In this document: piece after piece, positions 1 to 64,000 of the stretch
Layout: the number at the start of each line of letters is the position of its first letter
Position numbering within the stretch: position 1 is the stretch's first letter
NCBI RefSeq assembly: GCF_030684315.1
Contig: NC_081378.1
Coordinates: forward strand, 14,562,575-14,626,574
DNA: 64,000 bases
Direction of reading: 5' to 3'
Source of the DNA: Stegostoma tigrinum
Lineage: Eukaryota
Made by a program: the position numbers and the translations under genes
The notes under the pieces: generated by a model
What the model saw: the letters and a program-made list of their open reading frames with translations, nothing else
Databases searched by the model: none
Told to the model about the DNA's origin: nothing

Positions 1-2080
1 GGACAACGTTAGCAAGTCTCCAGTCCTCCGGGACCTCACCGATGTCTAAGGATGCTGCAAAGATATCTGGTAAGGCCCCGGTTATTTCCTCTCTCTCTTC
101 CCTCAGCAACCTGGGACAGATCCCATCTGGACCTGGGGTCTTGTCCACCTTAATGTGTTTTAGGATACCCAACACCACCTCCTTCCTTATGTCAACTTGA
201 CCTAGAGTAAGCAAACATCTATCCCTAACCTCTACATCTGTCATGTCCCTCTCCTTGGAGAATACTGATGCAAAGTACTTGTGAAGAATGTCACCCATTT
301 TCTCTGACTCAGCGCATAACTTTCCTTCTTTGTCCTTAAGTGGGCCAATCCTTTCTCTAGTTACCCTCTTGCTCCTTGTATATGAATGAATGACTTTGGG
401 ATTTTCCTCAACCATGTTTGCCAGCAATGTCTCATGTCCTCTTAGCCCTCTTAATCCCTTGTTTCAGATTCGCTCGACATTCCCGATTATTCTTGCAAAG
501 CTTCGTCTGTCTTCAGTCGCCTAGACCTCATATATGCTTCCTTTTTCTCTTGGCTGGTCTCTCAATTTCACCTGTCATCCATGGTTCCCTAATCTTGCCA
601 TTTTTATTCCTCATTTTCACAGGAACATGTCACTCCTGCACGCTAATCAACCTCTCCTTAAAAGCCTCCCACATATCAAATGTGGATTTACCTTCAAACA
701 GTTTCTCCCAATCTACATTCCTCAAATCCTGCCGAATCTTGGTATAGTCGGCCTTCCCCCAGTTTAGTACTCTTCCTTTAGGACCACTCCCATCCTTGTC
801 CATGAGTATTGTAAAACTTAGGGAATTGTAGTTGCTATTTCCAGAGTAGTCCCTTACTGTAATATCAACCACCTAGCTGGGTTCATTGCCCAGCACCAAG
901 TCTAGTATGGCCCCTTCCCGAGTTGGAGTACATACATACTGCTCTAGAAAACCCTCCTGGACACACCTTACAAATTCTGCTCCGTCTTGACCCCTAACAC
1001 TGAGTGAATCCCAGTCAATGATGGGAAAATTAAAATCTCCCATCACCACCACCCTGTTTTTCCCATACCTTTCCATTATCTGCTTATTTGTACCTCTATC
1101 TCTCGCTCGCTGTTGGGAGGCCTGTAGTACAGCCCCAACATTGTTACTGCATTAGTGCAGCTGTGATATTGTCTTTGACCAGTACTGCAACTCCTCCACC
1201 CCTTTTACCTTCCTCTCTATCCCACCTGAAGCATCGATATCCTGGGACAACTAGTTGCCAATCATGCCCTTCCATTAACCAAGTCTCAGTAATAGTAATA
1301 ACATCGTACCTCCAGGTACTGATCCAAGCCCTAAGCTCATCTGCCTTATCTACTACACTTCTCGCATTAAAATAAATGCACCTCAGACCACCTGTCCCTT
1401 TGTGTTCATCATCTGCTCCCTGACTACCATTCCCTTTAGTCACACTGACTCCATTATCTAGTTCCCAACAGGCTTTCGTTACTACTCTGTTCTGTCCAAT
1501 ATTTGGTTCCCATCCCCCTGCCACATTAGTTTAAACCCTCCCCAACAACATTAGCAAAAGTACCCCCAAGGACATTGGTTCCAGTCTGGCTCAAGTGTAG
1601 ACCATCCAATTTGTAATAGCTCCACCTTCCCCAGAACCAGATCCAATGTCCCAAAAATCTGAACCCCTCCTTCCTACACCATCTCAAGCCACGCATTCAT
1701 CCTGGCTATTCTTTGATTTCTGCACTGACTAGCATGTGGCACTGGTAGCGATCCTGAGATTACTACCTTTTTGAGGTCCTACTTTCTAACTTGGCTCCTA
1801 ACTCCCTAAATTCTGCTTGTAGGACCTCATCCCATTTTCTGCCTATATCGCTGGTGCCTACATGCACCACGACAACTGGCTGTTCACCCCCCCCACCCTT
1901 CAGAATGTTCTGCAGCCGATCGGAGACATCCCTGACCTGTGCACCTGGGAGGCAACGTACCATTCGGGAGTCCCGTTTTCGACCGCAGCACTGCCTATCT
2001 ACTCCCCTTGCAATTGAATCCCCAATGACTATTGCCCTTCCACTCTTTTTCCCCACCCTTCTGTACAGCAGAGCCAGCCA
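1..2080 (-). mobile_element. CR1 LINE, 5' part: ORF1 SGNH-esterase domain plus ORF2 APE endonuclease, disrupted; continues beyond the window start
   Basis: ORF1 RAIVIGDSIARGVDR...VVVHVGTSDIGRK (1763-2080). ORF2 LRCIYFNARSVVDKADEL...ITETWL, VVMGDFNFP, PTREGAILDLVLGN, broken by stops and frameshifts. Confidence 0.93.
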
Positions 2081-2084
2081 CTTA

Positions 2085-3005
2085 ATTGCCATTGAAAGTG
2101 ATGATGGACTGCCTTCTTGAACTGATACACTGACAATGCCATGAGGGTGGGAATTCCAGGATTTTAACAGTGGAGGACCAGCGATTATATTTCCAAGTTG
2201 AGACGTGCATGTCTTAGAGGAACGTGCAGCTCTCATGTACCCTCTGTCCTTCGAGATGGTAGGAGTCATTTATTGGGACTATATGAGGATCTTTGACACT
2301 CTTTATGCTGCTGCTACTGAGTGTTTATTTGTTTGTTAATGGTGGACATTTGTAGATTTGGGAGAAAATATTTATAGAATACCTACAGTGTGGAAGTCAG
2401 CCCTTTAGCCCAGCAAGCCCCATGTCCTATCAAAGACCTATCCCAATAACCCACCTAATCCTCACATTGCTGAAAACTGTGGGCAATTTGGCATGACCAA
2501 TCCACCGAGCCTGCACGTCGTTGTACTGTGGGAGGAAACTGGAGCACCCGGAGGAAATCCACCCAGACATGGGGAGAATGTGTGGAGTCTGCACAGTCAT
2601 CTGAGGGTGGAATCAAACCTGGGTCCCTGATGCTGTGAGGCAGCAGTGCCAACCACCGAGCCACCATGCCACCCAGGTGCAGATTGAATGGACTGTTTTG
2701 TTGTAAATCATGTAAGGATGCATGTGTTGGAGCTGTGCTCCTTCAGGCAAATGGAGAATATTTCACCTGACATGTGCCTTGTATATGGGCTTTGGGGAGT
2801 AAGGAGGTGAGTTACTTGGTGCTGTTTTCCTAGCATCTGACCCACTCTTGATTATAGTGAATCCAATTGTTTTCGTTAAATGGTAATTTCCATTAGGTCG
2901 ATATGAGGGGATTCAGTGATGGTAACACCATTAAATATCAAGGGTCAGTAGTTAATCTGTCTCTGGCATTTGTGTGGTGTGAATGTTACTTGCTGTCTGT
3001 GGCAA
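2085..3005 (-). mobile_element. Old 3' fragment of a CR1-group LINE (family B here), split by a SINE
   Basis: gccttcttgaa...ggaattccaggatttt...tatttccaagt motifs shared with copies at 46.3, 48.0 and 48.8 kb; resumes after the SINE at about 2675. Confidence 0.6.
2374..2674 (-). mobile_element. HE1-type tRNA-derived V-SINE
   Basis: Minus strand reads ggcatggtggctcggtggttggcactgctgcctcacagcatcagggacccaggtttgattcc (A/B boxes), then the V-domain and a CR1-like tail ...ttccacactgtaggtattctat. Confidence 0.9.
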
Positions 3006-3795
3006 TTGAGGTAAATTTCATAACAATATTTGTTTATTGGATTTGGAAGTTGATTGCTTGGCAAGTGCCACTGATTCACAGGATGTATGGGATGAGGAAT
3101 TTAAAATAAACTACAGCATTGTAGCCCACTTTTGAGAATGGTCAGTGTGATTTCTTCTTTTTCTCTTTCGCATGCAATATACATTTTTGGCACCTGAAAA
3201 TTATAGTTCGTATCCATGCATGATTTAGAAAATACACTTAAAGGTTTGTTTGGTTTTTTGTGTTCAACTCTGTTAATATGTTCGAATTGAAAATGTAATA
3301 GCAGTATGGTTGGGGTACAAGCAGTTAATGAGCGCACAGTGGCAATTTTTTTCACAAAAGTCCAGTTTGTGCCCTTAAAATGAAAGTTTCTGGGGAAGAT
3401 CATGCACATGTCTGACATAATATTATTCTGCACAGCAACTTGTGATTGTAGGTTCGTGACTATGGGTTTGTAGAAATGTTCAGTTCTTGTTTATGCAAAC
3501 GTTCAATGTCCTTTAGAAATATTTCATACACTGTGCAGTTTGTTTGTCTTGTGGGTATGCAGAAAAGTGAGACAGTCAAATTTTTTGGTACATTACTGAC
3601 ACTGCTTATCAAGAATAATTCGTGAACATGGTCAACAGCAAAATTTTAGCTTTTGCAACATCTAAAATGGAAAAAGCCCATTTACTGTTCTGATGATGGA
3701 ATACTTCAGTCAGATTGAAGTGTCACTGGCAAATGTTCTTTGTCATTCGCTGTGATACACCAGCAAAAATGGTCTTAATTCTACTGTTTTTATAG

Positions 3796-4180
3796 GACTC
3801 TGTCAACTAGTGATGATATTCATGATCGAGAAGCTGAGAAGGGCCGTCTTGAGGAAGCTTATGAGAAATGTGACCGTGATTTAGACGAATTGATTGTACA
3901 GCACTATACAGAACTTACCACAGCTATCAGGACGTACCAAAGTATCACAGAACGTATCACCAGCTCACGTAACAAAATCAAGCAGGTAAAGGAGAACCTG
4001 CTTTCATGCAAAATGCTGCTCCACTGCAAAAGGGATGAGCTACGCAAACTTTGGATTGAAGGTATTGAACACAAGCATGTCCTAAATTTGCTCGATGAAA
4101 TCGAGAACATCAAACAGGTGCCACAAAAGCTGGAGCGATGCATGGCAAGCAAACATTATCTTCATGCCACAGACATGCTG
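3796..4180 (+). CDS. EXOC4: EXOC4/Sec8 coding exon, 385 nt (equivalent to human exons 2+3 as recalled)
   Basis: Acceptor ttttatag|G at 3795/3796 and donor CTG|gtaggt at 4180/4181. Translates (R)[128 protein letters not shown], nearly identical to the vertebrate EXOC4 N-terminus. Confidence 0.97.
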
Positions 4181-4374
4181 GTAGGTACCCTGTGACACTT
4201 GCCTAAAATATGAACAGAGGTTTGTTTGAGTTGCTTTAGTAATCTCTGCAAATGGAACACTTGATAGCAAAGGATTCTGAATTGCTAACTGTGTTGTGTA
4301 AGTGTATTGTGAGCAGGCGTATACCTCCGGATTCTTGAACTTGTTCTGTTATTTGAATAGAAACAATTGTTATT

Positions 4375-7053
4375 GCAGGTTCTGGGATTTAGATGTTTCA
4401 TAAGAACAGAGAAGGTGGTAAAAGAGAGGGAGGTGTGACATTGTTGGTCAAGGACAGTATTACAGTTGCAGAAAAGATGTTTGGGGACTCGTCAACTGAG
4501 GTAGTATGGGCCGAGGTTAGAAACAGGAAATGAGAAGTCACCCTGTTGGGAGTTTTCTACAGGCCTCCAAATAGTCCCAGATATGTAGAGGAAAGAAAAG
4601 CAAAGATGATTCTCGATAGGAGTGAGAGAGACAGGGTAGTTGTCATGGGGGACTTCAATTTTCCAAATATTGACTGGGAGCACGATAGTTCGAGTTCTAT
4701 AGATGGGTCAGTTTTTGTCCAGTGTGTGCAGGAAGGCTTCCTGACACAGTATGTAGGCAGGCCAACAAGGGTGAAGCCACATTAGATTTGATACTGTGTA
4801 ATGAACCCAGCCAGGTGTTAGATTTGGAAGTAGGTGAGCACTTTGGTGTTAGTGATCACAATTCTGTTATGTTTACTTGAGTGATGGAAAGGGATAGGTA
4901 TATACCATTGGGCAAGAGTTATAGCTGGGGGAAAAGCAATTACGACGAGATTAGGCAAGATTTAGGGAGCATAGGATGGGGAAGGAAACAGCAGGGGATG
5001 GGCACATTAGAAATGTGGAGCTTTTTCAAGGAAAAGCTCCTGTGTGTCCAAGATAAGTATGTACCTGTCAGGCAGGGAGGAAGCTGTAGAGCACGGGAGC
5101 AGTGGTTTATAAAGGAGGTGGAATCACTCTTCAAGAGGAAGAAGGCTTATGTTAGGATGAGATGTGAAGGCTCAGTTAGGGCACTTGAGGGCTACAAGGT
5201 AGCCAGGAAAGACCTAAAGAGAGAGCTCAGAAGAACCAAGAGGAGACATGAGAAGTTCTTGGTGGATAGGATCAGGGTAAACCCTAAGGCTTTCTATAGG
5301 TACTTAAGGAATAAAAGAATGACGAGAGTAAGATTAGGGCCAATCAAGGATAGCAGTGGTAAGTTGTGTGTGGAGTCAGAGGAGATAGGGGAAGCACTAA
5401 ATGAATATTTTTCGACAATATTCACTCTAGAAAACGACAATGTTGTCGAGGAGAATACTGAGATACAGGCTACTAGACTAGGTGGGATTGAGGCTCACAA
5501 GGAAGAGGTATTAGAAATCCTACAGAGGGTGAAGACAGATGTCCCCTGGGCCAGATGGGATTTATCCTCGTATCCTCTGGGAAGCCAGGGAGGAGATTTC
5601 CGAGCCTTTGGCATTGATTTTTAACTCGTCATTGTCTACAGGAACAGTACCAGAAGATTGGAGGATAGCAAATGTGGTTCCCCTGTTCAAGAAGGGGAGT
5701 AGAGACAACCCTGGTAATTATAGACCAGTGAGCCTTACCACAGTTGTTGGTTAAGTGTTGGAAAAGGTTGTAAGAGATAGGATTTATAATCATCTAGAAA
5801 AGAATAAATTGATTAGGGATAGTCAGCATGGTTTTGTGAAGGGTAAGTCGTGCCTCACAAACCTTATTGAGTTCCTTGAGAAGGTGACCAAACAGGTAGA
5901 TGAGAGTAAACCGGTTGATGTGGTGTATATGGATTTCAGCAAGGTGTTCGATAAGGTTCCCCACAGTCACTATTGTACAAAATGCGGAGGAATGGGATTG
6001 TGGGAGATATAGCAGTTTGGATTAGAAATTGGCTTGCTGAAGGAGGGTGGTAGTTGATGGGAAATGTTCATCCTGGAGACCAGTTACTAGTGGTGTACTG
6101 CAAGGGTCAGTGTTGGGTCCACTGCTGTTTTGTCATTTTTATGAATGACCTGGATGAGGGCGTAGAGGATGGGTTAGTAAATTTGCAGACGACACTAAGG
6201 TCGGTGGAGTTGTGGAGAGTGACGAAGGATGCTGTAGGTTACAGAGAGACATAGATAAGCTGCAGAGCTGGGCTGAGAGGTGGCAAATGGAGTTTCATGC
6301 GGATAAGTGTGAGGTGATGCACTTTGGTAGGAGTAACCGGAATGCAAAGTACTGGGCTAATGGTAAGATTCTTAGTAGTGTAGATGAGCAGAGAGATCTC
6401 GGTGTCCATGTAAACAGATCCTTGAAAGTTGCCACCCAGGTTGACAGGGTTGTTAAGAGGGCATAGTGTTTTAGCTTTTATTAATAGAGGGATCGAGTTC
6501 CAGAACCATGAGATTATGCTGCAGCTGTACAAAACTCTGCGGCCGCACTTGCAGTATTGTGTACAGTTCTGTTCACCGCATTATAAGAAGGATGTGGAAG
6601 CTTTGTAAAGGGTGCAGAAGAGAGCTACTAGGATGTTGCCTGGTATGGAGGGAAGGTCTTACGAGGAAAGGCTGAGGTACTTGAGACTGTTTTCGTTTGG
6701 AGAGAAGGTGGTTGAGAGTTGACTTAATTGAGACATATAAGATAATCAGAGGGTTAGTTAGGGTGGATAGGGAGAGCCTTTTTTCTAGGATGGTGATGGC
6801 AAGCACGAGGGGGCATAGCTTTAAATTGGGGGGTGAAAGATATAGGACAGATGTCAGAGGTAGTTTCTTTACTCAGAGTAGTAAGGGAATGGAACGTTTT
6901 GCCTGCAACGGTAGTAGATTCGCCAAGTTTAAGTATATTTAAGTCATCACTGGACAAGCATATGGACGTACATGAATAGTGTAGGTTAGATGGGCTTCAG
7001 ACTGATATGACAGGTCGGCAAAACATCGAGGGCCTGTCCTGTCATGTTCTAAT
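4375..7053 (+). mobile_element. CR1 LINE, 5'-truncated ORF2 (APE-RT) with 3' UTR, inactivated
   Basis: GVFYRPP, VMGDFNFP, SPGPDGIYP, WRIANVVPLFKKG, NYRPVSLT, SQHGFVKGKSCLTNL, VDVVYMDFSK and WQMEFHADKC segments in shifting frames; tail gggcctgtcctgtcatgttcta. Confidence 0.95.
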
Positions 7054-7711
7054 TACTGACAAAGGTTTTTTGAAAAAACTGCTACTTTTGAAACCAAAGT
7101 GATGTTTGGTTATAAATGCATATCATGTTCCTTTTGATGGATTCAGGTAGACTGGAAAATATCAGATTTAAGCAAGGTTGCTTTTGGCTCTGAACTTTGT
7201 ACAGAGTTTTGCAGAATTGTGCCTGATTGCCTTGCCTCCTGGAGAAAACTAGCCAGGTTTTTATCCGTACCTTAGTACAAATTCATTCTCTCTTTATACA
7301 GGTCCTTTTATTTTTAACTGCAAAGATTGATGCTGAGAGAGCTGAATTGTATCACTGCCACCTGTGGGTGTGTGCACAGTTTTCCTAAGTGATTGAATGC
7401 ACCTATCCCATTTTGGGTTTTCTGTGGAGTCACTAAATAGGGCTCGAGGCCACCTCTATTACCTTCCTCCAGTCAGCCATCTCTCCAGGACTGAGTAAGT
7501 GACTGACTGCTTCCCTGGAACTATATTGATGATGTGCTCGTCTTGCTGTATTTGCTCACCATTTTGGTGTGATGATGCCAGTGGCACTTTTAATGGTTGG
7601 AGTCAGCTGATGTCTCAGTCTGTGTATTTGCTGGCAGCCATTTGGTTTTCTCGTTAATCACTTCGGACGTTGGATACAGTCTTTGCGATGTTAAAGATGA
7701 ACATCGAGTAG

Positions 7712-7816
7712 AAGGCCTGGCTGCATCTGTGAAGAAAAAAAATCAGAGTTAACATTTGGATCCGGTGACCCTTCCTCAGAACTCTTCCCTGAGGAAGGGT
7801 CACCAGACCTGAAACG
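7712..7816. mobile_element. Penelope pLTR hairpin fragment (family 2) with hammerhead-like motif
   Basis: ggtgacccttcctcag (7764-7779) is inverted against ctgaggaagggtcacc (7789-7804); + strand reads CTGAGGA a GGGTC acca GACCT GAAAC, then is truncated. Confidence 0.75.
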
Positions 7817-8419
7817 CGCGAGGTGCCAAGCAGTCTGCTCAGAGCTAGTAAAGTAAACAGCTTCTGAGCTTTGGTATTTTTTATGTTGGAATAATAGAAG
7901 CAGCCTGAATCGGTGGGGTCAAACTCCCATAGAACCAAGATTTTTTTAGCCTTCTGCAGGTGTTTGGGTCTTGAAGCTGAATGTGGAAGCTCTTATTCCT
8001 AGCTCTGTTATGGCTAAAGGCTGGGCTTCTCTTCTTGCTGCTAGAATTGCATATGAGACAATCAATTTTACTGACTTTGCTTTTGCCATGAGTGTGTTTA
8101 TGGGATGTTACTATTTTGGAACAGTTACTTAGTTAATTTAAAAAAAAATCTTGTTTGGTTAAGTGTTTCAAGAGTTACAGTTAAGCTAATTCTTTCTGTA
8201 TTTTAAGTGTAGTGTAAAAATACTGGCTTTTCAATTTTGATGCAAGCGTTAAACTTTCCATCGAAGCGAGCTGAAATTTGTTTTGGCATGGTAAATAAGG
8301 ATTAGCATTTTAAAAATGTTATTGAGGACTGCGATGAAACAGATATGATCTTAGGCTCGCAGAATTGACCATGCCTGTGCTGAATGCGTTTCAATGTAGA
8401 TAGGTGCAGCAGGTTGAGT

Positions 8420-9241
8420 CAAGTGTTAGGCATTTAATTTTCAAATTAAGGTCAGTACATTTTGAGTATAGGAGTTGGTTGGGGGCGGGGGGGGGCGGTG
8501 GTGTTCATGTTGTGGCTGTACAGGACTTTGCTTCTGATATATTTGGAATAATGCATTCAATTATGGTTTCCCTGCTCTATGACAAATGTTATGAAACTTG
8601 AAACGGTTCAGCAAAGATTTACAAGGATATTGCCAGGGTTGCATGCTACCCAGACCCATTACCCAAACCCACCTCCATGCACACACGGCTGAACACTATG
8701 GCCAGTCCACTTAGCCTGCACATATTTGGACTATAAGAGGAAACCAAAGCACCTGAGGAAATCCTCGCAGACATGGGAGAACGTGCAAACTCCACACAGA
8801 CCGTCACCCGAGAGGGTATCAAATGCAGGCCCATGGCACTGTGAGGCAACAGAGCTAACCACTGAGCCACCATGCTGCCCTTCCCTGGAGCATCAGAGGC
8901 TGGGTGGTGACCTTTTCAAGGTTTATTAAATCATGAAGTGCACGGATAAAGTGAATAGCCATGGTCTTATACCCAGGTTTAAGGAGAGGTGGGAAAAAAT
9001 TAAAAGGGACCTCTGGGGCTACCTTTTCACACAGGGTAATTCATGCATGGACTGAGCTGCCAGAGGGAAGTGATGGAGGCTGGTACAATGACAAGATTGA
9101 AAAGGCATCTAGATGGGTGCATGAATAGGAAAGGTTTAGAGGGATATAGGCCAAATGCTGGCAAATGGGACTGGATTGACTTAGGATATTTGGATGCATT
9201 GGATTGGAGGGTCTGTTTCCATGCTCTACATCTGTGACTCT
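8420..9241 (+). mobile_element. CR1 (HER1-like) 3' fragment interrupted by a SINE
   Basis: ttgagtataggagttgg...aaagatttacaaggatattgccaggg, then ctggagcatcagaggctg...gggtctgtttccatgctctacatctgtgactct. Confidence 0.8.
8647..8880 (-). mobile_element. HE1-type SINE (3'-truncated) nested in CR1
   Basis: Minus strand gggcagcatggtggctcagtggttagctctgttgcctcacagtgcc... with V-domain. Confidence 0.88.
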
Positions 9242-9912
9242 AGGTGGTAGAGCAAAGAAATGTCTGGGTACAGAAAAATACTTCATGAAAATTAGAAATG
9301 CAATTCAATAAGAAACCATAAAATGTGCAAACCAAATATTCTGGAAGAAATATAATTGACAAGAGAAATTTCATTCACAGTATTTGTGAAAAAAGCCACA
9401 TTTTGTTAGGTTTTTTTAAATGCTCCTCAGTACAATTTGTAGGAATACTAGCATAGAGGAAAACGAGGATTTATACTGTTTGTGGGACAGTGCTGATTGG
9501 TATAGGCATTGCATTGGAGAATATACTAGTTCAACTAGAAGGACAAAGACAACAGATGCGTGGGACCATAGGGACCATAATTCCTTCAAAGCAATACCAT
9601 TGGTTTGGGACAATATCATCTTTCCTTCACTGTTGCTCAGCCAAAATCCTGGCATTCACTTCCAGACAGCATTGTGGTTGTCTATACTCCAAGGACTGCA
9701 GCTGTTCAAGAAAACAGTGGACATCTATGCTCTTGAGCGCAATTTGCATGGGACAGTAAATGCTGGCCGAGTCAGTGACATGCAAGCTTTTACATTTAAA
9801 ATCTGTATGGAAATGTGTTTAAAGCACACTTAGTGTATATGCACATTCATTTTTGCAAGATGAAGAATGGGAGATACTGTGCTGATAGCAGAACAGGAAG
9901 AGTATTGTTATC

Positions 9913-10286
9913 AGGCCCGAAAGGACAGGTTTTGTGCTCCTACGTTGGTCTTTGGCCTGCTGTGTTCATCCAGCTGCACACTTTGTTATCTCGGATTCTC
10001 CAGCATCTGCAGTTCCCATTATCTCTGATCACAATTTTAACCTCCATTGCGAAGCCTCTTCCAGGGATGCCTAAACTGAAGAACTTACCCTCCTCCCTCC
10101 GGACCAACCTCAGGGGATCTCTCTCCCACTGCAACTCTCTTCAGTCTGCCTCTCCCTCTCTCCCTATTTATTTCATAGCCCTCTCCCCATCCCCCTTTTC
10201 TGATTAACAGTCTAAGCACAAAACATCAGCTTTTGTGCTCCTAAGATGCTGCTTGGCTTGCTGTGTTCATCCAGCTCCACACTTTG
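9913..10286 (+). mobile_element. Penelope-like element remnant: two direct partial pLTRs (family 1) separated by post-pLTR sequence
   Basis: ttttgtgctcc...tggcctgctgtgttcatccagct..acactttg occurs at about 9930-9985 and 10231-10286; both hammerhead motifs are decayed. Confidence 0.8.
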
Positions 10287-12753
10287 GAGCACCAGCCAAT
10301 TTACCTTGATAACCAAGTTTCTGGACATTTGCTAAAATGTTTTCTAATGATTTCTATTGTGCAGCTGCCAGCATTGTTAAAGTAGGTCCACATGAAACTT
10401 GGAGACAATAAAAATAATAAGTACTGTTTTGAAAAGTGTCAGGAACAATGAGACCTACATGAATATATGTGTAAGTCAATAAAACTGATAGGCACGTCAA
10501 GAGATCTGCTTCTACAAGGATAGTTTCTAGGTTTCTTCAGTGATGTGGCCTGTATATGAACAGAGGTGACACTGAATTTGTATAGGACATTGGTTATACC
10601 TCGGTTGAATTTTTTTTAAACAGCTCTGGAGCAGCACACTTGAGGAAAAATTTCAATGCATAGGAGAGTGCAGAAGAGGTAGCCAAGAATGCTGCTCAGG
10701 ATGACATCCATCAGTCATGAGGAAAGATTTGAATAACTTGCCCAGTTCAATAAAGAGCTTATTTCTTTGAAATACCAACTTCGTTTCTCTCTGCGCAGGC
10801 CTTGCTGACTATTTCCAGCATTTTTTTTATTTTGGATGATGGCAAAGCTCAAAGTTTTGATCCCCATCTAATCCAATTTATTAATCCTTTTGAAATGTAA
10901 CTCCTGGAGATATGATTTCATTTGCCATCAGGTATATCAGGCAAACAGGCTAACAGCTGGCAAGCAATTCAGTCTGCGGTTTGTCTACCCAGTGTTTGAG
11001 AATAGTCAGTTAATTAAGGGATAAGTTTATGACAGGCAATTGTTGGATCATTAAGTGGACCTACTTTAACAATGCTGGCCGCTGCACAATTGGCAAATAA
11101 TTCCTTCCAACGTTGGAGGACGCAGAAGGGACTCTAACATTCATCATGTGTAAACTGTTGTTCAAGCTTGAGTTTAAGGAAGAAAAAATAATCAGTGTAA
11201 AAATCAGTTCTGTGCTTTTTTGGAAAGAACTGTTGAAATCCAAGCGGTCTGGTATAATACAAAATGATTATTGGAAAGTTGTCATGATGTAGATGAGTCT
11301 GATTAGTCCACCAAAGATAAACAAAAAAGTTTGAAATAGTTTTGAATTGTGTTTTGCAAAAGGACTGAGATATGACCAACCCTTGTTTATCCTCCCTTTA
11401 TCAACTTAGAACCAATTCTTCTATTCTGACTTTCAGTAAGTGTTAAATGGAATATTCTTCCCAGTCTACTGGAAGCTTTTGGCATATGCTATGTCTTGAG
11501 AAACCAAGCAAGTTACAATCCCATGGGCCTGTGACATGATGACGGTTCATGTGAATGACTTGAGTGAACTGGCCAGGCGCATCTTGTTTATCCTTTTTGA
11601 TTTATCCTTTCATTGTCTGTGTGTGCCTTTGTGTGAGTTGGTGGGAGAGCATTGAAGGAGGTTAGGGTTTGACTCCTTGACATTTAGATTTATCTTGTGA
11701 TTTAACTTCTGTTCTGTTAAGTTACTAATAATGCAGTAGTTTTGTTAATTCTTTTGTTTTTAAGCTGTAAACTTGGTGTCTGGTATTTGTTATTCAAAAA
11801 GTATGGTTAGGAAATATTAGAGTCACTTTTTATTGTTGCAAGTACTGGGACAGGTAGGCTGATTTTTAGTTTTGGCTACCTGTCTTTATGGCATAAACAC
11901 TGTTTCAACAAGAATCTCAAGCATGTACAGTACTTTATTTTCAACTTGAAGAACTTTCCTGTTTTTTTTTATTTCCAGGTATAGAAGTTAACCTTCAAAT
12001 TCAGTTGCTAGTTCCAAAAGAAAAACTGTCTTGCATGGTATTCTAATTTGATAAATTGCTGTTACTGCATCAGAAAGCAGCTCCGAAAAGGTGCAGAATT
12101 TTGGGTAATATGAGAGTCCACCTGTTGAAATGAGTTTTTTTTTTTGCGTTGTGCTTAGAATTGATCTGTTTTGAGGCCCAAACAGGGACATGCTTGAAGA
12201 GAACTTTGTTCTTGTGCACACTTGCTTATTTTGCACTTTGTTGTACTTCCACTGTTGCCTCACAGCTAATGATGAAACTGGAAGTGGAGGGAGGAAATCT
12301 TGTCTGCTTTTAATTAAGGCAGATACCTTTTGTTTTAGCGCAACTGTTCTTTGTATTTGTGAAGTAAGTTTCGTACAGTATTCACAAAGTCGCTTCTTTA
12401 TTGCACAGTGCTTTAAGTGGAATTTGCCACAAAAAGTGTTCAGAAATGAAGTCAATTAAGTTCTATTGCAGACATGTACACCGTCAGCATTTTAATATGT
12501 TCTGAGTGAAATAGATGGGGAAACAAAACTGTATTTTGGTACTTCTGGAATTTATGCATTTTTATGAACAACGTGTTTTTTTTCTTGGAAAATTACCTTT
12601 GCCAAAAAGAATACAGGTAACTTGTGTAAGCACCTGAAGATTGCAAATAATACTTTGTGGATTGCATCCTTGAATTTCCTTTTTTTCCCCACTTAAATTA
12701 ATTTGAGTAATTTTTTACTTGTGAAACGGTAATTCCGACATTGTCGTCATAAC

Positions 12754-13002
12754 GAAAACAGAGTTACTGTAAAAGCTCAGCAGGTCTGGCAGCATCTGTG
12801 GAGGCGAAAACTGAGTTTATGTTTCTGGTCCGGTGACCCTTCCCCAGAATGGAGTTCAGAACCCAGTTCTGAGTAAGGGTCACCGGACCCGAAACGTTAA
12901 CTCAGTTTTCGCCTCCACGGATGCTACCAGACCTGCTGAGCTTTTCCAGTAACTTTGTTTTCGTTCCTGATTTACAGCATCCACAGTTCTCCTTGGTTTT
13001 TA
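12754..13002. mobile_element. Penelope pLTR hairpin insertion (family 2) with 10-bp TSD
   Basis: Arms about 12751-12850 and 12866-12965 are reverse complements; tail 12966-13002; flanks tcgtcataac (12744-12753) and tcttcataac (13003-13012). Confidence 0.85.
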
Positions 13003-13512
13003 TCTTCATAACATTGCCCGAATAATTTTATGACTTCATGAACTGAGGCATTTCTAGTTAAAATTTTGGCATGGAGACCTGTGGTGAGATTTGTTCCAGG
13101 ATCACAATTCCATTCTGAGAAAATGAAATTTTAACAATGAACTGTGGATCCCGGACATCAGAAACAAAAACAGAAATAGCTGGGAAAGCTCAGGTCTGAT
13201 ACAGAGAAAGCAGAGTAAATGTTTCAGATCCAAGGTCTTGTTGAAATTAATACCTGTGCACTGTCAAGATCTGTGTTTGCTTTGTTGGGTATTCCTCAGG
13301 ACGACCAGCAACACATGCAGAATATAAACTTCTCTCTTTTGGCTGTCTTGGTTTAATGATCCTTAAGAGGATTACTCTCTCACTTTCTGCGTCTTCTGTC
13401 ACAAATGAACTATTCACTTAACTTCAAAATGCCTGAAATGAGTCAAAAAATTATCAGCACGCTGGTACAAAGACTGAACTCCACTCTTGTAATGTTTGTT
13501 CTTCTAAATATG

Positions 13513-13795
13513 ATAGTGGCATAATGGTATTATCGCAGAGGCCCAGATAATATTCTGGCGATCCCGATTCAAATCCCACCATGGCACAGGGTCGAGGTTT
13601 GAAATCAATTTTTTAAATAAAAAGAATTAAGGGTCTAACTGATGACCATGAGTCAGCAGATTGTTGGGAAAACCTTGCTGTTTCACTAATCTCCTTTTTG
13701 GAGAAGGAAATCGCTGTCCATACCTGGTCTTCAATGTGGTTGACTCCTAAGTACTCTCTCTCGGCAATTAAAGGTGAGCAATGAATGCAATGCAT
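13513..13795 (+). mobile_element. tRNA-derived SINE (family B)
   Basis: A box tggcataatgg (13517-13527), B box gattcaaatccc (13566-13577), body ...ctgatgaccatgag...gaaggaaatcgctgtcc..., tail ggcaattaaaggtgagcaatgaatgc. Confidence 0.8.
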
Positions 13796-14449
13796 TTCTT
13801 TGCATTTGTGAAATGCTGATATCTATCCTCTGAACTTTCTGGCCTTTCAACACTTAAAAGTTAGGGAAGCAATGCCCACTTTTTTTGTTTTTTTTTCCTT
13901 TTTTTAAGACCATTTCATTCTTGTCTTTTTCTGACAAAGTGTGGCAGTTTGACATTATCCAATAATGATCCCAATCTCATGCTTAGCGCATATTTACTAA
14001 ACCCCAGTACAGGACTGGCAAACAGTATGGACATTTCTTCTTTGAGGATCTGTTTCATTATGAAAAAGAAATGTGTCGCTATGGTTTATCTGTGATTTTT
14101 TTTTTGTGGCTGCATGCAAACTGACTGCAGATGTCTGTGTCCAAGTGTTTGTTGTCTTGCCATATTCTGAGGTTTATTTCAGAGTCTGGAATAGAAGCAG
14201 CTGCATTACTCTGAGACAAAAGCCAGCATGGATTTGTCTAATTTGAGGTCGTCCCCAGCTAAACCATTTTTTGATGACTTAGGACAATTTTATGATTTTG
14301 TTGTGAAATTGGAGACTCTAGTTAATGACCTTTTCTTTCCTGCCTGGTATCTATTATTTTACGACATGGATTTAATGAAAGATGTCCATTGGTCATACAG
14401 GTTTATTTTTCCTGGCACACAAATTGGCCATCTCTAACTTCATGCGAAG

Positions 14450-16030
14450 TCAGGTTAGTGAGGGAATCCATGCTACACATCGCTTCCTGATCTGCTGTGT
14501 GCTTGGTTCGAGCAGAATGCCAGTGGTCCGACGTCTGCCCCAGCAGCCCTGGATGCACCTGTTTCTTCTATCACTATTGCAGACATCAGATCAGCCTTCC
14601 TAAGACTCAAACTGAGGAAACAAATGGCCTAGAGGAGACCCTGCCTGTGCGCTTGGGTCCTGTGTGGACCAGTTGGCAGAGGTATTCACTGACGTCTTCA
14701 ACCTCTTCCATTCCCCATCTGCCTCAAGAAAACCAGCATCATCCCAGTACCAAAGGAACAACATGCAACATGCCTTAATTATTACTACACAGTGGCTGTG
14801 ATGTCCATAATCGTGAAGTACTTTGAGAGGCTGGTCATGGCCCACATCAAGTCTAACCTCCCACTCTGTCTGGATCCCTTGCAGTATGCTTACTGACAAA
14901 ACAGGTCCACAGCAGATGTCATTTCCCAAGCCCAAAACTCAACTCTTCCCTGGAACATTGACAACAAGGACACCACCTGTACCCAGCTCCTACTCAGTGC
15001 CTACAGCACCATAATCCCCTCCAGGTTGATTGGGGGAAACTCTGAGACTTGAGTCTCGGCTCCTCCACCTGCAACTACATCCTAAGCTTCCTGGCTCACA
15101 GAACGCAATCGGTGAAGATAGACAACAGTGCCTCCTCCATGGTAACCCTCAACATTGGTGCCACACAAGGATGTGATCTTAGTGTCCCAGCATACTCTCT
15201 GTACACCAAAGACTATGTAGCCAAATTCTGAACAACTATCATCTAAAAGTTTGCTGATGACACCACCCCTTTGAGAGGACAGAGATCAAACAACAATGAG
15301 TCAGAATGCAGGAAAGAGAGGGCTTGGTGTTGCTGTATAATGATAACAACCCCTCAATGCCAGCAAAACAAAAGAACTGATCATTTACTTCAGGAGCTAG
15401 GGAGAGGCACACACCCCAGTCTACATCAAGCTCCTCAGAGATGATAACTAACCAACGACCTGCCCAGGACTTCTCACAGGGGTGCAATGATCAAGAAGGC
15501 TCAAGCCATCTGCGGAAGAAGAGGTCGTTAGGAAATTCAGCACGTGCATAAGGACTCTTCCCAACTTTTACAGACACTGCATAGAAAACGTGCTATCTGG
15601 GCGCATAACAGCTGCTGAGAACTACAAAAGGTTGTGATCACAGCCCCGACCATCACTGAAGCTAACCTCCCATCCATGGACTCCATTTACACTCCTCATG
15701 GCTGCAGAAAGGCTGCCAAGATCATCAAAGACCCCTCCCAGCCCAGTAATCCTCTCCTACAATCTCTTCTGTCAGGCAGAAGGTATAGAAGCTTGAACGC
15801 TCTCTCTGACAGATTCACGGACAGCTTCGTCCCTGCCATTATTAGACTGCTGAATGGACACTAACTTTATTTAATAATGTCGATCTTGTTTTGTGCACCT
15901 CCTGCGCAGCTATAACCTTTTGAAACCTTACTCCTGTTGAAGTACCCTGTCATCAGTATGTCTTTGTTTGCTATGATCTGCCTGTACTGCTCTCAAAGCT
16001 AAGCTTTTCATTGTACTTCAGTGCACATTA
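14450..16030 (+). mobile_element. Rex1/Babar-like non-LTR retrotransposon, RT and 3' end, degenerate
   Basis: KKTSIIPVPK, FERLVMAHIKSNLPLCLDPLQYAY*QNRSTAD, TLNIGATQGCDLS...YSLYT, KAAKIIKDPSQP...LLSGRRYRSL...SFVPAIIRLLN. Confidence 0.85.
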
Positions 16031-17639
16031 AATGAATCACATAAAACTTGGTGTGGAACCTTTAGTTGCATAGAGATGAAAAGGAGACTATTGACATTCA
16101 TGATTTCAGTGTGTTCTGTTGAGCTTGTACAAGGTGTAGAAAGATAGATCTTTTAGAAATCCTTGATGGTGACAGTTTTTTGTTTTATTGAGTGCGTGCG
16201 TACAGTAGACATTGCTGGATCCCCAGAGGAATAGAAATCTAATCTCATTGCATAAACCGATTTGCTGCAAATATGTTATACTCAAAAAGTGAAATACCTT
16301 TTGATTTTATATTGCGATTTTTTTGCATCTCTAGGATTCCTCATGCTTCATGGTGAACAGAAGTTTCAGCACCCTTTTTGTAAAACTAATTCTCTTGCTT
16401 TCAGTCCAAGATCATGCGCCATTTATGTCTTTCACAACCTGAGGCATTTTTGTACAGCTTAATCTTTCTGTTGGTGATTTGTTGAAGATTAGCCATTGCA
16501 GCCTGTTTACTTTCATAGAACAGGTGCAGTAAGAAAAGTAACAACTGAAGATTGTATCAGAATCTTCTGAAACCAGTTTTAATTGTACAGGTGATTAAAA
16601 AGAGACGGTGTTTATTGAAACGTGATAACACACTTGTGTGGTTCGATAATGTTGCTTCATTTGTATATGACTATAGCATAACCTTCTAATTTCTTTGTAC
16701 TATCCAGTGTACAGCCACAGCATGCTAAAAATTTAGACATATGTAACAGTGGCTTTTGGTCATTTGGTGTTTTGACAAGAGCTAATTTCCACTTCAGACA
16801 CTTGATCTACTCATAGTCTTATTGCTGGCAGGGCAATATTGTTGAATCCTTGAATGGCTTACTGCTTGTTTCTGACTCACCTGCTGCCATCTGCGCTTGA
16901 CCTTTAAACCCCCTGTCAGCCTGAGAAATTGCATTCAGTATGTACAGATGTTTTGAAAGTGTTATCATTGCACATAATAACAAGGATTATTTTTGTTAGC
17001 TTACTGGAGATGAATATAAAGTCAAAAATCACCCTGCATCAGACTATAGGTCAACAGACTTATTTGAAAAAGCATGCTTTCGGAGCTGTACAAATAAATC
17101 AGTTAGGAGCAGCAGTTGGTTACTTTGCCTTTTGAACTTATTGATTTGGAGTAAAATCAAGACTGATCTGATTTTGGAACCTGTTTCCCACTGCAATCTA
17201 TACCTGAACAAAAATAAAACTTTCATACCTTTTGCTTATCAAGAATCAATCTGCCTCTGCCTTTAAATAGATTTTGAAGCCTGCTTCCATTGCCTTTTTG
17301 AGAAAGGGCGTTCCATGACTTGCTCAGAGAAAAGAAAATAATGTAATCTCTGACTTAAATAGGTTGTCTTTTGCTTTCAGTGATCCCTCATTCTCGATGC
17401 TCTCATCATAGAAAACTACCTCTCAATATTGCAAGTTGTTTAGTGACTCTTCCTATCCATTTTGTACCTTCAGATTCCTTCATTCTAGCCAAAACAACAC
17501 TCCAAGATTTTCTCATGAGGACAATTTAGCTGAGAAATCTATAGATTGATGTCTTTTAGGGCAGTTTTGGAAGAGACCTGATTGGGGCCAGGTCGGGGGG
17601 TGGGGCGGGGGGAGAAAAAGCTTTCCTCCTAAAAAGGAA

Positions 17640-18260
17640 TGTAGGACCATGTTATGGATGAGAATAAAACCGTCTCACAATATATCAACAAGATAGCGTG
17701 GACCTAACTTTTATCTTATTCAAAGGCAAGTGTAAGGTACTGTATTCTGGATGTGACTTTATTGGCCAAATTACTAGGCTTGAAGCAGAACGTCAGTTTA
17801 TTCTTATTACCGTTAAATTACAAACAAAAAAAAATTTGGTCAAACTTTAATTGTATTGCAATACTTTACAAACTAATTGTTTAACGACTAATCATTAACT
17901 GCTCCGATATAGCAGCATCCCACAAACACACCCTCGACAAAGGCAAATTCAGCAAAACAGATTGCCTTCAGTTTTGATGTTCTTGAACCAAGAAGAAAAG
18001 GAAAAATTGAAAGAATTAACCTAGCAGCAGAAGAGAACTCAAGCTTTTTGTGGCAGCAGAGACTGAGCTATATCTAGCAGCTTCAACTCCAACTCCAATA
18101 CCCCAATTTGAACAACTGAAAGCAAAACTTAAACTCTGGGTCTGTATGAACCTCATGCCTTTCCATCTATAGATTTGTCCTTCATTATCCACGTAATTTT
18201 TTAAATGTATTATTTGCAATTTTCTTAATATATCACTTATACATTAATCTAATGTGTACA
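17640..18260. mobile_element. Probable LTR or unclassified repeat remnant
   Basis: Starts tgttatgga, non-coding, with composition similar to tracts at about 11.2-11.9, 32.8-33.2 and 38.2-38.5 kb; family not identifiable by eye. Confidence 0.3.
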
Positions 18261-19689
18261 CCAACAGCAAGGAATGAGTATGGAGACCTGTTACACCCTA
18301 ATGGAGACAACCCTCCATCATGAGCACCCATTGATCATTATCCTTTGCAGTTTGCTCATCAGCCAGTTTTGCTTACACCCTGCCACTTTGTCTTGAATAC
18401 AATGACTTTTATTTCAGTGACTATTCTTTCTTTTTGTTTTGACTAAAATAGCCTCCTTTTCATGATCTCTCCTCCTACCAGATCATTCTTCCTCATCCCT
18501 ATAATTTTGTTTTGCATATTGCAAAACTTTCTGGATCAGATCTGTAAACAGAATGTTCAGCTTCTTCTATTCCTGTCTTACTTGCAACCCCATTTAGGCA
18601 AAGGCTGTAATATCCAACTCGTGCTTAAGATCCCGCAAACATACAGGCATGATTTAGCAATAGTTGTTTAAAATGCATACAGTTTCCAACAAAAGCAGCA
18701 TCCTGGTTGACTCTTCTTGTTAACTCTCAAGAAATGCAATCATGTTAGTCAGCTATGATGTTCCCCGAATAAATCTATGGTGACTGTTGGAGAGGGATCT
18801 TTAAAGAGGAGCCTTGAGTCTCATGTTCATTTGCAACCTGTCTTTGTTCAGAGTTCCTTGCCTTGCAGCATGGGAGAGGTCTGTTGGACGTTCGGCCTTT
18901 CCTAATAAAGTACCAGATATTTGTACATTCTCCATTATAGTGATTACTTGCAACTTTGATATCAGCACTTGCTATCTCTCCTTTTGACCATTGTGCTCCT
19001 CAGACCTTTGCCTGCTGCATCGTACTGAGTACATGTTTATTGCCTTTTGAAGCTGGGTTCACTGGTCTGATGTCAAAATGACGAAGTAATGTTTTTCAAT
19101 TGCCCTGTTAGAATGCTGTTTTCCAGTGTCCTTTCACAAGGCTATCTGTTGATACTCTTGGCTAGATGTCATGTGGCCCTTGGCATTCGTATTGTTGGAC
19201 ATGCATCGTTTGGTGTTTGCACTATTTTGTACTTTAATCCCTCCTGTTGATGGGATGGGAGCTTCTCTCTACTACTTAGAGCCACCTGTATAAAAGAAGT
19301 CAGCTAAATTCTTTTCTTTTTGTTGCACTTTTATAATTTCAGAATACTTGCCTGTGTAACAACAAGTAATGACAATTACTTAAGCCTTTGATTATGGAGG
19401 GATCAGACTTTACCTTCTACACTTTTTTTTCCTCCTAAGATTTTCATGAGGCACTTCATTATCTTGTCTGGTTATCCTTGACATGATGGCTATGATTTTT
19501 TGACTGTGTGGAAACTGCAGCCACAACTAGCAATTCTCTTCAGCAACTGCAATGCTGTCTTTGCCTTTGCTTACTCCGTGCCTTGCTAAATGGAGATTTA
19601 TCGTGTTCCTCTGAATTGTTATCAGTAATTTTTTTTCCCACTGTTAAGGTTGGCTGACCTGTACTTGTTTGTTCAATCCAAAAGAACAA

Positions 19690-21180
19690 AAGGGAAGTAT
19701 GGCACAGGAACAGGTCCTTCAGCCCTCCAAAGCCAGGGCTGATCATCATGCCCTGACTAAACTTTTTAAAAAAAACCTTCTGCCATTTTATTCGGTCTGT
19801 ATCCCTCTATTCCCTCCCTATTCATATAACCATCCAGACGCCTCTTAAGTGTTGTATAATGTGCCTGCTTTCACCACCCCCTCTGGCAGTGCATTCCAGG
19901 CTTCTGCCAATCTCTCTGCGTGGAAGAACTTTACTCGCACAGTTCCCTTAAACTTCTCCCCCCTTGCCTTGAAGCGGTGTCCCCTTGTAATTGAAACTTC
20001 AACCTTTGGGGGGAAAAGCGTCTGACTATTCACTCTACTTATGTCTCTCCATAACTTTGTAGACCTCTATCAGGTCTCCTCTCAGCTGTTTTCACTGGAA
20101 AGACAGCAATCTTAGTTGTTAATCCTTCCTCCGAGGCAGTGCCCTTGATTGGGCAACATCCTGGTGAACCTTCTCTGCCCTCTGTCCAAAGCTTCCACAT
20201 CCTTCTGATAATGTGGTGACCAAATCTGCGCACACTACTCCAAATGTGGTCTAACAAGGGTTTTATATAACGGCAACATGTTTTGCCAACTCTTGTACTC
20301 CATGCCCCGGCTGATATAAGGCATGCCATACGCCGCCTTGATCACTGGGCTACCTGTGTTGCCATTTGTGGGGGATTAGTGGACCAGCACCCCAGATCAG
20401 AATGTGTGTTAATATTCCTAAGGGTTCTGCAGTTTACAGTCAATTTCACAACTAAATTTGATCATCCAACATGCATCACCTCCCATTTTGTCTGGATTAA
20501 ACTCCATCTGCCATTTCTGTGCCCAAGTCACCAATCTACCTCTATCTTGTCATATCCTTTCACAAATGTTGGCACAATCGGCAACTCCACTAATCTTTGT
20601 GTTACCTGCAAACTTAGTAATCAGACCACCCACATTTTCACTCGGATCATTTGTACATGCTACAAACAACAGAGGACCTAAGACTGATCCCTGTGGAATA
20701 CCACTAGTTATCGGTCTCCATTCTGAAAAACACCCTTCCACCGCTATCGTCTCTCTTCTATGACCAAGCCAGTATTGTATCTATCTAACCAGCCCACCTG
20801 CAATCACATGTGACTTTAGTTTTTATACCAATCTGCTATGTGGGACTCTATCAAATGCTTTACTAAAGTCCATATAAACTATATCCACAGCACTAGCCTC
20901 ATCGATTTGAATTTTTTTTTAGTTTGAAGTGGTTACAAAAGATAAATCATCAGGTAGGTGAGACATTACCTTCCCCTCCCACATATGAAAGCATGCTGCC
21001 TGCGGTAACGAGCCCATTTTGCTCCAAATGTGCATATATCCTGTCTCTAAGAACTTTGCCACCACAGATGCCAAATGACTGACTGGCCTACAATTTCCTG
21101 GATTATCCCTACTTCCTTTCTTTAAACAAAGGAACAACATTCACTAATCTCCAGTGCTGTGGAACTTTGCCTGTGGTCAA
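19690..21180 (-). mobile_element. CR1 LINE, RT and 3' UTR, degenerate
   Basis: [48 protein letters not shown] on the minus strand; 3' UTR near 19690. Confidence 0.9.
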
Positions 21181-21875
21181 GGAACAGAAGAGAGTACAGT
21201 TGAGCATGTGGCTGCAGAACTGGTGCAGGAGAGAGGGCATTAGATATACTGATCATTGGGATGTCTTCTCAGGAAAGTGGGACCTGTACAAAGACAGGTT
21301 GCACCTGAGCTGGGGGGAAACCGATATCATGGCGGGAGGTTTGCTACAGCTCTTTGGGAGGGTTTAAAATGAGTGTGACGGGGGGCTGTGAACCAGAACA
21401 AAAGGCCTGTAAGTGCAGGGACTCAGGACAAAGGAGAGACTGAGGTGTGCATAGTGCAGAGTAAGAGTAAGCAGAGGGAAGTTGGGCGGGGCTGGGGGTG
21501 GTGGGTAGTGGGTGCTCAGAGGGACTGGAGTCTGGAGTGCATTTACTTCAATGCAAGTATGACCAGTAAGATCGATGAACTAAGAGCATGGATTTTCGCA
21601 TGGCATTATGATGTTATTTCTTTTACAGAGACACGGTTAAAGGAGGGGCAAGACTGACAGCTTAACATTCCAGGATATCGCTGCTTTAGACGGGGCAGAA
21701 TAGAAAACAAAGGGGTGAGGGGGGGGGGTGGTGATTTTGAGTTGCTGATCAGGATCACATCACACCTGGGTTGAGGGAGGGTACATGAGAGGAATCTTGC
21801 AATGAGGCAGTATGGGTAGAGCTCAGGAATAGGCAAGGTTAAATCAAAATGTTGGGCTTTTTCCACAGATTGTCC
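21181..21875 (+). mobile_element. CR1 segment (ORF1 C-terminus and APE start) in the opposite orientation to the adjacent CR1
   Basis: QLSMWLQNWCRREGIRYTDHWDVFSGKWDLYKDRLHL followed by LECIYFNAS...DELRAWI...FTETRLKEGQD. Confidence 0.85.
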
Positions 21876-21884
21876 CGAGTCTAT

Positions 21885-23336
21885 CTGGAAAAACTCTTCT
21901 GTGTATTTAATTAGGAATTTGCTCAGGCAGCCATTTCCTAATGGCAAAATTTGAGCCAAACAAGTTGAATCATCACCAATTTTGCCCCAGCAACCTTGGG
22001 CCTGAGCCTTTTATTACAGTCAATGGTAACTAAACCTGCTGGTTCTCCTAAGAGACTGGAACTGAAGTAGTACGTTTATTGAGTTGGGGTTCCCTGGTAG
22101 GGGTTCTCTGCCTGGCTGAGGCCTTGCGTAAACTTAACGGTTGGAGTCCAGAGCAAATTCTGGTCAAGATTAGTACTGCAGTCACCGATACAGCTGCACC
22201 GGTATCAACCTCATTCAGAGGCAGGTGACCATTTAACCAAATGTTCATTTTGATTTGGTTCTGATTTCGATGTTGCTAAGCAATTTCACTCCACCAAAAC
22301 AGAAGTAGGTGGACTTCTCAGTGTGCACTCACCTGGATAGTGGCCTATAAATTCTCTTGGTCAATTTCAGGCCTACTGGGACTCTTGCTGTCTTGAGTCT
22401 GCATTTCAGCAGCAACCTGCTTGCCTGGATCCCCTCCAATTTTAACCATTTGGTTGAAGCTCGGCTTTGTTTTGAGGTTTTTACTGTGGGCTAACCTAGG
22501 GTTCCTCTAGTCAGCGTTTGCCCTCGTGTGGCTGCCAATTCTGTTGGAAAATTAGTACAATTCACAAGCCCCACTTGCTACGTTTTCTGACAATTGATAT
22601 CACTTGTGCCTGTTTGCAGTCTTCTTGGGCTTCAGCGAGTAGGTGCTTTTGCCTGATTTCGTTAATCCCACATAGCAAACTGAGTCTCAGCATCTCATTT
22701 AGGGTTAAACCAAGATTACATGCCTCTGCCAGCCGTCTCAACCTGGTCCAAAATCCGAACACGGATTCCCCTGAATTAGAGGAGTTTTGGGGCTGTAAGA
22801 TCCCTTAACTGTATCTGTTGATTCTTGGAAGGTTTTAGTATCTGGTGCTTCAAGGAAAGTTAGGTTCCTAATAACCATAAAAGCTGTTGGTCCGCATACT
22901 GTCAGGAGAATCACTCATTTCTTTTTGTCTGCCACAATACCAGTTGCCTGGAAAACAACATTTTTTTTTCCGCAAAATGGGCCCAGTCTCTGACAGGATC
23001 AATCAAGCCAAGCTTTCCAAATACTGGCATGATGCCAGACGTGTTTACCTCCAATCAATGACTGTTGTGAATGAGACTCTTCAGGGCCATGTTTTTCTCT
23101 CGTTGCCACTAGAATAACTTTATGAATGCCAATAGCCCATCACCAAGGTACCCTTTATTCACACGTGCATGGTTGAGTGTACCGACTCAGCTACTTTGCT
23201 GGCTCCATGAGTGAACAGTGCCCGTGACACTCCTGTTTGTCAGCCAGGACTCCCTGATTTGCATCAAGTTAACATGCCCCAATTGCGCAGCTGATACTCT
23301 GATAGTCATCTGCCTGACGTTGTTCCAGTCATTACA
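21885..23336 (-). mobile_element. Gypsy-type LTR retrotransposon 5' fragment: LTR, PBS, gag, aspartic protease
   Basis: LTR about 23110-23336 begins TGTAAT on the minus strand and contains AATAAA; PBS TGGCAACGAG at 23099-23108; gag-like RLRRLAEACNLGLTLNEMLR...LCGINE; protease EVDTGAAVSV. Confidence 0.88.
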
Positions 23337-23529
23337 TTCATAGTGGATGTTAAGTGGTCCAGCCATGTTTCAGAAATGTTCTTTGTTTTGGCTTATTTCG
23401 TGCCAGTTTGCACCAAAAAAGAGTCTCATCATCTCCAGCTTGCCAATTCAATAGCGTTATCATCACTGAATCAGCCATTGTATACATCTGGCCAGACACC
23501 ATTGACCAGAGACTTGCTCTTGTAACCAG

Positions 23530-24105
23530 ACAAGGACTAAGTCCAAGACTGAGAATTGTGAAACCGATAACTTGCCCCAATGCCTGACTATCATTTACAA
23601 TGCACAAGTCAGGAGTGTGATGGAATACTCAGCACTTCATTGGATTAATACAGCTTCAACAACGTTCCAACCTAGGAGTCCAGAACATTGTTGACTTCTT
23701 AATCAGCAGCTCATCTATCCTTTCGACATTTTTCTCCCTTTTCTAATGGTGGACAGTGGCCACCGTTAGATCCAAGAAGAAAGCAAAACTTTGCAGTAAC
23801 TCACCAGGGCCCCTTCTACTGCACCTTCCTAATCCACAACCTCGACCACCTGGGAGGATGAAGGTAGCAGAGAACATCACAATTTCTGAGTTCCCCTCAA
23901 AGCCATATCTCATGATGTGATACTATATTGCTATTTGTTCAGTGCCACTAACATCCTGGAGCTCACTTCCAAATAGCATTGGATGTACTTGTAGTTGATG
24001 AGCTACATTTGTTCCAGAAGGCCATTGAACACAACGTTTGAAAGGGCAGTTTTGTATGTGCAATAAGTGATGTCCTTGGTAGCGATGCTCACATCCAAAA
24101 GCATT
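23530..24105 (+). mobile_element. Family-B LINE 3' fragment
   Basis: IYNAQVRSVMEYS RT C-terminal motif, then a 3' end aagggcagtt...gcaataagtg...agcgatgctcacatcc. Confidence 0.7.
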
Positions 24106-24424
24106 GTAAGAGCAAAATCAATTAAATAACCATGTTTTAGTAATGCATCAAACCAGTGAAAGAGCGGGTGTAGACTGAACTTCTTCAGTATTAACAGCAA
24201 TTGTATCTAATCTTGGACTGTAAATTCTGCTTAGTCCCCGACTCCCTATATACTTGGATTTCATGAGTCACCAGAATTCTAACCAGGCCTTGAATGTACT
24301 CGGTGTTGGAATATCAACAATCGTCACATGTTGACAATTGAAGATTTGTCTAATTATGTGAAGAAACTTGTCATCTTCTCCGTCCTGAATGTTTGTTTTG
24401 TTTCTTTGTATGGGAGGATAGCAA

Positions 24425-25030
24425 ATTGTGGTATTCCCTGAAGCAAGGACTGTTGCTTTTTGTTCTGTGATCTATAAATGACTTGAATCCTGGAATGCCA
24501 AATAAAATTACCCAATTTTTATAGCAAAATTGAAGGTGTTCCAAATGGAGTGATATCAGTTGCCTGTATCATGATGCAGATTGGGTAGCAGAATCCATAG
24601 ATTATCAGCAGACAGAGAAGCACAACGTGATCCATTTGGTCAAATGAAATGGTTCATGGCAATGTCAACTTAATAGCAAGTTCAAGAGTGTGTATTGTAA
24701 CAGTTGGTAGGCATGAAGTGGAGGTGTCGATGTTGGACTTGGGTGAACAAGTCTGAAGTCATAGAACACCAGATGAAAGTCCCACAGGTTTACTTGAAAT
24801 CAGTCTTTTGGAATGTAGCCTCTTTGTCAGGTCATGACCTTGCCTCATGAAGGGCTATGCTTTGAAAGTTTGTGTGTTCAAATTAATCTGTTGGACTATA
24901 ACCTGGTCGTGTGGTGTAAATTCTGACTTGGAACAGAGACCTGGGATTCCAGCTGTAGTCATCTTTTGAAGGTGACGAGATATATTAAGAGACTGATCAG
25001 CCAGGTAATTGGTTTCTTTTGGCTTCAATA
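24425..25030 (+). mobile_element. Old CR1 RT fragment interrupted by a Penelope hairpin
   Basis: gtggtattccctgaagc...atctataaatgacttg, resuming at gaacagagacctggg (24931). Confidence 0.55.
24721..24930. mobile_element. Penelope pLTR hairpin (family 3), decayed
   Basis: gaagtcatagaacaccagatgaaagtcccacaggtttacttgaaat is the imperfect reverse complement of ttcaaattaatctgttggactataacctggtcgtgtggtgtaaattc; centre has a degraded ctcatgaagggctatgctttgaaag motif. Confidence 0.65.
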
Positions 25031-26237
25031 GAGCAATGACTGAGAAAAGGATTCTGCAAATGGAAGCAATAGTGAATTGTCAAAAAGAAATGGTATAGGC
25101 TGTTTAGTCTTTAAACTTTATTTGACGTGTACTAAACCAGAGTGAGACTATCCAGTTTGCTGCATGCAGGGCTGCAAAGAGCTGACAGACCTTTTGTTGC
25201 AACGGTGCAATGAATTACTTTTATCTGAGTTGCAGTTTACCTGCCTTTTCAGGACTAGACAAGCCTGATCTTTTTTTTATTTCCTTCTGCAAACAATCCT
25301 TCAACTTATGTAGTCATGAAGTGTCATAGGAGTTGAAAAGCCAACTCTTTCTCTTCAGATGCTGCCAGATGCCCATCTGATACATTTCCATGCCAAAAAA
25401 ATCCAGGCAAACCACATCATCTACTGGCTCACCTTTAATCTACCCAACTAATACATCCATAACGAACTCTCGTGGCTCATGGTTCTGAGGATGGGTTGTG
25501 TAAATTTTAATTTACCTCTGTTTTGGTGACAAACATAAGTACATGCTTTATATTGACTTGACTTACTATCATCAATTACTTTCCTTTATCATAATTAACA
25601 CATTATGCTGAAGTGGCGATATTTATTGAAGTAATCAGCTTGCAGCTGTATGACTCCCAGGAAGTTCCACATGCTAAGTGAACTTCCACTTAGCACTGAC
25701 CAGAAAATTAATTGCAGTATACATGCTGTGCTACCGAAAAAAAAAAGGTCAGAGGTTGCGAATTCTGCAGTGCGCAACTCACTCACTACTTAACTCCCCA
25801 AAATCTGTTCACCATGTCCAGAGTAGAATTTACGAGTGTGAAGGAGTCCTCTGCACTTGCCTAATTGTTGCGAGTCCAACTTAAGTGATTTCTTAATATT
25901 ATGTTGAGTGAATCAAATTGTTTGAAGTCCATTATCTGTGATGCTGGGGTCCTTGCTTGGTAGCTAAAATAGTTTATTCACCTGATAAATGTGAATAGAT
26001 CCTGATCCTGTCTCCCAATACCCAATGTGTCCAATCAGATGAGGGACTGCATAAATGTTAATGAGTGTCAGTACTTATTACATAATGAGGAGCTGAATCA
26101 AAGTGTTGCCTGGGGGAAATCAGGGTTTTAGACTGAGTGCCATGGTGGCCCAAGCTTTGGAGTATTAATGTTACTAATGGAACATAGGAATCAAAAATCA
26201 CAGTTGTGTTGTTTTGTCTTTTTGTTTTCTGTCTTAG

Positions 26238-26422
26238 GTCTCTGCAGTAGATTCTTTGGAGGGACAGCTGCTACAAGTGGAAGGACTGAGCGATCTGCGT
26301 CTAGAGCTCCACAGCAAGAAATTGAACATGCATTTGGTGTTAATTGATGAGTTACACCGCCATCTGTATATCAAATCCACAAGTCGTGTGGGCAATCAAA
26401 GCCGGGATAAAAACAAAATTGG
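26238..26422 (+). CDS. EXOC4: EXOC4 coding exon, 185 nt
   Basis: Acceptor ctgtcttag|GTC, donor GG|gtcagt. Translates [61 protein letters not shown](G); phase 0 in, phase 2 out. Confidence 0.96.
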
Positions 26423-27149
26423 GTCAGTATGGAGTGTGATTTGAGAAAGAATGAGATATAAGTGAGAACAGCAACATAAATGTCAACTGCCCAAGACTAA
26501 AAGTCAAGAATTGTTAGAATTTCTCTGGTGCATTTTTTTGCAGCTTTTGGTTTGTAGTTTTGGTGTTATGGGATCACCGTTGAAAAAGACTGCTCTTTCT
26601 GATGTTTATTCACCTCTGTGTGTTTTGAACTTGTGTTGTGAGGCTTTGTGAATGTGACTCTTTTTTTGTTTCATTTTGAAAGAAGAAAAGCTATTTGAAA
26701 GATTGACAATGTTTCGGTGACGTTTCTTCACGAAATTGTTAAAGACTAGCTAAGTGGTAAGCAGTATCATCAGTAACTGACAGTCTGATAAGAAAAATAA
26801 TCCTTCAGGTGAGATGATCAAGTGGGTCAGAATGCTAAATATGCCAAATGTCATTTTGCACACTGTTCTGTATCTGGTTGGACATTTTATACTGTGATTA
26901 TTTAATGTAACTTTTTTTAACACCAGAAGAGCTTTTAATTGGACCTTTGTAGATTGATATCAGTTATCCCCAAACTGTCGCAAGCTCCATGAGTTGATCT
27001 TGTGTATTCGTTCCTTTTTTTAAAAAGTCAAGGAGCTTCACCTTTAAGTTGGCCTTATGTTTTCTTCCAGTGATGTATTTGACAATAGTGTCACTAGATA
27101 AACAATCCAGAGGCCCAAGCTAATGCTTCAGGAGTATGCAATCTCTCAC

Positions 27150-28125
27150 TTTATTTGCCCATTCTGCATAGAATTGTTTCTGGGCTGTCCTCCTTCTTTC
27201 TAGGGAAAAAACAACTAGAAACATGCTCATCCTTTACCACCCTTCTCTGCCCAGTCAAGCACATTCTCACTTTGAACAAATTCTCTAACTCCTTTTACTT
27301 ACGTCAGCTCAAAGGTGTGTTCATGGAAGCAGTATATGTGGAAAACTTTGCTCCAGTCCAACCCGAGCCTCCACTCTCCAGACATACCTTCCACATGAAG
27401 CAATGACTTATCTGCACTTAACTCGATCTAGTTGACTGTATGTTTGCTGTGTGTGGTGTGGGTTACTTTGCATCGGGAAAATGCAATGCAGACTGGCTAG
27501 TTCCTTTGCAGACCACTTTCATTTCATCCTCATTGACCTGAGCTTCCTGTTGTCTGCCATTTGAACACACTATATTGTGTTCTCTGGCCAGTGTCTTAAC
27601 TCTGGCTTGGAGCAGTGCTCCAGCGAAGTTTAGTGCAGGCTGGAAGAACAGCTTTTTGTTTTCCACTTGGAGAACCTGCAGCCTTCTGGATGGAGTATTG
27701 CATTTAATAATTTTAGGACTTCAGCACCTTCTCTCATGTCGCTAAACCAAACTCCATACACCAAATCTGTTGGCAGAAGAGGTGCTACCGCAAATAACCC
27801 AATGTCAGCCAGTTATGGCCCCCATGAGCAGCTGCTGACTCTCTCCAGGCTGACCTTTCCAGAATTCCCAATTGTTCCTTTTTCCTTCTTGCTCTCTGGG
27901 CACCACTTCCACTGAACATTTACTTCTCCCTCCCTTGGCCCATCTGACAGCTCCAGCATAAACACCAACCTTTTCCGAGGTAAAGACAGTTCCAAAGAAG
28001 TGTCACTGAACTGAAATGTTAACTCTGCTGTTCTGTGCACAGATGTTGCCAGACCTGCTGAGTTTCTCCAGCAATTTCTGTTTTTGTTTGTGATTTCCAG
28101 CATCTGCTGTGCTGTTCTTTTTGGC
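27150..28125 (+). mobile_element. Old Penelope-like element fragment (RT piece, GIY-YIG, pLTR)
   Basis: HILTLNKFSNSFYLRQLKGVFM (PLE RT), ...HTFHMKQ and gggttactttgcatcgggaaaatgc (GIY-YIG region), ending in pLTR ctgaaatgttaactctg...gacctgctgagtttctccagc. Confidence 0.7.
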
Positions 28126-28307
28126 TTGGTGCATTTAGCAGATGGTTTCAAATCCCACAATGGCATTTGATATAAATTTTTGGAATTCAAAGCAAGTCTC
28201 AATCATGATCGTGAAACTTGGTGATTATTGTTGAATGACATTGGTGAATGCATGAGTTTTTAGTAAAGGAAATCTTACATGTGTCTCCAATTCCACAGTA
28301 GTGGCCT

Positions 28308-29356
28308 GAAGCGAAGAGTAGTGATAAACGGGTCCCTTTCGGAATGGCAGGCAGTGACCAGTGGGGTACCACAAGGTTCGGTGCTGGGACCGCAGCTGTT
28401 TACGATATATATTAATGATATAGACAAAGGCATTAAAAGTAATATTACCAAACTTGCTGATGACACAAAGTTGGGTGGCAGTGTGAAATGTGAAGAGGAT
28501 GTTATTGGAATACAAGGTGACTTGGACAGGCTAGGTGAGTGGACGGATGCATGGCAGATGCAGTTTAATGTGGATAAATGTGCGGTTATCCACTTTGGCA
28601 AGAACAGGAAGGCAGATTACTATCTCAATGGAGTCAAGTTAGGTAAAGGGGAAGCACAACGAGATCTAGGTGTTCTTGTACATCAGTCAATGAAAGCAAG
28701 CATGCAGGTACAGCAGGCAGTGAAGAAAGCTAATAGCACGCTGGCCTTCATAACAAGGAATTGAGTATAGGAGCAAAGAGGTCCTTCTGCAGCTGTACAA
28801 GGCCCTGGTGAGACCGCACCTGGAGTATTGTATGCAGTTTTGGTCTCCAAACTCTTGCTATTGAGGGAGCGCAGCGTAGGTTCACGAGGTCATTTCCCGG
28901 AATGGTGGGACTATCATATGTTTAAAGATTGGAGCGACTGGGCTTGTATACAGTTGAGTTTAGAAGGATGAGAGGGGACCTGATTGAGGCGTATAAGATT
29001 ATTAAGGGATTGGACAATCTGGAGGCAGGCAGCATGTTTCTGCTGATGGGTGAGTCCAGGACCAGAGGACACAGTTTAAAAATAAGGGTAGGCCATTTAG
29101 AACAGAGTTGAGGAAAAGCTTCTTCACCCAGAGAGTGGTGGATATCTGGAATACTCTGCCCCAGAAGGCAGTGGAGGCCACCTCTCTGGATACTTTCAAG
29201 AAAGAGATGGATAGAGCTCTTAAAGATAGTGGAATCAAGGGTTATGGGGATAAGGCAGGAAGAGGATATTGATTGTGGATGATCAGCCATGATCATAATG
29301 AATGGTGGTGCTGGCTCGAAGGGCCGAATGGCCTACTCCAGCACCTAATTGTCTGT
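28308..29356 (+). mobile_element. Young CR1 3' fragment (RT C-half and 3' UTR)
   Basis: RVVINGSLSEWQAVTSGVPQGSVLGPQLFTIYINDID...LADDTKLGG...WQMQFNVDKC; tail ggccgaatggcctactccagcacctaattgtc. Confidence 0.93.
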
Positions 29357-30730
29357 TGATGCAACCATCTTCTGAAATGGCCCAGCAAGCCACTATAAAT
29401 GCTGGCCTTAACGATGGTGGTCAAGTCCCAGTAAAGAATAGAGAAAAGAATTAAGGCCACTGAGGCAGGTTATTAACGTGTCAGGGAATCTGGGATTTAA
29501 GGTGGTGACTGGGAAATGGAGTTGAGGACCACAGATTAGCACTGATTTACCTTTTTTAGCTGTTGGAGTAGGCTTCAGGGTTTGTGTGAGAGAAGCATTT
29601 TAGGGGAACCGAGGCCCCCCCTTCAACAGTACAAAATCTATCTTTATTGGAACTCCTTTACTATGTGTGGGAGAGGTTAGAGACCATTCTGAATCTAGCT
29701 TTCACATGGTGGCTTGCTGTCTTAAATAGAGCTCAGATCGGAGGTCAGTGACACTGTTCCTTTCTCAATAAAGTACAGGGTATTTATATATCCATTGCTG
29801 ATCTTAGTGCAGAAGATAAAGTAGCTAATTTCTACTAATTGTTATAATATTTGTAATGTCAGCTCTAAGGTAAAATTTTTTTTATTTGTAAATTTGTTAA
29901 AATTTTATGCTATGAATCTGTGACAAAGCTTAACAATTTCAGGAACAGCTTCCCTCTTATCCGACTTGCAAAGTGACAATTTGTTGTTCTCTTGGTTATG
30001 GTAACTCTGGTTTAAACTTATTTCTGCGCCACCGCCCCCACACCCGAACCCCGACCCTTGCCAGGTTATTTGTCATTTGTCTCTTGGTTCTTGTATGACG
30101 TTATTTTGTTTGTACCTTCTTTTATTTTTGTTGTTCTAGTCCTGCAGATGGAGAAAAAATTGTGTTTATGCAAACTAGTCTCTGCATGCAAGGCTAACTG
30201 CTTTCAGAAATTTAATTCCCCATTATCTAATAAATTCAAACTTTTATTCCTGTACCAGTTTGTACTCTAATATGTAATTATAATTATTTGAAAACCTCTT
30301 CTCAAGTAGGTGAAGCTTTCCCTTTCTATTTCATATAAAAATCAGAAATCTCAAATCAGATGACTTTCATCTGAGCTGTCTTTTCAGAGCCTGACTGTTT
30401 GCGTTCTAGTCCTGTCTTACTGAGACTTGGGCATTATGTTGTCTCGCTGTGAAGGTCAGGATTTGAGTTATATGAAGTGCTTCACTTAAAATTTCCTTTG
30501 TCTGTGGGTTTATGAACTTGCTCCTCGAGCTGCCTTGTTCTCGTTCATCGCCGTGCCAGGTGTCATCGTCAGTGGAGCTTCCAATGAAGTGATGTTATTC
30601 TACTTTGCTCAACATTTCTGCTGTCTTGTCTGTTGTGGTCTGTCAAGTAACAACCTATCCATCAATGGGCTGAGTTCCAGTATTTTCGGTTCAGTCAAAG
30701 TAACAACAAAACAGAACTAGTTTCAGACAG

Positions 30731-31021
30731 CAAAGTGTGAAGCTGGATGAACACAGCAGGCCAAGCAGCATCTCAGGAGCACAAAAGCTGACGTTTTGGT
30801 GCTAGACCCTTCATCAGAGAGGGGGATGGGGAGAGGGTTCTGAAATAAATAAGGAGAGAGGGGGAGACGGACCGAAGATGGATAGAGGAGAAGATAGGTG
30901 GGGAGGGGATAGGTCAGTCAGGGGAGGACTCGCAGCAACTCCTATTCGCTTGGGAACCCTGCAGCCCAATGGTATCAATATGGACTTCACAAGCTTCAAA
31001 ATCTCCCCTCCTTCCACTGCA
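30731..31021. mobile_element. Penelope family-1 remnant: minus-strand pLTR joined to a plus-strand GIY-YIG C-terminal piece
   Basis: 30731-30926 is the reverse complement of the family-1 pLTR; 30930-31021 encodes LGTLQPNGINMDFTSFKISPP. Confidence 0.85.
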
Positions 31022-31204
31022 AGATAGATCCTAATGTGCTCCATGGGGAGTAGTGGTATAAATAACTGTCATGAAAGCACGGGAGTCGATATCTCATATC
31101 ATTCAGGATGCATGGATTTCGCTGATACTTTTCGTGGTAGGTTGTTGGAGATTTCCGGTTCAGTTGCCTGAAGAGCATCACTTGCAATCATTACAAGAGT
31201 TGAG

Positions 31205-31519
31205 GCTCTGAAGAGCATACCCCCCCCCCCCCCCCCCACCCCTCCCAGACTCTCACCTTACCCTTTGCCTGTAACCTTGCACTTCCCATGGCTAATCTAC
31301 CTAGCCGACACATTGCCAAGCACCATGGGCAATTTAGCACAGCCAGTCCACCTAACTGGCACATCTTTGGACTGTGGGAGGAAGCCCAGAGTGCCCAGAA
31401 TAAGCCCACACAGACACAGGGAGAACGTGCAAACTCCACACAGACTGTCGCCCGACACTGGAATCACATCCAGGTCCCTGGTGCTATGAGGTTGCAGTAC
31501 TAACTCCTGAGCCACCATG
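31205..31519 (-). mobile_element. HE1-type SINE
   Basis: Minus strand catggtggctcaggagttagtactgcaacctcatagcaccagggacctgg... with V-domain. Confidence 0.88.
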
Positions 31520-33884
31520 AAGCGCATACCTACCAAGTGTTCATGTTTCCATCTGCCAAATAATTAACCACCATTGACCTTGATGAGGATCTTTTCAGTT
31601 ACCTTGTATGTTCAGTTCCTGCATATTTTGTACTTCTTTGGTATACTTAATTTCAGCTGTGTGACTTGGCTGAAATTAATTTCAAAATCTGTTTTTATTT
31701 TGAAATAATGGAATATCTGGAAAATACTAAGTTTCAATCTAAGATACCTTGACTGGATATTTTTGGTAACACCTTTTTAGAGTGAGCAGGTCAGTGAAAA
31801 GTTGAGTTGCAATTAAAATATTGATATGCCCAAAATATTTTGGTGTAATTTTTTTGTAGACTACAGCTGATTGCAAATTAATGAGTTGTGTGGTGACATC
31901 CTGAATAAGGGAGCCAACAACAGTGAGTGTACCTTCAAGACCCAACAAAATGTGTAATGTGAACACTGGCATTTTGTCAGCCTTAGACTGGTTGAAATGT
32001 GTCTTTCAGTTCTTAAATGGTGCACATTCTGAGAGAGCAGAATTGTGTTTCACACATGACTTAAAATCTGTGGTGAGAATGAACAGAGATGGCTGCAAAT
32101 CTCTGTCCATGCAAGTTTTTGACAGCTGAGATTGTAAGATTTTGGGTGCTATAATGCTTGATCTTAATCACATGCTTTTCTGGCAGGATCAATCAGCTAT
32201 TGCAAGTAACTACTTTTGGCTCCTGTCACCAACACTCGTAGTGGGATTGAAAGATTGCTTTACGTTTTTTTGTATGCAGCCATTTCCGATATTTTTAAAA
32301 AAGTGAAGTTGGGCATTATATATCAGAATTCAAAGGTGTTAACAACTTTCCACATAGCTCCATAATTCATGTCTATTAAGCCATTAATTGGTGGTTATAA
32401 AACTAACTGCAGATTTCCACATTCAGGGGCTTGCTAGCATATCAGGTTAGAACCATTTCAATTTGTGGTTACACCCCACTTGAAAGTGAGCACATTATGC
32501 AAGAGTTATGTAAACAACTTCATTTAAACAAGATCGGCATTCCTTTTTGAAGGTGCAGTCAGGCTTGATGGCTAACAAAACTGCATAGGCACTACACTTG
32601 GAACCTTTTTGCACCCCACACAAAAAACAGTGTTATTTGATATTAAAATTCAACTGAATAGCTGCTATTACCAAGTCGTTTCTCTTCTCCCTCTAGAATA
32701 GCTCCAAGCATCTGTCAAAGGTGATAATTGGATAGCCCTCTTCCTTTTTAATGTTACTTCCCTGCAGATTTTTCCTGTATATTATGTAACCAGTGTATGT
32801 AAGCAGTCTTCAATTTACGAATAAAACTAATACGCTATGTCCAGACCCACGTGACCTTTGAAGGAAGGAACGAAGGAATGAATGAATGAAAGAAACTGAC
32901 AGCACTACTACAACAGGTGTGACCACGACATGAAGGAATGATAGGAATTAGGGCCCACAGATGGACGCAACCAAGAAACTAACTAAACCAGCAATAGTAA
33001 ATAAAAGCCACAGATAATCAAAACTGTTGGGAGCTCAGACTTTTAATTTAAAGAAAATGCCTTTTTCTAACTTTAAAATTCTAACCTTGAAAAGAACAAG
33101 ACTAACACCTATTGAATTATGCAAGGTCAAACCAGACACACTAATCTCATTAAAATAACCATTAACACTCAACAATAACCAATAACATGTTCAAACCATC
33201 TCAGATTTCCTGCAAAACAGTTTTTGTACAATAGTTACTGCTTAACACTTAAGTGTTAGAATGTTAATGTATGCTTGAATTCTGTATAAAATGACTGCTT
33301 TTGAGCTATGATTTTGGGATTCTATTTCACCTTACATTGTACTGCTGTGAATGTGCAATAAAGAGGCTATTTTTGCCATTCACTGATCCTGGTCGTCTGG
33401 TTCTTTTGAACGTGAGCTCACAGACACCAATGCATGAAGACCCAGTGGTCAACTGAAAATTACCTGTTGAATGATTTATGACGAAGAAGGTTCAAGCTTG
33501 GGTAATGTGTTTGTGTAGTTTTAATGTTGAACCATATATTTTTGAGTTTTTAAAAAAACCTCTCCTGTTATTTATCAGGTTTATACCATAGTAATAGTAC
33601 ATATTTGTAGAAGGAATATAGTAATAAAACTACTGTGGCCAGTAGTAATTGTGAACATGCAAGGAATCAGTTTTGCTTTCACTTTTTTAGTCTTGCATCT
33701 TTTGTTGTCGTTTTCCACTTGTGTCTAATTTTGGGCATACTAATAATTTGAGCTAGTCAAACTTTAATATGTATTTATGTTGTGACAAACCCAATTAGAA
33801 TTATTGAATACTGTGAATTATAGTGATAAAATTGATACAGCACAACAGGGGTGAATATAGCCTTTTACTGTCTGTAAAGCTGTC

Positions 33885-34210
33885 ATAGAGCTTTACAGTA
33901 TGGAAATAAACACTTTTTGGTCCAACTCGTTTTCAGCTGACCTGATAGCCTAAATTAATCTAATCCCATTTGCTAGCATTTGGCCCCGACCCCCCCCCCC
34001 CCCCCCCCCCCAACCCCCCACCTTGTTTATTCGTACGCCCATCCAGCTGCTTTTTTTATATAAAACATTGTATTTATACCCACCTCCACCACTTTTTCTC
34101 TGGCATCTCATTCCGTACATACACCAACGTTTTTTTTGAAAGAAACAAAAGTTGCCCCTTGGGTCCATTTTTAAATCTCTTTCCTCTCACCTATCCAATT
34201 AGTTATACCC
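33885..34210 (-). mobile_element. CR1 3' UTR fragment
   Basis: tcatagagctttacagtatggaaa...tcccatttgctagcatttggccc...aaaagttgccccttgggtcc. Confidence 0.7.
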
Positions 34211-34837
34211 CTTTCCTCCTTCGTCCCTGGAGTAATATTTTCTGCTTTTTGTAATATTTATCTAGTATCTATTGTTTTTATGCTTCTCTCTCTTTTTTTT
34301 TCCAAGTTGTGTGAACCCTCGCTTTTCTTCTATAGCCAGTTTGTCACACCCAGATTTAAATTCAATCTTGCTTGGGCATGCTCTATAAACCTGAATGGTC
34401 GTGACCTGCATCATTACAGTATTTAATTATGACTACTTCAGGCTGTAATATTGTCCTGTCAACCACATCTATAACGACTGGATTAGCTTGATCTTGAACC
34501 TCCGCTGCTGATTTTGATTTAAGCATTAAAGACAAACCAATCCCTTGATTTTGCTTTTGTGTAATATCTATGCTGTTGAAACCTGTAGTTTGCAGAAGTT
34601 ACAGCAGGCTTCCCTTGGTACTTGAACCACATTCTGTTGATAACCCAATGACCAGAAATGTTTAACACTTCATTGCTCCCTCCAGAAGTGCTGCCTAACC
34701 TGTTGGCTGTTTCCAGAATTATCTAATTTATGAGGTTCCACTACTTTCTTGCCTTTTGAGTTTTCTTGTCGATTTTGTTACTAAGCTGCTTCATTTGTGG
34801 CTAAATTTTGACAGGGATGTGTTTTGTTTTTGTGCAG

Positions 34838-34956
34838 CTTACTTGGCAAAGATGCATCTTTGGTTCCTGTTATTCCAGTTATTGATGCCAACTTGGGATC
34901 TACTTCTAGGAAATTTATGGATAACACTCAGTACAGCAATTCAGTAAGCACAGCTG
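34838..34956 (+). CDS. EXOC4: EXOC4 coding exon, 119 nt (divergent linker exon)
   Basis: Acceptor tttgtgcag|C, donor CTG|gtgagt. Translates (G)LLGKDASLVPVIPVIDANLGSTSRKFMDNTQYSNSVSTA(V), aligning with human [36 protein letters not shown]. Phases (2 in, 1 out) fit both neighbours. Not recovered in frame by the ORF track. Confidence 0.88.
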
Positions 34957-35970
34957 GTGAGTCCTTGATCTCTAATGCCAATTAATGATTGCTTCAGTTG
35001 AAATTTTGCGTAATGGCTAATGAGAAAGTGATCTTCCTATAGCCTTGCAGTCTTGGGATGTCCTCTTCAGCAGTTTGTAGAAAACTCCCAATTTGCAGTT
35101 TGAGTAAGTCGTATGAATGGGGAAAAGAATACATGAAGTTGTTTCTTATTTCCTGTCAGCCCATGAGGAAGGCAACTTCAGCTAAGATGAGTGAGTTGGT
35201 TCCCTTTTTCTCTACCTCCCTTGATTGATTGCAACAAGTTCACTTTTTTTAAGCTGGAAACAAAATCTTTCTCTAACTTATCATAATGTTAACTAGTTTA
35301 CTGTTTCAATAAGTAACCAACTACAAAATTTGCTTGAGTTAAAGGAAGAAGATTTCATAATGAAGTAGTAACATCAAGCATGTGTCATTATGAAGTTAGT
35401 ATTCAGTACGAAAAGAAGTTGTAAAAAAACAAACAAAATTTAGAGTCCTATAGATGTCCTTGATGTGCAAGGTCTTAACACAAGATCATGATTGGTTAGT
35501 AGCTTCTTAAGCCATCAGAAGTAGTGAATGTTTGAATTTTTTTTTAATTCACTGTTTCCTTTATGCTGCTTTCTAATCAACATTTTTCAAAGGGTATTTT
35601 TCTTTGGCGACAATGAGTAAACCTTCCCTTGGTTCAGTTCTGCATTCTTAGTTCCAATCTTTTCTCGGCTGACATGCAGAGCTTTCTTTTTGAACTAGTA
35701 GCTTGTTTGCACGTTATATTATCTGCTTTTTTTTGTTTGTTTGTGATTTGCAGTTAACGTTTCATTTCCAATGTATGGTTTAAATCAAATGGATGAGAGC
35801 CTTGGGAAGGGTATTTTCTGTGTAACTGGTTTTGTTGCCCATGTGTGATAATATGTATAATATCAGTTTTTGAATTTGCTTTGGTTTTTTTTCCTAAAAA
35901 TAAAATAAACAGGTGAGCTTTGTTTTTTCATGTGTAGGTAGCTTTTGTTTTCTTTAAAATAAGATCAAGG

Positions 35971-38160
35971 GTGGTGATAGTGTAATGGTATTAATGCTGT
36001 TCTAGTAATCCAAAGACCGGGGAAATTTCCTTGCGGAGCTGGATTTGAATCTGTTCACGGCACATTGTGGAATGTGAATTGTAAGCCTGGAATTAGAAGG
36101 AATCGTTGGCATTGAGGCCCATTTAGTTCAAGAATATCTCTGAGGGGGAAATATGTTGTTCTTAGACAGTTTAGCCTAATACGACTCCAAACATAGCCAA
36201 TGTTTTGGCTAAACGGCCCTCTGAAAGAACCTAGTGAGATACTCGGTTGTATTTAAACACTTCGAAACGCTATTGAAAGGAACTAAATCAGGTGGACCAA
36301 GTAGCATGGACCTAAGCACCAGAACCGATAATGGCAAACTCTGCTGTGATGCTCCTGCAAAATCCTTTTTGCTAATGGCTGGAGGTTGAAGTAAGGTTAA
36401 AACGGAGGTGCCCAGGGAATCATCTACATTTTGATACTGGACATAGTAAGTTTTTATGGCATGGGCAAGGAACCTTCAGCTGTTCACCACATACTGCCAC
36501 TGGCCTCCCCAACCTACACCCCCACCCTTGCGCCTTGGATGAATCAGTACTTCTCTGTATTCAACAGCATTTGGAGGAAACACTTAAGTGGCAGAATGTA
36601 CTTGGGCTTGGAATTGCATTGTTAGTTACCACAAGTGGCTTGGCATCGTCACTGGCACATCTAGCTGGTTAAGCCATGGTAGACACAGTGGCTGGACTTG
36701 GGTCTCTGTGGTAGGTGTTAAGATAACTACCAGGAGGGGAAAAATCCTACTCAACCTTATCCTGCCAAACATGCCTGCTGCAAATATATCTGTCTATGAT
36801 GTATTATTAGGAGTGACTATAGCTCAGTCCTCAGGGAGATGAAGTCCAGTCTTCAGAGAGAGCATATCATTGTGCCAAATAGGCTAGGTTTTGAGCAGAT
36901 CTGACAACTCAGTATTCGGCATGCTTGGGATGTTACAAGCCAACAGCAGCATTTTGTAGTCTAAAATGACCTGCAATCTTGTAGCCTGGCATAAGCCCCA
37001 CTGTACCATGTACAATCAAGCCACAGGACCAACCCTGGCTCAATGAAGAGTGCGAGAGGGCATGCCAACTGCAATGCCAGGCTTATCTAAAAATGAGGTG
37101 ACCACCCAGTGAAGCAACAAGATGGGACTACTTGCATGCCAGATTATCACAAGAATAAGCAATTCTTCAACCAAAGATCAGATCTAAGCCCTGCAGTCCT
37201 GCCACATATAGTTATGAATGATGGGTCTAATTAAACAACTCACTCAGTCTCCACAAATATTCCTGTTCAAAATGCTGAGGGGGCTGAGCACATTATTGCA
37301 AAAGGTGAGGTTGAAGCATTTGCAACAAACTTCTTCAACCAGAAGTATCATGTGGATTATGCATCTTCAGCATATCCAGATCACCACAGAAGCTAGTCTT
37401 CGGCCAATTTTAATTAATTACATGCAATATCAAAAAGGCATTGGATTCTGCAAAAGCTATGGCCCTTGTCAACATTCTGTCACTGGTATTGAAGATGTGT
37501 GGTTCAGAATTTAATGCACCCCTTGCCTAGCTGTTTCAGTACAGCTACAACACATGCTCAAATGGAAAACTGCCCAGGTATATCCTCTATAGAAAATGCA
37601 GAACAATTCCACCTCAGCCAGGAGCTATCCTGTCAATCTCCTTGACCATTGGTGAAAGGATAGATAAAGTGATTAACAGTGCTATCATGCAGCACTTGCT
37701 TCTCAATAACCTGTTAGACGTTCAGTTTAGGTTTTGCCATGGGCATCCAGCTCCTGACTGCATGAGAGCTTTAGTTCAAATATGGCCAAAAGAGTGGAAT
37801 TTCAGAGGTGGGGTGAGAATGACCTTGACATAAACACTATTTGATTTTTGTCATCAAGGAACATCAGTAAAAGTAGAATCAGTGGGAATCAGAAGGGAAA
37901 AGCTCTGCATTGGTTGGATTCATACCATCCATAGGAAGTTGGTTGTTAAGAGGTCAGTTCCAGGACTACTATTGCAGGAGTTTCTTCAGAGATGTGTCCT
38001 CATGCCAACAGTCTTCAATTAGTTCATCAAGGACCTTGTCTCGATTGTCAAGTCAAAGGTGTTGTATTTGATCAAATAATATTTACCACCATTTGTGATC
38101 CCTCTAAAGCAGTTCATGTCTGACCTCAAAACCTAGACAATATGCAAGCATGGACTGATG
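35971..38160 (+). mobile_element. Family-B LINE, 5'-complete but decayed: tRNA-like head followed directly by APE-RT
   Basis: A box tagtgtaatgg (35978-35988), B box ggatttgaatct (36041-36052); TTRRGKILLNLILPNMPAANISVYD (APE), WKTAQVYP and INSAIMQHLLLNNLLDVQFRFCHGHPAPD (RT). Confidence 0.7.
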
Positions 38161-38574
38161 CTATGATAGAAGACAGACAGCTGAATCAAATCCGCCTTCC
38201 TGCCTCTGTAGTCACAACACGAGTAAAATTAAAAGCTTCAAAGATACTCAAAATTGATCCTCAAGGTTCCGAAGCAGACTTTTTGAATAACCAATCCCAA
38301 ACTTTGCCAGCAATCAATTCCAAATACCAGTTTGTATCTTGATCAAAAGACTTATTGATTTATTAACAACATGGTAACTTTAGCGAGTAAAAATTAAGTG
38401 ACAAGATAATCTGGTTTATGCTGTAAACCCAAAACCTTTGTCTTCAGCCCTAGTCACATACAAGACCGACAGATAAGCAAACACAGTAAAGGGCCAAGTT
38501 AAACAAAATAACAAAATTGACCAGATTACTTCAGTGATTTTCATGGTGTATTGTTCCAAGAGCATAATTAAAGG

Positions 38575-38915
38575 CTTCTCGTTTATTGAGGGGTATTAAA
38601 TCATGAGGGGCATGGAAAGGGTGAATGCATAAAGTCTTTTCCCCAGGGCATTGGTTTAAGGTGAGAGGGTATAGATTTAAGAAGGACCTGAAGGGCAACA
38701 CCTACTAACAGAATGGTGCGTGTATGGAATAGGCTGCCAGAGAAAGTAGGTGAGGCATGTACAATAGCAACATGTGAAAAACATTTGGATAGGCACATGG
38801 ATGGGAAAGATTCAGAGAGATATGGACCGAAATATATTCAATTGGAACTAGCTGAGTGGGCACCATGGTCAACATAGACCGGTTTGGGCCAAAGCTATAT
38901 TACTGTATGACTCTG
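38575..38915 (+). mobile_element. CR1 3' fragment
   Basis: aaatcatgaggggcatgg...ggtttaaggtgagagggt...ctgtatgactct. Confidence 0.75.
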
Positions 38916-39454
38916 AGCAGCAAATCTGGGGATAATTGAAAAAGCCTGCTCAAGGACCATTGCAGTCGGATTATTGTACTAAATGTGATGTTGATCTATT
39001 TCATGCCACTTAATTGGAAGGCTTTCAACTGTGTGACTGAGGTTGCTGTCTTTGTCAGTCATTGTGCACTACACAATTTGAAACACTTAGTGTGCCACTT
39101 TTTGATCGTTTTTTTTCTTTTAAGAACATTATTGACACTTTTAGTTTCATGTTCATGTGCATTTGCTAAGATCTGGCAGTAAGTATGATGTGAACATGTA
39201 CTCGGTTTTAAAAACTGCTTTAGACAGGAACTTAGTAAATCAATTGTAGGGTGTATGGAATAGCTACATTGGATGAATCTTTGTGTCAACACATATCGGG
39301 GAACTGTCTTATGTACCAGCAAGTCTAAGTTGTCGGATGCCAACAATTCGAGTTACTGGTATATTGTATCAATCAACCCAAGTACGTAAATGTTCCATAT
39401 TTCCATGAACAGTTTTAAGAATGAATCCCATTTGAAAGCTCTCAAAAGTGATAT

Positions 39455-39835
39455 TAATTGATTTATTTATTGTCACATAAAGCTTTTCATGGTATTTTGG
39501 TTTGTTTACAAGCAGTATGGGCAGATCTTAGTAAGTTCAAGGGTGTACAGATCAAAAAGACTTTGGAGGCATGAAGGTTACTTTGCATAGGGCATGTGCG
39601 AGATGAAATCAGTGTTATTTAGAGTCCATTCATCGGTCTGATGATGGCTGGAAGAAGCTGTTCCTGAACCTACTTGTGTGTCTGTTCAGCTTTCTGTACC
39701 TTCTGACTGAAGAGGCTATAGATTGTTACCGGAGTGCGATGGGTTTTTGATGGCACCCTTTCCGTGGCAGCTAGCTGTGTAAGTGGAGTGTGTGGATGGA
39801 AGGTTGGCTTCCACGTTTGCCTGGGACATTGTGCA
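39455..39835 (-). mobile_element. Rex1/Babar-like 3' fragment
   Basis: atttatttattgtcaca...agtccattcatcggtctgatgatggctggaagaagctgttcctgaacc is reverse-complementary in character to the 15.7-15.9 kb tail. Confidence 0.6.
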
Positions 39836-41119
39836 CAGTTGAGTTAGCTTGTAAATCAATGGTTGGGTTAGGTATCTGTATTCACTTTATTCTACACTTA
39901 AAAATATAACAGAAGGAAGTATGATACTTGGAACAATTTTGCAAGATTAAATTTTTTAGGTTCTAGTCTACAACTGTTGAATCATTTGAAAATATGTTCT
40001 TGCAACTTTTTTTTTCTTCTACACTAGCTGGGTTCCATTTGGTGCAAAATTGTGATATTCAGCATGGAAGATTTTGATATAATTTCTTGGAAAGGTGTTA
40101 ATTACAATGGAAAGCTATTTGTGGATAAAATATTATTATTGTCATTTAATATTACTCAAATAAAACTTTCAGCCAGATTGAAACTGTATGAAATCGAGAA
40201 ACAAGGTTTTCAGGCTGTTGCTCAGATTGGGCAGATCTCTGTGCAGCTTTATCAACCTTCTACTGACTCTCATGAAGACATCTAGGAATATTTGTGGGCT
40301 TGCATTTGACCTTAATGCTTCTTTCTTAGAAAAATGATCTCTCATTCTGGCATATTCAACCTTGCATGTGTTTGTTGTCTCTGCCTTTATTTAGCTTTTA
40401 TTATACCTTCCATGGGATGTTTTGGGATATTTTCTGATATAAATGGTATGACGTAAACAGTCTTATGTTTCATCTGAATAGTTCCCAAATATTCACTATC
40501 ACTCCAGGCAACATGAGCATTTCAATCAATTACCTATGCAGTGTGGGCTTTGTTGCTTTCATCAAACAAAACAAAATTCAAATTTGTGTTGTTGTTCAGT
40601 GTTCTCTGAACTTTGGGAGTTTCGATTTTATCTGATTTTCCTAGAATTACATTTGTATTGTTCAGCTGGTCTTGCAAGCCTTTTTTTTTTTGCTATATTT
40701 TGTTAGATGTAAATGGACGTGTTTATTTTTTGGAGGATTTTGGGGTTGCTTTTAAGCATCTTTTCCTTTGTAGCGCTGAGGCCAGCAATTTTTGGTTAGG
40801 GTCTGAGGTGCCTCCAGGACAAAATGTATTCCATTCTCATGATTGGAACACGATGGTCAAACTCTCAGTGAGCACTTATTCTTTTTGAATATTTGAGGTA
40901 TACACAACCAACATTTGTCCCATATCACTCTTAAACTCTTCCTATTCATGTATTACCAGTTGTCTCATAAACAAGGTATTTGTACCTGCCTTCACCATTT
41001 TCCTCTGTTAGTTTGTCACGTATGTGTGCCACTGTCTGCATAAAAATGTTGTCCCTCCCTTTTTTTTGCTTTTGTCTTTTTAAAGCTTTCCCCTCATCCC
41101 TAACTTCTTCCTTCTGGAT

Positions 41120-43880
41120 TTGGACTCCCACACATCCTAGGAAAAAGATCTTGACTATTCACCCTATTCATGTCTCTCATGATGTTATAAACCTCTATAA
41201 GGTCAACCCTCCCTCTCTCATGCTCCAGGAAAAGAAAAATCCATCCCTTTCGGCTTTTCTCCATAACTCAACCTCCAAACCTTTTCTGCACCTTGTTTTT
41301 TTTCAGGTTTCATAGCATCCTTCTTATAGGAGAGAGACTAGAATTGAACACAGTATTCCAAAAGTGCTGCAACACGACTTCCTGACTCCTATACTCAGTG
41401 CGCTGACCAATGAAGGCAAGTGTGCCAAACACTATCTTCACCACGCTGTCTACCTATGACTCCACTTTCAAGGAACCATACACTTTCAATACTCCCTCGG
41501 GATCTGCCATTACCAAGGTCCTGCCCTGGTTTGCCTTAGCAAAATGCAACTTCTCACATTTAGCTAAATTAGACTCTTTGTGTCCCTCCTCAGCCCATAG
41601 GACCTTGATTACCTGGGCCAATTGTTCTCTGAAATAATCTTCACTGACCATTGCACCACCTATTTTGGCCTCCCCTGCAAATTTACTAGCCATACCTCTT
41701 ACTGACATCTAAATAATTTAAGTAAACGACAAAAACTGGTACTGATCCTTGTTGTATTATTACTAATCTCGGACCTCCAGTCTGATGAACAATCCTTTAC
41801 TACCATGCTCCGTTTCCTACCTTTTTTAAAGCAATTTTATATTCAGTTGGCTTGCTCCCTCAGATCCCAAGTGTCCTAACCCGTCTACCGTGCGGAACCT
41901 TGTCGAACGCTTTACTGAGGTCCATATGGGTAACAGCTATCGGACTTCCTTTATCGGTCTTCTTTGCCACTTCAAAAAACTTCAGGCAAGTTAGTGAGAC
42001 GTGGTTTCTCATGCACAAAGCTATGCTGACTGTCCCTAATCAGTCCTTGCCTTTCAAATGCATATAAATCCTGTCACTCAGTCCCTGCCAACAACTTAAC
42101 CACCACTGACGTAAAGCTCACTGGTCTAGAGTTCCCTAGTTTTTTCTTACAGCCTTTCTGAAATACTGGCACCATATTAGCTACCCTAAAGCCTTCCAGC
42201 ACCCCTCTCATTGCTGTAGATGATACAAACATCTCAGCAAAGGCTGAACAAAGTTCTGGGAAACACCTGTTTAGGTTCTTGGGATTTATCTACTTTTTTT
42301 ATATGTTTAAAGACCTCCAGCACCTCTTGTATAATGTGAATGCTTTTCAAGACTTCGCTACTTATTTCCACGAGTCCTTAGCATTCACGTCCTTCTTTAC
42401 AGTAAATACTTACACAAAATATTTGAGTATCTCAGCCACCTCCCTGTAGTACCACGCATAGACCGCTATGTTGATTTTTATGGGACCCTATTGTGTCCAT
42501 TGTTATTCTTTTTGCTCTTGCTGTACTTAAGGAGGATCCAAAGAGATTCTCTAACTTTATTTGCCAAGGTATACTCCTACTGCCTTTACTCTCTTCCAGG
42601 GAGTCACTCAATTCGAGCTGTCTATGTATACTAGCTTTTTCTTGACCAGAACCTCCAATTTCTCTAGTCATCCAGCATTGCCTACCAGCTTTGTACTTCA
42701 CATGATCAAACATACTGCCTGTGAATTCTGATCATCTCATTCTTAAAGGCCTCCTACTTCCCAACTGTCCCTTTACCTGAGAATAGCCTCCTCTAATCAA
42801 CTTTTGCAAGTTCTTGTCTAATAGCATTAAAATTGGCTTTACTCCAGTTTAGCTATTTCATGTTTAGATCAGGTCTTCCCTTTTTCCATCGCTATTTCAA
42901 AACTAATAGAATTATGATCACTTGCCCCAATGTGCCTGCCCACTGACAACTCAGTCATTCACCTTGTCCTGCCTTATTTCTCAACAGAAGGTCAAGTATT
43001 GCTCCTTCTCTAGTTGGTACATCCACATAGTGAAAAACATATTTTCTTGTACATGCTTGACAGTTTGCTCTCCATGCTAGCCATTTATACCATCACAGTC
43101 CCAGTCCATCATTGGAAAGCTAAAATCCCTAATCATTACAATCCTAGGTTTTTTTTTAAAACAGCTATCCATTTCATACAGGTTTTTTCTACTCCTGAAA
43201 AATTGCAATGGTTCAAAATTGTGAATCCCAGTCTCTCAGATTCTTATCCTTCTGCTCTGTCCTTCTATTACAACTCCCTTTAGTAAGTGGCAGCAGTAGT
43301 AGTCCAGATATTAATAGCCTTGAAGACCTACCTTTCTAACCTCCTGCCTAGTTTCTTCTCCTTTTCTTTGGCAGAGTCTCATCCCTTTCCTTACCTAGGT
43401 CATTGTGCCAACTTGTATAATGACCTCCTGCTGATCACTATCCCCTTTGAATATTCTGCACTGTTTTTCTGATGTCTTTGACACGCACCAGGGAAGTAAA
43501 CACACTGTCCCAATGTCTTACTGACGGCCGCAGGAATGTCCATCTGTGCACCAGACTAGAGAGACACCTGTTACAAGTCAATCGCTTGGAATTTGACATA
43601 GCCCTCGTTAGAGTAGAGCCAATCACAATATTAGAAATGTGACTGTCAGTGTTATATGACCCCATGAACCCCCTACTCCCCCACCCTGCCAAAAAAAAAC
43701 TATTCAAAACTGCTTACCTCTAAGAGATTGACATAGCCACAGGAAATTCCTGCACTACCTGGTCAACTGTCCTATCATACTTTTTGTGGTCAGCAATCTA
43801 CCTGACTGTTTGTCTCCACCTTCCTCAAAACCATCCACCCCGCCTCGCTCTCGTAACTTCCCATTGCCTCTAACTGCCAA
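41120..43880 (-). mobile_element. Long degenerate CR1 (ORF1 remnant, APE, RT) with internal deletions
   Basis: GMASKFAGEAKIGG, KCEKLHFAKANQGR, CWMTREI and an IVIG...FLRPSV...RVKDI esterase remnant on the minus strand. Confidence 0.8.
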
Positions 43881-43889
43881 CTGAAGTGC

Positions 43890-44630
43890 TGTGAACAGTT
43901 TTGCTCGCCCCATTTCAGAAATTTATTATTTTATTGGAGGCCATTCAGAGAAAGTCAACAAGGATGACTCAAGTTTGAAAGGATCCATAAACCGTTTGGA
44001 GAAATTGGGACTCCACTCATGGGAGTTGGGAAGAATGAAGTGATCTGATTGAAACATAAAGGATTATAAAGGGGTGTGGCAGGATAAATACTGAGGATGT
44101 TTCACTCATGGGAGAGTCTTGGATAAGTGCCTGATTAGTCAGGGAATCAAAGGTTATGCACAAGGGTAGAAAAGTGAACATGAGGAACAGCAGGTCAGGC
44201 ATGATCCTTTTGAAATGCGAATCAGACTTGAGAAGCTGAATGGCCAAAACCTGTTTCTATTTCTCATGGTCTTAAACTGATAAAATACTAAAAGGATAAT
44301 TCAAGATAAATGCAGGAAGTTTGTTCCCGGTGACCAGGGAGTACAGGAGATGGGGTAGGCAATTTAGTTTTGAGGTGGGGTAGATTTTTGTGGATTTGCC
44401 CAGAGAATGGTGAGTTCATGGAATACTTTGCTGCGGAAAGTGGCTGAATCCAAAATGTTAAATGTTTTCAAGAAGGGGGTAATTATAGTTCTGAGAGGTC
44501 AAAGGATCAAGGGGTATGGGGAGAGTGCCAGTGTCGGTTACTTAGTGGGATGATCAACTGACATAAAATGAAATGGGAGAGCAGGCTTGAGGTCCGAAAA
44601 GCCTACTCCTGCTCCTACTTCCTGTGTTTC
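43890..44630 (+). mobile_element. Two tandem CR1 3' fragments
   Basis: Two CR1 tails ending ...gaatggccaaaacctgtttctatttctcatggtctt (about 44275) and ...gcctactcctgctcctacttcctgtgtttc (about 44630). Confidence 0.7.
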
Positions 44631-44689
44631 TCACTGTATTTTCTATTTGAAATCGCTAATGCCCTGTTCACACCTCCATCCAGACACGT

Positions 44690-44853
44690 CAAGAGAGCCA
44701 GAACTGCAGATGCTGGAGTCAGAGACAAAACTGTGTGGAGCTGGAGGAACACAGTGGGTCAGGCAGCAGCAGAGGAGTAGGCAAGTCGACCCAAAACACG
44801 GACTTTCCTACTCTGCCTGACCTGTGTTCCTCCAGCTCCACATGATGTGTCTA
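44690..44853. mobile_element. Penelope pLTR hairpin (another family), decayed
   Basis: tgtggagctggaggaacacag...ggtcaggcag is inverted against ctgcctgacctgtgttcctccagctccaca; tail gaactgcagatgctggag on the left. Confidence 0.7.
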
Positions 44854-45855
44854 GACGGAGACAACATCTCTGGTCTTTTTTTTTTGTCCAATCACTGCCT
44901 GTGATTTTTGGAATGTGAAACCACCTTCTGGCAGTTAACCTGAAGGCCTCCCCTTCACCTGATCACCGATCATTCATTCCCTTTGTTCACTTGCCTTCCT
45001 GCCACCCCAACCCCACTCCACCCCATGCCCTTGCTCACTGAGATTAGCCATTTAGCCAGTTTCTCTGTCCATGGATTTATTTACATTCAGAGTTTACATC
45101 AGGGAAAAAGTCATTTTTGCCTGTTGCGCCATCTTGACTCCAGTGAATATACATCAGTCAAATTATTCATGTCAGAAATGTACTGTTCTTTTATTAAAAA
45201 GTACAGGATTTATTAATTTAAATTTGAGACCATTAAAATGCTGGTTATTTGGTTGATAAGCAACTCAATCTGCATTTTTCTTTTGACATCATCAGAACCA
45301 CTTTCCTTAATTACTGTCTTACTGTTAATCACATAAATTGAAATATAAAACTACTATCTGAGAATATACAATTTTAACCGTTGGTCCTCAGCTAGTGGTA
45401 TGAACGTGGACACTGCAAAGTGTCACAACAAGTGAAATGATCGTCGCTTGAAGGGTCTAATGAGGTGCAATCAGTTAGTGAACTGCTTTGTTATTTTTAA
45501 AATGGTAGTAGCTACTGCATGTGACACTGTTTTCTCATTTGTTAAGGCAATTGCCCATAACACAGCAGTACATGTTAACTTTTTGTTACATGGGAAATTC
45601 AGTAATTTATGACTGGATGAGCTGTCTGGAAGGAATGGGTAAATAAGATGTCGAGTGCACTCTACAAAGTGAGCGAAGAAAGAACATTATGTTTTGCTAA
45701 TTTTTATGTTGTTCTTGCCTGTTGAACTTGGAGAAAGTTCCTTTTTTTTCCGTTCCTTTCCTTGCCCCGCCGTCTTCTCTCCACCCCATTGAGTGCAGTT
45801 TTTGCTGGTGATATGCAACTGTGTCTCAAACCTAAGTTGTGTTTCCAAATAAATT

Positions 45856-46050
45856 CAGAAACTGCTGGGCCCATTGAGCATGCCTGGCAGCATCTGTGGA
45901 GAAAAAAGCAGAATTAACATCAAGTTGTGACCCTTCTTCAGAATTTCACTTGAATCGAGTTTCTCTCCACAGATGCTGCCTGACCTACTAAGTTTCTCTG
46001 TCAATTTGTTTTTATTCTCAGATTTCCAGCATCCATTGTTCTTTGTTTCA
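45856..46050. mobile_element. Old Penelope pLTR hairpin (family 2-like)
   Basis: ggcagcatctgtggaga is inverted against tctccacagatgctgcc; central gtgacccttcttcagaa reads ttctgaagaagggtcac on the minus strand. Confidence 0.7.
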
Positions 46051-46234
46051 CTTACATTTGTGATTCAAACTCTGTTTGGACTGCAAAGCTGCAACTTACA
46101 ATTAAGTTTTGCTATTTTCAGTATTTGGAAAATGCAGTATTTGCTGCTAGTGAAAAACACTCCTGCTATTTCAGTGCTAACAGAACAGCAACACGTTTTT
46201 GTTTTCTGAAAAAATCGTATTGTTATTTGTGCAT

Positions 46235-46870
46235 GTATTTGGGTGCCTCTCGTCATGCCAGCATTTATTGACCTTCCCTAGGCGCCCTTGAAGGCGATAA
46301 TGAGCTGCCTTCTTCAACTGCTATGGTTTGTTTCCTGTAGATAGACCCACAGCGCCATTGGGAAGGGAATCGCAGGATTTTCACCCAGCAACACGAGTCA
46401 GGATGGTTTGCAGCTTGGAGGGGAATTTGTACATGTTAGTGTAACCATTTATACGCTGCCCTTGTCATCTAAATGGTAGTGCATGTAAGTTTGAAAGGTG
46501 CAGTCTAAAGAAAATTCAATGGTAAACTTTGGTAGTCCATCTTTATTAGTAGCAGTTGTCTTTACAAAGCGTCAATATTGGAGGGAATGGATGCTTGTGG
46601 ATGTGGTGGCAATGCAGTGGGCTGCTTTGTCCTGTATGGTGCCAAGCCTCTTGAGTGCTGTTGGAACCACACACATCCAGGTACGTCTGGAGTGTCCCAT
46701 TATGCTCCAGACTGGTGTCTTTGTAGGTGAAGAGGCTTTGGTAAGTGAGGAGTTAAGCTACTCACTGCAGGAATCGCAGCCTCTGGGTTGCTGTTGTGGC
46801 CAGTGATCAGAATACTCATATGTCTACTTTGGTTCAAGTTCTGGTCATCATAACTCAAGATGATGCCAAT
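46235..46870 (-). mobile_element. Family-B LINE 3' fragment (further copies at about 47920-48200 and 48730-49030)
   Basis: gccagcatttattgaccttcccta...gagctgccttcttcaactgc is the reverse complement of the family-B tail. Confidence 0.7.
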
Positions 46871-49800
46871 GCAGGATGTCTATAGACTAGGCATTGTTTG
46901 AAGCCAGCATTGCTAAAAGCTTTGCATGATCCATGTCATCAATTTGAATCAAATACTAATTGAGGACCTTTTCCACCTCAGAACTGACTGTTATTTTGCT
47001 GTTGCATTTAAATTCTCCATTCCATGACTACTCATGCCAAACGTCATCAACCTGACACATCAATTTTGTTTCTCTTCTTTGATACTGCCTGATTACTCAG
47101 GACTTGCAAATTATTCTGTTTTGATTATGAAACTGTTTGAGTTCACTGCAAGACAGTACAAGTCTGTTTTTTGGTGGTTTCAAAATACCAATATCCACTT
47201 ACAAGATTTTTAATCATGCAACTAAGCTTCTCCCATCAAGGCATATCAATGAGCGTTGTATTAATTAAAGATCTAAGATAGGCTCTGCTTACCTTCAGCC
47301 TCATTGGAATAAAATGCATTTATTCAATTTAAAATGCGTATTCAATAAAAATAGTAAAACAAAACATAACAAAAAAAATTAAAATTGCATGCCATTGCTT
47401 CAGTTAAAAGTGACTTCAGTTTTCCATTTACTTTTGTGTAATCTGTCAGGACTTGGTCAGCATTGACATATCTTTCAGTTAATAACATTCTAAGTGATTT
47501 ATGTCTATTGATTAAATGTCAAGACTTGGCAGACTTGGTCTATATTATGGTAGATGTCTGTCATAGAAAAATAAACACAAACTCAGGATTGGATTTAGAC
47601 ATGTATTCTTTGGTATTGAGCTCAGAAAAGCTGACATTTTACCCCTTTGTAATGTATTCCAGTGCCAGTGAGAAAGTAAATCTGATTTTGACTGATATGT
47701 CTCAACTTGATACTGACAGTCCAGTGGAAGATAAAATGTGGTTAACATTTTTTTTCATTATAGCACACCTGACATGACCAGTTTCTCCAGAATAGCAGAC
47801 TGTGAATCACACATTATGTTTCTACACAACACTTCAGGCCTTTAATATGTCTTCAGAAATCACATGTAACAGCAGGATTTTTCAGATTTTTTTCAGAAAC
47901 TGAACATTTTTTTTTTCAGTTACTTACGGGATGTGAGGGAAATTGTAGGCCAGATTGTGTGTCTATATTCTTTGCACACAGCCATGAGCTCCCTCCTTGA
48001 ATTACTGCAGTCCACGTCTGACTCCCAGCAGTGATGGAGTGGCGATATTATTCAATGTCAGGATTGTGTAGGGCTCATAGGGGAACCTACTGAAGCTGAT
48101 TTGCCTTTGTCCTGCTGTGCTAAAGGTTGTAAGTTTTGCAAGGTGCTGTCAAGAGTCTCGATAATCTGCTGTAGCACAGTTCAAATGAGAGTAGTGTAGG
48201 GGAGGTGCAACAGCATCTAAAATTTTTCCATGGAAGGATGTCATTTGCCAAGAAACAAATAACTGCTTCCTTACCTCCTAATCAGAGCCCACACGTTCTT
48301 TAACTTTTCATAGAAGTGTAGCTGTGTCTATTTAGGTCACATTGGCTATCAAATGAGAAGTGATTTCAAAGAGGATAGTGTAGTAATATTGACAACTCAA
48401 ACTGATTCTCTTAAACTCAGGAGAAGTTAAGTAGTGCTTAGCATGTATGACCATGTCTAAAAATGAGTAAATATTATTTTGATGCCCAAGCAATATTAGA
48501 TGTGTTCTCTCTGCCGTCTGGTTGTGCAGAAACCCTGAAGTATGTGGTGGATAAACGAGCATTTTTTACAACAGTTGCTGCAGCTGCCTTTAAAATATTG
48601 TCTGGCCTGTCACTTCAATTGCCCACATACTCCAGAAGAGTTTTGAATGTATATTGCTTCAAAACACTAATTGTAAAAAGTTATTGATAAGGTACCTTTT
48701 TTGAGGAAGTAAATAAACTGAGATGCTGTCACATTCACGAGGTGCGGGTGATGCTGTTTACATCCCCAGTTGGCCTCGGAAGGTGGTGCCACACTGCTTC
48801 TTTTGAATGTTGCACACCATGGAGTGTAGGGACATCCACAGTGCAGTTGGGGACGGAGTACCTGGATTTTGAACTAGCAATTGTGAACCAAGTCAGGATG
48901 ATGTGTGGATTCATGGGGAACTTGCAGGTGGTGGGATTCCCATACATTTGATGGCCTTATCTTTCTAGATGGCAAAGGTCATGGGTTTGGGGTTTGCTGG
49001 AAAAGTAGTCTTTGTGAGTTACTGCTCAGGTTTCCATTGAATAGTTTTGTCTGGGAGAATCCCAGTTGGCTGACGGTAAACTGAAATAGGCTTTTTCCTG
49101 CTTGAAATTTCCTCCAAGATATCCATGGTTCTTTTACTTGTGAAGGATTTATTTTTTGTGCCAGGGCATGTAGTCACTTCATGAAGATGACTTGACTCAG
49201 ATTGCAAGGATAATCTTTGATTTGTTATTGTCAAATCCTATTAAGTCGAGGCTAGGGAAGTACCATTCAAGTAAAACTGCGGTTTTATCTATGGCAAAAC
49301 ATCACCACCGATTAGTTTTGCTATAAGGATACATATGATTTGCAATGTCAATGGTTACACTTGAAGCTGTTAGAATAACTTCTGACGTTTTAAAATGGAT
49401 GAAATTGACTCATCAGCCTTCATCAAAATAAATGTGCTCATGCAACATTTGTCGTCCTGTCTTCATTCACTTTTTCAGTGTGTACATCCCCAATGCTGTA
49501 GCAGCATATTTGACTGGAGAGTGTATATACGACAGATAGTAACAGATAACAGCCTATATGTAATCTAGCCACTTAAGTGTCTGATTTCTGAACTGTTTGT
49601 TTGTATTATTTTCTGACTAACAATAGGTCCATTAGTTTATCAGCACTAAGTAAATAAACATTCAACTAGATATCAGGATATCCTGAAGTATTTTAGAGCT
49701 GTTGATGTACTTGTACTTGTGAAAAGTTACAACATGAAGTTTCAAGCCTTTATTTAGAAAACCAACTAATGCATTTTGATAGTCACAGCTTTTAACAACT

Positions 49801-50019
49801 GACAACAAAATTGCTGCAATAAATGAGAAAAAATTGGAGGCCAAAGCTCTTGATGTTCATATGACTCTGTGCAGACCTTTTACAAAGGTGCAGAGTGTCA
49901 TGGCATTACCTGCAAGTAAAGATGAACGAGCTGTTTCATGGGAGTATTCAATAAAAGTTGTGAATAGGCAGTTAGGAAAAAGAGCAAGTCAAATCATCAA
50001 GCAAGAATTAAAGCAGAGT

Positions 50020-52610
50020 ATGAAGTAGGACTGAAACTAAACTGCATTTATTCCAATGCAAGAGGCCTAACAGGTAAGGCAGATAAACTAGGAGCATGGA
50101 TAGGAACATGGGACTGGGATATCATAGTGATTACAGAGATGTGGCTCAGGGGTGGACAGGACTGGCAGATTCATGTGCCGGGTATGGATGCTATAGGAAG
50201 GATGGTAATAGAGGAGGGGGAGTGGATTTCTTGATTAACAATATGGCTGTACTTGGGGCATTCCTGGGAATATGTCCAAGGAACTTATTTAGATGGAACT
50301 GAGCAATAATAAAAGGGTGACCATCTTGGTGGGATTGTATTATAGACATGCCAGCAGTCAGTAGGAAATTGAGAAGCATCTGTATAAGGAGATTGCGGTC
50401 ATCTGTAAGAATAATAGGATGGTTTTTGTCAGGCATTTTAATTGTCTAAACATACACTAGGATTGCCATAGTATGAAGGACTTGGATGGAGAGGAATCTC
50501 GGTGTGTATGGGAAAATTTTCTGATTCAATATCTGGATGTACCTACTAAAGAAGGTGCAAAACTTAATCTAATCTTGGAAAATAAGACAGGGTGTCAGTA
50601 GGGAGAGCACTTTGGGGCCAGTGACCGTAATTCTGTTAATCTTAAAACAGTGATGGAAAAGGATAACAAAGTGTGAAGCTGGATGAACACAGCAGGCCAA
50701 GCAACATCTCGGGAGCACAAAAGCTGATGTTTCGGGCCTAGTCCCTTCATCAGAGAGGGGGATGGGGAGAGGGTTCTGGAATAAATAGGGAGAGAGGGGG
50801 AGGCAGACCAAAGATGCAGAGGAGAGTATAGGTAGGCAGGGGATAGGTCAGCCCAGGGAAGATGGACAGTTCAAGGAGGTGGGATGAGGTTAGTAGGTAG
50901 GAAATGGAGGTGTGGCTTGAGGTGGGGAAGGGATGGGTGAGAGGAAGAACAGGTTAGGGAGGCGGAGACAGGCTGGGCTGGTTTTGTGATGCAATGGCGG
51001 GGAAGAGGATGAACTGGGCTGGGGGAAGAGGAGATTTTGAAGCTTGTGAAGTCCACAACGATACCATTGGGCTGCAGGGTTCCCAAGCAGAATGAGTTGC
51101 TGTTCCTGCAAACTTCCGGTGGCATCATTGTGGCACTGCAGGAAACCCATGATGGACATGTCGTGTCAGGAATGGGAGAGGGAGTTAAAATGGTTCACGA
51201 CTGGGAGGTGCAGTTATTGCGAACCGAGCAGAGGTGTTCTGCAAAACGGTCCCCAACCCTCTGCTTGGTTTCCCCAATGTAGAGGAAGCCACACCAGGTA
51301 CAATGGATTGCAAGTTGTTGAAGGAAATCCTGAGGGACAGGATTTACATGTATTTAGAAAGGAAAGGACTGATAAAGAATAGTCAGCATGGCTTTGTGTG
51401 TGGAAAATTTGTCTCGCTATTTTGACTGAGTTTTAGTGGTGGACATGATCTATATGGACTTCAGGGAGGTGTTCGACAAGGTTTTTGACGGTTGACTGGT
51501 AAGCGAGGTTAGATCATCTAGAATACAGGGAGAACTAGTCATTTGGAGGTAGAACTGGCGAGAAGATAGGAGACAGAAGATGGTCGTGTCGAGTTGCTTT
51601 TCAGGCTAGAGGCCTGTGACCAGCGGTCTGCCACAAGGATCAGTGCTGGAACCACTGCCTTTTGTCATTTAATATAAATGATTTAGATGTGAACACAGGA
51701 GGTATGGTTAGTAAGTTTGCACATGACACAAAATAGGTGGTGCAGTGGACCGTGAAGAAGGTTACTGCTGAGTACAATGGGACATTAATCAGATGGGCCA
51801 GTGAACCGAAGAGTGGAAGATGGAGCTTAATTTAGATAAATGTGACCTGCTACGTTTTGGGAAGGCGAGTCAGTGCCGGACTTATACACTTAAAGGTAAG
51901 GGCCTGGGGAAGCATTGCTGAACGAACAAAATGCAGGTTCATGGTTCCTTGAGGGCGGAGTCCCAGGTATACCAAACAGTGAAGAAGGCGTTGGGTAGGC
52001 TTGCTGTTATTGGTCAGTGCATTGAGTATAGGAGTTGGGAAGTCATTGTGGCTGTAGAGAACATTGGTTAGGCCACTTTTGGAACACCGTGTGCCGTTCT
52101 GGTCTCCCTACTATAGTAATGATGTTATTAAACTTGAAAGGGTTAAGAAAAGACTTAGAAGGATATTGCCAGCGTTGGAGGGTTTCAGCTACGGGGGAGG
52201 CTGAAAAGGCTGAGTTTTTTTAGCCACGAGCATCACAGGTGTAGGGGTGACCTTTATTGAGGTTCATAAAATAGTGAGGGGCAGGAGATAGGCTGAATAG
52301 CCAAGATCTTTTCCCCAGGGTAGGGAGGGTGCAAAACTGGAGGCTATAGGCTTAAGGTCAGAGGGAAAAATTTAAAAGGGACCCAACTTTTTCACAGAGT
52401 GGTATGTGTATAGAATGAGTTGCTAGGGGCAATGGTGGAGGCTGGTACAATTACAGCCTTTAAAAGGCATTTGGATGGGCATACAAATGGGTGGGTTTAG
52501 AGGGATATGGACCAAATGCTGGAAAACGGGCTAGATTAATAGAGAATACCTTGTTGGTAGTCATGAGTTGGATTGAAGGGTCCGTATCCTTGCTGTACAG
52601 CTCTGTGGCT
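50020..52610 (+). mobile_element. CR1 ORF2 and 3' UTR, interrupted by a Penelope insertion
   Basis: APE part 50030-50665 (aactgcatttattccaatgcaagaggcc...), RT part 51309-52610 (KLLKEILRDRIYMYLERKGLIKNSQHGF...). Confidence 0.88.
50662..51308 (-). mobile_element. Penelope family-1 3' fragment: GIY-YIG endonuclease and pLTR
   Basis: Minus strand encodes IHCTWCGFLYIGETKQRVGDRFAEH...MSIMGFLQCHNDAT...LGTLQPNGIVVDFTSFKIS, then the pLTR with ctgatgaagggactaggcccgaaacatcag at 50724-50755. Confidence 0.92.
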
Positions 52611-53201
52611 GATGAAAGGTTATTTGTCACAGGAGGTTTGGAATACCTGTAGTCATCTGTACCAACAAACATTTATTGAGGTATTTTCTGATAAAATGGC
52701 CCCTTCCAGCTGTTTAGACTCCATAAGTGGAGCATCAAATGTGCAGGAATTATCAATGCTGAAATTAAGTGAAAATGCCTCATGGGTTGCCTCTCATTTC
52801 TCCATTTTAGAGAAATGGATAAGACAAAAGTTGACCAAGTTGTGTATCTCCTGTGGAAGGATGGCTGTTGATGGGCTCAGTTTTCATGTATGCTTTGTCA
52901 CCAGTTTTTTTTTTACTCTTCTGTCTGAATCTTCTGGCATTTTTATGATTTCAATTTACTTGTTCTGCAGTTTTTCAGCTTCTATTTTGTTGCGTGCATC
53001 TCTCTGGCATACAAATGTGGTAAAGATTGGCTGGTATATTGTAGTATCTAAGGAGCTGTATCACCTTGGATTTTGTACAAGAATTTTGTGTTGGACTATG
53101 TTGAGTTGCAGTGAAGAACGTCACCATTATTGTGGAGTTAGTGGGTCTGCAGCTTCTTCAGTTTGTCCACATTTTTTTAAATGCAGGAGTCCAGTAATTT
53201 C

Positions 53202-53388
53202 TGAGATAATGGGAACTGCAGATGCTGGAGAATTCCAAGATAATAAAATGTGAGGCTGGATGAACACAGCAGGCCAAGCAGCATTTCAGATGAAGCTCTC
53301 TGATGAAGGGTCTAGGCCCGAAACGTCAGCTTTTGTGCTCCTGAGATGCTGCTTGGCCTGCTGTGTTCATCCAGCCTCACATTTTATT
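53202..53388. mobile_element. 187-bp Penelope family-1 hairpin mini-insertion with 13-bp TSD
   Basis: gtccagtaatttc at 53189-53201 and 53389-53401; 48-bp arms 53242-53289 and 53341-53388. Confidence 0.92.
53293..53333 (+). ncRNA. Minimal type-I hammerhead ribozyme motif, intact core
   Basis: ct-CTGATGA-a-GGGTctagGCCC-GAAA-C-GTC-ag; predicted cleavage after C53327. Activity not demonstrated. Confidence 0.75.
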
Positions 53389-54411
53389 GTCCAGTAATTT
53401 CAGTTGGGTCAACCTGCTTCTTCATAAGCTGTGTTTTAACCTTTTGTCTGTTAAGGTGTAAAGATGCTGTCATAATCCATGTGTTAACCACAAAATGTGC
53501 CACGTGAGGCTTGGATTGTTGCTTTCAGATGTAACAACTTTTGCTGGCAATGCCATTATAATTGTTACCAAGCAGATTCTCTCTCTTGCCCTTAAAATTT
53601 AACTTTAGAAGTGTATGGAGTCTGATTTCTTCAGAACTGAATTAATGTGGGATATTTGAACTTTAACTTTTTTCATGAATTCCTTTTCACTTACGCCAAT
53701 GCTTATTTTCCTCTCTATTTAAGAGCTGAGAGCCATTGATGGGTTTCTTGGAGAATATATCCACCACAAAAAAAAAATTGTCATTGTAGACCTTATTGCT
53801 TCTCTACCCAGTTCTGACTTGCCCCATGGTGACATTGGGTATTTTGGAACACATCACTGAACCACCCAACCAGCATCCGTTGGGCCATTAAGACCATCCA
53901 AGCTGCAGCTGTGGCGCTACCCAAAAATGACTTCGAGGATTGGTTGTTGTCTACGAATTAAATTTGAAGCTGGGCACAAATATTTTCACTTATCCACTGA
54001 CAAGGCCATTGTTTGGCTCTGTAATTACATATAAACTGAAAAAGTATTATCAGCTTGCTGTACATAATTTCACAATGAATTGTATCTATTTGCTTGTATC
54101 AACTTTGATTTAGGCTCCATTCTACATCAATGTGGATTCTTCAATTTCTAGTTGAGAAGCCATCTCTCACTTGCCTGGCCTGTGCACTAGACAGGAGTGC
54201 CCTGGAGTGGGTATTCTAAAATCAGTCAGCCAGAAATAACAACTCATAAACCCTTGAATACTCTGAGCAGCAATCCATTTGACAGTTGCAAACACCATTC
54301 ATCCACTGCTGGACTGCCAATTCCAGGCAAATAATTTTCATCTAAAGAAGCTCCAAAAAGTGAAAATCAAGTTATTTTGTTTTATTTAATCAACTTGTTT
54401 TGTTTTAACAG

Positions 54412-54655
54412 TGAAAGAGGTAAACCTTCAAGACATAAAGGAGGACCCAGAGTGCGATCCAGAGGAGAACAGCATACTTTTTATGGGCATTCTGGTAAAA
54501 GCCCTGGCCAAGTTGAAGAAGATTCCTGAGACAATCAAAGCCATCAAGGAACGCTTCAATCAAGAACTGGAACAGATTGTGAAACGGTCCACAACCCAGA
54601 TCGCAGATCATGCTTATCAACGAGGTGAAGTTGTCTCACAAGAGAATCAACCGAG
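54412..54655 (+). CDS. EXOC4: EXOC4 coding exon, 244 nt
   Basis: Acceptor ttttaacag|TG, donor GAG|gtaata. Translates (V)[80 protein letters not shown](R). Confidence 0.96.
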
Positions 54656-55107
54656 GTAATAGTGCTACAGTTAAGAAGTGTGAAGAGGCACATAAACTTT
54701 TGGCAGTAATCATACTGAAACATAGTGAAATCAGTACACATTAGTCTGTTAAGAGCTCAGTCAGTTTTCAGCACATTTTGCAAACCTTTACTCGAAATAT
54801 TTTGTTTTAAGTTCTGATCTTTTTATAAAATGCCTGTAGGGATTGTTATTTGTGTCTCTCTTATCTCTTTGACCCAGTGACATGTTTGACCACCGTGCTG
54901 TAACCTATAGAACTTAAGTCACGATTGATGAAATTATTGACCGCTGCCGGCAGCTTTTCAGAAAATGTTCCTAAAGGCTATGACTGTGTAAGCAAATGGC
55001 ATTTCGAGTTTTTGAGCCTGGGATAACATCTTGTTCTAAATCTGGTTTAGCTTGATAGCTCCGATGCAGGCAAATTGCACGTTGACCTCAGTTTAATTAA
55101 TTGATTT

Positions 55108-55922
55108 AACATAGAACATTACAGCACAGTACAGGCCCTTCGGCCCTCGATGTCATACCGATCTCAAGCCCATCTAACCTACACTATTCCATGTACGTCC
55201 ATATGCTTGTCCAATGACGACTTAAATGTACCTAAAGTTGGCGAATCTACTACCGTTGCAGGCAAAGCATTCCATTCCCTTACTACTCTGAGTGAAGAAA
55301 CTACCTCTGACATCTGTCCTATATCTTTCACCCTTCAATTTAAAGCTATGCCCCCTCGTGCTCGCCGTCACCATCCTAGGAAAAAGGCTCTCCCTATCTA
55401 ACCCTCTGATTATTTTATATGTTTCAATTAAGTCACCTCAACCTTCTTCTCTCCAATGAAAACAGCCTCGAGTCCCTCAGCCTTTCCTCGTAAGACCTTC
55501 CCTCCATACCAGGCAACATCCTAGTAAATCTCTTCTGCACCCTTTCCAAAGCTTCCACATCCTCCTTTATAATGCGGTGACCAGAACTGTACACAATACT
55601 GCAAGTGTGGCTGCACCAGAGTTTCGTACAGTTTCACCATAACCTCTTGGTTCCAGAACTCGATCCCTCTATTAATAAAAGCTAAAACACTGTATGCCTT
55701 CTTAACAGCCCTGTCAACCTGGGTGGTAACTTTCAAGGATCTGTGTACATGGACACCGAGATCTCTCTGCTCATCTACACTACTGAGAATCTTACCATTA
55801 GCCCAGTACTTTGCCTTCCGGTTACTCCTACCAAAGTGCATCACCTCACACTTGTCTGCATTAAACTCCATCTGCCACCTCTCAGCCCAGCTCTGCAGCT
55901 TATCTATGTCTCTCTGCAACCT
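55108..55922 (-). mobile_element. Young CR1 3' fragment, same subfamily as 4375-7053
   Basis: RLQRDIDKLQSWAERWQMEFNADKCEVMHFGRSN...; possible TSD ttgattt at 55101-55107 and 55925-55931. Confidence 0.93.
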
Positions 55923-56018
55923 AGTTGATTTCTCCAACTTGACATCTTGAGTTGCAGCATGGGACTCTTAGTCTCCATCCCTTGATATCTGTTCAAGTTC
56001 TCCAAGTCCCTAAATTCA

Positions 56019-56335
56019 GGGCTTTTGTGGTGCAATATTAGTGTTCTTTCCTGTGAGCCAGAAAAGCTGATTTTCAAGACCCACCTGCTCCAGAGGTATT
56101 TAATACGCCTCTGAACAGATGGATTAAAAAAAAATCAAGATAAGATAGTTGGTGACAGCACACCGCAATCTACCAGGTAGATGTTGATAATGTGACGTAT
56201 GACATGTTTGTTAGTAAAGGCTGTTGTGGTTCAGTAGTATTCTGCCTAAATCTGAGCCATGAAGCCCATTTTCAACTCCCAACTAATCCAGGAGTGTGTA
56301 ATAGTATTTTTGAACAGGTTGGCTAGGAAAACCAT
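56019..56335 (+). mobile_element. Two short (about 115 bp) tRNA-derived SINE copies (about 56019-56135 and 56219-56335)
   Basis: Both read gg.t.ttgtggt.ca.t...tgagcca...ttcaa...cca...tccag...taata...tgaacag.tgg.ta. Confidence 0.55.
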
Positions 56336-56689
56336 CTGAAGCCCTAAATTCTGGTCAAAAGCAAAAGATTTTGAAAATGGAAGTTCAAAATTGCATCTAG
56401 TATTAGAATTGCTGTTGCAGTGGCTTGTATCAGATTTTAAATATTTGGCAATGAAAGGAAGTGGACTAGAAAGGAAGTAAGAAGGCTGAAATTCATATTT
56501 CTGAAAGCTGTTGTATTGCCTGCTGGAAAAGTGCAGTGCTTGGATATTGGGCAAGAATAATATTACCTTGAGCAAACAGATAGCCCTAACTGATAGATGG
56601 AGACGGGGTGATTTTTGCTTCAGCAGGTGAGGTATAAGACTGTTGTCAGTTGCTAACATATGACCAAATGACTGCAGAACACCTTTTTT

Positions 56690-57490
56690 TTGGGTCAAGG
56701 GTGGAACACCAGAGGTTGTGGTCCACATTAGTGCCAATATCACAAGTAGAAAGAGGGATAAAGTTGTTGTAGAATTTTGGGTGCTAGCATGAGACCGGCA
56801 AGCAGAATAGAAGGCAGCCATCTCTGGATTACTTCCAATGTTATGTGTTTGTCAATATAGAATGATCAAATGAACACATGGTTAAATGCAAGATGCATGA
56901 TGCAAGAGGCAGGGCTTTTAGATTTGTAAGTCATTGAGCTGGTCCTGGAATAACTAAGACCTGCCTAAGGAAGATGGGTTAAACCTGAGCAGGACTCGGA
57001 AGATTGCTAAAGTTGTTGCGGAGGTGTGAATTAACCTCCCTGAGAGCAGCTTCAGATAAAATAAATATAAAGCTGATTATGGAAAGTAGAAAGCTCAAGA
57101 AACAAGACTAGTGGTTTGTTTTTTTTAAAAAAAGGCAGAATTAAGAACAAGCTATCTGACAGCACACAACATTTGCAACAGGATGGGTCATTTGATGGCA
57201 CTAGTAGAAGTTAAAAGAGGCATAATTGGAAAAGGACATGATCTCTGACTAAGTCTCATTTAAAGGCAGATATGAGGAAAGAAATTTCTCAAGACAATGA
57301 ATCTGTGGAATTCTTTATCACAGAGGGCTGTAGAATCTGGATTGTTCAAAATTTTCAAAGCTGATTGACTGATTAAAAAAAAAATCACTGAGAATCAAGG
57401 ATTATGGGGAAAGGCAAGAGAGCTGAGGATCGTCAGAGCAGCCATGACTTGATGAATGGAATGCCAACTTCAGCTTATGTTCTTTGGTCT
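56690..57490 (+). mobile_element. Old, internally deleted CR1 (ORF1 esterase remnant joined to 3' UTR)
   Basis: gaacaccagaggttgtggtccacattagtgcc (P-E-V-V-V-H-I motif) and a later CR1 tail gaatcaaggattatgggga...cagccatgacttgatgaatgg. Confidence 0.55.
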
Positions 57491-57629
57491 TTGTCAGTTG
57501 ACTACGTTTTCCACATCATAGATTACTAGTTCCCTATACTTACAGAACCAAATTGTCACTTGGTTAAAAATAAATGAATAGATCTTTTACCTGTTCCATT
57601 AGAATTTTGGCATCCCTGCAGATCTTGAT

Positions 57630-58685
57630 CGATGATAATAGTTTTAACTCCAGTTTTTCTGAGGCTCCTTGATGCCACACTCTGTCAAATATTATGTTGG
57701 TGCTAAGGGCAGTAATTGCCACCTCCTGTCTAGAGTGTAGCTCCTCTGCCCATGCTTGGATCAAGGCTGCAACAAGGTCAGGAGTTTGGTACCTCTGGTA
57801 GAACCCAAACTGAGTGTCATTGAGCAAATTATTCCTTGCCAATTGCCACTTCATAGCACTGTTGACAAGCCCTTTAATCATTTTGATGAACAATCATACA
57901 CCATAAGGGCAGTAATTGTGCAGGTTGGATTTTCTTGTTTTTGTGCTCAGGGTATTACTCAGCAATTTTTCACGTTGTCTGGTAGATGCCAGTGGAGCTA
58001 GATGGGAATGTCAGGGCCCATTATCTTTGCAGGAGTTAGTGCCTTCGACTGTTTCATGATGACGCATGGAGTGAACGAAGTTGGTAGAAGACTAGCATTA
58101 AGTGATGTTTGACACCTCCAAAAATCGAGATCGATCATACACTTTGTATTTCGGATTGAAGAGGGATGTAAATATTGAGCTTAGTGCAAAAGCTAAACAT
58201 GCTGGGCTCCTCCGTCGTTGCGCACTTGGATATTTCTAGGCCCTCATCCTTTTTTAGTCATCTGGTTGCCCATCATAAATCACAACTGAATGTGGCAGGA
58301 CTGCAGAGCTTAGATGTGATCTGTTAGTTATGGGATTGATCAGCCTTGTCTTGGTGATGGACGTTGAAGTTTCTGACTCCAGAGTATATTTGTGCCTTTG
58401 CTGACCTCAGTGCCATTTTGATGTGATGTTCTTCATCATGTGCTGTTCCCTCACCCAAGGTGGGGAGGCAATAAGTGGCAATCCGCAAGAAGTTTTCTTA
58501 CCAATTTTGTCCTTATGACATTTAATGGGGTATGGAGTCATTTTTGAAGATTCCCAGGATAACTCCTTCCCCAAATTATACAACAATGCTTCTGCCTTCT
58601 TTGGGTGTGTTGTCCCAAGAGGCAGGTCATATACATGGATTGTGATGATGTCTGGGACTTTGTCAAGAGGGTATGATTCCATGAC
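57630..58685 (-). mobile_element. Family-B LINE internal fragments (RT, APE)
   Basis: LVNSAMKWQLARNNLLNDTQFGFYQRYQTPDLVAALIQAWAEEL...IFDRVWHQG. Confidence 0.75.
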
Positions 58686-58789
58686 CGAGTACTACCATTA
58701 ACCAGAAAGTAATCTGGAATGGCTACAAACTACTGAAAGTGTCAGCACTGGTAAAAGGCTAAGAATTCTTCATATCATCCTGATTCCCT

Positions 58790-59270
58790 GAAGCCCATTC
58801 ACCAATTCCATGGGACAAGTCCAAGGTTTTAATGGAATACTTCCCATCTTCGTGGATGAGTGCTGATCCAACGCTACTAAAGAAGATTGATAGTGTCCAG
58901 GACAAAGCAGTCTACTTAATTTTTCGCATATTCTGAAACATTCATTTCTGTTATCAACACACAGTCCCAGTAGTGTAAACAGTTTGTCAGATTCATTGTC
59001 AAAATTTACCAAGACTCCTCCTGCATCTTTCAAATTCCCAACCATATCCATTTCTGAGGACAAGGGCTGCAAACACACAGGTTTTCTGCCAAGCCATTTT
59101 CTGTTCTGACTTGGGTATTGCTGGTCTGAAGTCCTGGAACTCCCTTCCTACAGCATTGTGGTTCGCTTCACAAAGCGGACAGCAACAGTTGCTAAAGGCT
59201 TCCTGAGCAGCCAGAGATGGGCAATAACTGCTGGCCCAACCAGAAAAACCCACTTTTTCCTGAAGTAATT
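58790..59270 (+). mobile_element. Family-B LINE 3' fragment
   Basis: acaagtccaaggttttaatggaatac...gtccaggacaaagcag...; tail agagatgggcaataactgctggccc. Confidence 0.7.
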
Positions 59271-59370
59271 TTAGAGAAACAAAGTGGTAGATCAATATGA
59301 AGAATTTTGATTAGTCAGTGGCATAGCTCTAGCTGCATAACTCCCAGATATTGCTTTGGAGAACTTCACA

Positions 59371-60580
59371 GGGTAAGCAGGTAGCTGTGGGAGTCGGTGG
59401 GCTTGAAATGCACATTGGTTTATAGGTGGTTGCCTGAGATGAGACAAAGGTCGAGGAAGGTGAGAGATGTGTTGGTCGAGCCCACCGACTCCAACAGCTG
59501 CCTGGAATACGCCTCTTCCCACCCACCTTCCTGCATCCCCTATTCCCAATTCTTTTGCTTCCACCACATTTGCTCCCAGGATGAGGCTAACAACTCCCGT
59601 ACATCCCAGACGTCCTTGTTCTTCTTCAAGGACTGCAACTCCTCTTACCGCTCCGTACCCCCCCCCCCCCCCCCCCCGCGGTGGTCGAGAATGCCCTCGA
59701 CCGGGTCTCCCACGTTTCCTGCACCTTATCCCTCACACACTTCCCTCCGACACTTCCGCCATCTACAATCCGACCCCACCACTAAAGACATTTTTCCAAC
59801 CCCACCCTTGTCTGCCTTCCAGAGACCACTCTCTCCGCGACTCCCTTGTCCACTCCACACTCCCCTCCAACCCCACCACACCTGGCACTTAGACCTGCAA
59901 CCGCAGGAAGTGCTACACCTGCCCCCATAACACCTCCCTCACCCGCGTCCCAAGCCCCAAGATGACTTTGCACATCAAGCAGATGTTCACCTGCACATCT
60001 GCCAATATGGTATACTGCATCCACTGTACCCGGTGTGGCTCCCTCTACAATGGGGAAACCAAGCAGAGGCTTGGGGGCCGCTTTGCAGAACACCCACGCT
60101 CAGTTCACACTAAACACCTGCGCCTCCCAGTCGCGAACCATTTCAGCCCCCCCTCCCATTCCTTAGACGACATGTCCATCCTGGATCTCCTGCTGTGCCA
60201 TAATGATGCCACCCGAAGGTTGCAAGCACAGCAACTCATAGTCCCCTTGGGAGCCCTGCAGCCCAATGGTATCAATGTGGATTTCACCAGCTTTAAAATC
60301 TCCCCTCCTCCCCCCCCCCCCCCCCCCACCGCATCCCAAAACCAGCCCAGCTCGTCCCAGCCTGCCTAACCTGTTCTTCCTCTCAACTATCCCCTCCTCA
60401 CCCCTCAAGCCGCAACTCCATTTCCTACCTAGTAACCTCATCCCGGCCCCTTGTCCAGCCTCCCTGGACTGACCTAACCCCTCCCTACCTCCCCACCTAT
60501 ACTCTCCTCTCCACCTATCTTCTCCTCCTATTCATCTTCGGTCCGTCTCCCCCCGTCTCCCCATTTATTTCAAAATCCTC
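59371..60580 (+). mobile_element. Penelope family-1 element 3' part (RT thumb, linker, GIY-YIG, partial pLTR) with inverted 5' segment
   Basis: PTDSNSCLEYASSHPPSCIPYSQF; CNRRKCYTCP; FTCTSANMVYCIHCTRCGSLYNGETKQRLGGRFAEH...PVANHF...LGALQPNGINVDF. Confidence 0.93.
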
Positions 60581-61371
60581 TTGTCAAAGCCCTTTTGTCC
60601 TTAAAATCTTAAGTCTTACTCCTTCTGGCATCATCTATTTAAGGTGTTACTTCACACGTGTGGAATTGGCTAAGTTCACTAATGATTGTCACACCAAGTC
60701 AGAAATGTTTGTGAGCAAGTTTGTCATGTGGCATGGAATGATTCAGGAGTAGACTTTGATTTCACCACCAACACTTGTGGAGCTAACAGGTTAACTGTTT
60801 TCTCTTGGTTAATGACTTTATTCACTTGAGTAATAAATTCATTTGTCATAGGTGTGCTGTGTCATGGTGAAATGATTCAAGTAATTGCATTATTAACTGT
60901 AATGGCAATAATTGTGAAAGTAAATTTTACGTTCAGATATAACTTGTATAGTTCTGCAAGTTGATGAGTTCACCACATTATGCCAGCTGTATTGATTTTT
61001 CATGCAGTTGTAGAAGGAAGTTTAAAATTAATTTTTCTAATAAGCATTGCTCTCCAAATATGCATTTTCATACTCTTGAAGCTACAGAATTTATCTGCTA
61101 AAGGGTCTCCTGTCTACCTCTGTCATTGAGTTCAAATAATAGGTCTGTTTTAACCCATTTATTAAAACTGCAAATGGACACTGGGCAGAGGATTTCTATT
61201 TGATCATCATCTTTTCAGAAAATCTTCTCTTGCAGTGTCCAGATTGATGACCGTGTTCATCATGTTTGTAGCAAAAAATAGCATGGGTTGGATAATGGCA
61301 AATAGAAACTGGCTGTTCATACTTTGTTAACAACTAGCTTATTTATTAATTTTGCGTTGACTTTTGTCTAG

Positions 61372-61549
61372 GTTACTGCTGGAGCTTCTAGAGTTGCTGT
61401 TTGAAAAGTTCTATGCTGTAGCTGCTGCCCATAAAATTATTCTCAGCTATCTTCATCAAATGGTCGTGTCGCCTTCTGGTTTGAACGTGAGTGAGATCAA
61501 ACTGTACGACATGGCAGAAGTCTGGGCTCGGATCCAGAGTGTGCTCCAG
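61372..61549 (+). CDS. EXOC4: EXOC4 coding exon, 178 nt
   Basis: Acceptor ttttgtctag|G, donor CAG|gtaagt. Translates (R)[59 protein letters not shown]. Confidence 0.96.
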
Positions 61550-61659
61550 GTAAGTCTGTAGGCCCGTTGTTCACGCTGTATCACTAATTACTGCAGTGCT
61601 GTTCTCCTTCATCTTGCTTGGATACTTCTGCTCCCACTGTATCATGCCCCCACTTTCTC

Positions 61660-61870
61660 CATGTCACACTGTACATTCTTTCTTCTTAGATGTTGGTTGA
61701 ATACCCTTCTGAATGCCTTGATTGAACCTGCCGCCACTACATTCCCTTGGGCAGTGCATCCAGCTGTTCATACTGTCTGTGATTTCTTTATCATGTCCCA
61801 TTTTGCTGCTTTTGGCAACTGTTTCAAATTTGTTCTCTTTCAGTTTCATTCATGTCAAATCGCATTTTGT
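61660..61870 (-). mobile_element. Old CR1 3' fragment
   Basis: cccttctgaatgccttgattgaacctgccgccactacattcccttgggcagtgcatccag. Confidence 0.5.
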
Positions 61871-62357
61871 TCTGCTCCTTTCCATTGCGCTTTGGATGAC
61901 TTTCCAGGAACATCTTGTTGCTATTGATGGCTTTTAAGTAAACTACATTTTAAAGATGAACAGCTGCTTGAATACATCTACTTCCTTTTTGAGCATTCAT
62001 GTGTTTGTAGATTAATTAAAGAGACTTTATATACCAAACCATCAACCATATATTACAATATGGGAGTGGATATGGGAGAGGTTGAGAAGTGCTGTGGGGA
62101 GAAAAAAAAGCTTCTAAAACTTTTAGGAAAAATGGATATATTTCTTATGAGTATCCCCCTATTCAACTGCTATAAGATATCTGCTTAAATAGAGTAAATA
62201 AGACATTGAGCAGTAGGCAGTTAGTTCAAACACTGGCAAGTATTTGGAATATTAATATTTAAATTTTGCTGGAAAAGCCACTGTTGACTGGAATATTTGT
62301 GTAACAAATAATTCCAGTGAACATTGTTAATTTTTATCTCCTAAATAGCAGTGGAAT

Positions 62358-62673
62358 TTAGATTAGATTCCCTACAGTGTGCAAACAGGCCATTCAGCCC
62401 AACAAGTCCACACCACCCCTTAAAGCATCCAACGAAGCCCCATCCCCTTATAGCCCACACACCCCAGAACGCTATGGGCAATTTAGCATGGCCGATCCAC
62501 CTAACCTGCACATCTTTGGAGTGTGGAAGAAAACCTGAGGACCTGGAGGAAACCCATGCAGACACAGGGACAATGTGCAAACTCCACACAGACAGTCGCC
62601 CGAGGCTGGAATTGAAGTTGGGTCCCTGGCGCTGTGAAGCTGCAGTGCTAACCACTGAGCCACTGTGCTGCCC
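62358..62673 (-). mobile_element. HE1-type SINE, near full length
   Basis: Minus strand gggcagcacagtggctcagtggttagcactgcagcttcacagcgccagggacccaacttcaattcc...gggctgaatggcctgtttgcacactgtagggaatctaatctaa. Confidence 0.92.
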
Positions 62674-63536
62674 TTAAATCTCTTTGCTCCTTCACAAGCA
62701 CTGCAAATGAAAAAGGCTGCCTCAAAAGCTCAATTTGTTTACATGTATACTGGGTGCCTGTGACTCTTGTGTTTTAGGTTGCTCACACAAAGCAATGGGT
62801 AAAGCTCAGTCTGGGGAAATGAATAACAGTTCATGGAGACTCCATTCAAGATGGTTGTAGAGGAGCAGGTAGCATTTGAGCTCCTGAGCCCAGGCTTCAT
62901 CCACTTTTCTTTTCTTCCTTTTTATCTTTTGCTTCAGTTTTTCATGTAAACTGACCTTGTTATTAAGAACGGTGGTGTTGGTGGTGGCAATATGGGTCAA
63001 GCACGGACATATGACGAGCTTTTGGATTCCCTGCAGTGGAGGTGAACTTGGGCCTAGTGGCCCAGCCCAAGACCCAGTAGTGTTGCTGTTTGCATTGGTG
63101 AAGTTGGAGCACAGCACAGACTCTAGTCAGTGGTGATGGGGTTGAGTTTTGGCCTGGTGCCGCACCAGTGGCATCAGTGGTGGTGGAATTGGCGTGATCA
63201 GCCCAGCAAGGAGTCATAGTGGTAATGTGGCTATTCTGTTTCAATGGCAGCTGTGTGGTGAAGGAACTCAAGGCAGGCCAACTCCTTTTACCTTTTTATG
63301 TGTATTTTGTTACAAATACATTGAAAAGTATATAGTGTCGCCACTCTCCAGCACCATCTTGAAACATGGAAAATAAAGGCAGAAAAGAAAGAAATAGTCT
63401 AACTCAGCTTGAAAGCTATGTCATTGTCCGAGATCTCCCACCCTGATGTGAAGACCAACCTAAACACCAAGCAATATAATAAAATGTGAGGCTGGACGAA
63501 CACAGCAGGCCAAGCACCATCTCAGGAGCACAAAAG

Positions 63537-63568
63537 CTGACGTTTCGGGCCTAGACCCTTCATCAGAG
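63537..63568 (-). ncRNA. Minimal hammerhead ribozyme motif, intact core (minus strand)
   Basis: Reverse complement reads ct-CTGATGA-a-gggtctaggccc-GAAA-C-GTC-ag. Confidence 0.7.
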
Positions 63569-63935
63569 AGGGGGATGGGGGGAGGGAACTGGAATAAATA
63601 GGGAGAGAGGGGGAGGCGGACCGAAGATGGAGAGTAAAGAAGATAGGTGGAGAGAGTGTAGGTGGGGAGGTAGGGAGGGGATAGGTCAGTCCAGGGAAGA
63701 CGGACAGGTCAAGGAGGTGGGATGATTCACCCATCCCTTCCTCCCACCCCAAGCCGCACCCCCCGCTACCTACTAACCTCATCCCACCTCCTTGACCTGT
63801 CCGTCTTCCCTGGACTGACCTATCCCCTCCCTACCTCCCCACCTATACTCTCTCCACCTATCTTCTTTACTCTCCATCTTCGGTCCGCCTCCCCCTCTCT
63901 CCCTATTAATTCCAGTTCCCTCCCCCCATCCCCCT

Positions 63936-63967
63936 CTCTGATGAAGGGTCTAGGCCCGAAACGTCAG
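63936..63967 (+). ncRNA. Minimal hammerhead ribozyme motif, intact core (plus strand)
   Basis: CTGATGA 63938-63944, stem II 63946-63957, GAAA 63958-63961, C-GTC 63962-63965. Confidence 0.7.
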
Positions 63968-64000
63968 CTTTTGTGCTCCTGAGATGCTGCTTGGCCTGCT

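Follow-up and report, generated by a model that had tools for sequence, protein, structure and literature searches.

The EXOC4 (Sec8) introns of Stegostoma tigrinum raise the question of whether a short, protein-free hairpin that carries a hammerhead ribozyme can propagate as a retroelement in its own right, or whether such hairpins are the abortive insertions of larger elements. The host gene was recognized by a coding exon in an open stretch at 3779–4192 on the plus strand (Pfam Sec8_N, E 1.3e-19). Within the 64-kb window, that is, the whole stretch of DNA that was analysed, the introns hold 13 pieces of Penelope-like elements (PLEs) that add up to about 5 kb, or roughly 8% of the window, and 7 of these 13 are head-to-head hairpins. 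The original prediction had listed nine short insertions and three coding fragments in EXOC4, and all were found where it had placed them. Seven of the nine insertions have the hairpin form, but the 9.9 kb insertion is a direct tandem and the 30.7 kb insertion contains an inverted piece that does not overlap its partner.

Family B supplied the hairpins at 7710–7816, with a shortened right arm and decayed cores at 7779 (minus) and 7789 (plus); at 12751–13005, with 107-nt arms of 89% identity, a tail of about 40 nt at the right and a core at 12869–12898 (plus) that has one mismatch; and at 45852–46045, where the left arm has a decayed core without a tail and the right arm a tail without a core. 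The sliding inverted-repeat scan missed the 7.7 kb hairpin, whose support includes the hammerhead scan and the covariance model; its two arms begin near −4 and −1 (counting the C of CTGANGA as 0), and neither tail nor TSD was seen. The family-C hairpin at 24713–24930 has arms that are about 69% alike, a decayed core at 24844 (plus) and a left extension of about 35 nt that is probably the tail, as read without a family reference. A subfamily related to family A is represented at 44700–44852, with a tail at the left and no CTGANGA core, each arm beginning inside or past stem II. Family A itself formed the hairpin at 53202–53388, flanked by a 13-bp TSD (53189–53201 and 53389–53401), whose left arm covers +41 to +126 with a tail and no core and whose right arm covers −4 to +91 with a perfect core at 53300–53327 (plus). 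The young family-A hairpin at 63476–64000 has 222-nt arms of 99% identity that start at −159 and −211, with perfect cores at 63566–63539 (minus) and 63938–63965 (plus); its right end lies beyond the window.

The other pieces show what the hairpins were broken from. At 13139–13230 (minus) lies a decayed family-B pLTR end with its tail, and at 9913–10287 (plus) a direct partial tandem of family A, in which a pLTR end, the tail and about 110 nt beyond lead into a second pLTR end with a period of about 290 nt, both cores being decayed or cut. The piece at 30726–31020 joins a minus-strand family-A end (element −109 to +91) to a short inverted GIY-YIG piece (−349 to −267); it is an inversion of the twin-priming type, with arms that do not overlap. 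A longer end resembling family B at 27330–28125 (plus) runs from a GIY-YIG remnant through the pLTR and a decayed hammerhead (27982–28030, E 0.1) to the tail, and a single family-A arm at 50662–51308 (minus) has a GIY-YIG remnant, pLTR, a near-intact core (50753, minus) and a tail-less end at 50662. The longest family-A piece, 59378–60581 (plus), includes the end of the RT, a C-x4-C-x2-C linker, GIY-YIG and pLTR, and is lost just before the hammerhead; at its 5' end stands a short inverted RT piece (59378–59476, minus). Ends have been lost from the 7.7, 30.7 and 59.4 kb pieces.

In these longer copies, the same pLTR that builds the hairpins continues into GIY-YIG and RT coding sequence. The fragments at 27.3–27.75, 51.0–51.3 and 59.4–60.4 kb match shark proteins (tblastn E 8e-11 to 3e-81), the last corresponding to residues 135–468 of P0001, a protein with a weak, below-cut-off Pfam match to RVT_1 followed by GIY-YIG above the cut-off. 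The order of RT and then a C-terminal GIY-YIG endonuclease at 59.4–60.4 kb is that of EN+ PLEs, as is the way GIY-YIG runs on into pLTR and a type-I hammerhead core at 50.7 and 27.3–28.1 kb, and as is the layout of the hairpins, with an inverted 5'-truncated pLTR and a one-sided tail of 30–40 bp in 5 of 7. PMC8557442 gives a CX2-5CxxC linker before the endonuclease as a motif of the Neptune clade, and the C-x4-C-x2-C in the 59.9 kb translation is of this kind, a lead by which family A may be assigned to Neptune. Families A and B are themselves homologous (about 72–76% over 60–100 nt, tail included), so the hammerhead-hairpin design that they share reflects common descent. The hairpins are the broken-off, heavily 5'-truncated ends of protein-coding PLEs.

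The ribozyme had been predicted for every piece. A strict minimal-hammerhead scan found three perfect cores (53300 plus, 63566 minus and 63938 plus) and one with a single mismatch, while 10 dinucleotide shuffles produced no perfect core and zero or one with a single mismatch. At two mismatches, there were 10 in the window and 2–7 per shuffle, so the decayed tier taken alone is close to chance. A covariance model trained on 12 motifs returned 25 matches, 10 of them at E<0.001, all within PLE pieces and 6 of the 10 outside the training set. The motif has the conserved core, stems I and II and the palindromic stem III of a minimal type-I hammerhead, and the PLE origin and the prior knowledge of this motif class, as originally stated, are both supported. 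The co-variation of stem I also held up, with two-sided changes in all four pairs across the 12 motifs and a score of 0.360 against 0.217 ± 0.036, reached in none of 500 shuffles; stem II provides no independent test, since 8 of the 12 rows were chosen by a pattern that fixes it. The claim of a hammerhead in each piece stands for the three perfect cores and in decayed form for others, but the model detected none at 44.7 or 59.4 kb, the 9.9 kb core is at noise level (E 5.2), and the 24.8 kb family has GAAAGTT instead of GAAAC-GT. None of the 19 Rfam matches to E 10 was to a hammerhead family, only hairpin-shaped miRNA matches below gathering scores, and scans with the family A and B motif patterns found none in viral contigs or prokaryote genomes; a metagenome scan gave 44 loci, none from the families of the window.

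Folding predictions bear on whether the hairpins could use this ribozyme. For monomer and dimer alike, folding predicts a ground state other than the active hammerhead shape; in family A, stem I is only 2 bp long and a competing CUGAUG/CGUCAG pairing forms around stem II. Taking the hammerhead shape would cost a predicted 69.5 kcal/mol inside the 63.5 kb hairpin and 41.2 inside that at 12.8 kb. In the symmetric hairpins, the ribozyme is therefore predicted to be buried by the antisense arm and inactive. The 53.2 kb core, which lies in the loop, is no more buried than the isolated motif (8.7 against 8.5 kcal/mol). The hammerhead is cargo inherited with the pLTR.

The details of the arms bear on how each hairpin arose. 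A one-sided tail of 30–40 nt is present in 5 of 7 hairpins, absent at 7.7 kb, and the 63.5 kb hairpin leaves the window. The accompanying expectation of a TSD fared less well, as it is clear in only 1 of 11 elements tested (13 bp at 53.2 kb, where the longest of 2000 random pairs was 10 bp) and plausible in one other (7 bp at 12.8 kb; at least 7 bp in 62 of 2000 random pairs), while the other nine were at chance level in the same comparison. Within a locus, an arm usually finds its best match in its partner (98, 97, 90 and 92% at 63.5, 53.2, 12.8 and 44.7 kb). The two arms at 53.2 kb, like those at 45.9 kb, each include sequence absent from the partner, so neither was copied from the other and the two were likely primed separately. 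We consider it probable, with some confidence, that every hairpin is a one-time product of its insertion site, where each of the two cut target strands primed a short cDNA. By analogy with in-vitro work on the anole element (PMC11167929), the PLE protein would nick the AT-rich target on both of its strands, and synthesis would begin from one 3' end at the tail site and from its counterpart at the tail-less site. After an early halt, the two cDNAs would be linked through a little filler or microhomology, and a TSD would remain. Priming by the second strand deeper within the RNA could give inverted pieces that are short and do not overlap, such as those at 30.7 and 59.4 kb.

A single cDNA might instead have primed itself at a palindrome, with the near-palindromic hammerhead supplying the fold-back, each hairpin again being formed once. 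Such self-priming has been proposed for inverted PLE junctions in PMC3846280, the pairing of CUGAUG with CGUCAG around stem II of family A would assist it, and as far as they are visible the 12.8, 24.8 and 63.5 kb hairpins fit. A copy of this kind cannot exceed its first arm, however, and the private sequence in both arms at 53.2 and 45.9 kb conflicts with that; the exact tail-less end and the inverted pieces without overlap at 30.7 and 59.4 kb are also left unexplained, so we regard this origin as unlikely.

The original prediction had offered the hairpin as a possible non-autonomous, ribozyme-bearing retroelement, which would require that at least some hairpins, most plausibly of family B or C, be transcribed whole by read-through, copied in trans by PLE protein and inserted as units. 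There is precedent, in that a pLTR by itself is enough to direct insertion in trans (PMC3846280) and putatively non-autonomous PLE derivatives are known, such as MRC1 (PMC8557442) and retrozymes. Families B and C also turn round at nearly one place (7.7, 12.8, 45.9 and 24.8 kb), as the arms of a propagating unit would. Its signature, one internal junction with many flanks, was shared by none of the seven hairpins in the window: all seven central junctions differ, the best 41-nt match between two loci being 20 of 41 with four gaps, in a small sample of at most three hairpins per family. In addition, the RT would have to cross 90–220 bp of RNA duplex, with the ribozyme of the symmetric hairpins predicted to be buried. 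The tail-less end also occurs in non-hairpin copies (50.7 and 30.7 kb) and in thousands of contigs with unrelated flanks, so that no unit is needed to account for it.

Sequencing reads extended the comparison for family A, using one arm (window positions 50620–51330). Matching contigs numbered 144,591 in one organism-A contig run of 20.5 million and 147,637 in another of 23.7 million, with counting incomplete in both; in 3,797 and 3,902 contigs, respectively, the fixed tail-less end at 50662 bordered on varied A-rich flanks. Fold-back joints in the contig runs were low, with a summed depth of 10–92 from one to three contigs, against 8–29 for ordinary pieces and bin sums in the millions. Of 257 joints above threshold, 7 among the best 15 were opposite-strand; the top joint among those 15 had 148 raw reads where the depth was about 2,660, and many low-share joints, with no dominant fold-back junction, were seen among these best 15. 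Six opposite-strand positions recurred at 63–148 reads each in about 1% of the sole raw run, which was bisulfite-converted; this recurrence would suit propagation as units, and such counts imply that each position pair stands for at least hundreds of loci. We read these joints as pools of different junctions, since their ends adjoin private mismatches of the reference copy or convertible C's, and for the same reason the reading as shared junctions was set aside, as was the idea that the joint at 50725 begins where the ribozyme cleaves (+28). A shared junction could be hidden by short contigs in such a high-copy repeat. The proposed comparison of junctions gave none shared in the window and no dominant joint in the family-A reads, where joints were pooled and the best 15 of 257 were listed. 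It is also a weaker test than was claimed, as a stereotyped stopping point yields near-identical junctions without propagation.

An unrelated PLE family in metagenome contigs was similar, with an inverted piece at 7 of 32 loci that reduce to five places with five different junctions: L033 and L044 are identical, and the junction common to L032 and L035 was discarded because 970 nt of flank are shared at 87%, making them one locus. With junctions that all differ, no dominant family-A joint and a ribozyme cost of 41–70 kcal/mol, propagation as units is quite unlikely and the claim of a non-autonomous element is not sustained, while the alternative that the original prediction offered, a stereotyped abortive insertion product, is supported. 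Formation after insertion, from two adjacent insertions or from a long element that lost the part between its inverted pLTRs, is highly improbable, even though PLEs insert beside earlier copies (PMC6765202) and ends are lost at 7.7, 30.7 and 59.4 kb, as a single 13-bp TSD encloses both 53.2 kb arms, the arms are closely matched within each locus and 5 of 7 hairpins have a tail on one side only.

Returning to separate priming of two short cDNAs, the points at which these stopped are of interest. Of 14 arm starts in three families, 6 precede the hammerhead core by no more than about 6 nt and 12 fall within about −17 to +45, in a continuum of truncation from +41 to about −1200. Such clustering suggests that something, be it the RNA 5' end, the ribozyme fold or cleavage, likely halts the cDNA there; by conjecture, the RNA would likely start in the pLTR just upstream, or the fold would stall the RT. 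Much more tentatively, and with considerable doubt, the hammerhead itself may set the stop, its fold at the base of stem I or its cleavage fixing the 5' end of the short cDNA, so that PLEs would mass-produce ribozyme-centred stumps.

Much of this architecture is familiar. EN+ PLE insertions with an inverted 5'-truncated pLTR, a 30–40 bp tail on one side and a TSD are described in PMC3846280 and the Fig. 2 legend of PMC8557442, and the shark pieces share with the published accounts the head-to-head repeat, the tail at one end, a TSD that is clear at 53.2 kb, strong 5' truncation, partial tandems and GIY-YIG behind RT. The suggestion of an architecture particular to this lineage therefore fails, given the published layout and the unrelated metagenome family that does likewise. 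Relative to the same accounts, the shark hairpins differ in being mostly of an extreme short form, with two pLTR ends only (107–525 bp), and in arm starts that cluster at the hammerhead. Metazoan PLE pLTR hammerheads, with dual minimal motifs on opposite strands 100–700 bp apart (PMC4209133), share the CUGANGA/GAAA core, the unpaired base before stem II, the short stem I, a palindromic loop-free stem III and the many families per genome (also in the review PMC6765202); family A departs from them in its 2-bp stem I and competing pairing, and the main text of PMC4209133 has no shark example. Non-LTR retrozymes (PMC7229834; bioRxiv 10.64898/2026.07.22.740005) are likewise protein-free, hammerhead-bearing, PLE-related and 150–450 bp long. 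Their units are arrayed head to tail, each with a complete hammerhead, and give rise to circular RNAs, whereas the shark pieces are head-to-head inversions; no such array, with the hammerhead complete in two or more successive units, was found. Only the direct pair at 9.9 kb resembles a retrozyme dimer, and it was rejected as one for want of intact cores; of the 2,605 loose ends in the family-A reads, the 24 that were listed do not include its junction, which is weak evidence.

For the mechanism, a close parallel is PAc (Poseidon) of Anolis, in which two internal RT start sites define the tail and tail-less ends in vitro, both target strands are cut and extended, targets are AT-rich and the hammerhead is dispensable for insertion (PMC11167929). 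The shark hairpins share the two kinds of end, the AT-rich targets and, as proposed here, the use of both strands, and they differ in the linker of family A, which is described for Neptune and not for Poseidon; hairpin insertions were not reconstituted in that study. From this analogy, twin priming by PLEs would also take place in vivo. The mostly open-access literature that was searched held nothing on shark PLE hairpins, PLE twin priming or truncation at PLE hammerheads. In L1 elements, twin priming from both target strands produces 5' inversions, and the inverted, non-overlapping pieces at 30.7 and 59.4 kb resemble these. Compared with L1, both PLE primers could use the RT start sites of the pLTR, so that the arms overlap and a hairpin results.

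On present evidence, the hairpins are an ordinary and known kind of insertion, and no new class of ribozyme or mobile element is called for. With about 10^5 contigs per run from one family, the genome offers a large natural collection of the junctions left by PLE insertion, and a catalogue of arm starts could separate twin priming from self-primed fold-back as well as test for a truncation point fixed by the hammerhead. If the ribozyme does set such stops, they would be a measurable genomic footprint of the PLE hammerhead, which might, for instance, curb full-length insertion.

EXOC4 is the gene that contains the window (Pfam Sec8_N match), and the transposon protein found there has its closest named relatives in two sharks, at 76–79% identity, which makes a shark the likely host. 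Self-comparison, inverted-repeat scans and reading of the sequence identified 13 pieces of Penelope-like elements (PLEs), amounting to 5,048 bases. Of nine short inverted or tandem insertions originally predicted, seven (7.7, 12.8, 24.8, 44.7, 45.9, 53.2 and 63.5 kb) are hairpins with two PLE terminal repeats (pLTRs) head to head, while self-comparison and sequence reading made the 9.9 kb locus a direct partial tandem and showed a non-overlapping inverted piece at the 30.7 kb locus. The predicted coding fragments at 27.2, 50.7 and 59.4 kb were confirmed by shark PLE-like proteins, which match pieces at 27.3, 50.7 and 59.4 kb plus an inverted piece at 30.9 kb; one of these proteins, P0001, has Pfam hits to reverse transcriptase (RT) and GIY-YIG. 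These matches bear out the proposed PLE origin, as does the published standard layout, which consists of inverted 5'-truncated pLTRs, mostly head to head, a 30–40 bp tail at one end and a target-site duplication (TSD) (PMC3846280, PMC8557442, PMC8969392). The hairpin features are real and of an already known kind: they are truncated PLE insertions that combine an inverted pLTR with a tail and an inherited minimal hammerhead, and they probably formed one at a time. Elsewhere in the window are four copies, 70–77% alike, of a dispersed repeat of SINE-like size (2375–2668, 8698–8882, 31293–31519, 62364–62675) and LINE-like RT fragments (4881–5624, 28267–28848, 41136–42097, 51312–52610, and 6235–7012 and 55151–55923, the last two oppositely oriented and sharing 91% identity across 785 nt). 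Two 36-nt inverted repeats (97%; 10356–10391 and 11055–11090), 663 nt apart and without a hammerhead, resemble the terminal inverted repeats of a small DNA transposon.

Metazoan pLTRs carry type-I hammerheads of a minimal form whose stem III is palindromic, mostly in dispersed truncated copies and including opposite-strand pairs 100–700 bp apart; their cleavage is weak, even as dimers (PMC4209133). A strict minimal-hammerhead scan of the window found three perfect cores, where 10 shuffles had 0, and one core that departs at a single base, where the shuffles had 0–1; allowing two mismatches gave 10 matches against 2–7. With a covariance model built from 12 motifs, 25 matches were counted up to E 10; all 10 at E <0.001 lie in PLE pieces, six of them outside the training rows. 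Weak matches lie at 27.98 kb (E 0.1), 12.81 kb (E 0.39) and 10.19 kb (E 5.2), and the pieces at 44.7 and 59.4 kb gave no match up to E 10. Stem I covaries among the 12 motifs, as claimed, while stem II pairing, claimed likewise, was already prescribed for 8 of the 12 rows by the pattern used to find them. Directly adjoining the 30.7 kb piece is a decayed stretch (30500–30720, minus strand), possibly a fourth PLE family, whose core-like CTGACGA...GAAC motif near 30572 has no match to the 12-motif model.

Among the window's terminal-repeat families (A, B and C), A and B are homologous in sequence across motif, pLTR end and tail, and the same hammerhead design occurs at 44 metagenome loci, many adjoining PLE-like coding sequence with roughly 37–56% identity to shark proteins. 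Because of this homology and recurrence, the shared design is, by sequence comparison, old and inherited, and not special to this lineage. The metagenome contigs (L001–L044) hold animal-type PLE ends and are evidently host DNA; L022, L034 and L041 are further hairpins of other families. At 53300–53327 and 63938–63965, the family-A core has a predicted rival 6-bp pairing with the 3' side of the motif, which may act as an intrinsic off state, and an ATG within the core opens a 13-codon frame.

Element positions are counted from the C of CTGANGA (0), and family A has its predicted cleavage site after +27. The 53.2 kb hairpin has a tail arm from +41 to +126 and a second arm from −4 to +91, both within a single 13-bp TSD; at 45.9 kb, the core is in one arm and the tail in the other. 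Since each arm has sequence absent from the other, neither was copied from its partner, which fits two-strand priming rather than simple snap-back and leaves the latter little chance of being the general route. For the anole PLE, both strands of the target are cut and extended by the element's protein, which uses two internal start sites that define the tail and inserts without need of hammerhead cleavage (PMC11167929). By this precedent, a hairpin would consist of two cDNAs, primed from the two cut target strands at two RT start sites, and if the second priming in this process were internal, it could yield short inverted pieces of internal sequence such as those at 30.7 and 59.4 kb. Of 11 elements tested for the predicted TSDs, the one at 53.2 kb has a clear repeat of 13 bp and the one at 12.8 kb a plausible repeat of 7 bp, the other nine being at chance level.

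The original prediction also held that the hairpins might propagate as non-autonomous ribozyme-bearing elements, with clustering of junctions as the check. No two of the window's seven junctions are alike (best 41-nt comparison 20/41 with four gaps); family-A hairpin arms start at −159/−211 and +41/−4, and longer copies at −109, about −555 and about −1200. A read test, on family A only, covered the single arm 50620–51330 in 4 of 23 listed runs. At least 144,591 and 147,637 records aligned from two contig runs of organism A, and a fixed tail-less end at 50662 occurred in at least 3,797 and 3,902 contigs, whose A-rich flanks are unrelated (agreement 0.41). Among the best 15 of 257 joints passing threshold, none was dominant (contig-run counts being lower bounds), though a shared junction may be present; seven joined opposite strands, their ends all falling from +1 to +57, the strongest listed having 148 raw reads against a depth of about 2,660, and in contigs such joints had a summed depth of 10–92 from 1–3 contigs. 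In favour of propagation, six joint positions had 63–148 reads each from about 1% of one run, and each therefore stands for many loci. However, their ends adjoin either private mismatches of the reference copy (50704, 50711 and 50742, with 50728 at a distance of three bases) or C's open to bisulfite conversion; each position is therefore probably a mixture of distinct junctions. One strand of the upstream part is rich in C, which restricts the junctions that bisulfite reads can show to the zone of these ends. In an unrelated metagenome PLE family, inverted pieces at 7 of 32 loci reduce to five places with five different junctions.

For the symmetric hairpins, folding predicts complete pairing of the sense hammerhead with the antisense arm and a cost of the active shape of 69.5 kcal/mol (63.5 kb) and 41.2 kcal/mol (12.8 kb). 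The 53.2 kb hammerhead sits in the loop, at a predicted 8.7 kcal/mol, no different from the family-A motif in isolation, where the core would pair with its own 3' side. These predicted costs make a ribozyme-driven life cycle unlikely and, with the differing junctions, render propagating hairpins highly improbable. An origin in later rearrangement is scarcely credible. In run X21, the hairpin-arm zone (50668–50739) is the one part where bisulfite reads cover the two strands evenly; speculatively, snap-back hairpins may resist conversion and bias methylation calls at these repeats, but selection by the identity filter explains it too.

The arm starts concentrate around the hammerhead. Six (53.2R, 12.8L, 12.8R, 7.7L, 7.7R and 45.9L; L and R, left and right arm) lie within about −6 to 0, and the pair at 24.8 kb lies within about −17. 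Four more (53.2L, 45.9R and the 44.7 kb pair) fall between about +13 and +45, which leaves the 63.5 kb pair as the sole arms with a far-upstream start. In families B and C, where starts were judged against a single decayed long copy or no reference at all, they hold to within a few bases only. Truncation to a short length is in any case the most frequent outcome, and arms that are very short go undetected. Even so, the tight group suggests a real stop, at an RNA 5' end or the stem I base, with cleavage as a candidate for the downstream group. PLE transcription starts inside the upstream pLTR (PMC6765202). In the read test, summed contig depth is 21 million at +62..+85 and 9 million at +14..+37. 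A stop at the hammerhead would fit this drop, but mismatches to the reference, and related families with the same 3' end, confound it. Starts in the unrelated outside family are widely spread, which argues against a universal rule, and a hammerhead stop for reverse transcription remains doubtful. A literature search of limited coverage turned up no account of arm starts clustering at a PLE hammerhead. Go-back joints in contig runs X1 (50725 to 50672) and X3 (50726 to 50680) restart near the predicted cleavage site; being two among the best 12 of 144 rows, they are only a hint.

Retrozymes are head-to-tail tandems (PMC7229834; bioRxiv 10.64898/2026.07.22.740005). At 9913–10287, a direct pLTR pair lies about 290 nt apart, with the sequence just past the tail joined to −73 of the pLTR that follows. 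Recurrence of this join across the genome would make it an internally deleted, retrozyme-sized PLE derivative.
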